A DNA stretch of 64,000 nt, from contig CBDASK010000003.1 in assembly GCA_965199495.1 (NCBI GenBank), positions 4,655,682-4,719,681 on the forward strand, in the 5' to 3' direction. Numbering within the stretch: the stretch's first letter is position 1; every line of letters starts with the position of its first letter. The notes beneath the pieces are model-generated. The model was not told the origin of the DNA, ran no database searches, and saw only the letters and a program-made list of their open reading frames with translations. Source of the stretch: Abditibacterium sp. (GTDB taxonomy: Bacteria; Armatimonadota; Abditibacteriia; Abditibacteriales; Abditibacteriaceae). The translations under genes and the position numbers were made by a program. This document shows positions 1 through 64,000 of this stretch, one piece after another.

Positions 1-636
1 AGCAAAACCGAAGGCGCGCTGAGCAACGCGCAACAAAGCGCCGAAGATGCGGCGATTGGCAAGCCATCGGCGTTCGAGATTGATGCGCCCGACGGTTCGG
101 TTATTGTGGCGCCCGGCCAAATCGTCACGCGCGAGATTTTGGCGCGCGCCGATCAGCACGGCAAGAAAGCTCAGGTCATTTCGGCGGCGGGCGCAGGCGC
201 GGTTTCGCAAAGCGCGCAGCACGCCTACGGCGAAGCCAAGGATGTGGCTGCTGACGTTTGGGACACGGTGAAAGAGAAAACCAAACAGCTCATCGGTTAT
301 ACCAAAGAGAAGAAAGATGAATATGACGAGGCGTCGTTGGAGCGTAAAATCAAAGATGCCGTTGGCCGTCCCGTCACGCGCGTAATCTTGGCGCCCGACG
401 ACACGATTATCCTCAATACGGGAGACATCATCACCAACAAAGCGATTCAGGAAGCGCAAGCAGTGGGTTACGTGGACATGATTTTGGATTCGGTCTACGA
501 CACCGAGCCGGAAATCACACCCGAAATGATGCGCGCGCAGGGCGCGGGCGACGCGACGCTTGCCACGCAAGCCGAGCCAACCGGTGGGCCAATCACGGCG
601 ACGGTTGACAACAGCGATCAATCCGACGCGTCGTAA
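1..636 (+). CDS. C-terminal part of a probable PRC-barrel-domain-containing protein (5' truncated by window)
   Basis: Frame 1 is open from base 1 to TAA at 636. Repeated '(A)PD(G/D)xxI(V/L)xxG(Q/D)I(V/I)T...A' units resemble the tails of cyanobacterial/Deinococcus PRC-barrel proteins. A terminator follows. Confidence 0.55.
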   Translation, partial: SKTEGALSNAQQSAEDAAIGKPSAFEIDAPDGSVIVAPGQIVTREILARADQHGKKAQVISAAGAGAVSQSAQHAYGEAKDVAADVWDTVKEKTKQLIGYTKEKKDEYDEASLERKIKDAVGRPVTRVILAPDDTIILNTGDIITNKAIQEAQAVGYVDMILDSVYDTEPEITPEMMRAQGAGDATLATQAEPTGGPITATVDNSDQSDAS

Positions 637-650
637 AAGTTGGATGTAAT

Positions 651-685
651 AAAAAGCCCGCGCTTATTCAAAGCGCGGGCTTTTT
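651..685. terminator. Intrinsic terminator (bidirectional)
   Basis: aaaaagcccgcgctt-attc-aaagcgcgggcttttt hairpin with A/T tails between convergent genes. Confidence 0.8.
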
Positions 686-737
686 GGGTCTTGCGTCAAA
701 ATATCGCCCGCCTCGCATTGATTCAAAGCCGAAGCAA

Positions 738-977
738 TCACGCACGACATTGCCACCATTTGAAGCGGTAAAACGCTGCCGTTGAACGGCAAATTCGCGT
801 CAATCTCCAGTATTTTTCGTCGTTAAAGGTGGCGTGAATGAGAACGCAACCATCGTCGAGTTGACTGATTATCACCAATTTTTCCGATTTATCAATATAT
901 TTGCGTAACGCGTAATATGCGGTAGAACATAACAGAGGATTGGCCTCAGTGAGCGCGATGAGAATCTCAGTCACCAA
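738..977 (-). CDS. Small hypothetical protein
   Basis: 79-aa AT-richer ORF downstream of the cyclase gene; no recognisable motif. Confidence 0.3.
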   Translation of the reverse strand: MVTEILIALTEANPLLCSTAYYALRKYIDKSEKLVIISQLDDGCVLIHATFNDEKYWRLTRICRSTAAFYRFKWWQCRA

Positions 978-1039
978 ATTAAACGCGCAACGAATCGCCG
1001 GACAATAGTGCGCACTCGAAAAAACGAGTTTTCGAGCCG

Positions 1040-3214
1040 TTACTCGACTCTATCAAGTGAAACGTGTTCTTCAGCAATGAGCTTGCAAGCCCGCGCCGAA
1101 TCCGCCGATTGGGGCGCCGTGGCTGCATTAGCCCTGTGGGCCTGTGCGAGATGCGCTTCGATTCCTATCCTGAAAGTCGAAATCCAATTCACCAAAGGAA
1201 TCATCGCGTGCGGGATCATTGGCTTTTTGCGTCTACTTTCTCTCGCGGAATCTACGCGAGCCAGCAGTTTCTCAACGCTGTCGCGTTCGCGCGCCTGGGC
1301 GCTCAGTTGAATATCATCATAAATCAAAATCTTGCGTCCGTATTTAATCGTCGCGGTCAGTGGGCCACACGCACGCACTTGGTTCTGGCAACGCTCGAAG
1401 GTCGTTTCGCCGATTAACAAGCGCGTCTTGAACTGTTTGGTCTGGTTCTCGATGTGAGCAGCCACGTTGACGGCGTCGCCGATGACGGTGAAATCAGCGC
1501 GCTGCTGATCGCCCGTCGTGACGCCCAGTTCGCCGCACAACATCAGGCCAGTATTAACGCCGATTCCGATGTCGAAATCGGGCAAACCGCGCGCGCGCCA
1601 ATTCTCGTCCTGCCAACGCTCGCGCAACAGGGCGAACTCGTCCTGCATCTCCAAAGCCGCGCGCACGGCCCGCAACGCGTGATCGTCGCAGGGCATTGGC
1701 AAGCCGAAAACTCCCATCACCGCGTCGCCAACATATTTATCGAGCGTGCCGCCGTTACGCTTGACAACTTCGGTCATCGTCTGCAAATAGGCGTTGAGCA
1801 ACGCCAAAGTCTCGTTTGGCGTCAGCACATCGAAAAGCCGCGTGAAGCCGCGAATATCGGCGAACAACACGGTCGCCTCGCGCTCTTCTCCCATCGCCAG
1901 TTGATCGGGATGACGCAAAATCCACTCGGCGACCTGCGGGTCAACGTGGCGTTGCCAGTAAGATTTCACGCGATCTTTCTCGCGCTCTTCGGTCAGGGCG
2001 CGGTTGGCGAAAGTCATTAGTGCGGCCAAAACAAGCGTCAGAATCGGCGTCACCAAATGCACATCGAGTGCGTTCATAACGAAGAAGGCAACGTTTAAAG
2101 TGCCGAATACGAGCAGGCTCGCCACCAACGCGGGCGCGATACGACTCCAGCGCAAGCGCGCCACGATCCAACACGCCGCTCCCGCGCCCAACGCGATAAA
2201 AAACGCGTTGAGCCAGAACGGAACATGAGACACCGGACGCATTCCTTTCTCGATGGCAGCCAGAACGGTCGCGATGGCGTGCGCCTGAATTTCCATACCC
2301 GACATTTGCTCAGCGATTGGCGTGTTACGAAAATCATTCCCCACGGTTGTCACATCACCAATAATCACAATTTTATTTTTAAAAAATGGCCGGTAAAACG
2401 GATCGTCGGCCACGCCTTGTAATACATCTTCGTAGGGCACAGATGGAAAAAAACCGTGATTATCCACGCTTTGACCGTCTTTCCAAAAGGTAATGCGAAA
2501 CTCGTCGTTGATGTCGCTCGGAAGCGCCGAAAAATCGCGCATACCTGTGGCGATGGCGGCGCCCTGCAAACTTAGGGAGGGCAACAGGGAACCATCGGGC
2601 AATTTCTCGAAGGAACACATGGTGTCCACGCGGCCTTGTGTGAGGTTTTGGTTGATGTGCCCGACGCGCGCGTTCGCCGATTTCAAAGTTGCACTCGGCC
2701 CAATCAGACGCGGCGGAGTTTGATTGTCGTAACTTTCGTAGAGCGCGCCCCACGCGACCTTGCCGGACTCGCGCACGGCGCGCGCGAACTGTGGGTCTTG
2801 CGGCTTGGCGGCGTCGAACAAAAGATCGAAAACAATGGCGCGCGCACCGGCGCGCGTCAAGTCGCGCACCATGCGCGCGTGATTTAGGCGAGAAGCTGGC
2901 GGCCCAGCGATTCCACCCCCCTGGGGATTAAAGGTTTCATCCGACATCGGCACCAGCACGATCTGCTTTTTGGCCCAGGGCCGCACATCGCCAAAATAAA
3001 GCGAGTAGGCGCTGAACCGCTCGGCGAGAGCGACTTGCTCGGCCTTGACCAAATAAGGTTGCGAATCGAGGTAAAGCCCCAAAGCCGTCGCCGCGCCCCA
3101 GATAAAAAGCAGCGTAAACCGCGTCGTCTGTTGGGACAACGCGGTTTGGATGCGACGAATAATGGGCATGGGCGCGGGAGAGTTCATTCCTGCAATTGCA
3201 TAAGTTCTATGCAA
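1040..3214 (-). CDS. CHASE2-domain membrane adenylate/guanylate cyclase (class III); start may be 3187 or 3169
   Basis: CHASE2 motifs (GARAIVFDLLFD, NKIVIIG, GMEIQAHAIAT), three TM helices, cyclase motifs LFADIRGFT, DKYVGDAVMGVFG, IGIGVNTG, FTVIGDAVNVAA. Confidence 0.9.
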   Translation of the reverse strand: MHRTYAIAGMNSPAPMPIIRRIQTALSQQTTRFTLLFIWGAATALGLYLDSQPYLVKAEQVALAERFSAYSLYFGDVRPWAKKQIVLVPMSDETFNPQGGGIAGPPASRLNHARMVRDLTRAGARAIVFDLLFDAAKPQDPQFARAVRESGKVAWGALYESYDNQTPPRLIGPSATLKSANARVGHINQNLTQGRVDTMCSFEKLPDGSLLPSLSLQGAAIATGMRDFSALPSDINDEFRITFWKDGQSVDNHGFFPSVPYEDVLQGVADDPFYRPFFKNKIVIIGDVTTVGNDFRNTPIAEQMSGMEIQAHAIATVLAAIEKGMRPVSHVPFWLNAFFIALGAGAACWIVARLRWSRIAPALVASLLVFGTLNVAFFVMNALDVHLVTPILTLVLAALMTFANRALTEEREKDRVKSYWQRHVDPQVAEWILRHPDQLAMGEEREATVLFADIRGFTRLFDVLTPNETLALLNAYLQTMTEVVKRNGGTLDKYVGDAVMGVFGLPMPCDDHALRAVRAALEMQDEFALLRERWQDENWRARGLPDFDIGIGVNTGLMLCGELGVTTGDQQRADFTVIGDAVNVAAHIENQTKQFKTRLLIGETTFERCQNQVRACGPLTATIKYGRKILIYDDIQLSAQARERDSVEKLLARVDSARESRRKKPMIPHAMIPLVNWISTFRIGIEAHLAQAHRANAATAPQSADSARACKLIAEEHVSLDRVE

Positions 3215-3228
3215 ACTAACGGCTCAAC

Positions 3229-6200
3229 TCAAAACCGATTTGTCAGACCGAATTCAATGTGACGCTCGCCCGTACGGTAATCTTGGAAAGCGAACTGGCG
3301 CGTATCGAAGATATTAGTGACGTTAAAGAACAATTCGTTGCGCGAGGAACCTTCGCGCGCCAACAGCAAATCAACGGCGTTGGTCGAGCCGAACGGAGCG
3401 CGCCCGCCGCCCACATCCAAACCGCCCAGAAACGAACCGGTGTGGCGCACCCGCAAGCCGACTTTATTGCCGGAATTCGACAGATATTGCAGCGACAGAT
3501 CGCCCAGCAAACGCGGCTCGTAGGGCGCGTGGCTGCTGTAACCATCGGCGCTCACCGAACGCGAAACCAGACCGCCGTTTAAGAACCAGTTGCGGCCCAG
3601 ACGGTTTTCGGCGCGCGCGCCAAACCCCGATCCGCGCCAACCATCCAACTTCAGCGAGGCCGCGACGGGCGAAGGCAAACCGTTACCAAAACCCTGAAAA
3701 TCAGGCCCGCCAACAACAACATTATCCGCCGAACTCGCGAAGGCAAATAAGCGCACAAAACCACTTTTGCCGACGTAACGCTCGACATCAAGTTGCGCCA
3801 GTTGCATCGTTTGTGGCACGCCGTAAGGCACGGCGCCGCGTTGCGTAATCAGCAGAGTTTCATTGGGCGCGAATGCGCTCGTCGTCGCGTCCGTAACGCG
3901 CTTGTTGAACGAAAACCGCAGCGCCGTGCGCGCATCGGCCTGATAGTTTGCCAGAAAACTCGGCAAAACGTGCGTCTGATTATCAACAATTCCGGGCGCC
4001 AGTTGCGTCTGATCCAAAATCGCCAAGCCGCCATTTTGCGAGCGCTGGTTGCGCTGCACGCGCAGTTGGCCGATCAAAGAAAATTTCTGGCCAAAACGCC
4101 CGGCGTATTGGCCGTAAGCCAGATTGGTGACGTTGGTTTCATCGCCAAAAAGTCGGCCCTGCTGACCAGCCACGGACAACGGCAAGTCGCCGCTCAAATC
4201 GAATTTGGTGCGCGCGCGCGCCAATCCAAAGGTGAAAGTCCCCGCCTGTGTGGTGCCGCGATTGACCTGCAAATCGTAGCGCAATTCGGGCAGCAAACCG
4301 TTCGATTCGACATCTTGGCGCGCGATATTTAAATCGGAACCGGCGACGCCGAACGAGTTACCCAACGGATCGGTCACGGTGTTTTTCTGGCGCGCGCCGC
4401 GCACACCGACCCACAAATTGCTGTTGGCGCTCAGGCGCTGACGCGCGGCGATGCCGAGGTCGCCTCCACTATAGCGCGAGCGGTCGTCGGTGTCGGGCCG
4501 CGAGTCAGGGCCGCGCAAACCATTTTCGGTCGAGGCAGCACGCAAAACCACGCCGATGTTGGTGCGCGGCGATGGTGCGTAGGTCAAAAACTGCCCGGTC
4601 GAATAGCCTTTGCTGTCGTCGTTGGTGCGCGTTCCGGCGCCCGCCTCGCGGTTGACTAGACTCAGCGAGTTCAACTTGCCGTCGTCCGCCGTGATGCGAT
4701 GCGTCAGCCCGACCGTATTGGCGCCTTGCGTGCCGCCCGACGGCGTGAGTTCGGTGTGAATGCCACCGCGCAAAAGTTGCTGTGAAATCGCGGGGTCTTG
4801 AATAAACGCCTGCGTCAGGCTGGCCGACGACGGGCGCAAATCGCTGTTACCGTTGCGCAGTGCCAACTGCGCCATCGCCAGAGCGTTGGTCGGATCGTAG
4901 ATTAACGCGGTGCGAAATTCGCGTTCCGATTGCGCTTCGAGGCGCCCGAAATCCAAAGCCAAACCTAAAATCGCGTGATACTGCCCGACTTCGGGCGCCA
5001 ATCGAACCGCCTGCTGACCAGCTTCGATGGCCGCGCTGAGTTTGTTGGAATAGGTCAAAGTGCGCGCCAGTTCAGCCTGATAAAGCGCTGAGTTGGGCGC
5101 CTTTTCAATCGCCTGACGCTGGCGCGTTTCGGCGCCGCGATAATCGCCCTGCTCATACAAAACCGCGCCCAGCGCGCCCAGCGCCGCGTCCGAATTGGGG
5201 TTGCGCTCCAAAATCACGTTGACCGCCTGACGCGCTTTTTCCGGCTCGCCCATCAAGTTGTAAACGCGCGCCAATGCCGAAGCTGCGGGCAGAAAATCGG
5301 GCGACTGTTCCAGAGTGCGCTGCAAGTTGCGGAGGGCGTGGCTGTAGTCGCGGCGCCCGGCATTAGCCACGCCCAATAGATAATACGCTTGCGGCAATTT
5401 CGGATCGAGCGCGACCGCTTGCGCCGCCTCGCGCGCGGCACTATCGGCGTCGCCGCGCAGCAACAGCGCCTGTCCCAATGCCACACGCGCCGCCGCAGAA
5501 TCGGGATCGAGCGCGACCGCGCGCCGCGCGTTGCGCTGCGAAGCGACGCCATCGCCCGCGAAAAAGTTGGCCAGCGCCAGGTTACCGTGCGCAAGAGCCG
5601 AATACGGTTGCAGCCTCGTCGCAGTTTCCCCTTCGCGCACGGCGCCGGCGACATCGTTTTCGTCCAGCAACGCCAACGCCAGCCACGCGTGCGCGGCATA
5701 GCTGACTTCGCTGTCGCCACTCGCCACAGCTTTCAAAGCTTCAACGCCCAACGCGCGTTTGGCGGGCTGGCGTAACAACGCCACGCCGAGCGCCAAGCGT
5801 GCTTCGGCGCCTTGATCGCGGCCCAGCGCCGTGCTTCTGAGCGGAGCCGACAGCGCCCTTTCGGCGGCGATTTGCGCCGCGTCGGGTTGGTCGCGTTGCA
5901 GTTGAAGCCACGCCACGCCCGTCATCGCCGGAGCATAAGAATCGGTGTTACCGCTACCACCATCTTCAGCGACTTGCACCAATCGCGCGCCAGTTTTCGA
6001 GGCCGCCTTGAATGCTTCGTTGGCTTCGTCGAGCCGATCTAATTCCAGTAAAACATAGCCCAAACGCGTCAACGTTTGCGGGTCGCGCGCCAACTGCTCG
6101 GCGGTTTGGTACTGAACCAACGCTTCTGGATAACGATGCGCATCGAACAAAGCATCGCCCAAATCGCGCAAAACGGCGGCGTTATTTGGCGCGGCCTGTG

Positions 6201-6888
6201 CGCGAGTTTGGCGGCGCGCGAGTTCGGGCGCGACGACTTTGGGATCGAGCGAAATCCAAAACTTTTCGCGCGAGACGGCGGCGCGATCCAGCGAGGCCGT
6301 CCATTCGGTGATTAAGCCACCGTTTTGCACGGTGACCGGCGCCGTCGGCGCCAGACCGGGCCGCGCGATACTACGCTGCGAAGAATTCACGATAACCGAG
6401 CCGAACTTGTTGAAAAATTCAACTTCGCCTTCAACCACGACCAAAGCGGTCGTGCCGTCACCCGCAGCCACGTCGAGGTGAATCTCCGTCCCGCGCACGC
6501 CCAGGGAGACGGTGCGCGTTTCGATGGCGTTGCCGGGCCGCAAGCGCGCCCACACGCGCCCACTGATTGCGCGAAATAAACTGCGCTTGCCATCTCCCAG
6601 CGGTTTGGGTTCTGTGACCTGAATCGAAGAATTCTCGCCCAGACGCACTTGCGCGCCATCGCTCCACAACAACGTCAACTTGCCATTGGCGCCAGTTCCC
6701 ACAACGTTTCCGATGTAAAGTGGAGTACGACGCGCCAAGTTCGCCCTGGCCGCGCCAGTTTTGGTGCTGACCCAGGTCGTGCCGGTCGCAGTTCGCACTG
6801 TGCCAACGGGAGCCGCAGCCCACGCCGCGCCGCTCGACATCGTGAGAACAACCAAAGCAGTCCAATTGGGAGCAAGTAATTTTTTCAT
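3229..6888 (-). CDS. FecR-domain / TPR-repeat / outer-membrane beta-barrel protein (NsrA-like)
   Basis: Signal peptide (AWAAA), FecR-like motifs (DGAQVRLGENSSI, LGVRGT, VVEGEV), many TPR repeats, C-terminal amphipathic beta-strands ending in F. Confidence 0.8.
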   Translation of the reverse strand: MKKLLAPNWTALVVLTMSSGAAWAAAPVGTVRTATGTTWVSTKTGAARANLARRTPLYIGNVVGTGANGKLTLLWSDGAQVRLGENSSIQVTEPKPLGDGKRSLFRAISGRVWARLRPGNAIETRTVSLGVRGTEIHLDVAAGDGTTALVVVEGEVEFFNKFGSVIVNSSQRSIARPGLAPTAPVTVQNGGLITEWTASLDRAAVSREKFWISLDPKVVAPELARRQTRAQAAPNNAAVLRDLGDALFDAHRYPEALVQYQTAEQLARDPQTLTRLGYVLLELDRLDEANEAFKAASKTGARLVQVAEDGGSGNTDSYAPAMTGVAWLQLQRDQPDAAQIAAERALSAPLRSTALGRDQGAEARLALGVALLRQPAKRALGVEALKAVASGDSEVSYAAHAWLALALLDENDVAGAVREGETATRLQPYSALAHGNLALANFFAGDGVASQRNARRAVALDPDSAAARVALGQALLLRGDADSAAREAAQAVALDPKLPQAYYLLGVANAGRRDYSHALRNLQRTLEQSPDFLPAASALARVYNLMGEPEKARQAVNVILERNPNSDAALGALGAVLYEQGDYRGAETRQRQAIEKAPNSALYQAELARTLTYSNKLSAAIEAGQQAVRLAPEVGQYHAILGLALDFGRLEAQSEREFRTALIYDPTNALAMAQLALRNGNSDLRPSSASLTQAFIQDPAISQQLLRGGIHTELTPSGGTQGANTVGLTHRITADDGKLNSLSLVNREAGAGTRTNDDSKGYSTGQFLTYAPSPRTNIGVVLRAASTENGLRGPDSRPDTDDRSRYSGGDLGIAARQRLSANSNLWVGVRGARQKNTVTDPLGNSFGVAGSDLNIARQDVESNGLLPELRYDLQVNRGTTQAGTFTFGLARARTKFDLSGDLPLSVAGQQGRLFGDETNVTNLAYGQYAGRFGQKFSLIGQLRVQRNQRSQNGGLAILDQTQLAPGIVDNQTHVLPSFLANYQADARTALRFSFNKRVTDATTSAFAPNETLLITQRGAVPYGVPQTMQLAQLDVERYVGKSGFVRLFAFASSADNVVVGGPDFQGFGNGLPSPVAASLKLDGWRGSGFGARAENRLGRNWFLNGGLVSRSVSADGYSSHAPYEPRLLGDLSLQYLSNSGNKVGLRVRHTGSFLGGLDVGGGRAPFGSTNAVDLLLAREGSSRNELFFNVTNIFDTRQFAFQDYRTGERHIEFGLTNRF

Positions 6889-6924
6889 AGCAACAAAGTT
6901 CGGACGGATTAAAAATCGGGCGTT

Positions 6925-7908
6925 TTAGCGCACATCGGGCGCGGTATCTGCGCCAAGATCGGTTGTCAAGCGCGTCAAGGCGCCATCGCTGAGGCTAAGC
7001 GAATAAAGGTCAAAGTTGTCGTTTGGATTAGACGAGAAAATCAAACGTTTTCCGTCGCGACTCCAGGCGGGCGCGTCATCGCGCAAATCGTTATGGGTAA
7101 TTTGCCGGGCTTCACTGCCATCGGCGCGGCTCACGAAGATTTCTGGGTCGCCATCGGCATCGGAAACAAACGCCAGTTGGCTCCCATCGGGACTCCAGGC
7201 GGGCGCTGTATGAAATGCCAGATCGGAAGTAATCGCCTTCGGCTCGCCGCCCGCGACAGGGCGCACATAAATCTGCGAGAAACCGATGAACTCGCCGTTT
7301 GGATCGTAGTCGGACGCATAAGCAATGCGCGTCCCATCGGGACTCCACGCGGGCTGTCTTTGATCCAAAAAATCGCCCTCGTCAGTCAAATTGCGGATGT
7401 GGCCGCTGGCCACATCCAAAATCACGATATTGCTGCTGAAAGTCTCTTCGGAAAAAACACGAAAAGCTAACTTGGTTCCGTCAGGACTCCACGCGGGTTG
7501 CTCCTCAATTAACGGGCTATCGGTGAGCCGTCTCACTCCACTACCATCGGCATTCATCAAATAAAGGCTGCTATGGCCACCACGCGTCGAGGCAAAAGCG
7601 ATCTGACGCCGGTCGGGACTGAGCGCCGGATCAACATCCGCTTCCGCACTGTTAGTCAAACGCAATTGCACTTTGCCGTCGCCGAAAGCGGTATAAATCT
7701 CATAGTTGCCGCTCCGATCAGATTGAAAAACCAAAGTTTCTCGTGCATTTTGTGATGTGCCCGAACTGGGGCCGCTTGCGCCACCGCCGCAACCTCCGAG
7801 TAGCGAGCTGGCCATTATGCCCACCGCCAGCACTCCAGATGACGCATAGGTTGGGATAGAAAGTAACACGCTCTGCAAGGTGCATCGGAAAAAAGAAGTT
7901 TTCAACAT
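6925..7908 (-). CDS. TolB-like PD40-repeat beta-propeller lipoprotein
   Basis: Lipobox-like LLGGC and six PA(W/L)S(P/R)D repeats. Start placed at ATG 7908 because a terminator hairpin lies at about 7962-7997. Confidence 0.8.
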   Translation of the reverse strand: MLKTSFFRCTLQSVLLSIPTYASSGVLAVGIMASSLLGGCGGGASGPSSGTSQNARETLVFQSDRSGNYEIYTAFGDGKVQLRLTNSAEADVDPALSPDRRQIAFASTRGGHSSLYLMNADGSGVRRLTDSPLIEEQPAWSPDGTKLAFRVFSEETFSSNIVILDVASGHIRNLTDEGDFLDQRQPAWSPDGTRIAYASDYDPNGEFIGFSQIYVRPVAGGEPKAITSDLAFHTAPAWSPDGSQLAFVSDADGDPEIFVSRADGSEARQITHNDLRDDAPAWSRDGKRLIFSSNPNDNFDLYSLSLSDGALTRLTTDLGADTAPDVR

Positions 7909-7961
7909 CAACGATACTGATGAGGCACGACATTGACCATTTGAAATTTTCGTGGCTAAAA

Positions 7962-7997
7962 CAATTTGGGCGGCGCTCTTACGAGCGCCGCCCAAAT
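7962..7997 (-). terminator. Intrinsic terminator hairpin
   Basis: tttgggcggcgctc-ttac-gagcgccgcccaaa just downstream of the 8018 stop. Confidence 0.65.
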
Positions 7998-8017
7998 ATA
8001 GACTAACGAACTCACGT

Positions 8018-9532
8018 TTACGACCCTAGCACAACTTGGTCTGAGGTTGCGGGTTGGTGGTTAAAGCTGGTGAACGAAGATGAAGCCGGAGCAGTAGGCA
8101 ACGCACCGGGAACCCAATAAGGAAAAACCTGACTATATATGCCAGTGCCTGAATACACGATGCGGTAATATTTGCCCGGAGCCGGGTTAACGATGTTGAC
8201 CGAGGCAAATTTGGTGATATACAAGATGTATGTCATATGCCAGAACGAGCTTTGGTTCGGCGCGTAGTTGTTGCCATATTCGATATTCAGCGTGCCATCG
8301 AGGTAAGCGTTGCCGTTGACGCGCAGTTGGTCGTATTGAAGACCTGCAACTGGCCCCCAAATTTGCATATTCATCAGGCCATTGGCGGTTTGGGTGAAGT
8401 TGCCGTTGATGATGATCAGGCCGGGCGAGTGGCCGACGTTGATGGCGCCGCCGTCAATGACTACATCGCCGTCGATGGTGCCGCTACCGTCCAACACGCC
8501 ACCCTTAATTTGCAGGCTGCCAGCGTCGGATTTTTTCGACGAACTCACGATTTCCAGCGTGCCGTCATCAATTGTTGTGGTGCCGCTTTCCTGCGTCACC
8601 GTATTGCCGTCGACCGGCGCGATTTTCAAGTGGCCTTTGCCCACATGCAGATGGCCTTTGTTTGTCACTGCCATTTGAATCTCGGCGTCGCCTTCCATCA
8701 CTTCAAGCACGCCGTCGTTGTCCAACGTTTTCGATTTGCCAGAACAACCCAAAACGCTGCCGTTTTTGAGCGACATTTTCGCGCCTTTCTGATTTGAAAA
8801 ATCTTTTTTGGCCAGAGTGCGCACGCCATCGAAAATTAAGGTGTCTGCGTTAGAAATAGTACCGCCTTCAAAAGCGCGGCTATCGCTCCCCGTGTTGGTC
8901 AAGATAACCGTGCCCTTTTCATTGGTGAGCGAATTGAACTGGACGGGAGCATCCGTCGCTGCGCCAGCCACGCTCAACACAAGGTCGCCGCCATTATTGT
9001 TCACATCGTCGAACTCGGCATCAACCGACGCGCTAATGTTGATGTTCAACTTGCCTTTGTTATTGACTTTACCGAATTTGCCGTGCTTCTTTTTGGTTTT
9101 GGCTGCCGATGACAAGCCATTGGACAGAGATCTCACAGCATCGAGCGCGGGCGCGTTCACGTTGAGGGTAGCCACCGCGCCAGCGGGAATGTTAAGTTCG
9201 CCTTCGCCTTCGACAAGGCCATCGGAACTTGTCCAGCCCGTGACGTTGAGCGCGCCGTCGTTCAGCAACGTGGCCTCGCTGCCCAAGCGCAGGTTTTTGA
9301 GCGTTACGTTGTCGGGCACTGCCACCGCCGCCGTGCCGCCGATGAACACAGTATCCGCCGCGCCGGGCACGCCCCGTGGCGCCCAGTTCTTCGAGTTCGT
9401 CCACACACCATCGGCGGCGTTACCCGTCCAGGTGTAGTCCGCTGCGTTGGCCGCATAAGGCGCGCCCAACATCAGACCAGCCGCCATAGCGCCCAGCCAA
9501 AGCCCCTGCCAGTTTTGATTCGTTTTTTTCAT
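8018..9532 (-). CDS. Secreted beta-helix (autotransporter-passenger-like) protein
   Basis: Signal peptide ANA-ADYTWTG, WTNSKNW motif, Gly/Asn-rich beta repeats, 'GHSPGLIIINGNFTQ...YDQLRVNG.A.LDGTL'; no C-terminal barrel. Confidence 0.7.
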   Translation of the reverse strand: MKKTNQNWQGLWLGAMAAGLMLGAPYAANAADYTWTGNAADGVWTNSKNWAPRGVPGAADTVFIGGTAAVAVPDNVTLKNLRLGSEATLLNDGALNVTGWTSSDGLVEGEGELNIPAGAVATLNVNAPALDAVRSLSNGLSSAAKTKKKHGKFGKVNNKGKLNINISASVDAEFDDVNNNGGDLVLSVAGAATDAPVQFNSLTNEKGTVILTNTGSDSRAFEGGTISNADTLIFDGVRTLAKKDFSNQKGAKMSLKNGSVLGCSGKSKTLDNDGVLEVMEGDAEIQMAVTNKGHLHVGKGHLKIAPVDGNTVTQESGTTTIDDGTLEIVSSSKKSDAGSLQIKGGVLDGSGTIDGDVVIDGGAINVGHSPGLIIINGNFTQTANGLMNMQIWGPVAGLQYDQLRVNGNAYLDGTLNIEYGNNYAPNQSSFWHMTYILYITKFASVNIVNPAPGKYYRIVYSGTGIYSQVFPYWVPGALPTAPASSSFTSFNHQPATSDQVVLGS

Positions 9533-9684
9533 GACAATTTTATAACTCTCTACCATTCTCCTCGATAAAATTAAAGGAGAATTTCTCAACTATACCACAC
9601 CCCGATGACAATGACAAACCCGCGAATGTTAGAACCAAAATTGCCAAACCTCGAAATCTGGCCATTCAATCTTCTTCTATGCCA

Positions 9685-9722
9685 AAAAGAAACGACCGCT
9701 CCAAATCAGAGCGGTCGTTTTC
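9685..9722 (-). terminator. Intrinsic terminator of glnA
   Basis: aaacgaccgctc-caaatca-gagcggtcgttt hairpin with T-tract on the minus strand. Confidence 0.75.
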
Positions 9723-9736
9723 GATTTCATCTCAAC

Positions 9737-11194
9737 TTAAACGTCGAAGTAGAGTTGGAACTCATACGGATGCGGGCGCAGACGAAGCGCATCCACGTCG
9801 CCGCGTTTGAGGCCGACATACATTTCGATCAAATCGTCGGTGAAAACGCCACCTTCTTTCAAGAAGTCGCTGTCGGCTTCGAGCGCGTCCAAAACGGCTT
9901 CCAACGAACCGGGCACGGTGGGAATGCCTTCTTTTTCCTCTGGCTCCAGTTCATACAAATCTTTGTCGAACGGATCGCCCGGCTCGATTTTGTTTTTGAT
10001 GCCATCCAATCCTGCCATCAACTGCGCGGTCAAAGCGAGATAGATGTTGCCGGTCACGTCAGGCGTGCGGAACTCGATGCGCTTGGCTTTGGGCGACTTG
10101 CTATAAAGCGGAATGCGCACCGCAGCCGAACGATTGCGCTGACTATAAAGCAAGTAAATCGGCGCTTCGTAACCCGGAACCAAACGATGATACGAGTTGG
10201 TCGAAGCGTTGGTGAACGCCAAAATCGCGGGCGCGTGCTTCAAGATACCGCCGATATACCAACGCGCGGTGTCGGAGAGTTGGGCGTAGCCGTTCTCGTC
10301 GAACATCAGCGTGTTGCCGTCTTTCCACAGCGATTGGTGGCAGTGCATGCCGGTTCCGTTGTCACCAAAAATCGGCTTGGGCATGAACGTGGCTGTCAAT
10401 CCGTGCTTGGCGGCGACGTTTTTCACGATGTATTTGTGCAGCATCATGCGGTCGCACATTTCGGTGAACTCGCAAAACGAAATGCCAATTTCGCACTGGC
10501 CGCCCGTCGCGACTTCGTGGTGATGCAAATCCACGTCAATGCCCGCGCCAATCAGATGACGCACCATGTCGTTGCGCACTTCGACCAATGAATCAACGGG
10601 CGGCGGCGGCACGTAACCGCCTTTATTGCGCGGACGACGGCCCGAATTCCATTCGCCGGTCATCTCGTCGAAAACGGGGCCTTCGTTGTGCCAGTCGCCT
10701 TCGAGGCTGTCCACTTTGTAGTGCGAGTAATGTCCATCAATACCGCCCGCCGCGCGCTGGCCGCCATACGAAACGCCGTTGAACAGGAAAAACTCGGCTT
10801 CCGGCCCGAAAAACGCGGTATCGGCGATGCCGGTTGACTTCATATACTCGACGGCTTTTTGCACGATGTAACGCGGGTCGCGCGAATAAGATTCGCCGGT
10901 AATCGGATCCAAAATGTTGGCGAAAACCGACAAGGTCGGCGTATCGTAAACCGGGTCAATGATGGCGGTCGAAACGTCGGGCTTGAGCAACATATCCGAC
11001 TTATCAATGGTTTGGAAGCCGCGAATGGACGAACCGTCAAAACCGACGCCGTCGTTGAAGAAATCTTCGTTGAGCGCGCTTTCGACCGGAAAAGTCAAAT
11101 GGTGCATTTCGCCGAGCAAACCGACGAATTTGAGGTTGATGAACTCGACGCCCGCGTCCTGAGCCATTTCGATGACTGATTGAATATCTGACAT
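9737..11194 (-). CDS. glnA: Glutamine synthetase type I (GSI-beta)
   Basis: FDGSSIRGF, GPEAEFF, HHHEVA, ATFMPKP, NGTGMHCHQS, RLVPGYEAP, RIEFR, adenylylation-site-like DLYEL. Confidence 0.97.
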   Translation of the reverse strand: MSDIQSVIEMAQDAGVEFINLKFVGLLGEMHHLTFPVESALNEDFFNDGVGFDGSSIRGFQTIDKSDMLLKPDVSTAIIDPVYDTPTLSVFANILDPITGESYSRDPRYIVQKAVEYMKSTGIADTAFFGPEAEFFLFNGVSYGGQRAAGGIDGHYSHYKVDSLEGDWHNEGPVFDEMTGEWNSGRRPRNKGGYVPPPPVDSLVEVRNDMVRHLIGAGIDVDLHHHEVATGGQCEIGISFCEFTEMCDRMMLHKYIVKNVAAKHGLTATFMPKPIFGDNGTGMHCHQSLWKDGNTLMFDENGYAQLSDTARWYIGGILKHAPAILAFTNASTNSYHRLVPGYEAPIYLLYSQRNRSAAVRIPLYSKSPKAKRIEFRTPDVTGNIYLALTAQLMAGLDGIKNKIEPGDPFDKDLYELEPEEKEGIPTVPGSLEAVLDALEADSDFLKEGGVFTDDLIEMYVGLKRGDVDALRLRPHPYEFQLYFDV

Positions 11195-11400
11195 AATTTT
11201 TTGGTGGCGCACTATTTTTTGGGTTACTTCCACACATTTTTGCGCCTTGCGCCTTGAAAGTTACCACGATTGAGCCGCGCACGGAAGGGCAAATCCTTTT
11301 CCATCGAGAAGTTAAACCAAATCTCATATGGATGTGGCTGCTACCGAGTTAGGTTGCGCAAAGCGCAATTTACCGCACACGGCTAATTGGATACAACTCG

Positions 11401-11440
11401 CCAAAAACGGCGCGCTCAAGAAGGAGAAGCGCGCCGTTTG
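11401..11440 (-). terminator. Hairpin/terminator downstream of glnII
   Basis: aaacggcgcgc...gcgcgccgttt inverted repeat. Confidence 0.55.
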
Positions 11441-11454
11441 GCTGGTTTATCAAA

Positions 11455-12474
11455 TTATGGCGTTGGAACCGATTCGATGGTTTTCAAAATTCGCGAAGCG
11501 ATCTGGTAGGGGTCGCCTTCCGAGTTGGGGCGGCGATCTTCCAAATAGCCTTTGTAATCGTTTTCGATGAACGAATGCGGAATGCGAATCGAGGCGCCGC
11601 GATCAGCCACGCCGTAGGAGAAGGCGTCAATCGGCGCCGTTTCGTGCAAGCCGGTCAGGCGCAGATGGTTGTTCGGGCCATAAACCGCGATGTGTTCCAT
11701 CTTGTTGCTGTCAAAGGCTTCCATCAAATTCTCGAAATACTCTTTGCCGCCGACTTCGCGCATATATTCGGTCGAGAAGTTGGCGTGCATACCCGAACCG
11801 TTCCAGTCGCCCTTAATCGGTTTGCACTCGATGACGACATCAACGTGATAACGCTCGCACAAACGGTAGAGAATATAGCGCGCCATCCACAATTCGTCGG
11901 CGGCTTTCTTGGAGCCTTTGCCGAAGATTTGGTATTCCCACTGGCCTTTGGCGACTTCGGCGTTGATGCCCTCGTGATTGATGCCCGCTTCCAAGCACAA
12001 ATCGAGGTGCGCTTCGACGATTTCGCGGGCGACTTCGCCAACGCTACGGTAGCCGATGCCGGTGTAATAGGTACCCTGCGGTTCGGGATAACCCTCGCGC
12101 GGAAAGCCCAACGGACGGCCATCCTTATACAAGAAATATTCTTGCTCGAAACCGAACCACGCTCCGGGATCGTCGTGGATGGTCGCGCGCGAGTTGGAAG
12201 GATGCGGCGTGACTTTGTCGGGCATCATCACTTCGCACATCACCAAGATGCCGTTTTTGCGCGTTGGGTCGGGATACATCGCGACTGGCTTGAGAGCGCA
12301 ATCCGATGATTTGCCCTCGGCCTGCTGCGTCGAGGAACCGTCGAAACCCCAGAAGGGCAACTGTTCGAGCGTGGGAAATTCATCGAACTCTTTGATCAAA
12401 GTTTTTCCGCGCATGTTGGGCACGGGCTGATAGCCGTCGAGCCAGATGTATTCGAGTTTGTATTTGGTAGCCAT
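11455..12474 (-). CDS. glnII: Glutamine synthetase type II
   Basis: LEYIWLDG, WGFDGSST, GFEQEY, GINAEVAKGQWEYQ, DWNGSGMH, RLTGLHET, GYLEDRRP; 339 aa, typical GSII length. Confidence 0.95.
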   Translation of the reverse strand: MATKYKLEYIWLDGYQPVPNMRGKTLIKEFDEFPTLEQLPFWGFDGSSTQQAEGKSSDCALKPVAMYPDPTRKNGILVMCEVMMPDKVTPHPSNSRATIHDDPGAWFGFEQEYFLYKDGRPLGFPREGYPEPQGTYYTGIGYRSVGEVAREIVEAHLDLCLEAGINHEGINAEVAKGQWEYQIFGKGSKKAADELWMARYILYRLCERYHVDVVIECKPIKGDWNGSGMHANFSTEYMREVGGKEYFENLMEAFDSNKMEHIAVYGPNNHLRLTGLHETAPIDAFSYGVADRGASIRIPHSFIENDYKGYLEDRRPNSEGDPYQIASRILKTIESVPTP

Positions 12475-12665
12475 TGGAGATGGGAAATGTCCTCGGAAAT
12501 GAGGGAGAAATTTTAGCTGTCCGTGCAATTCAAACAAGGCAAAGACGGCAGAAATCAATTGGGAAATCGGATTAAAAGCGGAAGAATTAAGTATGGCTTT
12601 CTATCGTCGCTCTAACGCCCGCGAACGCCAATTTTCAGCCTTTATCCTTCAGCCTTTATCCTTTT

Positions 12666-13031
<366 letters not shown>

Positions 13032-13305
13032 TTAACGGCGCGCTCAAAGCGCAGGATGGAGGCCAACATCGTTTGCACTCACGATTCGCGGTTTTGGGGC
13101 AACCCAAAACCAACTAAATATAATCGCAACGCCCAATAATTTAAACGCCGTATGTTTCGAGTTTATTTCAAAGGAGTAAAAATCGCCGCGCCCCGCATAA
13201 CGTTAAAAATGATGAGTGAATTGAGTTACGCTCCATTAACCAATTTTTCCCAACGGATTTTCGCTGTCAATCCGGGCGCAAACTTGCTCTACGCCTCGCC
13301 AACCT

Positions 13306-14172
13306 ATGATTCCCCTTCTGCCATTTGGCCGCACCAACCACAACAGCACGCGCACGCTTTTCGGCGCAGCCGCGCTGGGCAACGTCACGCAAGACGAAGC
13401 CGACGAAACCTTGAAAACGCTGCTCGATTTCGGCGTCAATCACATTGACACCGCCGCCAGCTACGGCGACGCCGAACTGCGCATCGCGCCGTGGCTGACC
13501 CGTCACCGCGACGATTTCTTTTTGGCCACCAAAACAGAAAAGCGCACTTACGCCGAATCCAAAGCCCAAATTGACGAATCGTTACGGCGCATGAACGTAG
13601 ATCACGTTGATTTGATGCAACTGCACAGTTTGGGCGACGAAAACGATTGGAACAAAGTCTTCGCTGACGATGGTGCCTTCAAAGCCGTCATCGAAGCCAA
13701 AGAGTCGGGCAAAACCCGCTTTGTCGGCATCACCGGACACGGCGTCCATATCGCGCGTTTGCACCTGCGCGCTTTGGAAATTTATCCGTTCGATGCGGTT
13801 TTGCTGCCGCTCAATTATTCGATGTCTTTGAACGAAGAATACATGAACGATTTCGATAAATTGCGCGCCATTTGTCGCGAGCGCGGCATCGCGCTGCAAA
13901 CGATTAAAGCGGTTTTGCGCCGTCCGTGGGGCGACGAGGAAAAATTCGCCGCGACGTGGTATCAGCCACTGCGGGAACAAGACGCGATTGATAACGCGGT
14001 GAACTGGCTATTCGGTAATTATCCCGACGTGTTTCTCAACACCGTCGGCGACGTTCACGTTTTGCCGCGCGTATTGGACGCGGCCTCGCGCTTTGATATA
14101 AATAACGTGCCGAGCGATGAAACAATGGCCGAAATGTATGCCGAGCGTGAAATGGCGCCGTTATTTGTGTAG
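13306..14172 (+). CDS. Aldo/keto reductase
   Basis: GVNHIDTAASYG, FLATK, SLRRMNVDHVDLMQLH, GKTRFVGITGH. Confidence 0.9.
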   Translation: MIPLLPFGRTNHNSTRTLFGAAALGNVTQDEADETLKTLLDFGVNHIDTAASYGDAELRIAPWLTRHRDDFFLATKTEKRTYAESKAQIDESLRRMNVDHVDLMQLHSLGDENDWNKVFADDGAFKAVIEAKESGKTRFVGITGHGVHIARLHLRALEIYPFDAVLLPLNYSMSLNEEYMNDFDKLRAICRERGIALQTIKAVLRRPWGDEEKFAATWYQPLREQDAIDNAVNWLFGNYPDVFLNTVGDVHVLPRVLDAASRFDINNVPSDETMAEMYAEREMAPLFV

Positions 14173-14180
14173 GTGCAACG

Positions 14181-15218
14181 ATGAAAACTCTTTCTTTCCT
14201 GTGCGTTCTCCTCGTCTCGTTGTCTTTGGTGCCGCAAACGCAGGCAAAACCCGCCGCATCGCGCGTTTTGCAGACGCACGGCGCGACCGTCACGGCGCTG
14301 GCTTACGCGCCCAACGGCAAAACTTTGGCGAGCGCCGACGAAGGCGGGCGCGTAAAATTAACCGATGTTACCACGGGCAAAACCAAGCTGACGTTTCGTT
14401 ATCGAGAAAAAGTCAGCGCGTTGGCCTACGCGCCCGATGGGAAAATGTTGGCGGTCGGGCGCGCGAAGGAAATTCGCTTACTCAATCCGCAAACGGCGGC
14501 GCCGATTCGCGTTTTGAAGTTGAATGATCTGGTTGGCGAGTCGCTCGAATTTTCGGCAGATAGTTCCCGAATTATCAGCATTGAAGGACGGTATTTTGAT
14601 GCTGAACACTTCCATGTCAAAGTATGGAATCCTCAAACCGGCGCGTTGCTTCGCAATTGGCTCGTCAGCGACGCAACAGCCACGGCGGCGACCATTTCGC
14701 CCGACGGCAAAACAGCGGCGGCGGCGCTAATTAGTAGCGACGCCTTTGGCGGCGGCGTGCGTTTATGGGACATTGCGACGGGCAAAGAAACTGCTACATG
14801 GACGGATAATTCCGACAAAGAAGAAACTCTGGTTTACGCCGTCCAGTTTTCGCCCGATGGCAAACGCATCGCTGGAACAGGCGGTTACTTCGAGAGCGCG
14901 GGCCATCTTAGCGTATGGAATACCGCCACTGGTGCGCTGCATTTTGGACGCACGTTTAACGATTTCGGCACCGCACTGGCATGGTCGCCCAACAGTTCGC
15001 GCCTCGCGGTTGGCACTTCTTACGATACGACCTACGACGAGCCGAAGAAGTTGCACCAACCGATGGGCGCGCCAATTTTCAACGCAGCCAGCGGGAATTG
15101 GCAGCAATCGTTGCAGCGGACGCCCCACGCAATCATGGCTCTCTCTTTCGCGCCCGACGGGCAGACAATCGCTATCGGCGCTGGGAAAATTGTTCGTCTA
15201 TGGCGCGTCAGCAGTTGA
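14181..15218 (+). CDS. Secreted WD40-repeat protein
   Basis: Signal peptide plus repeated (F/Y)(S/A)PDGK..LA...VRLWD units. Confidence 0.85.
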   Translation: MKTLSFLCVLLVSLSLVPQTQAKPAASRVLQTHGATVTALAYAPNGKTLASADEGGRVKLTDVTTGKTKLTFRYREKVSALAYAPDGKMLAVGRAKEIRLLNPQTAAPIRVLKLNDLVGESLEFSADSSRIISIEGRYFDAEHFHVKVWNPQTGALLRNWLVSDATATAATISPDGKTAAAALISSDAFGGGVRLWDIATGKETATWTDNSDKEETLVYAVQFSPDGKRIAGTGGYFESAGHLSVWNTATGALHFGRTFNDFGTALAWSPNSSRLAVGTSYDTTYDEPKKLHQPMGAPIFNAASGNWQQSLQRTPHAIMALSFAPDGQTIAIGAGKIVRLWRVSS

Positions 15219-15245
15219 ACATTCGTTTTCTATCAAACTTAACCT

Positions 15246-17069
15246 ATGCTTCGCCCTGCGCCCGATAAACCCAAAAAACCGATTCATCCCCAAACGCTCA
15301 AACGCGTGATTACGACGTTTAGCCACTATCGCCCGCAGATCATCGGCATTTTCGTTTTGGTTTTGGCGAGCGCGGGTTTAGGCATTTTGTCGCCGTTTTT
15401 CCTCAAAGCCCTTATCAATCAGGGTTTGCTCAAAAGCGATTTCGGCGTTATCAGCTACTACTCGTGGCTGACGCTCGCAGCCACGCTGGGCGCGACGGTG
15501 CTGGGATTGGGTTTCGGATTTCTGTCGTTGTGGGTCGGCCAGCAAATCATGCGCGATTTGCGCAACCGCTTGAATGAACATTTGCAGGGCATGTCGCTGC
15601 GCTTTTTCACCGCGACGCGCACCGGCGAAATTCAATCGCGTTTGGTTTCCGATGTCGGCGGCGTGCAAAACGTTTTGTCCAACACCGTCTCCGATGTTTT
15701 ATCCAACGTCGCCATCGTAATTTCCACGCTCGTCGCCATGATTTTCATGGATTGGCGCCTAACGTTATTGAGCGTCGGAATGTTGCCGTTGTTCGCCCTA
15801 CTCGCCGCCAAAGTCGGCGATTTCGCGCGCGGATTGCGCAAAACCTCGCAGGAACAGTTGGCCGATCTCAACGCGACGACGCAGGAAACGTTGTCAGTTT
15901 CGGGCGTTTTGCTCACCAAAACCAGCGGGCGCCGCGCGCGCGTTATCGAACATTTTCGCGAGGAAAACGACGCTTTAACTTCAACTGAAATCCGGCTTTC
16001 GATGATCATGCGCGTCTTCTTCAACATGATCGGTTTGACTTTTAGCTTAACGCCGATTTTCGTCTATTGGCTGGCCGGTTATCTCATCATCGGTCTCAAA
16101 GACACGCATTTGACGTTGGGCACAATCGTCGCTTTCACCGCGCTGCAAACGCGCTTGTTTTTTCCGCTCACAAGTTTGCTCAACGTGCAAGTCGAAGTGA
16201 ATAGCGCGCTCGCGTTGTTCGACCGCATCTTTGAATATCTCGATTTAAAACAAGATATTACCGATTCGCCCAGCGCGATAACGCTGGCGCCTAATCAAAT
16301 CGTCGGCGAAGTCAGTTTTCGCGATGTCTCGTTTCGCTACGATTCCGATCAAGACGAACCGACTTTGGACGATATCAATTTATCGGCCAAGCCGGGCGAA
16401 CAAATCGCTTTAGTTGGCGCTTCGGGCGCGGGCAAAACGACGTTGACTTATCTGATTCCGCGTCTCTACGACACCAATTCGGGCACTGTTTCGATTGACG
16501 GGCACGATGTCAAAGATATTTCCCTTGATTCGCTCGGCCAAATCATCGGCGTCGTGACGCAGGAAAGTTATCTGTTGCACGATACGATTCGCGAAAACTT
16601 GCGTTATGGTCGCCCCGACGCGACCGATGAAGAATTGGAAGAAGCCGCGCGAGCCGCCGCGATTCACGATCATATTGCGACGTTGCCCGAAGGTTACGAC
16701 ACCGTTGTCGGCGAACGTGGCTACAAGTTGAGCGGCGGCCAAAAACAACGCATCGCGATTGCGCGCGCGATTCTGAAAAACCCACGCATCTTAATCCTCG
16801 ATGAAGCCACGTCGGCCTTGGACACGCAAAGCGAACGTTTAATTCAAGACGCTTTGGCGCGCTTGGCCGTGGGTCGCACCACTTTTTCCATCGCGCACCG
16901 TTTGTCCACAGTTTTGGCGGCGGACATGATTTTGGTAATGGAACAGGGCCGTATCATCGAACGCGGCACGCACAGCGAATTATTGGAACGCGATGGCGCT
17001 TATGCACGATTATACGAAGCGCAATTTGCTAACGGAAAAGCCGAATTATACGACGGCGCTTTGGGTTGA
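15246..17069 (+). CDS. ABC exporter, fused permease/ATPase (MsbA/MdlB-like)
   Basis: TM domain, Walker A GASGAGKT, LSGGQKQR, ILDEATSALD, IAHRLST. Confidence 0.92.
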   Translation: MLRPAPDKPKKPIHPQTLKRVITTFSHYRPQIIGIFVLVLASAGLGILSPFFLKALINQGLLKSDFGVISYYSWLTLAATLGATVLGLGFGFLSLWVGQQIMRDLRNRLNEHLQGMSLRFFTATRTGEIQSRLVSDVGGVQNVLSNTVSDVLSNVAIVISTLVAMIFMDWRLTLLSVGMLPLFALLAAKVGDFARGLRKTSQEQLADLNATTQETLSVSGVLLTKTSGRRARVIEHFREENDALTSTEIRLSMIMRVFFNMIGLTFSLTPIFVYWLAGYLIIGLKDTHLTLGTIVAFTALQTRLFFPLTSLLNVQVEVNSALALFDRIFEYLDLKQDITDSPSAITLAPNQIVGEVSFRDVSFRYDSDQDEPTLDDINLSAKPGEQIALVGASGAGKTTLTYLIPRLYDTNSGTVSIDGHDVKDISLDSLGQIIGVVTQESYLLHDTIRENLRYGRPDATDEELEEAARAAAIHDHIATLPEGYDTVVGERGYKLSGGQKQRIAIARAILKNPRILILDEATSALDTQSERLIQDALARLAVGRTTFSIAHRLSTVLAADMILVMEQGRIIERGTHSELLERDGAYARLYEAQFANGKAELYDGALG

Positions 17070-17087
17070 GACGTGAACAAGATTTTT

Positions 17088-17220
17088 GCCACAAAAACAC
17101 AGAATTCACAAAAGGCACAAAAGAGTGCAAAATAGTTAGTCGAATTTTCTTCATTGAGAAATTGTTCTTCAAAGCCTTTTGAATTTTTTGTGCCTTTTGT
17201 GAATTCTGTGTTTTTGTGGC
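17088..17220. repeat. Palindromic MITE-like element, family A copy 1 (35-bp perfect inverted arms)
   Basis: gccacaaaaacacagaattcacaaaaggcacaaaa and its exact reverse complement at 17186-17220. Confidence 0.85.
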
Positions 17221-17227
17221 GAATAAT

Positions 17228-18388
17228 TTATCTAACGCCCGTCAGCACGTCGAAAACCAACTGATCCAGCTTCTCATAGGGCAACGGACGCTTGAGCATC
17301 GCGGGCATATCAAACTCTTGCGATTTCAACTTATCAGCGACCTCGGATGAATAGCCACCGGCATAAGAAGTCGGGCCTCTACTATTTAATTCGTTGAAAA
17401 TCGCCTGAATTTCGGCGTCAGCGTCGAACTGTGCGGCTTTGTCGGCCAGCACTTGATAGGTTTTCATGCAACCGATGGCGAACTGTTTTACGTCGTCCAT
17501 ATCAGAGGTGCGCAAGGCGTGCGCGTCGAAATGGCGCATACCGTCGTATTTGTTGTCTTCGAGCAATTTGACGAGGAAGAAGTTGTTTTTGATGTCTTCC
17601 TGACCAAAGCGCAAATCTTGGTCGTAACGGCCCGGCTTCTGGCCGTTGAGATCAATATGAAACAGTTTCCCGGCGTCAATTGCCTGCGCGATGTTGTGGG
17701 TGAAGTTCAATCCAGCGATGGTATCGTGGGCGAATTCGGGGTTGACGCCGACGTTTTCGGGATTGTCCAAGGTTTCGATGAAAGCGAGGGCGTGGCCGGT
17801 TGTCGCCAGATAAATATCGCCGCGTGGCTCATTGGGCTTGGGTTCGATGGCGAGTTTGAAATCGTAACCCTGTTCGCGCTGGTAAGCGTTCAAAAAGTTG
17901 AGCGATTCGCGCATCCACTTCAACGGATCGAGCGGATTTTTGGCGGCTTCCACTTCGGAGCCTTCGCGTCCGCCCCAGAAAACGTAGATTTGGGCGCCCA
18001 GTTCGGCGCCCAAATCCATCGCGCGCATCGTCTTTTGCACGGCGAATTCGCGCACGCGCGGGTCGGACGAAGTAAACGCGCCGTCTTTAAAAATAGGTTG
18101 CGAAAACAAATTCGTCGTCGCCATCGGCACTTTGATGCCAGTTTCAGCCAAAGTTTTCTTGAATGTCGCGACGATCTGATTATGTTCGTCGGCGGACGAA
18201 CCAAACGGCACCAAATCGTTGTCGTGCAAATTGACACCATAAGCGCCAACTTCGGCCAACAAACGCACGGCATCGTTGGGATCCATGATGTCGCGTGTCG
18301 GCTCGCCAAACGGATCGCGGCCCGGATTGCCGACAGTCCACAAGCCGAAGGTGAAATGATACTTGGAGTTGGGAGTGAAATCGCTCAT
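17228..18388 (-). CDS. xylA: Xylose isomerase (short class I, Streptomyces/Thermus type)
   Basis: [59 protein letters not shown]; 386 aa. Confidence 0.95.
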
Positions 18389-18528
18389 GTCGTTAGAATG
18401 GGGAAACATATAGCATTCTACAACAAGTGCGCGCGAACATTCGAGGCGATTTCAAAACCCTTAAAACGCGCCCTGAAGCGACGGCATAACAGGCGACTTG
18501 GTCAAACACGGCCACGCCAGTCGGATGG

Positions 18529-18570
18529 TAAAAAGGCCACAGCGTTTTCGTTAAACGCTGTGGCCTTTTT
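18529..18570 (-). terminator. Intrinsic terminator
   Basis: aaaaaggccacagcgttt-tcgtt-aaacgctgtggcctttt. Confidence 0.75.
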
Positions 18571-18834
18571 CTACTCTTCCAAACGCGTATTGCGTTCCAA
18601 TTCGCTCCGTTCGCCCGCTTCGATCAACTTTTCCAATGTCGAATATTGGTCAATCGCATGATCGAAGCGCCCGCTAATCAAGCGGGCGCGGCGGCGGGCG
18701 GCGTCCACTTTCATCTGGGCGATGTGGAGTTCGCCCATGCTGCCATAAAAGCTGGCGGCGTCGAACTCATCGTGCGCCGCCAGCAATTCATCCAACGCCG
18801 ATTTCAGCGTGATTATCTCGCGCGGCATATTCAT
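18571..18834 (-). CDS. Small helical hypothetical protein (87 aa)
   Basis: AAGGAG RBS before ATG (MNMPREI...); directly downstream of the ATPase gene. Confidence 0.65.
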   Translation of the reverse strand: MNMPREIITLKSALDELLAAHDEFDAASFYGSMGELHIAQMKVDAARRRARLISGRFDHAIDQYSTLEKLIEAGERSELERNTRLEE

Positions 18835-18862
18835 TTTTAGCTCCTTGAACTTACGCTCGCGC

Positions 18863-19888
18863 TCAACCCAAATCTTGGACGGCGCCCGCTTCAGATTCGG
18901 ATTCTTCGTCATCGAAGGGGTCGGGTTCGGCGACGAAAGTTTCGTCTTTGAGCCGAAATTTACAGCTTGGCTCGTCCGTCCCTTTGTTGGGACAGACCCA
19001 ACCGGCGCCACTACGGCCCGCCACATAGCGCGCGGGCAAACCGCAATCGCAGTGAACGGCATCTTCGTCCGATGATTCTTCGACGACAATCTCAACCGGC
19101 GCCGCAACGCGTTTGCGCGAACGCTGCATTTCCGGCTCGGCTTCGGGCGTGGGCTGAACGGTTTTGGCTTTGGTGATGCGCTCATCGTCGGGCGCGGCGC
19201 CGTCGGTGAGCCAGTTCTTCAAACTGCGCGCGATTTCTTTGCCCGCTTTGTTGAAAACGGCTCCGGCAATCGAGGAACAGCGCGTTTTGCCGACGATCAA
19301 GTTGTTGTCCGCGTCAATGGTCGCAACCACATCGAACTCGTATTCCAAACCGTCGCGCTGAACTGGCGCGAGACCGATTTTGCGAACCGTCGTGCGGCCC
19401 GATTTCGGATCTTTCTCCTGCACATATTCGGTTTTGGCGCGCATCGTCGCGATGATATGAATGCGCGAAGAAACAATCGCGTCAACCATCTGGTTGTGGA
19501 GCGGCGAAACGTCGCGCCACGCGCCGAAAGTATTGCCCGACTGCGCGCGCTTGGCGGCGCGATCCACCATTTCCAGAGCGCCGTCTTTGCCCGCCCACGC
19601 GTGCGACAGCGAATCAATAATCAATACATCATAACCGGCTTCCTCGGCGGCTTTGATGGCGTCAACATACATTTTGGGGCCGTAAGATTCCATCTCCATC
19701 ACGTCGAACTCAAACAAGTCGGAATACTTGGAGGCGCTGCCGCGCTCGGTGTCAACGACAGCCACGCGGTCGCCCAGGTTTTGCGCGATGGAAAGCGCCG
19801 TATAGGTTTTGCCCGCGCCCGCCACGCCAATCAATGCCATGCGCAGTCGCGCGCTCTTTTTGGTTGCCTTCTGAAATGTCATGCTCAT
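18863..19888 (-). CDS. AAA_24 / Sak4-like P-loop ATPase with C-terminal zinc ribbon and acidic tail
   Basis: FQKATKK..RLRMALIG.AGAGKTYTAL, VVDTERGSA, LIIDSLSHAW, HIIATMRAKTEY, QRDGLEYEFD; tail CDCG...WVCP...CKF. Confidence 0.8.
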   Translation of the reverse strand: MSMTFQKATKKSARLRMALIGVAGAGKTYTALSIAQNLGDRVAVVDTERGSASKYSDLFEFDVMEMESYGPKMYVDAIKAAEEAGYDVLIIDSLSHAWAGKDGALEMVDRAAKRAQSGNTFGAWRDVSPLHNQMVDAIVSSRIHIIATMRAKTEYVQEKDPKSGRTTVRKIGLAPVQRDGLEYEFDVVATIDADNNLIVGKTRCSSIAGAVFNKAGKEIARSLKNWLTDGAAPDDERITKAKTVQPTPEAEPEMQRSRKRVAAPVEIVVEESSDEDAVHCDCGLPARYVAGRSGAGWVCPNKGTDEPSCKFRLKDETFVAEPDPFDDEESESEAGAVQDLG

Positions 19889-20058
19889 AATAGTGTGAAT
19901 TCCTCCGAGGAAATTGCTGCGATGTCTCGCGCGAATTGTGCGTCATTCGTGCGGCTCGCCCACAGTATACCGAATTCAGTCGAATGAGTGAAGACGTTTT
20001 AGAAAAATTCTCTGAGAATTTTTCGATGTCGGTTATCGGATGTCAGATTTTGGATAAT

Positions 20059-20131
20059 TACGCCCAGAGGGATTCGAACCCCCAGCCGAAGCATTATGAG
20101 TGCTTTGCTCTAACCATTGAGCTATGGGCGC
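20059..20131 (-). tRNA. tRNA with CAT anticodon, probably tRNA-Ile2 (lysidine-modified)
   Basis: GCGCCCATAGCTCAATGGTTAGAGCAAAGCACTCATAATGCTTCGGCTGGGGGTTCGAATCCCTCTGGGCGTA folds into a cloverleaf; D-arm and anticodon arm resemble Ile2 tRNAs; no encoded CCA. Confidence 0.9.
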
Positions 20132-20184
20132 GCGTGGGATAAAAGGATAAACGATAAAGTCGCAAGACTCAAGTTTGAAAGACG

Positions 20185-20334
20185 AAGGAGCCACCAAGAA
20201 CACCAAGAACGCACCAAGGGGCACAAAAGGCAGAAGAAAACATAAAGTAAAAGAAAGTTATTTCTTCGTATTTTGAAGTTCTTCGCGCTTCTTTGTGCCC
20301 CTTGGTGCGTTCTTTGTGTCCTTGGTGGCTCCTT
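20185..20334. repeat. Palindromic element with cac(c/a)aag periodic arms (family A-like)
   Basis: aaggagccaccaagaacaccaagaacgcaccaaggggcacaaa...tttgtgccccttggtgcgttctttgtgtccttggtggctcctt. Confidence 0.8.
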
Positions 20335-20336
20335 GT

Positions 20337-21065
20337 CTAAGCCGGGCCGAAGCGCGTTTGACTATCGGGTGTGACTTCTTTCTGCGCGCGAATGTAGCCG
20401 CCGACGGCATCTATTAATTGAACGTCGGTGGCGCTACTCTGGGCACCGTTCCAGATATTGAAGTAACCCGCCGCGCCTTGCGCGAGCGAAACCGGCATCG
20501 CGGCGCGATAGTTTTTTTGATCATCCAACGCCTGCCCGCCGACTTGGATGCGCTCGACGCGCGCGCCGACGGCGCCGTTGGAATTAATCGTCGCGGTCAA
20601 TCCGGCGACCTGCAAGTAGGCGGGCGAAGCCGTCGGATAAACGCTGGCGGCGCGTTCCAAGGCCGCGCGCAGTTGGGCGCCCGTCAAAACAACCGCGACG
20701 ATTTTGTCTTCGCCAAACGCCAGAAGCGGCACGATGTCGGCGCGATCAATCGTCCCACTTTCGAGCGTGCCCGAACGTAAGGCACCCGCGTTAATCAGAG
20801 CCACGTCGGCCTTGCCGGTGGCTCTGATGGCGTCGGCGGCCAGGCGGCCAAAGGCGGTTTCGGATTTGTTGGGACGCAAGTTGGAAAATTCGCCGTTGGC
20901 CTTGCCCAGAGTTTGGCCGATGGCAACGTTAGCCGTTAAAGCTGTCGCCAAAAGCAGCGCTCCGAGGCTCGCCGCCAGCCGCAAAAAGCGGCGACGCGAG
21001 GGCGCGACGGCGCGCGAGGAACGGGTGCGACGCTGTCGAAGAGAAAGAATGGAGCGCAGTTTCAT
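20337..21065 (-). CDS. Exported stand-alone 5'-nucleotidase C-terminal domain protein
   Basis: ETAFGRLAADAIR, ADVALINAGALR, LTGAQLRAALE, YLQVAGL; twin-arginine-like leader SRRRFLRLAA; no metallophosphatase domain. Confidence 0.8.
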   Translation of the reverse strand: MKLRSILSLRQRRTRSSRAVAPSRRRFLRLAASLGALLLATALTANVAIGQTLGKANGEFSNLRPNKSETAFGRLAADAIRATGKADVALINAGALRSGTLESGTIDRADIVPLLAFGEDKIVAVVLTGAQLRAALERAASVYPTASPAYLQVAGLTATINSNGAVGARVERIQVGGQALDDQKNYRAAMPVSLAQGAAGYFNIWNGAQSSATDVQLIDAVGGYIRAQKEVTPDSQTRFGPA

Positions 21066-21268
21066 GGCGGTTCTTGAAATTAACCTCTACCAGACGCGTC
21101 AGATGACAATAAGTTCACACGCGTAATCTGGTTTGATACGTCCTGGCTTTGCTCGAATGCGCCAAATTCCCATTTTTCGCCCTTGATTTTCAATTTGTCG
21201 CCGATTTTTTGATAACCTGCTAACCCCGATTAGCGAACGCGTCGTTTAAATTCGGCTTCTTTTTCTTC

Positions 21269-22165
21269 ATGCAAGCGCAACTTTTAGATTTTCTGGCCGA
21301 TCCGCACGATGGCGGGCCGCTGACACTTCATCCGTTTGAAACGCACCTCGACAGCACGCGCGATGGCATTCTGCTCAATCCGCGTTCGGGCGATTGGTAT
21401 GTGGTTCAAGATGGCATTCCCACTCTCTTCGTGCGCGATTTGCGGCCCGATGACAGCGCCTTTAAAAAGCGCTACGAAAGTCAAATCCGCGCCCTCGGCG
21501 GCGAAATTGGCCCGGAAACGCGCGAGTTAAAAGGCGATTTCGCGCGCATCGAAAGCGAGCGTCTGGCGCGCGATGAACAGGCGCAGGATTACGATCAGAT
21601 GATCAGCATGAAAGCGTTGGCTCTGGTTGAAGTGCCCGCCTACAAACGCGCGATGAGCGAAGAAACCAGTTCGCCCCTCTTCGAGGCCGGTTGCGGAACG
21701 GGGCGCTTAACGCATATTTTCGCAGGTCTGGCTCCGGTCGTCGTGGCCGCCGATATGTCGCGCGATTCGATTGTGCGCAACCGCGCGCGTCATCACGGGC
21801 GCACGCGCAATCCCGTGCTTTACGTTCACTGCGACTTGACTCATTTACCGCTCAAAGATGCCGTTTTTGGCCGTTGCGCCAACGCGGGCGTCTACGAACA
21901 TATTCCTTCGCGCGAGTTGCGTTTGCAATTCATCCAACACGCGCGCCGCACCATGAAACCCGGCGGCACGCTGATGCTTTCGGCCTATCGTTATGGCGGA
22001 CTCACCAAGCGCTTCGAGAAAGAGGGCGAACACGAAGGCGGCATTCCGTTTTTCCGCTTCACGCCCGAAGAGTTAAAAGAAGAAGTCGGCACACAATTCA
22101 AAATCGAAAAATTTATCTCGAATCTGGGCATTTACATGTCTATGATCGTCGGTCGAGCGGAATAG
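21269..22165 (+). CDS. Class I SAM-dependent methyltransferase with N-terminal Trm112-like domain
   Basis: N-terminal LLDFLADP..GGPL...WYVVQDGIP; SAM motif FEAGCGTGRL; HCDLTHLPL; MKPGG. Confidence 0.8.
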   Translation: MQAQLLDFLADPHDGGPLTLHPFETHLDSTRDGILLNPRSGDWYVVQDGIPTLFVRDLRPDDSAFKKRYESQIRALGGEIGPETRELKGDFARIESERLARDEQAQDYDQMISMKALALVEVPAYKRAMSEETSSPLFEAGCGTGRLTHIFAGLAPVVVAADMSRDSIVRNRARHHGRTRNPVLYVHCDLTHLPLKDAVFGRCANAGVYEHIPSRELRLQFIQHARRTMKPGGTLMLSAYRYGGLTKRFEKEGEHEGGIPFFRFTPEELKEEVGTQFKIEKFISNLGIYMSMIVGRAE

Positions 22166-22222
22166 CGGGGCAAGGATGAAGGATAAATCTCTTCAATCCA
22201 CTTGTTAGCGACAATAACAGGA

Positions 22223-22387
22223 TTGCACTCGTCTGTCATTTCGAGTGAGGCACGAACCGAGAAATCTTTTGCCCGCGTGGCAACGCAAGTTTCGTTCACA
22301 TTTACGTTTAGAGAGCATCATTTCCGCAGGCGCGGGGCCGTAAGATTTCTCGGTTCGTGCCTCACTCGAAATGACAGGCGAGTGCAA
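22223..22387. repeat. Palindromic element of the GTCATT(T/C)CGAG...GAAATCT type (family B)
   Basis: ttgcactcgtctgtcatttcgagtgaggcacgaaccgagaaatctt with a near-perfect inverted copy at 22342-22387. Confidence 0.85.
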
Positions 22388-22422
22388 CTGCGAATCGCCT
22401 ATTTAGCCTTCAGCCTTTTCTC

Positions 22423-25077
22423 ATGCGTCGTATTTTTGCCGTTGCGTTTCCGCTTTTGCTCGCGTTTCTACTCGTTACGCGCGGCGCGGAATGGTGGAGC
22501 GAAAAATGGTGGTTCGCGGCGCTCGATCAAAGCGCGGCGTGGTGGACTTACACCAAATGGCGCGCGGGCCTCTTCGCCGTGGCTGGTGGTCTGTGGCTGG
22601 CGATTGTCGGGCTGAATCTGCGATTGGCGTGGCACCAATCGCTGGCGCTGCGCCAACCGTTGTCGTTGTTGGGCGGCGGACTGCAAAACATCGCGATTCA
22701 GCTTTCGCCCTCGCTACGCATGGGACGCCTGTTGCTGCGCATGACGGCCTGGGGCACGGCGTGGCTGGCGGCGGTTGCGGCGGCCAATCGGTTTGACGTG
22801 TGGGTTTTGCTGTTCGGTGGACTGCGCGACAGTTCGCAATTGGGATTTTTCCTCTATCGTCTGCCCGCGCTCGAATGGTTTTTCGGCTGGCTGGGCTTGG
22901 CGCTGGGTCTGACTTTCACCGGTTGTCTGGCGATTTATTTCTGGCTCGAAGCCATCGAAACGGGGCCGGGCGTGCTACAAGCCACGGCGGCGGCGCGGCG
23001 GCATTTGTCGTTTTTGGGCGCGCTGTTTATCGCGTGGAAAGGCGGCGATTGCGCGTTGGCGGTTTTGCGCGCGCCCGTCGTTTCCGGCGATTCGGCCAAC
23101 GGCATTCTGGGCGTGCCCGAACAACTTTTTGGCGTGCCCGCCGCTCAATTTTTCGCGTGGAGCGCCCTGCCCGTCGCGGCGATTTTGCTGTGGCTCGGCG
23201 CGCGCGACGAAGGCAAACGCGCTTTATTTCTGGGCACGATCTGGCTTATGTCGGCCATCGCCGTGCCGACGATGGCGCCGTCTTTCGCGCGCTCGCTGGG
23301 CATCGGCGACGAGGCGGCACAACACCAAATCGTTGCGGCACACATTGCAGCCACGCGCACGGCGTGGGGTTTCGCCGACGTTCAAACGATTGAGGTCGCG
23401 GGCCACAATAGCTTCTCGAAAACGACGTTGCCCGCGCCCGGTCAGCGCGCGCCCATCGCGCTGTGGCCACTCGATGACGCGCGCGATTCGTTGGATCAAA
23501 CTCTGGCTGGCAGCACGCTCAGCGCCGCGCGGTTGCACATCGGGCGCGACAAAAACGGTTTGGTTTTGCGCGCCATTGCCACACAGCGCGATTCGGTGGA
23601 CGCCGCGCCCGCGCGCGCATGGGAAGCGCCAGTTGACAAAACCGGCGCGTTGGGTTGGCAATCCGACCACGCGCTCGATTCGGTCACGCTGGCCGAAGCC
23701 GCGCCGACGCCCGAACCGTTCACCAACCGCGTCGGCCCGGCGCCAACCTCCGACTCAACGAGCGTCGAGCCGTTGCCGCGCTATCGGTTGACTTCGCAAT
23801 CGCGCTTTGCTCTCGAACGTTCGTCGCTGGGCGCGTGTCTGGTTTTGGCGGCGCGCTTTCTCGATTTTTCGCTGGCGACGCCGGGCTTGCCGGTGATGCT
23901 GCATCTCGATCCGGTCGAGCGCGCGCAAAACTTGGCGCCGTTCGTCAATTGGAGCGGCGCCGTGGCTCATCCGGTCGTGCTGGAAAGTGGCGTCGGGCCG
24001 CAGGTCAATTGGATCGTCGAAGGCAGTTTCACCGCGCGCACCTATCCCAATTCGGCGACGCTACCGGGCGGCGATTTGTGGGGCGGCATCAACTACGCGC
24101 GCCAGAACGTGACCGCCGTTTTCAACGGCACGACCGGCGAATCGCAACTTTATCTCTTCGACCGCAACGAACCTTTGGCGCGCATCTGGGATCGGGCGTT
24201 GCCGGGTTTGTTTGCGCCCATCGAAAAGATGAAACCGGAACTACGCGCCGCCATTCGCCCGGCGCCCGCGCAACTGAACGCGCTCACGCGCATTTACGCG
24301 CGCTATCATCCCGTCGCGGGCAAAAGCGCGAACGACGAGGCATTGAATTGGGAGAATCGCACAAGCGAATGGCGCCCAATTTTGGCGACCGACAAAGCGA
24401 TGACGTCCAATTGGAATGATGCGTTGTTACCAGAAAAAACGGGCGCGCCAACGCAATGGCAGTTGAGCGCCTTCGCTCCGGCGCGGGGCCGCGTTGACAC
24501 GGGCGACGGCGTGGCTGCACTGACCGGCATCGCGGGCGTCACGTTAGACGCGAGCGGCCATTGGCGCTGGCAAGCGTGGAATCCGGCCCAACCTTTGTCG
24601 TTGCCCAATTTCGTGACGCCCCCACAAAGCACCTACAGCAGCGAAACCGGATTGCGCTTCGTAGCGCCCACGCGCGTGGGCGTTTTCCCAACGTTCGACG
24701 CGACGGGCAAAGCCGATGGATTCACCGCTTTTCACGCGCAAATTCAAACCGCCAAAGACAACGCGCCCACGATATTGCGAGTTCAAGCCGCCACAACCGG
24801 CGCTTTGAATGCAACGTCAGCCGCAGAATTAACAACCGATTATTCGCTGGGCCGAGTGCGCGACCTGTGGAACGCGATTTTGGCGAGCCGTCGCCACTCC
24901 GATTGGGCCAAAGTCGCCCAACTCGAAACGCAACTCAATCACGTTTTGAACGCGCCAACGCCAAAACCGACCTCATCTATCGCACCGACGACACCAGCCA
25001 CGCCGACGATCAAGCCGACCGCAACGCCAACGATTACGCCGAATTCAACGCCAACCGCGCGACCCAAGCCCAATTGA
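22423..25077 (+). CDS. UPF0182-family membrane protein (divergent)
   Basis: EKWWF.ALD, LGFFLYRLP, IAATRTAWG, ERAQNLAPF, NYARQNV.AV..G.TG; N-terminal TM bundle; Pro/Thr tail. Confidence 0.7.
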   Translation: MRRIFAVAFPLLLAFLLVTRGAEWWSEKWWFAALDQSAAWWTYTKWRAGLFAVAGGLWLAIVGLNLRLAWHQSLALRQPLSLLGGGLQNIAIQLSPSLRMGRLLLRMTAWGTAWLAAVAAANRFDVWVLLFGGLRDSSQLGFFLYRLPALEWFFGWLGLALGLTFTGCLAIYFWLEAIETGPGVLQATAAARRHLSFLGALFIAWKGGDCALAVLRAPVVSGDSANGILGVPEQLFGVPAAQFFAWSALPVAAILLWLGARDEGKRALFLGTIWLMSAIAVPTMAPSFARSLGIGDEAAQHQIVAAHIAATRTAWGFADVQTIEVAGHNSFSKTTLPAPGQRAPIALWPLDDARDSLDQTLAGSTLSAARLHIGRDKNGLVLRAIATQRDSVDAAPARAWEAPVDKTGALGWQSDHALDSVTLAEAAPTPEPFTNRVGPAPTSDSTSVEPLPRYRLTSQSRFALERSSLGACLVLAARFLDFSLATPGLPVMLHLDPVERAQNLAPFVNWSGAVAHPVVLESGVGPQVNWIVEGSFTARTYPNSATLPGGDLWGGINYARQNVTAVFNGTTGESQLYLFDRNEPLARIWDRALPGLFAPIEKMKPELRAAIRPAPAQLNALTRIYARYHPVAGKSANDEALNWENRTSEWRPILATDKAMTSNWNDALLPEKTGAPTQWQLSAFAPARGRVDTGDGVAALTGIAGVTLDASGHWRWQAWNPAQPLSLPNFVTPPQSTYSSETGLRFVAPTRVGVFPTFDATGKADGFTAFHAQIQTAKDNAPTILRVQAATTGALNATSAAELTTDYSLGRVRDLWNAILASRRHSDWAKVAQLETQLNHVLNAPTPKPTSSIAPTTPATPTIKPTATPTITPNSTPTARPKPN

Positions 25078-25129
25078 GCGACTGCGTCGGAACGCGTTTA
25101 TCCCTCGAAACGTGTAAGCGAAACCTCTT

Positions 25130-25879
25130 ATGAACACCGAACAAGCCTCATTGCCCTCGCTGGAATGGCAGGAAAACGCCACGCCGCAAGAAATTCTGAA
25201 ATGGGCGACCCAAACTTATGGTTCAAAACTGACAATGGCGACCGCCTTTGGCGCCGAGGGCTGTATGCTGCTCGATATGCTCGCCAAACTGCGCGATGAA
25301 ACCGGTATTTTCCCCGACGTTTTCAATCTCGACACGCAATATCAATTCGGCCAAACGCTGAGTTTGAAAAAGCAAATCGAACGCAAATACGACATTCAAA
25401 TTCGCGTCGTCACACCCGACGACGGCATCATTGCCGCCGAAGCCAAATCGCAAAGCGAAGCGGGCCAGCCGTTGTATAAAACCGACCCCAATAATTGTTG
25501 TTACTGGCGCAAAGTCGTGCCGCTCGAAGGTGCCGTGGCTGGCTTCGACGCGTGGATTTCGGCGATTCGTCGCGACCAAACGCCGCAGCGCGCCGCAACG
25601 GCAATCATCGGCGCCGACCGCAAATTCGATTTGGTTAAAATCAACCCGCTCGCCAATTGGAGCAAAGAACAAGTCTGGAATTACATCCGCGAAAACGGCG
25701 TGCCGACGAATCCTCTACATAATCAGGGCTTTCCGTCCATTGGTTGTTGGCCCTGCACCAAACCGGTGCGCGAAGGCGAAGACGAACGCGCCGGACGCTG
25801 GAGCGGAACCGAGAAAAAAGAGTGCGGTCTGCACGTTCAAGACAACGGCAACGACGCGCGCCGCATGGCGTTGCATTAA
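25130..25879 (+). CDS. cysH: APS/PAPS reductase, Fe-S-binding (APS reductase) type
   Basis: NLDTQYQF, CC pair (NNCCYWRKV), KINPL, PSIGCWPCT, RAGRW, ECGLH. Confidence 0.92.
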   Translation: MNTEQASLPSLEWQENATPQEILKWATQTYGSKLTMATAFGAEGCMLLDMLAKLRDETGIFPDVFNLDTQYQFGQTLSLKKQIERKYDIQIRVVTPDDGIIAAEAKSQSEAGQPLYKTDPNNCCYWRKVVPLEGAVAGFDAWISAIRRDQTPQRAATAIIGADRKFDLVKINPLANWSKEQVWNYIRENGVPTNPLHNQGFPSIGCWPCTKPVREGEDERAGRWSGTEKKECGLHVQDNGNDARRMALH

Positions 25880-25888
25880 ACCATTTCT

Positions 25889-26383
25889 TTAGGCACTTCG
25901 AGAGAGAATGTCTCGGACGAGATATAATTCGGTATTCTTTTCTTTTGTCCAACCCAGAGAATCTGATTCAGGCCATTGGATATTCTTTTTGGAAAAATGG
26001 TAGCCCAAAAATTCTTCAAAGCTGTCTCCACAGGAAATATCGATAACGCCGCTGGCGAAGACCTTTCCCGTTGCAGAGATGGCGTAGGTAAAAATATCAT
26101 CCAGCGTGTAGGCAATAGGGAAAAGAATTTCATTAATTTCCCACTCCCATCTCAGCCACTCAAATTTGTCGTTACGCATCAAACTTTCTTCGGGGCTAAA
26201 GTGAAGATCGCCAAGAGTCAAGCCTCCATATTCTCGCAAGAGCATGACAGCGTTCGGAAAAATGTGACAACCGAAATCTCGTACGCCCATTTCCAACCAT
26301 TCGATAACTTGAGCATCATCCACGCGTCGGCTTGGGAACCAACCGGCATTGCGTAATCTTTCTTCAACTTCAGGCGTTATCAT
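25889..26383 (-). CDS. SUKH-3-like immunity protein
   Basis: LRNAGWFPSRRVD...FPNAVMLLREYGGL...LFPI pattern of SUKH-3 domains; AT-richer than its neighbours. Confidence 0.65.
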   Translation of the reverse strand: MITPEVEERLRNAGWFPSRRVDDAQVIEWLEMGVRDFGCHIFPNAVMLLREYGGLTLGDLHFSPEESLMRNDKFEWLRWEWEINEILFPIAYTLDDIFTYAISATGKVFASGVIDISCGDSFEEFLGYHFSKKNIQWPESDSLGWTKEKNTELYLVRDILSRSA

Positions 26384-26415
26384 AAGATTTGCGTTGAGTA
26401 GCTTTCAGTGCAAAT

Positions 26416-27297
26416 TTACTGCGTTTTCGCCGGGCTTTTGCCGCACGAACCGCCGCGCGAAACGTGATTGTTGCAGCCCTTGGCCAAACCACGCTCGTCG
26501 CGCAAACTGCGCAAATCGTCGCCGCTTACGTCAATGTGGCGGCCATCGCCCAGACGGACGCGCACGATTTCGGTGAACACGTTCACGTCCACCACGCGGC
26601 CTGGCCCTTCGGGGCTGTCAACGGGCGCGCCGGTTTTGGGCAAACGTTCGTTGGCGTCGCGATAAAAATCGACTTCGTAGCGCAAACAGCACATCAGGCG
26701 CCCGCAAACGCCCGAAATTTTCGAGGGCGTCAAAGACAAACGCTGTTCTTTGGCCAATTTCAAATTAACCGACGGCGTCGGCGACAGAAATGTCGAGCAA
26801 CAAAGCGGCTGACCGCACGGACCGCAACCGCCCAATTGCGCGGCGCTTTCGCGCGGGCCGAGATGCTGCAAATGCAACCGCGTCGCGAGTTGGCCCGACA
26901 AATCGCGCAATAATTCGCGAAAATCCACGCGGTCTTCGCTTTCGTAAAAAACGAACGTTTTGCTGCGGTCGAACAACACTTCGGCTTTGACGACCTTCAT
27001 CGGCAAACCATAATCGTTGACGCAAGCGCGCGCAATCAAGAGCGCGCGATTTTCCCACGCGCGATTTTCTTCGTCCAAAGCGATGTCGGCGGCATCAGCC
27101 ACGCGCTCGATGCTGCGAAGCGGCGGCACGACGCGCGTCTCGTCAATGTTGCGCGGCAGAAACTTGACCACGCCCATTTCCAAACCGCGCGCCGTTTCGG
27201 CCAGCACGCGCGAGCCGACGTGAACTTCATAATCGCGCGGATCTAAATAGTAGCTTTTAACCGGTTCTCGAAAAGTGCAAGTCGCAACCCAGGGCAT
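26416..27297 (-). CDS. ricT: PSP1-domain Fe-S protein RicT/YaaT
   Basis: RVDFRELLRDL, GG.GPCG.PLCC, KLAKEQ.LSL.P.KISG.CGRLMCCL.YE. Confidence 0.88.
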   Translation of the reverse strand: MPWVATCTFREPVKSYYLDPRDYEVHVGSRVLAETARGLEMGVVKFLPRNIDETRVVPPLRSIERVADAADIALDEENRAWENRALLIARACVNDYGLPMKVVKAEVLFDRSKTFVFYESEDRVDFRELLRDLSGQLATRLHLQHLGPRESAAQLGGCGPCGQPLCCSTFLSPTPSVNLKLAKEQRLSLTPSKISGVCGRLMCCLRYEVDFYRDANERLPKTGAPVDSPEGPGRVVDVNVFTEIVRVRLGDGRHIDVSGDDLRSLRDERGLAKGCNNHVSRGGSCGKSPAKTQ

Positions 27298-27347
27298 GAT
27301 AGGTCTAAGTTTGACAGGACGCGGAGGAGCAGAGTTTTCCAGCTACA

Positions 27348-27441
27348 CAAAACAGAACCCGGAGCGGAAGCGACGCGGCTAAGTATCAGTTCCAAAAGAC
27401 TTGAATTCAGCCGCGTCGCTTCCGCTCCGGGTTCCGTTTTG
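27348..27441. repeat. Palindromic REP-like element, family C copy 1
   Basis: caaaacagaacccggagcggaagcgacgcggct...agccgcgtcgcttccgctccgggttccgttttg. Confidence 0.85.
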
Positions 27442-27453
27442 CTCGCGGCAATT

Positions 27454-28467
27454 CTAATTCGCCGCCAAGCGTTTATCATACTGGCGCGCGTAATAATCTT
27501 TGTAATCGTCGCCGTCGCGAATCGCGCGCCACCAATCCTCGCGCGCTTGATACCATTCGACGGTTTCGCGCATCGCGTCGTCGAAGGTGTGGCGCGGCGC
27601 GTAACCCAAACTTTTGATTTTCTCGAAATTGAGAGCGTAACGCCGGTCGTGCCCGGCGCGGTCTTCGACGTGCTTGATTAAGTTGTCGGTTTTGCCGGTC
27701 AACTCCAAAATGCGCGCGACGATTTCGCGGTTATAACGCTCGTTGCCGCCGCCGACGTTGTAGGCTTCGCCGGGCGTGCCTTTTTCTCCGGCGATTAAAA
27801 TTCCCAGCGCGTGATCGAGGGCATAAATCCAGTCGCGGCGCTGCATTCCATCGCCGTAAATCGGCAACTGCTTGTCGTCCATCGCATTCGTCGTCATCAG
27901 GGGAATCAGCTTTTCGGGGAACTGAAACGGGCCAAACGTATTGGAGCCGCGCGTGATGATTACCGGCAAACCGTGCGAAATGAAATACGAACGCGCGATG
28001 AGTTCGCCGCCCGCTTTTGAAGCGGCATACGGGCTGCGCGGCGCCAATGGGTCGGTTTCGACCGAATGGCCGCTTTCGACATCGCCATAAACTTCGTCGG
28101 TCGAAACTTGAACGAAGCGCGAAACGCCGCGTTTCTTGGCTTCTTCGCACAGCGCGTAAACGCCGTAAACATCGGTTTGCACGAACGCGCCCGCCAATTC
28201 GGGGTCGCCCATCAGCGAGCGGTCAACGTGGCTTTCGGCGGCGAAGTTGAACACCATTTCGCAACCGTCCATCGCGCGCGAAACAGCCACGGCGTCGCAG
28301 ATGTCGCCTTGGACGAATTCGGCGCGCAAATCTTCCAAAGTTTCGCGCCGTCCGGCGTAGGTCAGTTTGTCGAGAACCACAACGTCCCAATCGGGCCGCT
28401 CGGCATTGACGAGACGCACAAAGTTGGACGCAATAAAACCGGCGCCGCCGGTCACTAAAATTTTCAT
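27454..28467 (-). CDS. rfbB: dTDP-glucose 4,6-dehydratase
   Basis: ILVTGGAGFI, DKLTYAG, FAAESHVDRS, VSTDEVYG, YAASK, FPEKLIP, GHDRRY. Confidence 0.95.
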   Translation of the reverse strand: MKILVTGGAGFIASNFVRLVNAERPDWDVVVLDKLTYAGRRETLEDLRAEFVQGDICDAVAVSRAMDGCEMVFNFAAESHVDRSLMGDPELAGAFVQTDVYGVYALCEEAKKRGVSRFVQVSTDEVYGDVESGHSVETDPLAPRSPYAASKAGGELIARSYFISHGLPVIITRGSNTFGPFQFPEKLIPLMTTNAMDDKQLPIYGDGMQRRDWIYALDHALGILIAGEKGTPGEAYNVGGGNERYNREIVARILELTGKTDNLIKHVEDRAGHDRRYALNFEKIKSLGYAPRHTFDDAMRETVEWYQAREDWWRAIRDGDDYKDYYARQYDKRLAAN

Positions 28468-28469
28468 CG

Positions 28470-29381
28470 TTAAAAATTTACTCGAAACGCAGCCACGTCG
28501 CTTTGCTCGCGGTGATTGTGAGTTATAAAATCCACGCCATTTTTGTCAATTTCCAAAACGCGCGAATAGGGGCCGTCGTAGAGTTCGGGACAATGCTGGA
28601 TGCGCAGCCAACGGCCATAGCCCCAACTGTCGGGACAATGAATTTGCCAGACGTTGCCACCGGCTTTGTAAGGCGGAAACAAATAATGATCGGGATGCAA
28701 ATGAACGTGGCCCGACATCCAAAACGTCGGCGCCTCGCGTTGCAACAGCGCGCGTTTCAAATCGCCCTGCGGTTCGACGCAACCAGTGCGGTCGTCGTAA
28801 TAGGTCATGTCCAAACGCGCGTTCAGCATCAACGGCGCGTGACAAAAGATGAAAAGCGGCGTGTCGTCTGCCGTGCGAATTTGCTTTGTTAGCCACTGCG
28901 ATTGTTCGTTACTCAAAGTTTCCTGCTTGGTTTCGCCGATGCCGTCGAGCGAACAAAAAACAAAGCGACCGAGGGGCGAATCGAAGGCGCGCCACAAATC
29001 TTTCAATCCATAAAATCGCCGGAATTTCTCGATATTGGCGCGTTGTTCGTGAATATCGGCGGAGTTCCAAATATCTCCGTAGAGGCCGGAATCCTCGTCG
29101 AATTCCTCAAAGTGAAATTCGTGATTACCCACGACCGGCGTATAAGGCTTATCCAGATTTTCGATAAATTCGCGCACGGCTTCATATTCGCGGTCGGTGG
29201 CGTAAGCCGAAACCATATCGCCCAGCAAAATGACGTAATCTACGCCATCGAGCAAAGCGCGATTGGCGGTGATAACTGCGCCCGCCGGCTTTGGCAAATG
29301 CAAATCGGTTAATGGCAAAATGCGCAAACGGTCGGCGTTTTCGGGCAGCGGCGAAGGAGCGGGTGAGACGGATTGAAACAT
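28470..29381 (-). CDS. Calcineurin-like metallophosphoesterase
   Basis: TDLH, LGDMV, GNHE, FCHAP, SGHVH. Confidence 0.88.
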   Translation of the reverse strand: MFQSVSPAPSPLPENADRLRILPLTDLHLPKPAGAVITANRALLDGVDYVILLGDMVSAYATDREYEAVREFIENLDKPYTPVVGNHEFHFEEFDEDSGLYGDIWNSADIHEQRANIEKFRRFYGLKDLWRAFDSPLGRFVFCSLDGIGETKQETLSNEQSQWLTKQIRTADDTPLFIFCHAPLMLNARLDMTYYDDRTGCVEPQGDLKRALLQREAPTFWMSGHVHLHPDHYLFPPYKAGGNVWQIHCPDSWGYGRWLRIQHCPELYDGPYSRVLEIDKNGVDFITHNHREQSDVAAFRVNF

Positions 29382-29407
29382 TTTTATACGACGAATTCTA
29401 TAATGAT

Positions 29408-29536
29408 TTTATTTCACACAAAGAACACGAAGTTCTCACCAAGAACACAAAGAGTTTGAAGAACAGTTACTTAATTCGCTCTCTTTTTCTCCTTTGGGTT
29501 CTTGGTGAGAACTTCGTGTTCTTTGTGTGAAATAAA
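29408..29536. repeat. Palindromic element with cacaaagaacac periodic arms (family A-like)
   Basis: tttatttcacacaaagaacacgaagttctcaccaagaac...gttcttggtgagaacttcgtgttctttgtgtgaaataaa. Confidence 0.85.
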
Positions 29537-29542
29537 CGTTGT

Positions 29543-30379
29543 TTAACGGTTGTTCAAAGCAGCCACGGCGCGTTCGACATCGCCACCGCACCTTTCTAAC
29601 GCCGCACCCGCCGTGGCTGCATCGGCGCCCGACAGTTCCATCACTAAACGCCGCGCGCGGTCGCGCAGTTTGTCGCACGAGAGTTTGAGATGCGTCATCT
29701 TATTGCCGTCCACGCGGCCCAATCTCAACATAATTCCGGTTGAAATCATGTTCAAAATCAGCTTTTGCGCTGTGCCCGCTTTCATACGGGTCGAGCCGGT
29801 CAAAGCCTCCGGCCCGACGGCGGGCGCGATGTAGACATCGCAGTGATTTTTCATAGCGCCAGCGGGATTGACCGAAACGCCCGCCGTGAAACAGCCGTGT
29901 TGCCGCGCCCAGTCCAAGGCGCCCAAAACGTAGGGTGTGCGCCCCGACGCCGCCAAACCGACGACGCAATCTTTCGTGGTCACGCCCGCATTTTGCAAAT
30001 CGCGCGCGCCGCCATCGGGCGAATCTTCGGCGCCCTCGCGCGAACGAAACACGGCCTCCGGCCCGCCCGCGATAATGCCTTGCACCAATTCGGGCGCAAC
30101 ACCAAACGTCGGCGGACATTCGGACGCATCAACCACGCCCAAACGCCCTGATGTGCCCGCGCCGATATAAAACAAACGCCCGCCATTGGCAATGCGCGGC
30201 GCGATGGCGTCAATAGTTTGCGCGACGAGCGGCAAAACTTCGCGCACGGCGACGGCGACGCGTTGGTCTTCATCATTAATCAGTTGCAACGCTTCGAGCG
30301 TAGGAAGTTGCGATAGATTCGCCGTGGCTGCATTGGCGGCTTCGGTCGGGAGATCGGAAAGATTTTCGGGGAAATTCAT
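29543..30379 (-). CDS. murQ: N-acetylmuramic acid 6-phosphate etherase
   Basis: GAGTSGRLGVVDASECPPTFG, GLAASGRTPYV, GPEALTGSTRMKAGTAQK. Confidence 0.95.
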   Translation of the reverse strand: MNFPENLSDLPTEAANAATANLSQLPTLEALQLINDEDQRVAVAVREVLPLVAQTIDAIAPRIANGGRLFYIGAGTSGRLGVVDASECPPTFGVAPELVQGIIAGGPEAVFRSREGAEDSPDGGARDLQNAGVTTKDCVVGLAASGRTPYVLGALDWARQHGCFTAGVSVNPAGAMKNHCDVYIAPAVGPEALTGSTRMKAGTAQKLILNMISTGIMLRLGRVDGNKMTHLKLSCDKLRDRARRLVMELSGADAATAGAALERCGGDVERAVAALNNR

Positions 30380-30388
30380 AGAGTGTTG

Positions 30389-30494
30389 AAACCGTAGAGA
30401 CACCGACTTGTCGTGTCTAAAATGTATATGAACGCGCGTTTGTTTGCGGATACCGCGACATTTTAGACACGACAAGTCGGTGTCTCTACGGTTT
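30389..30494. repeat. GTAG-type REP doublet (REPIN-like, family D)
   Basis: aaaccGTAGagacaccgacttgtcgtgtctaaaatgt and its inverted copy; each arm has an internal hairpin footed by GTAG. Confidence 0.8.
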
Positions 30495-30503
30495 GCACAA
30501 AAT

Positions 30504-32279
30504 CTACATCGCGTCCAAAGTTTGGATGCCCAGCAACGCCAATCCGCGCTCCAAAACATCGCCGGTTAAAGCCGTCAGCGCCAAGCGCGAGCTTTGAACG
30601 AGGGGCGCGGGCGCGGGTTCTTTGACAATCGGGCAATCGCGGAAAAACGCGGCGAATTTACCGGCCAATTCATACAAATAATCGCACAACAAATGCGGGC
30701 GATAATCTTCCAAAGCCGCGTCAATCGCTTCGCCGAAACGCGCGATGGTTTTGGCCAGTTCGATTTCGGCGTCTTCGTTCAACTCAATCGCCGTGGCTGC
30801 ATCGAATCTCACGCCTTTTTCGGCGGCGCGGCGCGCAATCGAGCGCGTGCGCACATAAGCATATTCCAGATAAACCGCGCTGTTGCCATTCAAAGCGACG
30901 GCTTTGTCCCACGAAAACACGTAATCCGAAGCGCGATTGCTGCTCAAATCGGCGTATTTCACGGCGCCAATGCCCAAAACGCGACCGACTTCATCGAGTT
31001 TGTCATCGCTCATTTCGGGATTGACTTCGCGCGCCAAATCGCGCGCGCGTTGCTCGGCTTCGTCCAACAAGTTGGTCAGCTTGACGGTGCCGCCTTCACG
31101 CGTTTTAAACGGCGTTTTGTCCTCGCCCAAAATCATGCCGAAACCGGCGTGAACCAATTCGATTTCGGTCGGTTTCCAACGGTTAAACGCGTCGAAAACC
31201 TGCCGAAAATGTTGCCCTTGCCGCGAATCGGTGACGTAAATTATTTCGTCGGGCGCCCACTTTTGCAGGCGATATTCCAGCGTCGCCAAATCGGTCGTCG
31301 CGTAAGTCGCGGCCCCGTCCGATTTGCGCACAATCGTTGGCGCGTCGGCCCATTCGCCGTCGCGATTGACTTTAAAAGGATCGGTTTTCGGTTCGCCCTT
31401 TTCGTCCGAAAACACAGCCACGGCGCCTTCGCTGGGACGCGCGACGTTGGCTTGCATCAATTCGTCAACTAAATTTTCCAGTCGGTCGTTATAAAAACTT
31501 TCGCCCAGCGTCACGTCGAATTCGATGCCCAAACGCGCGTAAATCCGGTCGAACTGCGCCTGCGACAGCGCGCGAACGCGCTCCCAAATCGCGCGGTTTT
31601 CTTCGTCGCCCGATTGCAATTTCGCGGTTTCATCGCGCGCCAACTGTTCGAGCGCGACATCGGTTTTCGCGCGTTCGTTGACAGATTTGTAAAGCCGCTC
31701 CATTTCGCCAATTGGATCGGTTTTCAGGTTTGCTTCGTCCAACTCCGATTTCCAGCCGACGATAATTTTGCCGAACGCCGTGCCCCAATCGCCGATATGA
31801 TTATCGGTGACAACCGTGTGACCTTTAAACCGCAGCAAACGCGCGATGGCGTCGCCGATAATCGTCGAGCGAATGTGGCCGACGTGCATCGGTTTGGCGA
31901 CATTGGGCGACGAGAAATCCACCACAATCGTCTGCGAATTGTCGGCTTTATCCACGCCTAAACGTTCGTCATTGCAGATTTCGTTGATATTTTTGGCAAG
32001 CCAATTGTTCGTCAAACGAAAATTAACGAAGCCCGGCCCGGCGATTTCGGGCGGCTCGCTGAGTGCAGCCACGTCGAGTCGCTCCATCACTTCATTGGCA
32101 ATTTCGCGCGGTTTGCGCCCCAGAACTTTGGCGAGTTGGAGCGCGCCATTCCACTGATAATCGCCGAATTTGGGATTGGTCGCGGGCACGATTTGCTGCG
32201 CCTCGTCGGGCGCGCCTTCGAGATTATAAAGCGTCAAAGCGGCGTCGAGGGCGCTTTGCAGTTGTTTTTTAGCGTTCAT
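30504..32279 (-). CDS. argS: Arginine--tRNA ligase
   Basis: FGDYQ, AGPGFVN, DFSSPNVAKPMHVGHIRSTIIGD, FKTREG, YLEYAYVR. Confidence 0.97.
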   Translation of the reverse strand: MNAKKQLQSALDAALTLYNLEGAPDEAQQIVPATNPKFGDYQWNGALQLAKVLGRKPREIANEVMERLDVAALSEPPEIAGPGFVNFRLTNNWLAKNINEICNDERLGVDKADNSQTIVVDFSSPNVAKPMHVGHIRSTIIGDAIARLLRFKGHTVVTDNHIGDWGTAFGKIIVGWKSELDEANLKTDPIGEMERLYKSVNERAKTDVALEQLARDETAKLQSGDEENRAIWERVRALSQAQFDRIYARLGIEFDVTLGESFYNDRLENLVDELMQANVARPSEGAVAVFSDEKGEPKTDPFKVNRDGEWADAPTIVRKSDGAATYATTDLATLEYRLQKWAPDEIIYVTDSRQGQHFRQVFDAFNRWKPTEIELVHAGFGMILGEDKTPFKTREGGTVKLTNLLDEAEQRARDLAREVNPEMSDDKLDEVGRVLGIGAVKYADLSSNRASDYVFSWDKAVALNGNSAVYLEYAYVRTRSIARRAAEKGVRFDAATAIELNEDAEIELAKTIARFGEAIDAALEDYRPHLLCDYLYELAGKFAAFFRDCPIVKEPAPAPLVQSSRLALTALTGDVLERGLALLGIQTLDAM

Positions 32280-32284
32280 TTTGA

Positions 32285-32389
32285 TCAGGAAACAGGAGAC
32301 AGGAGACAAGGGACACAGGAAAAGAACTTGGTGCCGCGACATATCGGTGCTTGCCCAGTCTCCTGTCTCCCTCGTCTCCTGTTTCCTGA
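32285..32389. repeat. Inverted heptamer-repeat element (acaggag)n / (ctcctgt)n
   Basis: tcaggaaacaggagacaggagac...gtctcctgtctccctcgtctcctgtttcctga. Confidence 0.75.
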
Positions 32390-32391
32390 AA

Positions 32392-33771
32392 TTACCAAGC
32401 TCCCGCGATGCTTTCGATTTCTTCCTTGAAATTTTTCTGAATCCGCCGCGCCTTTTCTTCCGTATCGGCTTCCAAAATCAAGCGCACGAACGGTTCGGTG
32501 CCCGAAGGCCGAACGTGAACCCAACTGCCGTCGGGAAAGCTCATGCGCAAACCATCGTCTTCGTTGATTTCGGCGTTCTTCTCTTTCGACTTGAGCCACT
32601 GCAAAAGCTGCGGCACGCGTTCGAGCGGAAATTCGTGGACGGTTTTGAGAATCGAATAGCGCGGCAATTCTTTGTCAATTTCGCTTGACGTTTTATTTTC
32701 TTTGGCCAAAAATTCCAGCGTCAAAGCGATGGCGGCGATGCCGTCGCGGCCCAACTGCATTTCGGGCCAGATCACGCCGCCGTTGCCTTCGCCGCCAATC
32801 GCCGCGCCCACCGCGCGCATCTTGCCCGAAACATTGGCGTCGCCAACCGGCGTGCGAAAAACTTCTTGGCCGTATTGCGCGGCGACGGTTTCGACGGCGC
32901 GCGTCGTTGATAAATTGGTCACGACCGGGCCTTGCACGCGATTTTTCAGAACGTGCGCGACACCCCACACCAGCGAATAATCTTCGCCGATGCACTCGCC
33001 CAAATCGGTGACAATCGCCACACGGTCGGCGTCGGCGTCGTGGGCGAAACCGATGTCGGATTCGTGCATTTTGACGGCGTTGCAAAGCTGAACCAAGTTT
33101 TCGTTGAGCGGTTCGGGATTGTGCGGAAATAATCCGGTCAATTCGCCATTGATGACTTTGACATCGCAATTGAGACGTTCCAACAGTTCGGGCGAAATCG
33201 TGCCGCCCGCGCCGCAACAGGCGTCGAGAACGACCTTGAAATTGCGCGCGCGAATCGCTTCGACATCCACTAAATCCAAAATCGCTTGCAAATGCGCTTC
33301 GATGGCATCAACGTCGTTTTCGAGCGTGCCCATGTCGCGCCATGAACCGCAATCGAAGTTTTTCTGGTTGTAAAGTTCGATCACTTCGCTGCCCTGCGCT
33401 TTGTCGAGATACATGCCCGACGGCGCGAAAAACTTGAGCGCGTTCCACTCAACGGGATTATGCGAGGCGGTAATACAAATCGCGCCATCGGCTTTGTGGC
33501 GCGGAATCGCCAGTTGCAAAGTCGGCGTGGCGACAACGCCCAGATCAACGATGCGGCAGCCCGAAGCCATCAGGCCGGACAACACGGCGTGATACATCAT
33601 TTGGCCCGAAGGACGCGTATCACGCGCCAGCAAAACGAGCGGGCGCGGATTGGATTTTTTGAGGTAAGCGGCATAAGCCTGGACGAAATCGAGCGCCATG
33701 CCCGGCGTAAATGCCGAACCGATGACGCCACGAATGCCCGAAACCGAAATCATTAAAGCGGGAGAACTCAT
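32392..33771 (-). CDS. Phosphoglucomutase/phosphomannomutase/phosphoglucosamine mutase family protein
   Basis: SVSGIRG, ITASHNP, HDADADR, GGEGNGG, VRPSGTEP. Confidence 0.92.
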   Translation of the reverse strand: MSSPALMISVSGIRGVIGSAFTPGMALDFVQAYAAYLKKSNPRPLVLLARDTRPSGQMMYHAVLSGLMASGCRIVDLGVVATPTLQLAIPRHKADGAICITASHNPVEWNALKFFAPSGMYLDKAQGSEVIELYNQKNFDCGSWRDMGTLENDVDAIEAHLQAILDLVDVEAIRARNFKVVLDACCGAGGTISPELLERLNCDVKVINGELTGLFPHNPEPLNENLVQLCNAVKMHESDIGFAHDADADRVAIVTDLGECIGEDYSLVWGVAHVLKNRVQGPVVTNLSTTRAVETVAAQYGQEVFRTPVGDANVSGKMRAVGAAIGGEGNGGVIWPEMQLGRDGIAAIALTLEFLAKENKTSSEIDKELPRYSILKTVHEFPLERVPQLLQWLKSKEKNAEINEDDGLRMSFPDGSWVHVRPSGTEPFVRLILEADTEEKARRIQKNFKEEIESIAGAW

Positions 33772-33808
33772 GGTTTGTAAAGTGAACGCCGCCAAGTTTA
33801 ACAACTGC

Positions 33809-34759
33809 CTATTCCAAGAGGTTTTTGATTTGGTGAGTTGGCACTTTTCCAACTAACCAATTGCGCAGAAATGAGCGAGCTTCGAGGAGTTCGTGTTGAC
33901 TGGGTGTAAGCATCAGCCGAATCGGAGTAGAAAAGAAGTGAGACTCGACTTTCCATGAAGAACGCTGTTCTTTTTCATCTTCATTGGAACATTCCCAATC
34001 CCATCCCACTGGAACGAAATTCTGTATAAAGATCGGCTCCCAATCTACTGGCATTGACCAAAAATCGCTTTCGTCAATTCCATCCATTATGGTTTGTTGA
34101 AACGGCGTCCAAGCATAGAAATGAAATGTTTTCTCGCTTGGTTCAATTTTAGACCCATAAGAATCTGTGGGACTTTTGTTATAGTGAATTACCGCGCACG
34201 ACTGCAAAACGCTTTTCCATTCGGCAAGCGAGCCGCGCAACCACAAGAGAGGCTGATTTTGCCGCTCTGATTCGGCCAACGAACGTTGCCACAACTGATT
34301 CATCGCAGCCGATTGCGAAGCCGCGATCGAGTTTTTTGAATCGGGCGAAGCCAAATCTGAATTCCACTTTTGACCTTTGAACTCCATCCAATCGCCACCG
34401 CACCAATCGCGCGCCCACGATCTTCCGTTATTCGCTTGCAAAATGAGAAAAGTAGCGAATCCTTGAGGTCGTCCCATTTCGCGCGAAGTTGCCGTCAATT
34501 CACCGAAATCGCCGCACTTCACGCGGTCTTGCCAAAACTCCACTAATTCCGTTTTGCCTTCGCATGGCGTCACAACCGCGAATACCTTTTCGGGCGCATC
34601 TGCGGCGCAAAATAATGAGCGTTCGTCCCAAACTTTGATCCACTATTCGCTCTCGCGTCTGCCGATTTTGCCCTGCGTTTTGATGTGCGGCAGTGGCACG
34701 CCCGCGATCTCGAATTGCCAGAATAATTGGCCCAGTCGGTGAAGATTATCTTGTAACAT
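33809..34759 (-). pseudogene. Hypothetical protein interrupted by an in-frame TAG at 34643-34645
   Basis: The frame of ORF 33809..34573 continues upstream through a single TAG to ATG 34759 (MLQDNLHRLGQLFWQFEIAG...RRESE*WIKVWDER...). Confidence 0.5.
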
Positions 34760-34790
34760 TAGCGCGTCTCATTTTGCCATACTTGCGATC

Positions 34791-35129
34791 ATGAAACGCG
34801 CCATTGACATCAGCCACGTCGCGCCCGAACTGTTGAATCACGCGCTCGATATGAGTTTGGAATGGGGCGAAAACTGGCTCCAACCGATCAACGACCGCAT
34901 CCGCGCCGCCCACCCCGAACTGACCGCCGACGAGGCGCAAACGCTGGACAATTGGTGCATCGAGGCCAGAGAATTCGCCTACGCCGAAGTCGAGAAGTGG
35001 TATGCGCGCGAAGTCGAAGACAAAGCCCAGCGAGCGATGGAAACCACGCGGCAGAAATATCCGCAAATTGATGAACATAATCTCTCGCATCTATATAATC
35101 AGGGCATGTATTACGCGTGGCACGGCTAA
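34791..35129 (+). CDS. Hypothetical protein
   Basis: 112-aa ORF with host-like codon usage (ALDMSLEWGENWLQPINDR...QGMYYAW). Confidence 0.7.
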   Translation: MKRAIDISHVAPELLNHALDMSLEWGENWLQPINDRIRAAHPELTADEAQTLDNWCIEAREFAYAEVEKWYAREVEDKAQRAMETTRQKYPQIDEHNLSHLYNQGMYYAWHG

Positions 35130-35145
35130 ACTTTCGACGAATCCC

Positions 35146-35589
35146 ATGAACATTCGCCCCGCCACGCGCGCCGATATTCCGCGCGTTTACGAACTTATCT
35201 GCGAACTCGCCGAATATGAAAACGCGCGCGAACAAGTTGAAACCACGCCCGAAATTTTGGAGCGCGACGGTTTCGGCCTCAGTCCGCTTTATTCCTTGCT
35301 CGTGGCTGATAATGGCAGCCACGTCGTTGGGATGGCGCTTTGTTATTTTCGTTATTCGACGTGGAAAGGCAAACGCTTGTATCTCGAAGATTTGATCGTG
35401 ACCGAAGCGGCGCGCGGCCAAGGCGTTGGTAAAGCGTTGCTTAACGCGACGATAGCCTTGGCGCGGCAAACCGATTGTTCGGGTTTGATGTGGCAGGTTT
35501 TGGATTGGAATGAAAGCGCGATCCGGTTTTATGAAAAATTCGGCGTGCGCATGGAGACCGAGTGGAACACGGTTCATCTCGATTTTTAA
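35146..35589 (+). CDS. GNAT N-acetyltransferase (spermidine/diamine acetyltransferase-like)
   Basis: IRPAT, ELAEYE, YSTWKGKRLYLEDL, RGQGVGKAL, VLDWNESAIRFY. Confidence 0.9.
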   Translation: MNIRPATRADIPRVYELICELAEYENAREQVETTPEILERDGFGLSPLYSLLVADNGSHVVGMALCYFRYSTWKGKRLYLEDLIVTEAARGQGVGKALLNATIALARQTDCSGLMWQVLDWNESAIRFYEKFGVRMETEWNTVHLDF

Positions 35590-35783
35590 AAGTCTGAGAG
35601 GGCACGTTCATCAACCTTTTACCCAAACGAAATTTAAACGAAATAATTGAGAAACGGAAGCGCAATTTCCGCTACCTAAGCTGAATCCCATGCGCAGGAT
35701 GCCAGCCTGTTTTTCAGGCCATCGGGCACCGCGTCGCTTCGTAACCCTTTGCGGTTCGGATCGTTCTTCGGAACTTCATCACT

Positions 35784-37550
35784 ATGCGACTTCTCTCTTC
35801 TCGTTCGCGCCCCGCCATGCTGGGGCTACTACTGACCCTCACCGTTGGTGGCGCGATGCTTCCCGCCACCAATACGGGTCTTCCCAACCCGTTGGGGGCG
35901 CGCATCGCGCTCGCCCAAGACGCGCCCGCTCCGGCGCCCGCTCCGGCGCCCACCGCCGAAGCGCCCGCAGCGGCGCCCGTTGGCGACGCCGCCTCTGATT
36001 CAACCGGAACGATGGCCGACATGGCCGATGCCAAAGGCAGCGTTTCCGAAGATCAAATGAAATCCATCAAGGCCGCCGGGCCGGGCGTTTCGTTCATGGC
36101 CGACGCCATCGGCCAAAACCGCACCGGCATCAACATGGTCTGGCTTTTGGTCACCGGCTTTCTCGTCATGTTCATGCAGGCGGGTTTCGCCTTGGTCGAG
36201 ACCGGTTTCACGCGCGCCAAAAACGCCGCGCACACCATGATGATGAACTTCGGCTGCTACTTTTTGGGCATCACCGGATTCTGGATTTGCGGTTTCGCTT
36301 TGATGTATGGCAATGCCGGGCCAATCGGCAACGTCGGCGGCACGCCGGGCATTACGGATACCGGCGCGTTCGGCCATTTCATGGGCGGCAGCTTGTTCGC
36401 GACACACGGTTTCTTTCTGGCGGGCAACGCCTACGATACCGGCACCTACGCGATGTTTTTGTTCCAGATGGTTTTCATGGACACCGCCGTCACGATTGTG
36501 ACCGGCTCGATGTGCGAACGCTGGAAGTTTTCGTCGTTCATCGTTTACGCGTTCTTCATGTCGTGCGTGCTTTATCCGTTGTTTGGCCACTGGGCGTGGG
36601 GCGGTGGCTGGTTGTCGCAGTTGGGCAAAAATTACGGCATCGGCAACGGTTATGTGGACTTTGCCGGATCGGGCGTGGTTCACGCGGTCGGCGGATTGTG
36701 CGCCTTGGCGGGTGCGATGGTGCTTGGCCCGCGCATCGGCAAATACAACAAAGACGGCTCGGCCAACGCGTTCGCCGGTCACGATATTCCCATCGCGATT
36801 CTGGGCGTTATTATTCTGGGCTTCGGCTGGTTCGGCTTCAACCCCGGCTCGACCTTTGGCGCGAGTGGCGCTGGCAACCTGCGCATCGGCATCGTGGCCA
36901 CCACGACGATGTTGGCCGGAGCGGGCGGCGCGATTTCTTCGATGTTGTATGCCTACGCCAAGGTCAAAAAATGCGATGTCGGCATGGTTTGTAACGGCTT
37001 TTTGGGCGGCTTGGTCGCCATCACGGCGCCTTCGGCGTTTGTTTCGGGCACGGTCGGTTTCGGCATCGGTCTCATCGCGGGCATCTTGATCTGCGTCGCG
37101 ATGGAAATGTTCGATAAGTTCCACTTGGATGATCCGGTCGGCGCCTGTTCGGTTCACGGCGTTGGCGGTTTATTCGGCGTGTTGTGCGTCGGCCTGTTCT
37201 CCGATGGAACTTATGGCGGCGGCTGGAACGGCGTGACGGCGGCGCCCAAAGGCTTGCTGATGGGCGGCGGATTCGGCCAACTCGAAGCGCAAATCATCGG
37301 TTGCGTCGTTTTGATCGTGTGGGCGTTTGGCTTCTCCTATCTGTTCTTCAAAGTGCAGGACGCGGTCATGGGTCTGCGCGTGCGCCCCGAAGAAGAGTTG
37401 GCCGGATTGGATATGCCCGAAATGGGCATTCTGGCCTACCCGACGTTCCCGACCGAAACCGCCTACGAAAGCGGCACGATTTATGGCCAGCCCGTTTACG
37501 TCAACGGCAACGGCGTGGCTGCGGGTCAGGCACACGGACAGCCGGTTTAA
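35784..37550 (+). CDS. amt: Ammonium transporter (Amt family) with signal peptide and Ala/Pro linker
   Basis: FMQAGFALVE, DFAGSGVVH, GWFGFNPGS, GLVAITA, DDPVGACSVHG, EELAGLD. Confidence 0.95.
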   Translation: MRLLSSRSRPAMLGLLLTLTVGGAMLPATNTGLPNPLGARIALAQDAPAPAPAPAPTAEAPAAAPVGDAASDSTGTMADMADAKGSVSEDQMKSIKAAGPGVSFMADAIGQNRTGINMVWLLVTGFLVMFMQAGFALVETGFTRAKNAAHTMMMNFGCYFLGITGFWICGFALMYGNAGPIGNVGGTPGITDTGAFGHFMGGSLFATHGFFLAGNAYDTGTYAMFLFQMVFMDTAVTIVTGSMCERWKFSSFIVYAFFMSCVLYPLFGHWAWGGGWLSQLGKNYGIGNGYVDFAGSGVVHAVGGLCALAGAMVLGPRIGKYNKDGSANAFAGHDIPIAILGVIILGFGWFGFNPGSTFGASGAGNLRIGIVATTTMLAGAGGAISSMLYAYAKVKKCDVGMVCNGFLGGLVAITAPSAFVSGTVGFGIGLIAGILICVAMEMFDKFHLDDPVGACSVHGVGGLFGVLCVGLFSDGTYGGGWNGVTAAPKGLLMGGGFGQLEAQIIGCVVLIVWAFGFSYLFFKVQDAVMGLRVRPEEELAGLDMPEMGILAYPTFPTETAYESGTIYGQPVYVNGNGVAAGQAHGQPV

Positions 37551-37564
37551 GAAAATCATAACTC

Positions 37565-37603
37565 AAAAAGCGCCGCTCGATTGGATTCGAGCGGCGCTTT
37601 TTT
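37565..37603 (+). terminator. Intrinsic terminator
   Basis: aaaaagcgccgctcga-ttggat-tcgagcggcgctttttt. Confidence 0.8.
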
Positions 37604-37624
37604 GTTGGCGGTAAAATTTATCGG

Positions 37625-38287
37625 ATGGAAAATTATGAAATTCCCAATTATTCCTCGCGCAAAGCCGCGCTAATCGAAGAAATCATCGCCGCATTCGATG
37701 GCGTTTCGCGCAAGGGCGGCGTTTCGATGAGCGAGGCCGCAGTGATTGACGATTATGGCGACGTCGGGGAGCGCTATATGGCGCGGCAAGAAGACAAAGA
37801 TACGCGTTGGGAAGAAATCACCATCGAGCAGTTGGAGAATGGTTGGGAGCTTATCTTTTTAGATGCGATTGGTTTCCGTTATTACCTGCCCGCCTGTTTG
37901 CTCTATGCTTTACATCAAGCGGCTACAACGTGGGAAGAGCATTATAATAGCGCGAGATTCGCTCAACATAATCACAGCTTGCTCATTTTCACACTCACAT
38001 CGGAAGAAACCGAAGATTATCATTCGGCTATTTTCGAGATATTCACACCCGCACAAAGCCGCGCCATCGCGCATTATCTTCAACTCGACGCCGAACGCAC
38101 CGATGTCATTTTGAGAGAACAAGCGGAACGTGAGGCAAGAGAAGAAGCAGAATATCAGGCATCCCTACCAGAAGAGGAAAGGGAGAATCCGCAAGAACTC
38201 GGCGCCGACGAGTGGAAAGAATTTGCTCGCCAACCCTCCAACAAATCTCGCTACGCGTTGGAAAATTACTGGCATCGTTTTTTGTAA
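37625..38287 (+). CDS. Hypothetical protein (DUF6714-like)
   Basis: IIAAFDGV...EAAVIDDY...W.EI...FLDAIGFRYYLPA pattern (family recalled, not searched). Confidence 0.6.
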   Translation: MENYEIPNYSSRKAALIEEIIAAFDGVSRKGGVSMSEAAVIDDYGDVGERYMARQEDKDTRWEEITIEQLENGWELIFLDAIGFRYYLPACLLYALHQAATTWEEHYNSARFAQHNHSLLIFTLTSEETEDYHSAIFEIFTPAQSRAIAHYLQLDAERTDVILREQAEREAREEAEYQASLPEEERENPQELGADEWKEFARQPSNKSRYALENYWHRFL

Positions 38288-38306
38288 AATCAATGGGGAG
38301 CAAACT

Positions 38307-38903
38307 ATGATCGCATTTGAAATTCATTTGAACGGCGAAAAACTCTGCGTTGCGGGCATCGGCGAACGCGGCGTTTTGTCGCAACATCTGTCGTGGGTCG
38401 GACGCGAACTCAAAGCGAAGGATGTCGAACTCAAGACCATCGAACCTTACTTACACATCGGCGGTTTGGTCAACGACCAGCATGTGAGTTGGATCAAACA
38501 AAGGACGCTCGATGTCGGCGATGAAGTCGTCATTAAAATCGTCGAAGTCGAAGTCGCCGACGAACCAACGAACCGCGAGCCACGCGAAAGCGACGAAGAA
38601 CGCGCGCGCAAAGTGCGCGATGGATTGGACGCCACCAAAGCGTTGCTGCCGTCGCCTTTGGTCGAGGGTGAATTCCTGGCGAGCCTGCGCGAATACGAAC
38701 AACTGTTGGCGGCGTATGAACCGGAAATGAGCGTGAAAGTTCTGGCAAACTTGGGCGATTTGAACAATTGCGCGCCCGAATTTTGGGAATCGTTGGAATT
38801 TGTCGCGTCGGAATTGCAGATGTATCAACCGCTCGATAGTTACCGCGCAAAAGCAAAACGGATTGAGGAATTGGAAGCTGACGCGTCCTCAACATCGCTA
38901 TGA
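38307..38903 (+). CDS. Hypothetical protein
   Basis: GGGGAG RBS before ATG (MIAFEIHLNGEKLCVAG); stop overlaps the next start (ATGA). Confidence 0.7.
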   Translation: MIAFEIHLNGEKLCVAGIGERGVLSQHLSWVGRELKAKDVELKTIEPYLHIGGLVNDQHVSWIKQRTLDVGDEVVIKIVEVEVADEPTNREPRESDEERARKVRDGLDATKALLPSPLVEGEFLASLREYEQLLAAYEPEMSVKVLANLGDLNNCAPEFWESLEFVASELQMYQPLDSYRAKAKRIEELEADASSTSL

Positions 38904-39373
38904 TTCGCGTGCTTTTTGTCTGCCTCGCCAACGTCTGCCGTTCGCCGATGGCCGAAGCGGTTTTTGCCCAATTGGTCAAAGAGGCCGATTTGCAAAATTT
39001 CATTCAAGCCGATTCTGCGGGCACCGCCGATTGGGAAATGGGTTCGGCGGCGCATCCCGGAACGCTCGATGTTTTGGAGCAACACGGCATCGAATATGAC
39101 GGCCAAAGTCGCGCGTTGAAAAAAGCGGATTTGAACGAATTCGATTACATTCTCACGATGGACGAGGACAATTTGCGCGCCGTGCGTAAATTGGGAGGAA
39201 GTCAAGCGATGGTGGCGCCGCTTTTGAGTTTTGTGGCCGATACCGATTTGCGAGAAATTCCCGATCCTTATTTTGACAACGGCTTCGAGATCGTTTATTT
39301 GATGGTCTTCGCGGGCGCTCAAGGTTTATTGAGCGATATTATCGAACGGCATCAACTCAGCGTTAGCCGTTAG
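38900..39373 (+). CDS. Low-molecular-weight protein-tyrosine phosphatase
   Basis: VLFVCLANVCRSPMAE, DSAGT, FDYILTMD, IPDPY. Confidence 0.92.
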   Translation: MIRVLFVCLANVCRSPMAEAVFAQLVKEADLQNFIQADSAGTADWEMGSAAHPGTLDVLEQHGIEYDGQSRALKKADLNEFDYILTMDEDNLRAVRKLGGSQAMVAPLLSFVADTDLREIPDPYFDNGFEIVYLMVFAGAQGLLSDIIERHQLSVSR

Positions 39374-39443
39374 AAAATCGCGTTTCCAAACGCTAACAAT
39401 TCTCTGCGCGACAAAGCCGCGCGCGAAAGTCAAACTATCGCCG

Positions 39444-40391
39444 ATGATTCGATTATTTCCGCGCGCGTTGGCGCCACTTGGTTGTTTGCTCGTTCTAAAT
39501 AGCGGTTGCGCGCGCGCCCAAGAAACCGTAGTGCCAACAGCAGCCACGCCCGCCGTGGCTGTTAGGCGCGATGTTCCGAAAGAACCGGTTGAGCGCGCCA
39601 AATTGCAAGATAAATCGATTGATGAACTGTCGGGTTTGGCGGCGTCGCGGCGCTATCCGGGATTGTTGTGGGGACACAACGATTCGGGCGATACGGCGCG
39701 CATTTTCGCGATTAACCAAAAGGGCGAAACCGTGGCGACGGTGAATTTTCCCGGTCTCGAAGCGCGCGATTGGGAAGATATTGACATCGCGGGCGGCTGG
39801 ATTTACGTCGCCGAAATTGGCGATAATTTTGGCGTGAACGAGAACATCCGTGTTTATCGAACGCACGAACCGGATTTGAATCCCGACAAATTGGGGCAAG
39901 ATATCGACCTCAAGGCCGGTTCGTGGGAAGAGATGACGCTGCACTATCCCGGCGGCGCGCGCGATGCCGAATCGTTGGTCGCCACGCCCGACGGGCATTT
40001 GCTGATTATCTCCAAAGATAAAAAAGGCTCGAACTTTTACACGCTCAAACGCCCGTGGAGCAACGGGCAAGTCGCGACGTTAGACAAGATTTTTGATGAC
40101 GTCCAAATCGGCGAAACCGGCTGGCTCACGCGTTTGGTCACGGGCGCCGATTTGTCGCCCGACGGGCGCGAATTGACGTTGGTGACTTATGCGCAACTCT
40201 GGCAATACGATTTGGCCCGCCCCTATAATTTCGCTTCGATTCAAATCAACGCGCCGCGCAAACGCGATTTGCCGCCGCTCAAACAGTGCGAAAGCGTTTG
40301 CTATAGCGCCGACGGCCAAAGTCTGTGGGTTTCGAGCGAAGGCAAAAAGGCGCCGTTATGGGAATTGCCCGTCGCAGACGGCGAAAAGTAG
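39444..40391 (+). CDS. Secreted hypothetical protein, probable beta-propeller
   Basis: Signal peptide; ELSGLAAS, HNDSG, DWEDI, IGDN, DAESL, QCESV motifs. Confidence 0.7.
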   Translation: MIRLFPRALAPLGCLLVLNSGCARAQETVVPTAATPAVAVRRDVPKEPVERAKLQDKSIDELSGLAASRRYPGLLWGHNDSGDTARIFAINQKGETVATVNFPGLEARDWEDIDIAGGWIYVAEIGDNFGVNENIRVYRTHEPDLNPDKLGQDIDLKAGSWEEMTLHYPGGARDAESLVATPDGHLLIISKDKKGSNFYTLKRPWSNGQVATLDKIFDDVQIGETGWLTRLVTGADLSPDGRELTLVTYAQLWQYDLARPYNFASIQINAPRKRDLPPLKQCESVCYSADGQSLWVSSEGKKAPLWELPVADGEK

Positions 40392-40642
40392 ACGCCGCAG
40401 AGTTGGCTTTTGCCGTCCCTAATACCCCGATTTCTTCGAGGTGTTTCTATTAAATCGCTCATTCCTTCCTTGTTTAATGCGCTGGTCGCGAAACATGGAT
40501 TTAACATAAGCGCAAGAAACGCGCAACAACTTCCGCCTAAAATTCTCTGCGTCTATTAGGACGACTGCCGGCCAATACGTCGGAGTTGTTTCCAAGCGGT
40601 GTGAGTTTTCTCAGAAAAACTCGCGTTATTTCAGGAGAATTT

Positions 40643-42115
40643 GTGACAGAGAAATTAACTCAATTTTGGGCCTCGCCCACTCTACGAACTTCGACCAGCG
40701 ACTTTGCGGGCAACTTGGGTCGCGTGGCCTTGCGCCTAATGCTGCCGGTGCTTTTAATAGCGATCGTCGGATTGGCCAGTGGTCATCACGCCTGGGCGCA
40801 AGACGTGCCGGGCATTGACGGCAATCCCGCCGCCGCCGAACCAACGGCTCCGGCGCCCAAAGTCGAAATTGGCATCGGCGATACCGCGTGGATGTTGGTC
40901 AGTTGCGCGCTCGTTTTGCTGATGACGCCCGGCCTGGCCTTCTTTTATGGCGGTTTGGTGCGCAGCAAAAACATGCTCAACACCATTATGATGTCGTTTA
41001 GCGCGATGGCACTGATGGGCGTGTTGTGGATTTTCTTCGGCTACTCGATTGCCTTTGGCAACGGTGGCTCGCTCAACAATTTCGTTGGCGGCGCGCAGCA
41101 TCTCTTCTTTAGCGGAGTCGGTCTGGATAACGCGGATAAGGGCTTGAAAATCCCCGATATGTTGTTCGCGATTTTTCAGGGCATGTTCTTTATTATCACG
41201 CCCGCGCTGATTTCGGGTTCGTTGGTCGAGCGCATGAAGTTTTCGACGTTCTTTATTTTCATGGCGATCTGGGGCTTAGTGGTTTACGCTCCGGTTGCGC
41301 ATTGGGTTTGGGGCGGCGGCTGGATGGGCCAAATGGGCATCATGGATTTCGCGGGCGGCGCGGTCGTTCACGTCAACGCCGGGTTTGCGGCTTTGGCAGC
41401 CACGCTGGCGATTGGCACGCGCAAAGGCTATAACAAGCGCCCGATGATTCCGCACAACCTGCCCTTCTGTTTGCTGGGCGTTGGATTGTTGTGGTTCGGT
41501 TGGTTCGGATTTAATGGCGGCTCGGCGTTGGACGGCAGCGGTCTGGCGGTTCTGGCGTTCACCAACACGCAAATCGGCGCGGCGGCGGCGATGCTGACGT
41601 GGATGATTATTGACCAGATCACGCGCAAAGAGATGACGGCGCTGGGCGCGGGCACGGGCGCCGTGGCTGGGTTGGTCGGCATCACTCCGGCGTGCGGCTT
41701 CGTGACGCCGATGGGCGCGGTTTTCGTGGGCGCCATCACGGCGTGCGTCTGCTACTTCATGGCGACCCTACGCGCTCGCGGCCCGGTTGACGATTCGCTC
41801 GACGCCTTCGCCGTTCACGGCGTCGGCGGCTTCACCGGCGCGGTTTTGACCGGCGTGTTCGCGTCGGGCGCGCTGAAAACGACGGGCATCAACGCTCTGG
41901 CGTTGCCCGGCTTGCTCGAAGGCGGCATCGGCGTGTTCATCAACCAGTTTTGGACGACGGCTGTTGTGGCGCTTTATTCGTTCACCGCCAGCTTCATCAT
42001 CGTGAAAATCGCGGCGGCCCTGACCGGCAGCGCGCGCGTCAGCGAAGAAGACGAAGAGCGCGGTCTGGACACCACGCAACACGGCGAAGAGGCGTATGCC
42101 GCCGAAATCGCATAA
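40643..42115 (+). CDS. amtB: Ammonium transporter AmtB
   Basis: GDTAWML, MTPGLAFFYGG, DFAGGAVVH, WFGWFGFNGGS, DDSLDAFAVHG, E.GLD.TQHGE.AY; GTG start after a CAGGAG RBS. Confidence 0.95.
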   Translation: MTEKLTQFWASPTLRTSTSDFAGNLGRVALRLMLPVLLIAIVGLASGHHAWAQDVPGIDGNPAAAEPTAPAPKVEIGIGDTAWMLVSCALVLLMTPGLAFFYGGLVRSKNMLNTIMMSFSAMALMGVLWIFFGYSIAFGNGGSLNNFVGGAQHLFFSGVGLDNADKGLKIPDMLFAIFQGMFFIITPALISGSLVERMKFSTFFIFMAIWGLVVYAPVAHWVWGGGWMGQMGIMDFAGGAVVHVNAGFAALAATLAIGTRKGYNKRPMIPHNLPFCLLGVGLLWFGWFGFNGGSALDGSGLAVLAFTNTQIGAAAAMLTWMIIDQITRKEMTALGAGTGAVAGLVGITPACGFVTPMGAVFVGAITACVCYFMATLRARGPVDDSLDAFAVHGVGGFTGAVLTGVFASGALKTTGINALALPGLLEGGIGVFINQFWTTAVVALYSFTASFIIVKIAAALTGSARVSEEDEERGLDTTQHGEEAYAAEIA

Positions 42116-42286
42116 GGTTTTTCTTCGAGAAAACGGCTCCGATTCGTCGGGGCCGTTTTGTTTTGTGGTCGCGATTCTGTTAAAATCGAACTGGAACAAA
42201 ACGTAAACTCGCGCTCAATTCGCCGATGCAGCCCTTTCGCTGTTCTCTCGCCCGCTTCGCCGCTGGCGCTATAACCACTATAGAAT

Positions 42287-42376
42287 TTACGCAAAAACAG
42301 AACCCGGAGCGGAAGCGACGCGGCTTTCGCGTTCAAGAGCCGCGTCGCTTCCGCTCCGGGTTCTGTTTTTGCGTAA
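42287..42376. repeat. Palindromic REP-like element, family C copy 2
   Basis: ttacgcaaaaacagaacccggagcggaagcgacgcggct...agccgcgtcgcttccgctccgggttctgtttttgcgtaa. Confidence 0.85.
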
Positions 42377-42550
42377 GTCCTACACTATTAAACTGGATGT
42401 GAGCGTGAGCCAATTGCTGAAAGCCGGGCAAACACTCGGCAACGTCGATTTGACGGGCTGGTCAACCGGGCCGCATTCGCACATTGAAGTGCGCAAAGCG
42501 AGCCGACAGTTGCCTCATCGCAGTTCGTGAGATAAATAGGAGCGACAAAA

Positions 42551-43507
42551 ATGCGCATTTCTTCCATCGTTGTTCTGGCCCTCGTGGGCGCCCTGAGTTC
42601 TCCACTACGCGTGCGGGCTGCGGACGAAATCGTGGTCGCCAATCGCTATTTGCTGGCCAACCAGACCAGCCACGCCCATCTGTATCTTTATCGCGAGGAC
42701 GGAAAACTGTTGCGCCAGCTCTCGCGCGACAACGCGGGCCAAGACCGCGACCCAATTTTCGCGCCTGATGGAGAACACATCGTCTGGACGCGCGAGTTGA
42801 GCGGCGGAAAATCGCAGATTTGGAGCATCAGCCCATTGGGAGCCAACGCCAAACGCTTGAACGCGGCGCCGATCTGGTATAAAAAAACCGAAAGTTCGCC
42901 TTACTTCGCCTCAACCGGTCGTTTCGGGCCGGAATTGGGCGACAAAGCGCACACCTTTCGCACGCCCGATGGCGCGACCGATGTCGTTTTGCGCCAACTT
43001 CCCACCGACGAAGATTTCGATGGCGAAGGCACCGGCAAACACTACTTTTTGCGCGACGTGAAAAGCGGAAAGACCACCGATTTCGAGAAGTTGCCCGGTT
43101 TCTTTGGCGCTTACGACATGATGACGCGCAGCGACCAGCCCGACCAGACTTTTTTGTGGCAGGGGCCACTGCACGTCGCGTTTTTCAGTCTGCACCTCGA
43201 TAGCACCGATGGCACGACGGTCTTCGCGCTTGACTTTACCGGGCCGCGTTTGGTGCGGCTGGCGCCGAACTGGGCGGCGCCCTTTCCATTGCCCGGCGAA
43301 AACGCGTTTTTATCGGTAAATTTCGCGCGCTACGTGCCGATTCCCAAATCGCAAAAAACCGCCAACTGCCGTTATATCGAACGCTTCGACGAAAAGCTCC
43401 ACAAAGTGCGCTACGCCAGCACCGATTGCACGATTTGCTACGGCGCCTCGCTTTACCGTCCGCTCCAGACGCCGCGTGTGGTCAACATTCGCGATTTGTA
43501 TGATTGA
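42551..43507 (+). CDS. Secreted hypothetical protein with a PD40-like repeat
   Basis: Signal peptide VRA-A; DPIFAPDGEHIVW. Confidence 0.7.
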   Translation: MRISSIVVLALVGALSSPLRVRAADEIVVANRYLLANQTSHAHLYLYREDGKLLRQLSRDNAGQDRDPIFAPDGEHIVWTRELSGGKSQIWSISPLGANAKRLNAAPIWYKKTESSPYFASTGRFGPELGDKAHTFRTPDGATDVVLRQLPTDEDFDGEGTGKHYFLRDVKSGKTTDFEKLPGFFGAYDMMTRSDQPDQTFLWQGPLHVAFFSLHLDSTDGTTVFALDFTGPRLVRLAPNWAAPFPLPGENAFLSVNFARYVPIPKSQKTANCRYIERFDEKLHKVRYASTDCTICYGASLYRPLQTPRVVNIRDLYD

Positions 43508-43564
43508 GCGATACAGAAACGGTCGCAAATCACGCGATCTTAGCCACCGCGAAAGGGGGCGCGC

Positions 43565-44011
43565 TTATCGAATGGTGCAGTAAGAAACTTTGCCGTCCAG
43601 TCCATTTTTCCGGTGATAAGTGACGTTTACATATTCGGTCTGGTAAGAACGCTCGAAACTCTTGACCGTGATCATACGAGAAGAATCAATCGCTTTTTTC
43701 ACGTAAATGGTCGTCCAGTCGTCTCCAAAGGATGGCGGCGAATTATCGAAAACCGTGATGAGCGTGTTCGCACGAATGTTGATGAGCGTCATCATGCGAG
43801 CTTCGTCGTTGCGGAAGCCGCGTGTTTTCTTGAAGTTGATGTCTTGACTCGCATTGGAATGGGTGACGCCCACGGTTTCCGTGCGATTGTAAAAGCGGAT
43901 TTCGGGAACGTCTTCGCTGGCGTGACTCGGCGTGGCTGTCAGGGAAAGAGCGACGGCGATAAAGCCTGTCGCACATCCCAGCAATCCGCCGATCAGGGAA
44001 ACTTTTTTCAT
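43565..44011 (-). CDS. Small secreted protein, possibly beta/gamma-crystallin-like
   Basis: Signal peptide SHA-S; NDEAR...ITVFD...DDWT.I.VK...SFERS...NGLDGKVS. Confidence 0.6.
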   Translation of the reverse strand: MKKVSLIGGLLGCATGFIAVALSLTATPSHASEDVPEIRFYNRTETVGVTHSNASQDINFKKTRGFRNDEARMMTLINIRANTLITVFDNSPPSFGDDWTTIYVKKAIDSSRMITVKSFERSYQTEYVNVTYHRKNGLDGKVSYCTIR

Positions 44012-44283
44012 CGAGAACTCCTCGACCACAACGCTTTGTGCGGTCACGTTTCACAGGATAAGGAGCCATCGTCACAGCAGCGTCACCGGTGGAGGAAAGC
44101 GAAAAATTTAATTTTCGCGGTTTTGCCTGTTCCAAAGGGCGTGCTCCATTTCGCCATCTGTTTTGGCGCGCTGTTGTTGGGGTTTGGCGCGGAGTTAAAC
44201 TAAAACGCTACATCCAACGCCAGCCACGCTCTCAGTTCTTGCGGTTCTGTGCGAATTCCGGCGCGTCCGTTTTCCCAACTTTC

Positions 44284-45678
44284 ATGAAGTATCTTTCCCA
44301 ATTCGCGACTGGCGCGGCGTTCGCCGTGGCCCTGAGTGCGGCGTTTGGCGCCGGTTACGCCACACGCGATCATCACTATCCCGATAATTGGCGCTGGCCC
44401 GCGCACACCAGCCCGGTCGCGGCTCTCACGCGCACCGCCGATGCCAATTTGCTGGCGCAAAACCTCGTCGCCTCGAAGAGTTCGCGCGTCGCCGCGCCCG
44501 ATTCGCGGCCCTATGAAACTTTGGACGAAGTGCGCAAAGCCATCAAAGAAAATTTCGTCTATCCCAAAACAGTGGACGATACCGAACTGACTTACGGCGC
44601 GATTCGCGGGATGTTGCGCAGTTTGGGCGACCGCTTCACGCGCTTCATGACGCCCGAAGATTACAACGAATTTCTGGTTTCCAACAAAGGCGAGTTCACC
44701 GGCATTGGCGCGCGCATTGACCTGCGCGCCGACTATGCCGGTTCGCCCCAGGCCAAACCTTACGGCGCTTCGCGGCCCTATATCGTCGAGCCGATTGATG
44801 GCGGCCCGGCCCAGAAAGCGGGCGTCAAACGCAACGACGTGATTCTCTCGATTGACGGACATTCGACCGCCGACATGAGCGAAGACGCGACAATCGCCTA
44901 CATTCGCGGCACGCGCGGCACGCCAGTGAAATTGACGCTTGAGCGCAAACTTAATTCGCCCAAAGACCCGAAAGAGACCAAATACGATATTTTCAATTTG
45001 AGTCTCAATCGCGATACCATTGCGATGCACCCCGTGACTTTCGAGTGGTTGCCCGGCGACATCGCGTGGCTGAAGTTGGACGAGTTCAACGAGAAAACCG
45101 ATGCCGAAGTCGGCGAGGCATTGCGCAAAGTCAAGGCGGGCCACAACGGCCAATTCGCCAAAGGTCTGATTTTCGATATGCGCGGCAACCCCGGCGGTTT
45201 GCTCAACGCCGCCGTTGATGTCGGTTCGCGGTTTATCAATAAAGGCCCAATTGTCATCACGCGCGAGCGCGACGGCAAAGAGAACGCTTTGGATCACGAA
45301 TCGGACAAGTTCATGAATTTGGAAGTTCCGGTCGTGGTTTTGGTGGATAAATTTTCGGCGAGCGCCGCCGAAATCGTGACCGGCGCGCTCAAAGACGATC
45401 AGAAAGCGACGGTCGTTGGCGAGAAAACGTTCGGTAAAGCGAGCGTGCAAGTTTTGGTTGACATGAAAAACGGCGGCGCGTTGGTGATTACCACGGCCAA
45501 ATATTTGACGCCCTCGAAAATTGATATTTCCGACAAAGGCGTCGCGCCCGACGTGCAGGTTTTGGCCAGCGCCGAAGACGAAAAAACCGGTCGCGGCGCG
45601 CAATTACAAAAAGCCGTCGAAGTTTTGAACGGCACAACTTTGACGCCGCCCATCGCCGTGGCTGCCGCGACGGGCTAA
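44284..45678 (+). CDS. ctpA: Carboxyl-terminal processing protease (S41A, PDZ)
   Basis: GEFTGIGA, PDZ domain, FDMRGNPGGLL, SASAAEI, GEKTFGKASVQ. Confidence 0.92.
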   Translation: MKYLSQFATGAAFAVALSAAFGAGYATRDHHYPDNWRWPAHTSPVAALTRTADANLLAQNLVASKSSRVAAPDSRPYETLDEVRKAIKENFVYPKTVDDTELTYGAIRGMLRSLGDRFTRFMTPEDYNEFLVSNKGEFTGIGARIDLRADYAGSPQAKPYGASRPYIVEPIDGGPAQKAGVKRNDVILSIDGHSTADMSEDATIAYIRGTRGTPVKLTLERKLNSPKDPKETKYDIFNLSLNRDTIAMHPVTFEWLPGDIAWLKLDEFNEKTDAEVGEALRKVKAGHNGQFAKGLIFDMRGNPGGLLNAAVDVGSRFINKGPIVITRERDGKENALDHESDKFMNLEVPVVVLVDKFSASAAEIVTGALKDDQKATVVGEKTFGKASVQVLVDMKNGGALVITTAKYLTPSKIDISDKGVAPDVQVLASAEDEKTGRGAQLQKAVEVLNGTTLTPPIAVAAATG

Positions 45679-45741
45679 GTTGAATTTGATAAAAACGGCG
45701 CGCAACCTGCGAGATTGCGCGCCGTTTTCGCGTTTCATTTC

Positions 45742-46158
45742 ATGTCCCCAAAATCTCTGCCCACGTTTTTATTTCTCGTGCGCCTGTGTGTCGGCGCGGT
45801 CTGGATGCACGAAGGTTTGTGGCAAAAAATCCTGCGGCCCGACGCGCACGAACTTGACATCGTGCGCCATTTTTCATTTTTGGGACTTAGCGGCGCCGAT
45901 TTGATGATTTTCATCGGCGCGCTCGAAACGTTGTTGGCGCTGGGTTTCTGGAGCGGAGTGTTGCCCAAACTCTGCGCATGGACGGGCATTGTCGCCCTAC
46001 TCGCCATGAACTTGGTCAGCATCTTCGGCGCGGGCGGCACTATCACCGATCCGGTCGGATTATTGATTCACAACACGCCGCTGTGGTGCTGCATGCTGGC
46101 GATTGGTTTGTGGGGCGCAGGCACGGGAACGTTGCCATCGCTATTCAAAAAATTATGA
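45742..46158 (+). CDS. DoxX-like membrane protein
   Basis: R..VGAVW..EGLWQKI, IGALE; four hydrophobic segments. Confidence 0.7.
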   Translation: MSPKSLPTFLFLVRLCVGAVWMHEGLWQKILRPDAHELDIVRHFSFLGLSGADLMIFIGALETLLALGFWSGVLPKLCAWTGIVALLAMNLVSIFGAGGTITDPVGLLIHNTPLWCCMLAIGLWGAGTGTLPSLFKKL

Positions 46159-47296
46159 CCGATAAAAATTCAACGCGCGATGACAAACTCGAAAGCTGGC
46201 GTAGCGGCAGTTTGCGCGGCGCCAGCGCCCAACCGCGCGTTTTGTTTGGTTCGGTCTTCGAGGACGCCGCCGTCGAACTGCGCGCATGGCAAATGCGGTT
46301 GCGCGAATTGGAAAACACAAATCGCGAGCCGCGCGCGTTTTGTATCGCTTCGGGCGGCGACACGTTATTTTCATTATTATTGCCCGGCGTTGGCCGCGTT
46401 GATGGAATTGATATTAATCCGGCACAAATCTGGTTGTGCGAATTAAAAATCGCTGCGCGTCGAAATTTATCGTCGCGCGCGTTCGCAGCAGCCACGGCGC
46501 GCGACGCGCGCCCGATTTATCCGCAGTTGCGGACGAAATTGTCGGATGAGGCGCGCAATTTCTGGGACGACAATCGCGAATCGTTGCGCCAGGGTCTGAA
46601 CGGATGCGGTTTCGTGGACGGCGTGTTGCGTCGCGCGGCTTGCGCTGGCTCATCGGGCGCCGCGCGGTGCGCGCGTTGTTGCGCGCGCCAAATGTCGAAG
46701 AACAAGACGAGATTTGGCAATCGTCAGCGAATCGTCGGCGGTTTAACGCGCTCTTTGCGACGGCGCTCCATCCGTTGGTTTTGCGCGCGTTTTACGGCGC
46801 GGCGCTGCGCGACGGTTTGCCGCTCGACTTGGGCGCGCGCGTGCAACATAATATCGAATGCACGTTGCTTGAATTGCCGATTGCCTCCAATCCCTACATC
46901 GTTTCGCTGTTGCGCGGGCGTTTGGCGCCCTTGCCAGAAAATTGGCCGATTGCCCTACGGCCCGACAATTTCGCGCCGATTCAAGCGCGGCTCGATAATT
47001 TGACGTTGACTTGCGCCGACGCAACGAGTTGGTTGGATGCGCAAGACGAAAATTCGATTGATTTTTTCGGTTTGTCCAACGTCGTCGAAGCCATCGAACC
47101 CGCGACCGCCGCCGCCTTACTGCGCGCCGTGGCTCGTGCTGGCGCGCTGGGTGCCCTCGTTTGCGTGCGCACGATTACCGGCGTGAGTGCCGCGCCTGTC
47201 GAAGGTTTAATATTGGATGCGCGCACCGACGAATTGAAAATCACGGATCGTTCGCCGTTTTGCCGCTTGAGCGAATTGCTGCGCGTGACGGAGTGA
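46155..47296 (+). pseudogene. DUF3419/BtaA-like SAM-dependent transferase, frameshifted near 46635
   Basis: N-half (FEDAAVE, CIASGGD, IDINPAQ..L.ELK) is in one frame; C-half (SNPY, LTCAD, DFFGLSNV) is in the 46604..47296 frame. Confidence 0.65.
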
Positions 47297-47382
47297 AAAT
47301 CAAATTTTGGAGAATGGGGCTGACAAAGCGCGCGAAATCTGGTAACATTGTTTGTGCCTTGCCAATTGTGAGGCACAAATAT

Positions 47383-47472
47383 GGACAGGTGGCCGAGTGG
47401 TTGAAGGCAACGGTCTCGAAAACCGTCATACGGGCAAACCTCGTATCGAGAGTTCGAATCTCTCCCTGTCTG
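47383..47472 (+). tRNA. tRNA-Ser(CGA)
   Basis: GGACAGG acceptor stem, acggt-CTCGAAA-accgt anticodon arm, long variable arm, GTTCGAATC. Confidence 0.93.
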
Positions 47473-47478
47473 TTTTAA

Positions 47479-47563
47479 GGTGACAAGTGACAAGTGGCAA
47501 GTAACAAGCGGTAAAAGATGAATTTCTTTCACTTGTCACTTGCCACTTATCACTTGCCACTTG
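47479..47563. repeat. Inverted heptamer repeats (gtgacaa/gtggcaa)n ... (ttgtcac/ttgccac)n
   Basis: Seen directly between the two tRNA-Ser genes; a second, degenerate copy at about 47658-47730. Confidence 0.8.
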
Positions 47564-47567
47564 AAAA

Positions 47568-47652
47568 GGACAGGTGTCCGAGCGGTTTAAGGAGCACGAC
47601 TGGAACTCGTGTGGGTGTAACAGCCTCGTGGGTTCGAATCCCACCCTGTCCG
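47568..47652 (+). tRNA. tRNA-Ser(GGA)
   Basis: GGACAGG/CCTGTCC acceptor stem, cacga-CTGGAAC-tcgtg anticodon arm, variable arm, GGTTCGAATCC. Confidence 0.93.
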
Positions 47653-47737
47653 GTAACGGTGGCAAGTAGCAAGTTTCAGGTGGCAAGTGCGGTTAATTCA
47701 CTTGAAACCTGTCACTTGGAACTTGTCACCATTTTTT

Positions 47738-48006
47738 GGTCGCGCTAAGCGGGGAGATAGCGGTGCCCTGTATCTGCAATCCGCTCAGCAGAGTCGAATT
47801 CTTTGGCCTCGGCCCACGTTTGTGGGGTCGCCCGATGCACGGAGCGTTGATAAGTGGGCCTCGTGCGACGTCGAACTGTGAATCCCGCCAGGGCCGGAAG
47901 GCAGCAACGGTAAGCAAATTTTGGCGTGCGCCGCGAGAATCCTGCTTTGAGCCACCGACCTCGGTTCCACCCGGAAACGCGTTCGTCAAAGCCAGAGTGC
48001 GCGACC
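47738..48006 (+). ncRNA. ffs: Signal recognition particle RNA, large bacterial type with Alu domain
   Basis: 5' GCTAAGCGGGGAGATAGCGGTGCCCTGTATCTGCAATCCGCT as in Bacillus scRNA; helix 8 CAGGGCCGGAAGGCAGCA; ends pair (ggtcgcgc/gcgcgacc). Confidence 0.9.
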
Positions 48007-48021
48007 ATTTTCGTCTCATTC

Positions 48022-48061
48022 AAAAAAAGCCGTTTTCCCGAATTGGGAAAACGGCTTTTTT
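48022..48061. terminator. Intrinsic terminator (bidirectional)
   Basis: aaaaaaagccgttttccc-gaatt-gggaaaacggctttttt. Confidence 0.85.
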
Positions 48062-48117
48062 GTTTTTGGCTTGACACTGGCGAATTTTGCGCTTTGATTT
48101 TCTAATTCGACAGAAAA

Positions 48118-48222
48118 GCGAATTTACCATCTGCGGGGCTAACGCCCTCTTCCAATCGGCATGAGTTCCTCGAAAGCACACCGATTGGAAGAGGGCGTTA
48201 GCCCCGCAGATGGTAAATTCGC
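48118..48222. repeat. Long perfect palindromic element (family E)
   Basis: gcgaatttaccatctgcggggctaacgccctcttccaatcgg and its exact reverse complement. Confidence 0.85.
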
Positions 48223-48251
48223 GGACGCCAGCCAAAATAAAATTCCGACTT

Positions 48252-50186
48252 CTAAAAACTCAACGTCTTCACGCCAATACTCACGTTAAAACGCGGCGCC
48301 TGGTAACCGGCGACTTCCTCGTATTTGCGGTTGAACACATTACCGACGCGCGCATAAACCGCGAACTGCGGGCGCACTTTGTAGGACAACGTGAAATCGG
48401 TGCGCACGTAGCCAGCGTATTCGCGCGGCGTGAATTCGTTGACGAAGTTGGAATCGAAGCGCTTGCCCTGCGCGACGACGCCCAAATCGCCCTGAAACTT
48501 ACCGCGATTGGCGATTAAATCGGCGCTCGCGTTGAAACGCGGACGGCGCAATAATCGGCCCGACGAACTCGACGTAGCTGTGGTGCTGCCATTCAACAGC
48601 AAACGAAAATTGCGGTGGATCGGTTGATCCAAGGCCAGTTCAAAACCGTGCGTTTTGGCGCGGTTGATGTTGACGGGCAAAAACGTTTTCGGATCGGAAC
48701 CGATTAAATCGCCGATATGATTGTTATAGTAGGTCAGCTCAACAGTGCCGCTGCCAAATTTCTGTAAAATTCCGGCGTCGTAACCGTGCGAAGTTTCGGG
48801 CGTGAGGTTGGGATTGCCGAAGCCCGGAAAGTAAAGCGAATCGAAGCTCGGAGCCTTAAACGCGGTGCCGTAGCTCGCTTTGAAACGCGTCGAACTCGTC
48901 ACGTCGTAGGCGCCAGCGACGCGGTAGGAAGTGAAATCGCCGAACTGCGAGTTGTCCTCGTAGCGCGCGCCGGGCGCGAGCGTGAATTTGCCGCTTTTGA
49001 ACTCGTCCTGCACGAAAAGCGCTTTGGTATTGGTGCCTTTATCGTAGCTCGAACCGCCGGTTTGCACGGCGCCGGTTTGGTCGGCAAAAGCGAAATTCGA
49101 GGTGATGTTGGCGCTTTCACGGCGGTATTCGGCGCCGCCCGTCAGCGTATTGCGCCCGAAATCGTACGAGGTTTGCGCGTCCAGAGTTTGCACGCGATTA
49201 GAAAAGCGCGAGGGCGCGGAGGTCGGCGCGGTTTGGTCGCGCGTGTCGTCGTCTTCCAAATGGCGGTTGTATTGGCCTAAAATGATTTTGTCGCGCCGCT
49301 TGCCATCGCGGTTCTCGAATTGAAGCGACAATTGCGTATCGCGCGAGTTGTCGCGCTGGAACGGATCGAAACTCAAAAATCGCTGGCCCGGCACGCCGAA
49401 CTTCGACTCCGAGGTGCGCCCGATAAACGATAGGGTGCGATTTTTATTGGCCGACAAATCGTGGTCGAAACGCAACGACGCGCCGACATTGCGATAATCA
49501 TCGTTCTGGAACTGGCCGTTGGAATCGAGGCGAAAGCCGGAAAAGCTGAGGCGATTACCGTCGTTTTTGCCGAACGCGCCGTTGGCGTTGATTTCCTGAC
49601 GATTAATTCCCTGATTGCCGAATTCCAACAATCCGCCCGGCTGGAGCGGCCCAGTCCCGCGTTTGGTGATGATATTAATCACGCCGCCGATGGCATCGGA
49701 GCCGTAAAGCGCCGAGGCCGGGCCGCGCACGACTTCGATATGATCGACGTTTTCGATGGGAATTTGGCCGAAATCGAAACGGCCATCTTGCGGCGAGTTA
49801 GCGCGCACACCGTCCACCAAAACGAGCGTTTGATTGGAATTGGTGCCGCGCGTAAAAACCGAAGTCGTCTTGCCGCGCGTGCCGCTTTGCGCGATGGAAA
49901 GGCCCGGAACCAAGCGCAAAACATCGAGAATATCGAATGGTTTTTTGGCTTCGATTTGCGCGCGCGTAATCACAGCCACGGCGGAGGGCGAATCGGCCAA
50001 AGGTTGCGGATTGCGCTCGGCGGTCACGACGATCACTTTTTCATCGTCGGGCAAATTCGGGTTATCGGCGGTTTGATTTTCCGTTTGAGTCGTGGGTTCG
50101 GGCGTCGGCGTGGCTGCTGGCGGCGTGGCGTCTTGCGCCAAAGCGGGCGCGGCGACGAGAAGTGGAAAAAGAAGAAGCGTTTTCAT
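48252..50186 (-). CDS. btuB: TonB-dependent vitamin B12 receptor
   Basis: TonB box IVVTAER, plug (LVLVDGV, IEVVRGPASALYGSDAIGGVINIITK), barrel ending in F; upstream cobalamin riboswitch. Confidence 0.88.
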   Translation of the reverse strand: MKTLLLFPLLVAAPALAQDATPPAATPTPEPTTQTENQTADNPNLPDDEKVIVVTAERNPQPLADSPSAVAVITRAQIEAKKPFDILDVLRLVPGLSIAQSGTRGKTTSVFTRGTNSNQTLVLVDGVRANSPQDGRFDFGQIPIENVDHIEVVRGPASALYGSDAIGGVINIITKRGTGPLQPGGLLEFGNQGINRQEINANGAFGKNDGNRLSFSGFRLDSNGQFQNDDYRNVGASLRFDHDLSANKNRTLSFIGRTSESKFGVPGQRFLSFDPFQRDNSRDTQLSLQFENRDGKRRDKIILGQYNRHLEDDDTRDQTAPTSAPSRFSNRVQTLDAQTSYDFGRNTLTGGAEYRRESANITSNFAFADQTGAVQTGGSSYDKGTNTKALFVQDEFKSGKFTLAPGARYEDNSQFGDFTSYRVAGAYDVTSSTRFKASYGTAFKAPSFDSLYFPGFGNPNLTPETSHGYDAGILQKFGSGTVELTYYNNHIGDLIGSDPKTFLPVNINRAKTHGFELALDQPIHRNFRLLLNGSTTATSSSSGRLLRRPRFNASADLIANRGKFQGDLGVVAQGKRFDSNFVNEFTPREYAGYVRTDFTLSYKVRPQFAVYARVGNVFNRKYEEVAGYQAPRFNVSIGVKTLSF

Positions 50187-50356
50187 GTTTTTGAGTTTCA
50201 AAGCGCCGACTTAAAACGAAAAAATCGGGGTGAAAAACAAAAACTTGGCCTCGGAAAACGACGAAATACGGCGGGCCAACGATGCCAGCGACCGCGAAAA
50301 AATGCGGGCGACCAAGCGCGTTTTTGCCTCACCCTTTTCCCTCGAAAGCGTCGGCT

Positions 50357-50543
50357 CTTTTGCGGTCGGTCTCCTGACTCGTCGCGTCAATCTTCGCCCG
50401 CCTTCCCAAAACTTTTCCAGAAAGTTTCAGTGACATTTAGGGGCGTCGTCAGCGACTACAGTGGCGGGGCCGTGCGATGACGAAAAGATTTTCACCTCTT
50501 CGCTCTGCTTCCCGAAACGAAGATTCGTTTCATCCCGCAAAAG
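50357..50543 (-). promoter_or_regulatory. Cobalamin riboswitch
   Basis: Minus strand: GGGAAG...GCCCCGCCACTGTA...GTCACTG...GGGAAGG...AGTCAGGAGACC; closing helix cttttgcgg/ccgcaaaag. Confidence 0.88.
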
Positions 50544-50665
50544 AATAAATATGAAATTATGTGCGCAGAGAATTTAACCCAAGCCGCGATTTTTGCAAAG
50601 GGCGGATTTTTCGATGACTCTAAAAGGCCGCTTCAAATTGGAGATAGCGCGACGTTTAAATTTTA

Positions 50666-50780
50666 ACCACAAAAACGCGAAAATTACCAAAGGAACAAAA
50701 GGGGTCAAAAATAGCTGGTCAAACTTTCTTTTGGAAAGGGTATCCTTCAAAGCCTTTTGTGATTTCTGTGTTTTTGTGGT
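50666..50780. repeat. Palindromic MITE-like element, family A copy 2 (degenerate)
   Basis: accacaaaaac...ttctgtgtttttgtggt; interior resembles 17088-17220 (aaaatag.t.gtc.aa.tttct...cttcaaagcctttt). Confidence 0.75.
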
Positions 50781-50799
50781 CAAAATTTAAACGTTGGCG

Positions 50800-52851
50800 C
50801 TATCTTTTGCCACGATTTCTCGTCGCGACCAAACCGGCGCACACGAAACCCAGTGCGCACAGCGAAACGAAGACGCCTAACTTCCACGGCACCGGCGCAT
50901 ATTCAAAACGCACGCGGCACACATTGGCATCGGTTGCAAGCGGCAATTGGACGCGGCGCCAACCTTCAATTGTGATTTGAATGGGCAGCGTTTGCCCGTT
51001 TAAATTCGCGCTCCAGCCGGGGCGCATCGAATCAGCGAGTTCGATTTGACGCGCGTCAGACGGCACTTCCATGTCGAGCGAACTCGCTGTTTCGCCGACG
51101 ATTACAGCGCGTTGCCATTTTCCATCGCCAGTTTGGAATCTCGCGCGCGGCAGACATTTTTCGTTGCGATAATAAAAAATACGTTGGCCGCCAATGGGTT
51201 GTTGGGGAGCGCCAACCAACGTCCAACCGGGCGTTTCAGTCAATGGTTTGTCGCGGACGATTTGCAAAATACGCACGCTGTTGCGTGCTAACTGCGCAGC
51301 GAGTTGCGGCGGAAATTTATCGTCTTTAAAATTTAAATTCAGCGCGCGCACGCGAGATTGCGTGGCGCGGTCATAAAGCGGTTCGTAACCGACTTCCTCG
51401 ATCCAGCCGCTCAGCAAATGGCGATTGGGCGGCACATTGGCAAAAAAGCGCCGCGTATTATCGAAATCGCCGGGCCGCATGTCCCAAATCGGCTGATACA
51501 CCGGCCACATCCTATCGGTCTCCATCGTCCAAATGCGACCCTGACGCGCTTCGACCCATTCATCGCGGCCCCACGGCGGCGCGGGCGCCAGTTGCGCCAA
51601 TTTAGCCGGAATCGTCGGATAAAATCCGCGCGCGAAAAATCCCAAATCGAGCAGCATTAGCGCCAGCAAAAGCGTCGTCCAGCGCGCGCCGTTGCGGACG
51701 TTACGCAAAAGAGTTTGCGCGCCCAATGCGGCCAAAACCGCGCCGCCGATGGAGAAGCCGACCAAAAACCGTCCGGCATCGTGAAAGCGCGCGACGCCCG
51801 GCACTATGAAAAACGCGATGGCGTATAATCCGCCGAAAACGCCCATCGAAATCCATAAAAATCCCAAAGTCCAGCCCACCCAAAAACGCGCGCGCTTTTC
51901 GCGACTGGCCGCGATAATCGCCAAAATTAGCGGCGCGATTCCCAAATAACAGACCGACTCCCAGATATTAATATTGAACGGGTAATGCCAGGTGCCCCTC
52001 ATCGGATTGCCGTAGAAATGCGGCACAACGAGCGTTCCAAGCGCCCACGGAATCAAAGAAAATCGCGAGGCGTCGAACAAACTCAGGCTTTGGCGCGCCG
52101 TCGCGCCCAGCGCCTCGACAACCGGCAGAGTTTGGCCCAGCGTCAATAAAATTGTCAGCGCCAAAGCGCCCGCCACGCAACCCAAAACGCGCCAACCGAC
52201 GCGCCGTGGCTGTATCGTTCGCCAGCGAAAAAAAGTATAAATCGCCAACATATAACCGCTAAACAGGCTGATTTGCGCGTGAGCCGCCAGCAGTTGCAGA
52301 CTTAAAACCAACGCTAAAACCAGCATTGAGCGAAAATTGGCGCGCGCGGCGACGATTTCGCCCGCCCACAACACGGCGGGCACGTAAGCGATGGCTTGCA
52401 GCATATTGGGAAACTGCGATTTGCCCACCAAAAATCCGCTCAGCATCCAGACGCACGCGCCGAAAAATGCGGGTAGAGGTTGCAACTGCAAGCAGCCACG
52501 CCGCGTCCATGCGTAGAAAAACGCGCCCGCCAGCCAGAAGTGAAAAACCGTCGTGATCGTCAGCGCCGTAATCGCCGAAAATGGGAGGAACAAAAGCGCC
52601 GACGGGTATAATATCCACATCTGCGGGTTGCCGACAAACGGCGTGCCGCCTAAAATTCCGGCGTTCCACAACGGCACGCGATTCTGCGCGAGGCTCGATT
52701 TCCAGAACGTCGCCATCGGTTGGAAGTAAAGCTGCAAATCGCCGTAATAAAACGTTTGTCCGTTGAGTAGCGGCCAGAAAACAAGCGCACAAACGGATGC
52801 GAGCGCCAAGAACGCGAGGCAATCGGCGCGATGGCGCGCTAAAAATTTCAT
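50800..52851 (-). CDS. YfhO-family (GT-C-like) multipass membrane protein
   Basis: GD...YF.P, PLWN...GGTPF..NPQ...YP, many TM helices, C-terminal LADS..PGW.A..NG and F.Y.P. Confidence 0.8.
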   Translation of the reverse strand: MKFLARHRADCLAFLALASVCALVFWPLLNGQTFYYGDLQLYFQPMATFWKSSLAQNRVPLWNAGILGGTPFVGNPQMWILYPSALLFLPFSAITALTITTVFHFWLAGAFFYAWTRRGCLQLQPLPAFFGACVWMLSGFLVGKSQFPNMLQAIAYVPAVLWAGEIVAARANFRSMLVLALVLSLQLLAAHAQISLFSGYMLAIYTFFRWRTIQPRRVGWRVLGCVAGALALTILLTLGQTLPVVEALGATARQSLSLFDASRFSLIPWALGTLVVPHFYGNPMRGTWHYPFNINIWESVCYLGIAPLILAIIAASREKRARFWVGWTLGFLWISMGVFGGLYAIAFFIVPGVARFHDAGRFLVGFSIGGAVLAALGAQTLLRNVRNGARWTTLLLALMLLDLGFFARGFYPTIPAKLAQLAPAPPWGRDEWVEARQGRIWTMETDRMWPVYQPIWDMRPGDFDNTRRFFANVPPNRHLLSGWIEEVGYEPLYDRATQSRVRALNLNFKDDKFPPQLAAQLARNSVRILQIVRDKPLTETPGWTLVGAPQQPIGGQRIFYYRNEKCLPRARFQTGDGKWQRAVIVGETASSLDMEVPSDARQIELADSMRPGWSANLNGQTLPIQITIEGWRRVQLPLATDANVCRVRFEYAPVPWKLGVFVSLCALGFVCAGLVATRNRGKR

Positions 52852-52951
52852 CAACGAGAGAATTTTAACGAAAATCGGTCAAAAACGTTTTCACTATACT
52901 CAGGTAAACTGTCTCCTACGCCAGTTTCGCGCGTCACTCTATCCCGTTTTC

Positions 52952-55918
52952 ATGTCACTTTATCGCATTTATCGCCCGCAAACTTTCGAGGATGTCGTCG
53001 GTCAAGAACACGTCGCGCGCACTCTGCGCAACGCCTTGACAGCGCAGCCACCGCGCGTGGCTCATGCCTATTTGTTCACCGGGCCGCGCGGCATTGGCAA
53101 AACCACCAACGCGCGTTTGCTGGCCAAATGTCTGAATTGCGAAAACGGCCCGACGCCCACGCCGTGCAACCAATGCGATTTCTGCGTGCGCGTCTCGCAA
53201 AACCAGCCGGTGATGGACTTGGTCGAGATTGACGCCGCTTCGCAATCGGGCGTGGACAACGTGCGCGATAACATCATTGACAAAGTCAACATGGCGCCCG
53301 CGCAGGGCCGTTATCGTGTTACGATTGTGGATGAATGTTTCGCGTATGGCGAGCCGGTCACGCTCGCCGATGGCTCGCGCGTGCCGATTGGTCGCATCGT
53401 CGAAAACGAACTGCCAGTTTCGGTGCTGTCTTACAACGAAGAAACCGGACGCACCGAAGCCAAGCCCATCGTGCGCTGGATGAAAAAACAACCGCATTTG
53501 CCCTGCGTTCGCGTTTTTTTCGATAACAATCGCTCGATTGTCTGCACCTTCAATCACAAATTCTACACGCCCCAGGGCCAGCGCCACGCCGCCGAACTGG
53601 AAGCAGGCGATTTCGTTTATGCCAATTACGAAAGTATCACGCAACATCAATTTGACGTTGTCGCGGGCGCGGCAATTGGCGACGGCAATTTATCGCTGAC
53701 AGGCAGCAAAATGCGCGGGCGCTTGCGCATGACGCATAGCGTCGCGCAACTCGATTATCTGAACTATAAAACGCAATTGCTGGGCGATTTAGTCGCAACG
53801 CCGCCGCGTTTCCAGCCGGTTGCGCCCGGCCAATTCTCCAAAGTCGGCACTTACGCGGCCTCGACGTTAAGTCGTCCTCACATCGCGCAGTTACACGACG
53901 AACTTTATCACGAAGGCCGCAAAACCATCACCGCCGACTATTTGAAGCGCATCGATGAATTGGGTTTGGCGTTGTGGTATTTGGACGACGGCTCGCTACT
54001 TCACGGCGGCAGTTCGCAAATTCTTAAAGATGGCACGCGCAGTTTTTATCCCAACTCGCGTTCGATCTTTAACGTTCAAGGGCTGAGCGTGGCCGAGGCG
54101 CATCTGGTTTTAGATTGGTTAAGAGAAAAATGGAATATCGAAGGCGGCGTCAGCGACAACGCCCAGGGGCCGGTCGTCTGGCTGACCTTGCCGGGCACGC
54201 GCCGACTTCATCAGATTATCGCGTCGTTTGTGCCGCCCAAGATGCAATATAAGTTGCTGCCCGAATTCCGCGACGAGTTCGAGATGCCGATTGACGATGG
54301 TCGCGGCGCCGGACTTTCGATGAGTCGCGTGCGCAAAGTGGAGCCGGAAAAAGCGCCCGATTTCGTTTACAATATCGAAGTCGAAGACAATCATAACTAC
54401 TTCGTGCGCGATATGTTGGTCGCCAACTGTCACATGCTTTCGCCCGCGTCCTTCAACGCGTTGCTGAAAACAATCGAAGAGCCGCCGCCGCACGCGATTT
54501 TTATTCTGGCGACGACCGAAACGCACAAGGTGCCCCAGACGATTATCTCGCGTTGTCAACGCTTCGATTTTCGTCGCGTCACGCCGGTTGATATTGCCAA
54601 GCGATTGACTTACGTTGCCGAAGCGGAAAAAATGGTGTTGCAGCCCGAAGCCGCCAAACTCATCGCGCGCCACGCCGACGGCGCGTTGCGCGACGGATTA
54701 ACTTTGCTCGAACAAGTCTCGGCGTTTTCCGCCGAAGAAATTAGTGCCGCCGATGTTCGTTTGGTTTTGGGCGGCGTGCCGCAGGAACTTTTGGACGGAT
54801 TGATAGAAAGCGTCGCCAATCAGGACGCGGCGAGCGTGTTTGGTTTGATCGAAAAAGCGGTCGAGGAGGGCGCCAGTTTCGCACAACTCTCGCGCGATTT
54901 GACGGCTTATGCGCGCGACTTGTTGCTTTTAACCGTGGGTTATAGCGGCGACGAAAATCTGAGCGCTGGGGAACGCGCCAGCCGCGCGCGTCACGCCGAA
55001 ATGTTGGGGCGCGGACGCTTGGAACGGTTGATTACTTTGCTGCGCGACGCCGAAAAAGAGATGCGCCAAAGCACCGATCATCGGTTATTATTGGAACTGA
55101 CCCTCGTGCGCGTGTGCGATGGCGCCGCGTTGCCCACCGCGCAAAATGCGCCAGCGCTGGCAGCAGCCACGGCGCGTCCGGCGGTGACGAAACCGCGCGA
55201 AGTCGCCGAGTCGAACGGCGACAATTACGCGCCCGCCGAACCGCCCGCACCACGCGAGTGGCGCAAACCGGTGCGCGAAAATATTCTGGCGCCCAGAAAA
55301 GTCGCCGAAGAAATCGCGCTGGAACCAATCGCAGAAATTCCCGCCGCAGAAGAACGGGAAATCGCGAGCGAAGCGCCCGTTGAAACTGTCGAACCAGCCG
55401 AAGTTCCCATCGCTGGCGAAGCGCCCGCCGAAGCCGAAAATGTTGAACCCAAAATCGTTGAAGCGCCCATTGAAAGCGAGGAACCGACGGTTGCGGCGTC
55501 CGCGTCGGATAAGAAGAAAGGCCGACGCATTCACGATTTCGATTCGCTCGTCGAATTGTGGCCCGCCGTGATTATGCGCATCCGCAAGAAAATCGGCGTG
55601 ACCGCCGTGGCTTATCTGCACGACGCGCGGCCCGTCGGCTTTTCGGACGAAGAGTTGATTTTGGAATTTAACAAGGAATTTCACTTCGCCAAAGCGACCG
55701 AGGCTTCCAAACGGTTGCCGTTCGAGGAAAAAATCAACGAGACCCTCGACAAGCCACGCCGTCTGCGCTTTCAGATGGCGACACCCGCGCCCAAAGTCGA
55801 AATCGCGCCCGAAATTGTCGAGGAAGAGGACGACGACGGGGACTTAAGTAGCGCCGGAGATATTGTCGAATACGCCCAGAATATGTTCGGCGCGCAAATC
55901 ATGGGACGGAGCGGGTGA
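52952..55918 (+). CDS. dnaX: DNA polymerase III subunit gamma/tau, intein-containing
   Basis: LYRIYRPQTFEDVVGQ, HAYLFTGPRGIGKTT, CNQC..C, EIDAAS, IVDE|intein|CHMLS, FNALLKTIEEPP, TIISRCQ. Confidence 0.96.
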   Translation: MSLYRIYRPQTFEDVVGQEHVARTLRNALTAQPPRVAHAYLFTGPRGIGKTTNARLLAKCLNCENGPTPTPCNQCDFCVRVSQNQPVMDLVEIDAASQSGVDNVRDNIIDKVNMAPAQGRYRVTIVDECFAYGEPVTLADGSRVPIGRIVENELPVSVLSYNEETGRTEAKPIVRWMKKQPHLPCVRVFFDNNRSIVCTFNHKFYTPQGQRHAAELEAGDFVYANYESITQHQFDVVAGAAIGDGNLSLTGSKMRGRLRMTHSVAQLDYLNYKTQLLGDLVATPPRFQPVAPGQFSKVGTYAASTLSRPHIAQLHDELYHEGRKTITADYLKRIDELGLALWYLDDGSLLHGGSSQILKDGTRSFYPNSRSIFNVQGLSVAEAHLVLDWLREKWNIEGGVSDNAQGPVVWLTLPGTRRLHQIIASFVPPKMQYKLLPEFRDEFEMPIDDGRGAGLSMSRVRKVEPEKAPDFVYNIEVEDNHNYFVRDMLVANCHMLSPASFNALLKTIEEPPPHAIFILATTETHKVPQTIISRCQRFDFRRVTPVDIAKRLTYVAEAEKMVLQPEAAKLIARHADGALRDGLTLLEQVSAFSAEEISAADVRLVLGGVPQELLDGLIESVANQDAASVFGLIEKAVEEGASFAQLSRDLTAYARDLLLLTVGYSGDENLSAGERASRARHAEMLGRGRLERLITLLRDAEKEMRQSTDHRLLLELTLVRVCDGAALPTAQNAPALAAATARPAVTKPREVAESNGDNYAPAEPPAPREWRKPVRENILAPRKVAEEIALEPIAEIPAAEEREIASEAPVETVEPAEVPIAGEAPAEAENVEPKIVEAPIESEEPTVAASASDKKKGRRIHDFDSLVELWPAVIMRIRKKIGVTAVAYLHDARPVGFSDEELILEFNKEFHFAKATEASKRLPFEEKINETLDKPRRLRFQMATPAPKVEIAPEIVEEEDDDGDLSSAGDIVEYAQNMFGAQIMGRSG
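53336..54427 (+). mobile_element. Intein (364 aa) with LAGLIDADG homing endonuclease in the DnaX Walker B motif
   Basis: Block A CFAYGEPV.LADG, block B TFNH, GAAIGDG and LALWYLDDG endonuclease helices, blocks F/G VYNIEVEDNHNYFV..MLVAN|C. Confidence 0.93.
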
Positions 55919-56012
55919 AAGGATGAAGGATAAAATGAAAGTTCTGCAAAGTCCAAGAGCTTGCTTTTCGCCTTCGGCTTTCAGCCTTTAGCCTTTATCC
56001 CTTATCCTTTAT
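55918..56012. repeat. Inverted heptamer repeats (aaggat(g/a))n ... (ttcagcc/tttatcc)n
   Basis: Same repeat type also at about 12634-12663, 20137-20158 and 22172-22420. Confidence 0.7.
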
Positions 56013-56017
56013 AGCCA

Positions 56018-57691
56018 ATGCCAGTTGCTTCTTCGCCTTCGCAAGTTTCGCCTGTCGCCGCGCGTGCCTCACGTTCGGGGCAGGCGATGTTGCTTTTGTC
56101 GGCGCTTTACTTTTTGTCGCGCTTTACCGGTTTGCTACAACGCACGATTATCGGCGCGTTGTTGCCCGAAGCCGCGACCGATGCTTATTCCATTGCGTTT
56201 AATTTGCCCGATATTTTGAATTATCTGGTGGCGGGCGGCGCGATTTCGCTGACCTTTATCCCGACTTTCACGCGATTGTGGGACAAAGGCAAAGAGGCCG
56301 AAGCGTGGCGCTTCTTCTCGACTTTAATCAGCGTAATGGGCGCGGTTTTGCTGGCGGCGACCGCGATAATGATGGTCTTTACGCCGACATTTTTGGCCAT
56401 CAGCAATCCCGGATTGCGCGAAATTAATCCGGCCACCGGGTTGGTGTTGCCCGCGAAACAGGAAACATTTGAGTTAGCCGTTCAAATGACGCGCGTCATT
56501 TTGCCCGCGCAAATCTTCTTTTATCTGGGTGGTTTAATGCTGGGCGTTTTGAACACGTTTAAGCGGTTCGGCGCGACGGGTTGGACGGGGCCGATCAACA
56601 ACTTCATCGCGATTGTGGTGGCGGTCGGCTTGTGGTTTTGGCTCCACAATCCGATTGTTTTCGCGTGGAGCATTTTATTGGGCGCGTTCGTCGGCAACTT
56701 TTTGTTGCCCTTTTTGGCGTTGCGAGGCGGGCCGCGTTCGCATCGTCCGCGTTTTCGTGTGCGCTTTGATGTCGGCAATCCGTCGGTGCGCCGCTTTTTC
56801 ATTCTGACTTTGCCGATCATGCTGGGCGTTTCGCTGCCGGTCGTGGATTGGATGGTGGTTTCTTATTTCGCGTCGAGCCTGCCCGAAGGCACGCTGACGC
56901 ATTTGCAATACGGCAATCGTTTGATGATCGCGGCACAGGGCATCGTAGGCCAGTCGGTCGCCGTGGCTTCGTTTCCGTTTCTGGCTTCGATGGTCGCGCT
57001 GGGCAACTTCAATGAGTTCTCCGAATTTCTGCGCGTCAATTTGCGGCGTTTGTCGTTCGTGACTTTGCCGCTTTCGGTTCTGTTAGTTTTGGGAGCCACG
57101 CCGCTTTGTTCGCTCATTTTCGGTTGGGGCGCTTATAACGATCCAGCGAAAATCGGCGAAACGGCGCTGTCATTCGCGTTTTTCACCATTGGACTTTTCG
57201 CGTGGGCGGCGCAGGGCATCGTGTCGCGCGGTTTTTACGCGCTGGGCGATACGCGCACGCCAACGATCATCGGTTCGGCGCTGACGATATTTTTCTTTAT
57301 TCCTCTCTGCGTGCTTTCGATGAAATTAAATATGGGCGCGCTGGGCTTATCGCTGGCGACGACGATTGGCGCGGCGGCTTATTTTGGCGTGGCGCTGGTG
57401 TTTCTCGAAGCCAAGTTAAAACAGCGCAAATATCAAGCGCCCATCGGCTTAGATTTGTTGGCGGGCACGTTGCTTCGCACCATGTCGGCGTGCGCCCTGA
57501 TGGGCGTGGCTGGTGTTATGGCGTTGATTTTGGGGCGAGAAATTATTCCCGCCACCAAAGCGGGCGATTTACTTTTGTTGTTAGGGGTGTGGATTGTAGC
57601 GGGCTTCGTGTTTTGCGGCGCGTCGTCGCAGTTCGAGATTCCCGAATGGGCATGGTTGAGCGCCAAAGTGCGCCGTCGCAAACGCCGGTAG
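56018..57691 (+). CDS. murJ: Lipid II flippase MurJ (MviN)
   Basis: LSRFTGL.., DAY.IAFNLP, GGA...FIP, SRGFYALGDTRTP. Confidence 0.9.
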   Translation: MPVASSPSQVSPVAARASRSGQAMLLLSALYFLSRFTGLLQRTIIGALLPEAATDAYSIAFNLPDILNYLVAGGAISLTFIPTFTRLWDKGKEAEAWRFFSTLISVMGAVLLAATAIMMVFTPTFLAISNPGLREINPATGLVLPAKQETFELAVQMTRVILPAQIFFYLGGLMLGVLNTFKRFGATGWTGPINNFIAIVVAVGLWFWLHNPIVFAWSILLGAFVGNFLLPFLALRGGPRSHRPRFRVRFDVGNPSVRRFFILTLPIMLGVSLPVVDWMVVSYFASSLPEGTLTHLQYGNRLMIAAQGIVGQSVAVASFPFLASMVALGNFNEFSEFLRVNLRRLSFVTLPLSVLLVLGATPLCSLIFGWGAYNDPAKIGETALSFAFFTIGLFAWAAQGIVSRGFYALGDTRTPTIIGSALTIFFFIPLCVLSMKLNMGALGLSLATTIGAAAYFGVALVFLEAKLKQRKYQAPIGLDLLAGTLLRTMSACALMGVAGVMALILGREIIPATKAGDLLLLLGVWIVAGFVFCGASSQFEIPEWAWLSAKVRRRKRR

Positions 57692-57747
57692 TTCGCTTGC
57701 GGCCCAGCTTTTGCATCTTGTTCAACTATTCCACAGGAGGAAACAAC

Positions 57748-57966
57748 ATGAGTTCAACCAACGATAAAGTGCGCGGCACAGGTAATGAAGCCGTCGGCAA
57801 CGCCAAACAGGCTGTCGGCGATGCGACGGGCAACGAGCAGATGCAAGCCGAAGGTAAAGGCCAGGAAATCAAAGGACAAGCACAGCAAGCACTGGGCAAC
57901 GCCAAAGACGCCGTCGGCAACGCCGCCGAAAAAGTGGGCGACGCGCTCAAAGGTTCCGGCAATTGA
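57748..57966 (+). CDS. CsbD-family stress protein
   Basis: AGGAGG RBS; DKVRG...EAVGNAKQAVGDATGNEQMQAEG...KG.AQ. Confidence 0.9.
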   Translation: MSSTNDKVRGTGNEAVGNAKQAVGDATGNEQMQAEGKGQEIKGQAQQALGNAKDAVGNAAEKVGDALKGSGN

Positions 57967-57979
57967 AGTTGATGAAAAG

Positions 57980-58014
57980 AAAAGCCCCGCGACAAAAAGT
58001 CGCGGGGCTTTTTT
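57980..58014. terminator. Intrinsic terminator (bidirectional)
   Basis: aaaagccccgcgac-aaaaa-gtcgcggggctttttt. Confidence 0.85.
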
Positions 58015-58019
58015 GCATT

Positions 58020-58676
58020 TTAAGGTTCATTTTTAACCATGTTGGCGTAAGGATCGGAATCGCTCCAAGGTCGCAAAGGAATTAATTCAAAGGTGGATTG
58101 AAGACGCGGGCCAGAAGCGACTAAAGCCCGTTGAGTAAGAGCACCTGCAATTCCTTTAGGCATAGGAGAAGGCTTACCCGCAACGGCCTCAAGTTGCATT
58201 TTGAGATTCGGGTGAGCGAGTGACGATCTACAATAAACGTTGAACATCATGAAATCTGGCGAGCCACAGATTTCATCCACAATCAACACATCTTCTACAA
58301 AAGCGTTTTTTGTAGTATCTATAACGAAAGGCGACACAATGTTTTTGAAGCGCGCTGACGTGACGGTTTTTCCATTGATGATTTGAACGGACTTGGCTTG
58401 TATCATCCAAGCGTCGCCCAGCGCAAGAGGCGTGGTTTTGCGCCCTTCGACTTTTGCGGTGAACAACACAGAGTGATTGTAGCCCAGTCGCTGAATTTGA
58501 GCGTCCGTAGACATAATTGCAATTGTGTCAATTCTGGAGTGAAGCGGGCCACTATTGCGTTCGTGTTCTTTAGCATTGCGCTCTTTTTGCGCGCGCGAAA
58601 TCCACGCGCCCGCGCCAATTAACAAGATGAGCGGGACGCAAATCAAACCGAGTTCGCGGAGAATTTTAGGTTTCAT
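58020..58676 (-). CDS. Hypothetical membrane-anchored protein
   Basis: N-terminal TM helix; AT-richer body; no recognised motif. Confidence 0.55.
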   Translation of the reverse strand: MKPKILRELGLICVPLILLIGAGAWISRAQKERNAKEHERNSGPLHSRIDTIAIMSTDAQIQRLGYNHSVLFTAKVEGRKTTPLALGDAWMIQAKSVQIINGKTVTSARFKNIVSPFVIDTTKNAFVEDVLIVDEICGSPDFMMFNVYCRSSLAHPNLKMQLEAVAGKPSPMPKGIAGALTQRALVASGPRLQSTFELIPLRPWSDSDPYANMVKNEP

Positions 58677-58734
58677 CGGCGCAGAGAGTTTAGCGAGCAA
58701 GCAGGGAACAGACAGATTTGTAAACCTAAAAATA

Positions 58735-58769
58735 GAAACGCCGCCGCTTCCAAAAAGCGGCGGCGTTTC
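58735..58769 (-). terminator. Hairpin/terminator downstream of alaS
   Basis: gaaacgccgccgctt-ccaaa-aagcggcggcgtttc. Confidence 0.7.
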
Positions 58770-58785
58770 GGTCTATCATGCACTT

Positions 58786-61371
58786 TTAGGCGCTAACCAG
58801 TTCCGGCGCGCGGCTCAACGCTTCGTCAATTTTACCCGCGTCTTTGCCGCCCGCCTGCGCGAAATCGGGCCGTCCGCCGCCGCCGCCGCCCGTCATCGTC
58901 GCCAACTGTTTCACAATATTGCCCGCGTGCGCGCCAGCAGCCACGGCGGCTTTGCTGGCTTTGACGGCCCAGATCACTTTGCCGTCCGATTCGGCGGCTA
59001 AAACCACTACGCCATCCAATTTATCGGCCAAAGTGTCGGCCAATTCGCGCAAAGAATTTTTGTCCAAACCTTGCGGCGCCCGGCTCGCCACGAATTTGAT
59101 GCCGTTGCTTTCGCTCGCGCCCGACAGAATATCGTCGGTCGCGCCGCCCGCCAATTTGCGTTGCGATGCCGCCAATTCGCGTTCGAGTTCGCGCACGCGC
59201 GCGCTGAGTTTCTCGGCGGCGGGCAACGCGTTTTCGGAGCGCGCGCCCAAAACGCCCGCCACATCGCGCAACGTCTGCGCTTGCTGACGGTCGTAATCCA
59301 AAGCGCGAAGTCCAGTCAACGCTTCGATGCGCCGCACATTGGCGCTCACGCCGGTTTCGCCCAAAATGCGAAAAGTGCCCGCCGCCGATGTCGTCGGCAG
59401 GTGAGTGCCGCCGCACAGTTCGAGTGAGAAGTCGCCCATTTTCACGGTGCGCACGACATCGCCATATTTCTCGCCAAACAGCGCCATCGCGCCCATCGCT
59501 TTGGCTTCGGCCAAAGTTTTCTCGGCGATTTCAACCGGCGTTGATTTGAGAATTTCTTCGCTAACGGTGTTTTCGACGAGGGTAATTTCGGTGGGCTTCA
59601 TCGGCTCGAAATGCACGAAATCGAACCGCAAGCGGTCGGCCTCGACGAGCGAACCGCGTTGTTGAACGTGCGCGCCCAAATGTTCGCGCAAAGCCGCGTG
59701 CAACAAGTGCGTCGCCGAATGCGCGCGCTCGATGGCGCGGCGACGATTCACATCAACCGTCGCCGTCACGGATTCGCCTTCGTTTAAATCGCCTTCGATT
59801 TCGACCGAGTGAACCCATGTCTTGCCTTCTTTTTTGGTATCGAGAACGCGCGCGATGCCATTTTCGCCGACGATTTCGCCGGTATCGCCGACTTGGCCAC
59901 CGCTTTCGGCGTAAAATGGCGAACGATCCAACACGATTTTTCCGTCGCGAATCGCGACAATCTGCGCTTCACATTGCGTTTGCGAATAGCCAACGAACTC
60001 GGTTTTCAAATCGCCAAACTCGGAAACCGCGTATTCGCCGACGGCGCTACCCGAAGTTTTCGAGTGCGCCTGCGCAGCCACACGGTAGCCTTCGTCATCA
60101 ATCGAAATGCCTTTCTGTCCGGCAATATCCTGCGTCAGTTCGCGCGGGAAGCCGTAGGTTTCATACAAGCGAAAGACTTCCTCGCCCGCGATTTGGGTTT
60201 CGCCGCGACTTTGGAGCGACGCAACGATGTCGTCCAAACGCCCGATGCCCGCTTCAATCGTGCTTTCAAAACGCTCTTCCTCGCGCTCGATGAGGCCGGT
60301 GATAATGCTCTGGCGCTCGACTAATTCGGGATAAACGTCGCCGTAACTTTGCACGACGGTGGGAATCAGGCGATACAAAAATGGCTTGTCCAAACCTAAA
60401 TTGCGCCCGTTCAAAAACGCGCGGCGAATAAAGCGACGCAGCATATAATCGCGGCCCGCCGCGCCGGGCGTGACACCATCGGCGGCCAGAAAAATCGCCG
60501 CGCGCACATGATCGGCGATGATGCGCGCCGGGCGCGTCGTCGGGTCGGCGGGATTCAAAGCGGGCGTGGATAAATCGAATGGTAAATCACCGGGTTGTTT
60601 GGCGGCGAAAATCGCGTTAATAATCGGCGCGAACAAGTCGGTTTGGTGAATGGTGTCCACGCCCTGCAAAATCGCCGCGACGCGTTCGAGTCCCATGCCC
60701 GTATCAATGCCGGGCGCCGGCAGTGGCAATAATTCGCCGTTTTCGGTCTGGTTGTATTGCTGAAAAACCAGATTCCAGATTTCGCCGTAACGGTCGCCGT
60801 CGCCGCCGGGCCGGTCGAGTTCGGCGTCACCGGTGTCGTATTTGGCGCCTCGATCATAGAAAATTTCCGAATCCGGCCCGCACGGCCCAGATTTGCCGAC
60901 TGGCCCCCACCAATTGTCTTTTTTGCCGAACCGATAAATCCGTTCGTCGCTTAAACCGACATCGTTGCGCCAGATTTTGGGCGCGTCTTCGTCTTCGTGA
61001 TAAACCGAAACCCATAAAACATCGGGATCAATATTCAACTCTTTGATCAAAAATTCCCAGCCCCACACGATGGCGTCGCGCTTGAAATAATCGCCGAAAG
61101 AGAAGTTGCCGAGCATCTCGAAAAACGAAGCGTGGCGCCACGTCACACCGACCTGCTCGATGTCGTCAGCGCGGCAACACTTCTGGCAACTCGCCAGACG
61201 CGTTGCCGGTGGCTGCTCCTCGCCCTTGAAGTAAGGCACGAGCGGTTGCATTCCGGCAGAAGTCAAAAGCGTGGTTGGGTCGGTGGGAATCAGGCTGGAA
61301 GAGGGAACGATGAGCGAATTTTTGGATTGCCAAAATTCGAGAAATTTGGAGCGAAGGTCGTGGCCGGTCAT
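58786..61371 (-). CDS. alaS: Alanine--tRNA ligase
   Basis: DPTTLLTSAGMQ, FFEMLGNFSFGDYFK, IDTGMGLER, HSATHLLH, ELCGGTH, GGGGGRPDFAQAGG. Confidence 0.97.
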   Translation of the reverse strand: MTGHDLRSKFLEFWQSKNSLIVPSSSLIPTDPTTLLTSAGMQPLVPYFKGEEQPPATRLASCQKCCRADDIEQVGVTWRHASFFEMLGNFSFGDYFKRDAIVWGWEFLIKELNIDPDVLWVSVYHEDEDAPKIWRNDVGLSDERIYRFGKKDNWWGPVGKSGPCGPDSEIFYDRGAKYDTGDAELDRPGGDGDRYGEIWNLVFQQYNQTENGELLPLPAPGIDTGMGLERVAAILQGVDTIHQTDLFAPIINAIFAAKQPGDLPFDLSTPALNPADPTTRPARIIADHVRAAIFLAADGVTPGAAGRDYMLRRFIRRAFLNGRNLGLDKPFLYRLIPTVVQSYGDVYPELVERQSIITGLIEREEERFESTIEAGIGRLDDIVASLQSRGETQIAGEEVFRLYETYGFPRELTQDIAGQKGISIDDEGYRVAAQAHSKTSGSAVGEYAVSEFGDLKTEFVGYSQTQCEAQIVAIRDGKIVLDRSPFYAESGGQVGDTGEIVGENGIARVLDTKKEGKTWVHSVEIEGDLNEGESVTATVDVNRRRAIERAHSATHLLHAALREHLGAHVQQRGSLVEADRLRFDFVHFEPMKPTEITLVENTVSEEILKSTPVEIAEKTLAEAKAMGAMALFGEKYGDVVRTVKMGDFSLELCGGTHLPTTSAAGTFRILGETGVSANVRRIEALTGLRALDYDRQQAQTLRDVAGVLGARSENALPAAEKLSARVRELERELAASQRKLAGGATDDILSGASESNGIKFVASRAPQGLDKNSLRELADTLADKLDGVVVLAAESDGKVIWAVKASKAAVAAGAHAGNIVKQLATMTGGGGGGRPDFAQAGGKDAGKIDEALSRAPELVSA

Positions 61372-61669
61372 AGATTTACAGATTTTCTCCGTGAAGAGAG
61401 AAGTTTAGCGAATTGAAGTGCGCGCTCGGAAAAGGGTGGGTTAAATTACTGCTTTTCTCGATTCGTAAAAATCAATTTAAACCCGTTGGGACAAGTGGCG
61501 TCGAAACGCCACTTTTAGGGGTTTTGATTTGGAGCGCCAGAAAAGTTTAGACGAACGAATTGCTATCTCCGATATACTGGAAGCCAGCAAATTTTGAGTT
61601 TGAGCACCAAGCCCCAGTAACGTTGGACTCGTCAGTGAGCGACCAACCATTGATTTCATCGGAGACTTC

Positions 61670-62383
61670 ATGCTTTTTCAGCGTCCGCCCGCCATCAACA
61701 GCCACACCGGGGGCCAATCCCCAAATAACGTCACTTCGGGCGCGGGCAGATCCGCCGCGACGCAGGCCGAGTTCGAGGCCATCGTCGAGAAATATCACGG
61801 CAAAGTTTTTCAACTCGTCTATCGCTATACCGGCGATTACGAGGAAGCCTGCGATTTGACGCAGGATACTTTCGTACGCGCCTTCAACGCGTGGACGGAA
61901 TTTCGCGGCGATTCGCAGGTTTATACGTGGCTCTACCGCATCGCGTTGAACCTCTGCCACAATCAGCAAAAACGACTGCAACGCCGCTACACAATGGAAC
62001 GCTGGTCACTCGATAGCGCGCCCGATGACGATTTCGATTCGCGCGGCCCCGTCGAAGTGGCTGATGAGCGGCCCCTGCCGCTCGCTCGCATTGAGGGCGA
62101 CGAAATGCGTCACCGTCTGCGCGAGGCGCTCATGCAATTGCCCGATAATTATCGCACTGTGATCGTGTTGCGCGACATCGAAGGCATGACCTACGAAGAA
62201 ATCGCGCGCGTCACCGATTCGACGCTCGAAGCGATTAAATCGCGTCTGTTTCGCGCGCGCCAAAATCTGCGCCGCATTTTAGAACCTTATATGCAGGGCG
62301 GATTGGAAAGCTCGCTTGCGCCCGCCGAAGAAGCGACGCGCGATTTGCCCAACTGGGGCAACGCTCGAATCAACCCGGCTTAA
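61670..62383 (+). CDS. ECF sigma-70 factor (RpoE/SigW-like)
   Basis: DLTQDTFVRAF, TWLYRIALN, LP..YRTVIVLRDIEGMTYEEIA, KSRLFRAR. Confidence 0.93.
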   Translation: MLFQRPPAINSHTGGQSPNNVTSGAGRSAATQAEFEAIVEKYHGKVFQLVYRYTGDYEEACDLTQDTFVRAFNAWTEFRGDSQVYTWLYRIALNLCHNQQKRLQRRYTMERWSLDSAPDDDFDSRGPVEVADERPLPLARIEGDEMRHRLREALMQLPDNYRTVIVLRDIEGMTYEEIARVTDSTLEAIKSRLFRARQNLRRILEPYMQGGLESSLAPAEEATRDLPNWGNARINPA

Positions 62384-62405
62384 TTTGGTGGTTTCTGAAA
62401 TATTG

Positions 62406-62442
62406 AAAAAGCCCGTGCATCGCGCGGGCTTTTTTGTTTTTT
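62406..62442 (+). terminator. Intrinsic terminator
   Basis: aaaaagcccgtgc-atc-gcgcgggctttttt. Confidence 0.75.
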
Positions 62443-62839
62443 GTCAAATCTATTTCTATTATGGCGAATTCGACCGGCTCAGTTGAACCTTTGCGCTATT
62501 TTTGCGGAGCTGGGCGCTTACGCTCCGGCTCGCTGTTTTGTCGCAGAGGGCGGGGCTTTTCGGAACCGCTCTAATCATCAAATTTATACGATTGCCCCAT
62601 CGCGATTTGAACCTTTACCCGAATTAGGAAAAACGAACTTCCGACTTTTTGAAACTTTATGGGCGCGCCAAAGTCCCACAAAAAGCGAAATTTCGCGCGC
62701 GTTGTTACAGCGCAGTTCATCGCGCAAGTGCGCAATTTTGCCACTGAACCTGCGGGTTAAGCTAAACTGGCCGCGTTTTGCGGCGTCGTTTTGCCCGACA
62801 TCTCTGTACCTCTCTTTTCGGAGACCTCTCTTTCTACGA

Positions 62840-64000
62840 ATGAAAACGGCTTATATCGCACCTTCCACTGCTCCTTCCATCGTCCGCCGCGCGCGCCTTT
62901 CGCACCGCGCGTTGCTGCCACTTTTTGTGGGAGGTTGCGCCCTGCCCGCCATCAAAGCGCACGCGCAAACGCCGACTATTCAACCGAATGCGGCCCCAAC
63001 GATTAAAACAACGGTTTCTCAAATCCCGACCATCGCGCCCAATCCCACGCTTTCGACCGCGAGCAAGCGCGATGTTTCCTCGAAAATCTCCGCGCCCGCG
63101 CCAGTCAAACCGATGACAGTCAGCGCGCCGGTTCAAGAGCCGATTAAAGCCGAAATTCCGATTAATACGTCGGTGCGCTTGGCGCAGTTGGCGCCCAAAG
63201 ACACCGAAGCGCCCGCGACGCCGCCTGAAACTGGCCCGCAGGGATTGAAAGTGCCAATCGGCCCCGAAATTCCCAACAACGGAGAACCCGCCGCGCCGCC
63301 GCCCGATACCACAACGCCGCCGCCGCGCGTAGAGCCACCGGCGGGCACACCTGTGGACACCACGCCCGATCAGCCACCCATTATCGGCGATGTGCGCGCC
63401 GCCGAGGGTCGCGAAATCTCTGATGTGCGCGTCGTCGGTTCGCGCGTTGTGCCCGCCGATACGATTCTGGCGCAAGTCAGATTGCAGCGCGGCGCCGCCT
63501 TTTCGTCGCGACAGGCGGAACTCGATCTGGGACGCATCAACCAATTGGGTTTTTTCGCGGGCGTCCAAGCCCAGATCGCGCCCGATTTGACCGATCCGAA
63601 CAAAGTCGTTCTGACTTATATCGTTACCGAAAATCGCGTTATCACCGGCTTCGAGTTTTCCAATAATTCGGCGGTCAAGCCCGAAGCCATCACCCCAATT
63701 TTGACTTCCAAAGTTGGAACTGTGCTCAATCGCAACTCGGTCACGACCGACGTGACGGCGATTCAAAAGCTCTATCAGGACAAAGGCTTCGCGGTTTTAG
63801 TGCTTAGCGCCCAACAAACCGAGGCGGGCATACTGGTCTTCGATTTGGCCGAAGCCACGATTTCCGAGGTCAATATCGTTGGCCTCAAGAAAACCAAGGA
63901 AAGTTTGGTGCGCCGCCAAATTCGCATCAAGCCGGGCGATACCTTCGACGACGCCAAATTGCGTCAGGATTTGAATCGGCTCTACGATACCAACTTCTTC
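62840..64000 (+). CDS. bamA: BamA/Omp85-family protein, N-terminal part (Pro-rich linker plus POTRA domains; 3' truncated)
   Basis: Frame open from ATG 62840 to the window end: signal peptide AHA-Q, Pro-rich region, POTRA repeats (ISDVRVVG...DLGRINQLGFF; ISEVNIVGLKKTK...DLNRLYDTNFF). Confidence 0.8.
   Translation, partial: MKTAYIAPSTAPSIVRRARLSHRALLPLFVGGCALPAIKAHAQTPTIQPNAAPTIKTTVSQIPTIAPNPTLSTASKRDVSSKISAPAPVKPMTVSAPVQEPIKAEIPINTSVRLAQLAPKDTEAPATPPETGPQGLKVPIGPEIPNNGEPAAPPPDTTTPPPRVEPPAGTPVDTTPDQPPIIGDVRAAEGREISDVRVVGSRVVPADTILAQVRLQRGAAFSSRQAELDLGRINQLGFFAGVQAQIAPDLTDPNKVVLTYIVTENRVITGFEFSNNSAVKPEAITPILTSKVGTVLNRNSVTTDVTAIQKLYQDKGFAVLVLSAQQTEAGILVFDLAEATISEVNIVGLKKTKESLVRRQIRIKPGDTFDDAKLRQDLNRLYDTNFF

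What the first reader, a model, noticed from the sequence alone, without database searches (positions are those of the whole stretch)
1118..58945. Highly iterated non-palindromic octamer CGTGGCTG/CAGCCACG: candidate DNA-uptake-like or methylase-linked genomic signature
Seen: a hand count gives about 51 exact copies. CGTGGCTG on + (23): 1118, 3528, 5337, 10388, 13490, 15463, 22578, 22760, 24510, 25534, 29612, 30323, 30792, 35301, 37514, 39554, 41662, 43931, 45065, 45657, 50109, 52205, 57505. CAGCCACG on + (28): 1459, 4167, 5680, 6465, 8965, 11604, 14677, 15478, 19759, 23348, 24995, 27096, 28284, 28490, 29560, 31415, 32066, 34811, 35316, 39541, 41397, 42667, 44221, 46489, 49973, 52493, 55164, 58938. 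Many one-mismatch copies also occur, and the motif often extends to CGTGGCTGC. A zero-order model at an eyeballed 55-60% GC predicts about 3 copies. Copies lie almost entirely in genes and are read in all six frames (V-A, W-L, R-G-C, A-T, S-H, Q-P-R), often using GCT/GCA Ala codons in genes that otherwise appear to favour GCG/GCC, so protein sequence does not explain them. I found none in the AT-richer islets (25889-26383, 33809-34759, 37625-38903, 58020-58676) or the intein. Known: Neisseria DUS, Pasteurellaceae USS and cyanobacterial HIP1 show this dispersed, roughly one-per-kb, frame-independent pattern, while Chi and KOPS are strand-biased; this motif matches none of them. Inference: an undescribed uptake sequence, or the target of an asymmetric methyltransferase/repair or chromosome-binding system.
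Basis: partly seen in the sequence, partly recalled or inferred. Interest (0 to 1): 0.88.

Follow-up and report, generated by a model that had tools for sequence, protein, structure and literature searches.

The report
Clade-specific hyper-iterated DNA word CGTGGCTG
One small branch of the soil bacterial genus Abditibacterium writes the eight-letter DNA word CGTGGCTG into its genes about once every 1.5 kb regardless of protein meaning, and copies pointing the same way avoid each other within about 1 kb, which suggests that some unidentified DNA-handling machine reads the word one strand at a time.

Summary
All 51 listed copies are present, against about 2 expected. Genome-wide there are 3091 copies, 13x an order-3 Markov model and 10x a synonymous-codon shuffle. 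In each of the six frames, 25-51% of peptide-compatible places carry the word.

- **Distribution:** only 3 of 13 species of the genus are enriched, and these three are each other's closest relatives. Sampled genomes of one other genus of the family carry unrelated words, including a palindrome.
- **Spacing:** same-orientation copies are depleted to 0.1-0.5 of expectation up to about 1 kb. Opposite-orientation copies are not, and none of 60 control words behaves this way. This points to strand-specific reading over about 1 kb.
- **Replichore test:** it is uninformative, because this genome has no replication asymmetry.
- **Reader:** not identified. Competence genes occur in carriers and non-carriers alike. 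None of the 9 (of 16) methyltransferases tested is specific to the carriers. AddAB is missing from the carriers only.

My best guess, at 0.35, is a one-strand-marked repair signal like the one proposed for cyanobacterial HIP words. A strand-specific uptake tag and a Chi-like signal remain open. This scan has noted analogous iterated words on other DNA, but not this one.

The parts
1118..1125 (+). CGTGGCTG copy
1459..1466 (-). CGTGGCTG copy
3528..3535 (+). CGTGGCTG copy
4167..4174 (-). CGTGGCTG copy
5337..5344 (+). CGTGGCTG copy
5680..5687 (-). CGTGGCTG copy; conserved in G004
6465..6472 (-). CGTGGCTG copy; conserved in G004
8965..8972 (-). CGTGGCTG copy
10388..10395 (+). CGTGGCTG copy in glnA; conserved in G011
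11604..11611 (-). CGTGGCTG copy; conserved in G011
13490..13497 (+). CGTGGCTG copy; conserved in G011
14677..14684 (-). CGTGGCTG copy
15463..15470 (+). CGTGGCTG copy, left arm of an inverted pair (15463-15485) inside an ABC transporter gene
15478..15485 (-). CGTGGCTG copy, right arm of the inverted pair; conserved in G011
19759..19766 (-). CGTGGCTG copy; conserved in G011
22578..22585 (+). CGTGGCTG copy; conserved in G011
22760..22767 (+). CGTGGCTG copy; not in G011
23348..23355 (-). CGTGGCTG copy; conserved in G011
24510..24517 (+). CGTGGCTG copy; conserved in G011
24995..25002 (-). CGTGGCTG copy; conserved in G011
25534..25541 (+). CGTGGCTG copy; conserved in G011
27096..27103 (-). CGTGGCTG copy
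28284..28291 (-). CGTGGCTG copy; conserved in G011
28490..28497 (-). CGTGGCTG copy
29560..29567 (-). CGTGGCTG copy
29612..29619 (+). CGTGGCTG copy
30323..30330 (+). CGTGGCTG copy; conserved in G011
30792..30799 (+). CGTGGCTG copy in argS; conserved in G011
31415..31422 (-). CGTGGCTG copy in argS; conserved in G011
32066..32073 (-). CGTGGCTG copy in argS; conserved in G011
34811..34818 (-). CGTGGCTG copy
35301..35308 (+). CGTGGCTG copy, left arm of an inverted pair (35301-35323); conserved in G011
35316..35323 (-). CGTGGCTG copy, right arm of the inverted pair
37514..37521 (+). CGTGGCTG copy in amt
39541..39548 (-). CGTGGCTG copy, left arm of a divergent inverted pair (39541-39561); conserved in G011
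39554..39561 (+). CGTGGCTG copy, right arm of the pair; conserved in G011
41397..41404 (-). CGTGGCTG copy
41662..41669 (+). CGTGGCTG copy; conserved in G011
42667..42674 (-). CGTGGCTG copy
43931..43938 (+). CGTGGCTG copy
44221..44228 (-). CGTGGCTG copy
45065..45072 (+). CGTGGCTG copy
45657..45664 (+). CGTGGCTG copy
46489..46496 (-). CGTGGCTG copy
49973..49980 (-). CGTGGCTG copy
50109..50116 (+). CGTGGCTG copy
52205..52212 (+). CGTGGCTG copy
52493..52500 (-). CGTGGCTG copy
55164..55171 (-). CGTGGCTG copy in dnaX (outside the intein endonuclease part)
57505..57512 (+). CGTGGCTG copy in murJ
58938..58945 (-). CGTGGCTG copy in alaS

Best explanation
CGTGGCTG (fuller form CG-N-CGTGGCTG-C-T) is a clade-specific, hyper-iterated genomic word. 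It is a non-palindromic counterpart of the highly iterated palindromes (HIPs) of cyanobacteria.

**Shown:**
- The word is written into genes at the DNA level, overriding codon preference.
- It is kept at orthologous places between the two closest species.
- It is depleted in low-GC, foreign-looking DNA and at background level on the two small extra contigs.
- A copy is redundant only with copies of the same orientation lying within about 1 kb.

**Inferred:**
- The word is read on one strand by a process that reaches about 1 kb along the DNA.
- The most likely process is a strand mark for post-replicative repair. An asymmetric site would be modified on one strand only: the CGTGGCTG strand has no adenine, while its complement has two. 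The site would then be used as in Elhai's methyl-directed mismatch-repair ratchet.
- In that scheme each orientation serves one of the two daughter duplexes. New copies stop accumulating once a same-orientation copy lies within repair range.

The enzyme(s) that write and read the mark are not identified.
For: **Size and DNA-level nature**
- 3091 copies against 237 expected (order-3 Markov).
- 2888 in genes against 277 +/- 19 after synonymous shuffling, with all six frames enriched.
- 25-51% of peptide-compatible places are used, against 1-11% expected from codon usage.

**Strand-specific redundancy**
- Same-orientation pairs, observed/expected by distance: 0.10 (0-50 nt), 0.14 (50-100), 0.29 (100-300), 0.30 (300-400), 0.40 (400-500), 0.54 (500-750), 0.78 (750-1000), 0.81 (1000-1250), about 1 from 1.5 kb.
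- Convergent and divergent opposite-orientation pairs stay at 0.77-1.29, and at 1.5-2.0 below 50 nt.
- Runs test: 1941 runs against 1542 expected, z = 14.4.
- Among 60 other frequent non-palindromic 8-mers, only the shifted form of the word itself (GCAGCCAC) shows repulsion; the rest cluster instead.
- The effect holds between genes as well as within them. It is also seen in G011, with 86 same- against 154 opposite-orientation neighbours.
- It does not depend on long shared flanks. Surviving close pairs share a run of 9.06 nt against 9.48 nt for distant pairs.
- The floor of 0.10 is close to 1/13, the inverse of the enrichment. Next to a same-orientation copy, density falls to the unenriched level (inference).

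**Agreement with Elhai 2015 (PMC4390886, abstract and section 3.4 read)**
- That model predicts saturation near one site per kb, because a further site within repair range changes nothing.
- It also predicts that one-off variants deviate at the outer positions. Here outer variants are 2.1-4.5x enriched and inner ones mostly depleted, 0.3-0.9.

**Word turnover of the kind seen with methyltransferase specificities**
- 3 of 13 congeners carry this word.
- In 100-kb samples of another genus of the family, two species carry the palindrome TCGAGTACTCGA. A third carries AGTACGGTCGA, mostly as 24-bp palindromes.
- Those words also lie in genes in all frames and also show short-range exclusion.

**Conservation**
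- 122 of 174 G000 sites (70%) are kept in G011, against 38% of all 8-mer windows, 44% of one-off variants, and a mean of 44% for 1808 frequent words.

**Enzymes that could fit**
- MutS is present in 13 of 13 congeners.
- G000 has an orphan one-polypeptide adenine methyltransferase. It has a Type ISP specificity domain but no nuclease or helicase, sits among housekeeping genes, and itself carries three copies of the word. Its G011 match is 95% identical over the 230 residues available before the contig ends.
- Enzymes of that family methylate one strand of short asymmetric sites (PMC3553950, passages read).
Against: - **No carrier-specific methyltransferase found.** Nine of 16 candidates were tested, mostly against 5 genomes. 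None has a close orthologue in all three carriers while being absent from non-carriers.
- **The ISP-like enzyme does not cover G004.** It is 95% identical in G011 but only 37-41% in G004, and a non-carrier (G001) has a 60% homologue.
- **No nicking enzyme is identified,** and methylation cannot be measured with these tools.
- **Elhai's model is itself unproven.** Xu et al. 2018 (PMC5861425, abstract only) argue for selection and a nucleoid role for HIP1.
- **The mutation-rate test is inconsistent.** A repair signal predicts more divergence far from sites. Third-codon-position identity to G011 is flat (0.74-0.77) out to 1.6 kb and drops to 0.72 and 0.68 beyond. The G004 comparison shows no such drop, and word-poor regions are atypical anyway.
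- **Other strand-specific processes predict the same spacing.** These include a strand-specific step in transformation and a Chi-like signal.
- **The three carriers are one clade.** Every gene-content contrast therefore rests on a single evolutionary event.
Confidence: 0.35

Rival explanations
1. The word is a DNA uptake sequence, like DUS or USS. A surface or periplasmic receptor prefers DNA carrying it, and transformation then drives the word through the genome. To fit the spacing, the word would have to act on the single transforming strand, so that each orientation serves one strand.
For: - Density of about 1 per 1.5 kb, equal on both strands, mostly in genes and in frames coding common peptides.
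- Depleted in low-GC bins (0.13-0.33 against 0.64-0.69 per kb). The two small extra contigs hold 8 copies in 89 kb.
- About 3% of copies form close inverted pairs, some of them in intergenic hairpins.
- ComEC and DprA are found in 13 of 13 congeners, a ComEA-type HHH_3 protein in 12 of 13, and 5-9 secretin matches per genome.
- G000 has about 12 prepilin-like genes by an N-terminal pattern.
- In G004 a REPIN-like element carries the word. A selfish element exploiting an uptake bias would be expected to do this.
- A strand-specific transformation step would give same-orientation redundancy (my derivation). Strand preference of DUS in single-strand transformation of Neisseria is recalled, not checked.
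Against: - For Haemophilus, uptake is reported to be independent of the tag's orientation, with one tag bound per fragment (PMC1939737, passages read). That predicts redundancy with neighbours of both orientations, which is not seen.
- A directional-uptake variant predicts a difference between convergent and divergent pairs. None is seen.
- The word is limited to 3 of 13 congeners, and a sister genus has unrelated words including a 12-bp palindrome. Known DUS dialects differ by only a few bases across a family (PMC3630211, seen in the search listing only).
- The competence genes are equally present in non-carriers.
Confidence: 0.25
2. The word is a Chi-like signal. A helicase-nuclease tracking in from a DNA end recognises it from one side and switches from degradation to repair. 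Copies in each orientation protect against ends approaching from one side. Foreign DNA, lacking the word, is degraded.
For: - Orientation-specific redundancy with independence between the two orientations is what a tracking enzyme predicts (my derivation).
- The word is asymmetric, G-rich, and depleted in low-GC bins and on the small contigs.
- The carriers differ from their congeners in end-processing genes.
  - The AddB-type nuclease subunit is found in 10 of 10 non-carriers and 0 of 3 carriers.
  - A 1421-aa PD-(D/E)XK nuclease plus SF1 helicase fusion is found in the genus only in the carriers, with G004 at 86% identity.
- The missing replichore bias is not informative in this genome.
Against: - RecC is found in 0 of 13 congeners, and AddAB is absent precisely where the word is abundant.
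- The fusion protein does not track iterated words outside the genus. G016, G038 and G039 have 40-45% homologues but no word in 60-92 kb samples. G020 and G022 have a word but no homologue.
- In G011 the fusion gene is a truncated, frameshifted remnant, yet the word is still dense (0.56 per kb) and conserved.
- No Chi recognition is known for this type of enzyme, and known Chi sites are far less enriched (recalled).
- AddB was also not found in 12 genomes of five other genera of the family, some with words and some without.
Confidence: 0.15
3. The word is a binding site for a nucleoid or chromosome-organising protein, or a by-product of some other sequence-specific mutational bias, with no strand-tracking process involved.
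For: - Xu et al. 2018 propose a nucleoid role for HIP1 (PMC5861425, abstract only).
- Overall spacing is somewhat more even than random: CV 0.93, and 77 gaps over 5 kb against 117 expected.
- Close inverted pairs are 1.5-2x enriched below 50 nt, as for a dimer site.
Against: - A duplex-binding protein should make neighbours of either orientation redundant or cooperative. Only same-orientation copies repel.
- Differences between G000 and G011 at lost sites fall at all eight positions, which a single-mismatch-specific repair bias would not give.
- No candidate protein was identified.
Confidence: 0.1
4. The copies are remnants or targets of a small mobile element (REP, REPIN or MITE).
For: In a 120-kb sample of G004, 52 of 86 copies lie in a conserved 19-mer, GTAGGACGTGGCTGGTGTC. 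It mostly occurs as inverted doublets, 29 of the 52 outside long ORFs, and sometimes in tandem clusters.
Against: - In G000 and G011 the information ends within about 13 bases, with no flanking hairpin covariation across 3083 sites.
- 2888 of 3083 copies lie inside genes, in all frames.
- G000's own REP-like hairpin is a different sequence (157 copies).
- The G004 19-mer occurs twice in G000 as its 16-base core, and 0 times in 445 kb of G011.
Confidence: 0.03

Closest known systems
Highly iterated palindromes of cyanobacteria (HIP1 GCGATCGC and alternate HIPs; Elhai 2015 PMC4390886; Xu et al. 2018 PMC5861425)
   Same: - An octamer at about one copy per kb, inside genes in all frames.
- Conserved between related genomes.
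- One-off variants concentrated at the outer positions.
- The word is replaced by unrelated words in some lineages.
- A proposed link to methyltransferases and to saturation at repair range.
   Different: - Not a palindrome, and found in another phylum.
- Confined to a sub-genus clade.
- No cognate methyltransferase identified.
- The orientation-specific 1-kb exclusion can only be seen with an asymmetric word. I did not find it described in the parts of these papers that I read.
DNA uptake sequences: DUS of Neisseriaceae and USS of Pasteurellaceae (PMC3630211, PMC1939737)
   Same: - Non-palindromic 8-12-mer at about 1 per kb, equal on both strands.
- Many copies in genes, some as inverted pairs.
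- Depleted in foreign DNA.
- The competence gene set is present.
   Different: - Uptake has not been tested.
- Redundancy is orientation-specific, whereas Haemophilus uptake is reported to be orientation-independent.
- Restricted to 3 of 13 congeners.
- Sister lineages have unrelated words rather than dialects.
- Copies are less dense between genes (0.36 per kb) than within them (0.69 per kb).
Chi sites of RecBCD/AddAB
   Same: - An asymmetric, G-rich octamer over-represented in native DNA.
- The spacing pattern implies orientation-dependent reading.
   Different: - No RecC, and no AddB in the carriers.
- No replichore bias, though the genome has no replication asymmetry at all.
- The enrichment is far stronger than I recall for any Chi.
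REP/REPIN elements
   Same: In G004 most sampled copies sit in a GTAG-led hairpin repeat arranged as inverted doublets.
   Different: In G000 and G011 the word is a bare motif of about 13 bases inside genes, with no hairpin. RAYT transposases were not searched for.

Membership tests
DNA uptake sequence (DUS/USS) | Hyper-abundant short word, about 1 per kb, equal on both strands | tested here: met
   3091 copies in 4.81 Mb, 1530/1561 by strand.
DNA uptake sequence (DUS/USS) | DNA carrying the word is preferentially taken up or transforms better | not testable with these tools
DNA uptake sequence (DUS/USS) | Competence machinery present | tested here: met
   ComEC 13/13, DprA 13/13, HHH_3 (ComEA-type) 12/13, secretins in 13/13 congeners. 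These are equally present in non-carriers, so the result does not discriminate.
DNA uptake sequence (DUS/USS) | Acts independently of orientation, one tag per fragment (Haemophilus; PMC1939737) | tested here: inconclusive
   Only same-orientation neighbours are redundant. This is not what orientation-independent uptake predicts, but a strand-specific later step could give it.
DNA uptake sequence (DUS/USS) | Shared across a family as closely similar dialects | tested here: not met
   Found in 3 of 13 congeners. Sampled genomes of another genus carry unrelated words, and four non-carrier congeners carry none.
Highly iterated palindrome (HIP) | Palindromic word | tested here: not met
   CGTGGCTG is not its own reverse complement. 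Only 2 sites form the shared-centre palindrome at spacing 9.
Highly iterated palindrome (HIP) | Hyper-abundance inside genes in all frames, with sites conserved between genomes | tested here: met
   70% of sites are kept in G011 against a 38-44% background. There is no excess towards G004: 15/46 = 33% against 28%.
Highly iterated palindrome (HIP) | Cognate (orphan) methyltransferase present when the word is abundant | tested here: inconclusive
   Nine of 16 candidate methyltransferases were tested, and none is specific to all three carriers. An orphan ISP-like adenine methyltransferase is shared by G000 and G011 only (the G011 match covers 230 residues). Seven candidates are untested, and specificities are unknown.
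Highly iterated palindrome (HIP) | One-off variants deviate mostly at the outer positions | tested here: met
   Variants at positions 0 and 7 have O/E 2.1-4.5. Variants at positions 1-6 have O/E 0.3-1.7, most of them below 1.
Chi | Cognate RecBCD or AddAB enzyme | tested here: not met
   RecC family 0/13. AddB 0/3 carriers against 10/10 non-carrier congeners.
Chi | Co-orientation with replication | tested here: inconclusive
   The co-oriented fraction is 0.484, against 0.483 +/- 0.116 for 40 composition-matched controls. The genome has no GC skew or gene-strand bias from which replichores could be defined.
KOPS / architecture-imparting sequences | Strong skew switching at dif | tested here: not met
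   Every 200-kb bin is within +/-0.13, and cumulative skew is at most 70 sites.
REP/REPIN | Intergenic imperfect palindrome, often as inverted doublets | tested here: not met
   In G000, 2888 of 3083 copies are genic and there is no flanking covariation. The feature is met only by 52 of the 86 sampled copies in G004.

The most novel reading that the evidence does not exclude
Abditibacteriaceae run a family-wide system in which a lineage-specific word marks native DNA for a repair machine with about 1 kb of reach. The word is set by a fast-changing DNA-modification specificity. In this clade the word is asymmetric and marked on one strand only, so the two orientations serve the two daughter duplexes. 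That would be the first sequence-level evidence for how bacteria without MutH tell old from new strands, and it would explain HIP-type words in general.
Probability: 0.25. Interest if true: 0.9.

Novelty: new variant of a known kind. Interest (0 to 1): 0.7.

Why it matters
Hyper-iterated words (HIP1, DUS, USS) have been known for some thirty years. The function of HIP1 is still open, and uptake tags are known from only two families.

This case adds a phylum in which closely related species with and without a word sit side by side, and in which sister genera carry different words.

It also adds a new, easily computed observable. Because the word is asymmetric, comparing the spacing of same- and opposite-orientation copies shows that it is read strand-specifically over about 1 kb. 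Applying the same statistic to Neisseria, Haemophilus, E. coli Chi and other asymmetric words would sort them into mechanistic classes.

If the repair-signal reading holds, it bears on strand discrimination in mismatch repair outside the gamma-proteobacteria.

Tried and rejected
- **Chance, composition or codon artefact:** rejected. The O/E of 1.15 at Markov order 6 is not a refutation, because that model is fitted on the word's own 7-mers.
- **Assembly artefact:** unlikely. Three assemblies of very different contiguity (3, 8 and 360 contigs) show the enrichment.
- **Hairpin around single copies:** there is no complementarity between the flanks across 3083 sites; all excesses are within +/-4%.
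- **Replichore bias:** not usable.
- **Exclusion caused by deletion between direct repeats:**
  - Close same-orientation pairs that survive share only slightly shorter identity than distant pairs: 9.06 against 9.48 nt, with 17% against 24% sharing 11 nt or more.
  - Pairs sharing only 8-10 nt are as depleted as the rest.
  - None of the other frequent 8-mers tested shows repulsion.
  - Repeat length is therefore at most a minor contributor.
- **Exclusion as a per-gene effect:** the same/opposite ratios are 0.29-0.63 within a gene and 0.35-0.70 between genes.
- **Directional-uptake model:** it predicts depletion of convergent pairs but not divergent ones. Both are near 1.
- **The nuclease-helicase fusion as common reader:** it fails outside the genus.
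- **Carrier-only methyltransferase:** none found among the 9 tested. Seven candidates are untested: G000:C3 genes near 1183765, 4314457, 103917, 3446463, 4635698, 4273367 and 4272516.
- **Recent exchange between carriers:** no 300-bp window reaches 97% identity.
- **Divergence against distance from the word:** inconsistent between G011 and G004.
- **Public sequencing runs:** three runs hold the stretch or a part of it, all only as contigs. One is probably the source sample, and the other two hold 5-7% of the sampled words. None was laid on the sequence, and nothing is claimed from them.
- **Literature:** searches found no paper on this word or on iterated words in Abditibacterium. The 2,476 papers that hold the octamer string were not all inspected; the 25 listed are unrelated (primers and the like).

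Full report
**1. Observation**

Dinucleotide-preserving shuffles give 1.99 +/- 1.53, with none of 100 above 7.

The window is the last 64 kb of a 4.72-Mb contig in a 4.81-Mb, three-contig assembly of 55.7% G+C.

Genome-wide counts and nulls:
- There are 3091 copies, 1530/1561 by strand.
- Markov expectations are 220 (order 0), 164 (order 1), 237 (order 3) and 436 (order 4).
- The word is the most deviant of all 8-mers under orders 3 and 5.
- Orders 5 and 6 give 1428 and 2692, but only because they are trained on the word's own 6- and 7-mers.

**2. A DNA-level signal, not a protein one**

I called 3756 genes crudely, as non-overlapping longest ORFs of at least 100 codons.
- Of the 3083 copies on the main contig, 2888 lie inside these genes.
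- Ten shuffles of synonymous codons within each gene give 277 +/- 19. All six frame/strand classes are enriched, 4.0- to 23.5-fold.
- Counting every place where the encoded peptide would allow the word, 25-51% carry it, against 1-11% expected from codon usage. This happens although it needs the rare Ala codons GCT (11%) and GCA (6.8%).

The motif itself:
- It extends to C(-3) G(-2) N CGTGGCTG C T.
- Its inner six bases are strict. One-off variants at the two outer positions are 2.1-4.5x enriched, while inner variants are mostly depleted.
- No complementarity links the flanks, so a single copy is not part of a hairpin.

**3. Where the word is and is not**

Within the genome:
- Density is 0.69 per kb in genes and 0.36 per kb between them.
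- It falls to 0.13-0.33 per kb in 5-kb bins below 52% G+C.
- A run of large word-free gaps lies within C3:1.119-1.225 Mb, a stretch that holds a Type I restriction system.
- The two small contigs hold 8 copies in 89 kb.

Among relatives:
- By the titles of the nearest public records, the organism is an uncultured Abditibacterium.
- Among 41 relatives, only G000, G004 (3503 copies) and G011 (2676) are enriched.
- The other 10 species of the genus and 28 more distant genomes carry about as many copies as of the reversed control word.
- The three carriers are each other's closest relatives. DNA identity to G000 is 86-89% for G011 and mostly 80-84% for G004 (range 68-88% per segment). It is 65-87% (mostly 69-79%) per segment for three non-carriers. 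AlaRS identity is 93%, 82% and about 72%.

**4. Turnover**

In 237 kb aligned between G000 and G011:
- 122 of 174 G000 copies (70%) are intact in G011, and 122 of 154 the other way.
- For comparison, 38% of all 8-mer windows are intact, 44% of one-off variants, and a mean of 44% for 1808 frequent words.

Against G004, with 74 kb aligned:
- Only 15 of 46 G000 copies are shared (33%, background 28%).
- But 15 of 22 G004 copies are shared.
- Genic density in G004 is about half that of G000.

The simplest reading (inference) is that enrichment began before the three species split and has continued, or been better maintained, in the G000/G011 line.

Differences at lost sites fall on all eight positions, mostly third codon positions. 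This argues against a repair bias acting on one particular mismatch.

**5. G004 carries the word in a second form**

In a 120-kb sample, 52 of 86 copies sit in a conserved 19-mer, GTAGGACGTGGCTGGTGTC.
- It occurs mostly as inverted doublets, 29 of the 52 outside long ORFs, sometimes two doublets in tandem. That is a REPIN-like element.
- The other 34 copies look like those of G000.

G000 has an unrelated GTAG-led hairpin repeat (157 copies), which G011 lacks. A mobile repeat has thus picked up the word in one species. The word in G000 and G011 is not such an element.

**6. The new finding: copies of the same orientation avoid each other**

Neighbour orientation:
- Neighbouring copies are in opposite orientation 1940 times and in the same orientation 1142 times.
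- The runs test gives 1941 runs against 1542 expected, z = 14.4.
- In the window itself, my count is 35 opposite against 15 same.

Pair correlation over all pairs, same-orientation observed/expected:

| Distance (nt) | Observed/expected |
|---|---|
| 0-50 | 0.10 |
| 50-100 | 0.14 |
| 100-300 | 0.29 |
| 300-400 | 0.30 |
| 400-500 | 0.40 |
| 500-750 | 0.54 |
| 750-1000 | 0.78 |
| 1000-1250 | 0.81 |
| from 1500 | about 1 |

- Convergent and divergent opposite-orientation pairs stay between 0.77 and 1.29 at all distances.
- The exception is a 1.5- to 2-fold excess below 50 nt. These are the close inverted pairs: 99 inverted against 6 direct within 60 nt.

Controls:
- Among 60 other frequent non-palindromic 8-mers, only the shifted form of the word itself (GCAGCCAC) repels; the rest cluster mildly.
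- The effect is as strong between genes as within them.
- It recurs in G011, which is not independent because most sites are shared.
- Long shared flanks do not explain it, so deletion between direct repeats is at most a minor factor.

The floor of 0.10 is close to the inverse of the 13-fold enrichment. Next to a same-orientation copy, the force that enriches the word vanishes (inference). Whatever reads the word therefore reads it in an orientation-dependent way, with a reach of roughly 1 kb.

**7. What the spacing rules in and out**

- **Orientation-independent uptake.** A tag of which one per fragment suffices, as reported for Haemophilus (PMC1939737, passages), should make neighbours of both orientations redundant. 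This is not seen.
- **Directional uptake.** An uptake that pulls in DNA on one side of the tag predicts depletion of convergent but not divergent pairs. This is not seen either.
- **Three kinds of process do fit:**
  - a mark placed on one strand and used by a repair system of kb range;
  - a Chi-like signal for an end-tracking nuclease;
  - a transformation step that acts on the single incoming strand.
The chromosome has practically no GC skew. Gene-strand use is 48.6-48.9% everywhere. The word's co-orientation (0.484) equals that of 40 composition-matched words, 0.483 +/- 0.116.

**8. The family context favours a modification-linked word**

Four non-carrier congeners have no hyper-iterated 8-mer in 100-kb samples; the best z is 7.6-21.8, and the highest comes from coding triplet repeats.

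In another genus of the same family, all three sampled genomes have one:
- G020 and G022 carry the palindrome TCGAGTACTCGA, about 95 sites per 100 kb, with O/E 52-85 for its core.
- G017 carries AGTACGGTCGA, mostly as 24-bp palindromic doublets.
- These words also lie in long ORFs in all frame classes and also show short-range exclusion. G020 has 4 pairs under 300 nt against 27 expected. G017 has 4 pairs between 100 and 600 nt against 45 expected.

Three genomes of a further genus and two more distant ones have none.

Unrelated words, some of them built of nested short palindromes, swapping between close lineages recall the alternate HIPs of cyanobacteria. Elhai links those to resident methyltransferases (PMC4390886, abstract). 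His model of a methyl-directed mismatch-repair ratchet predicts two things seen here: saturation at about one site per kb, because a further site within repair range changes nothing, and one-off variants at the outer positions (section 3.4 read).

For an asymmetric word marked on one strand, the model needs each orientation separately, one for each daughter duplex. That would give exactly the orientation-specific redundancy observed (my derivation).

The CGTGGCTG strand contains no adenine and its complement contains two. A one-strand adenine mark is therefore possible, as made by Type ISP, IIL or III enzymes (PMC3553950, passages).

**9.

*Competence genes* do not discriminate. ComEC and DprA are in 13 of 13 congeners, a ComEA-type protein in 12 of 13, and several secretins in all.

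*Methyltransferases.* G000 has 16 candidate DNA methyltransferase genes. I tested nine, most against G004, G011 and three non-carriers only.
- None has a close orthologue in all three carriers while being absent from non-carriers.
- Two are shared only by G000 and G011:
  - an orphan adenine methyltransferase with a Type ISP specificity domain but no nuclease or helicase. It sits among housekeeping genes and carries three copies of the word. It is 95% identical over the 230 residues available in G011, 37-41% in G004 and 60% in non-carrier G001;
  - a methyltransferase that, with an MjaI-like nuclease, directly follows mutS. It is 84% identical in G011. Homologues of about 50% elsewhere are not next to mutS.
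- If G004 has lost the system, as its lower genic density would allow, either could be involved. This is speculation.

*End-processing genes* differ sharply.
- The RecC family is found in 0 of 13 congeners.
- An AddA/AddB-type operon is present in non-carrier G009, and its AddB is matched in 10 of 10 non-carrier congeners. It is matched in none of the three carriers.
- A 1421-aa PD-(D/E)XK plus SF1 helicase fusion occurs, within the genus, only in the carriers.
- That fusion is a truncated remnant in G011. Its 40-45% homologues elsewhere do not go with iterated words.
- AddB was also not found in 12 genomes of five other genera, with and without words.
- Because the carriers are a single clade, each contrast counts as one event.

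**10. Verdict**

It is a new, non-palindromic member of the class of hyper-iterated genomic words, in a phylum where none was reported in the library I could search.

My odds:

| Reading | Odds |
|---|---|
| One-strand repair mark (HIP-like, Elhai-type) | 0.35 |
| Uptake tag with a strand-specific step | 0.25 |
| Chi-like signal | 0.15 |
| Other binding site or mutational bias | 0.10 |
| Mobile-element origin | 0.03 |
| Something not considered | the rest |

The orientation-specific 1-kb exclusion is the most useful result.

This scan has noted comparable iterated words on other DNA. Those notes gave me pointers to the HIP and DUS papers but no evidence about this word.

Noticed in passing
G000:C3 whole genome; G009:C1:1896065-1902544 (L174:4065-10544): An AddA/AddB-type helicase-nuclease operon is present in non-carrier G009. 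Its AddB is matched in all 10 non-carrier Abditibacterium species but not in the 3 word-carrying species, nor in 12 genomes of five other genera of the family. The RecC family was found in none of the 13 congeners.
   Followed up: partly
G000:C3:4111365-4115630 (L173:5365-9630, - strand), next to a topoisomerase IB gene: A 1421-aa fusion of an N-terminal PD-(D/E)XK nuclease and a C-terminal SF1 helicase. Within the genus it occurs only in the three carriers: intact in G004 (86%), and in G011 an N-terminally truncated, frameshifted remnant. Homologues of 40-45% occur sporadically in distant relatives.
   Followed up: partly
G017:C14:100001-200000 (L181-L185); G020:C1:100001-200000 (L201-L205); G022 (L206-L210): Another genus of the family has its own hyper-iterated words at about 1 per kb. 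These are the palindrome TCGAGTACTCGA (G020, G022) and AGTACGGTCGA, mostly as 24-bp palindromic doublets (G017). They lie inside genes in all frames and show short-range exclusion.
   Followed up: partly
G004:C3:800001-920000 (L011-L016): A REPIN-like family. The 19-mer GTAGGACGTGGCTGGTGTC, which contains the octamer, occurs as inverted doublets with AT-rich spacers, often between genes and sometimes as two doublets in tandem.
   Followed up: partly
G000:C3, e.g. 83312, 161661, 175755 (157 copies): G000 has its own REP-like hairpin, TTTTAGACACGACAAGTCGGTGTCTCTACG, intergenic and GTAG-led on the other strand. It is nearly absent from G011 (1 copy in 445 kb) and absent from the G004 sample.
   Followed up: partly
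G000:C3:2187698-2192359: mutS is followed directly on the same strand by an N6/N4 DNA methyltransferase and an MjaI-family restriction nuclease, with a 5-base gap and an 8-base overlap between the ORFs. G011 has mutS and the methyltransferase in the same order. Homologues of about 50% in other congeners lie elsewhere.
   Followed up: partly
G000:C3:3611624-3614356: An orphan 910-aa adenine methyltransferase with a Type ISP specificity domain but without the nuclease and helicase parts of Type ISP enzymes. It sits among housekeeping genes.
   Followed up: partly
window 52763-55918: dnaX (clamp-loader tau/gamma) is interrupted by an intein with a LAGLIDADG homing-endonuclease domain.
   Followed up: no
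window 17089-17219: A 131-bp AT-rich palindromic (MITE-like) element between two genes, with many copies in both orientations in G011.
   Followed up: no
window 12628-12664: A tandem duplication of a 14-base unit (CAGCCTTTATCCTT) in an intergenic stretch. Similar short stretches recur in G004, G006 and G011.
   Followed up: no
G000:C3 whole chromosome: The chromosome shows practically no GC skew (cumulative range about 6000 in 4.7 Mb) and no gene-strand bias, so origin and terminus cannot be placed from composition.
   Followed up: partly
G000:C3:1119396-1224543: A stretch of about 105 kb that is very poor in the word, with several gaps of 11-18 kb and partly low G+C. It holds a Type I restriction system and two very large genes (1981 and 1433 aa), and looks like acquired DNA.
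   Followed up: no
window 25889-26383: The word-free, 44% G+C islet encodes a SUKH-3 immunity-type protein.
   Followed up: no
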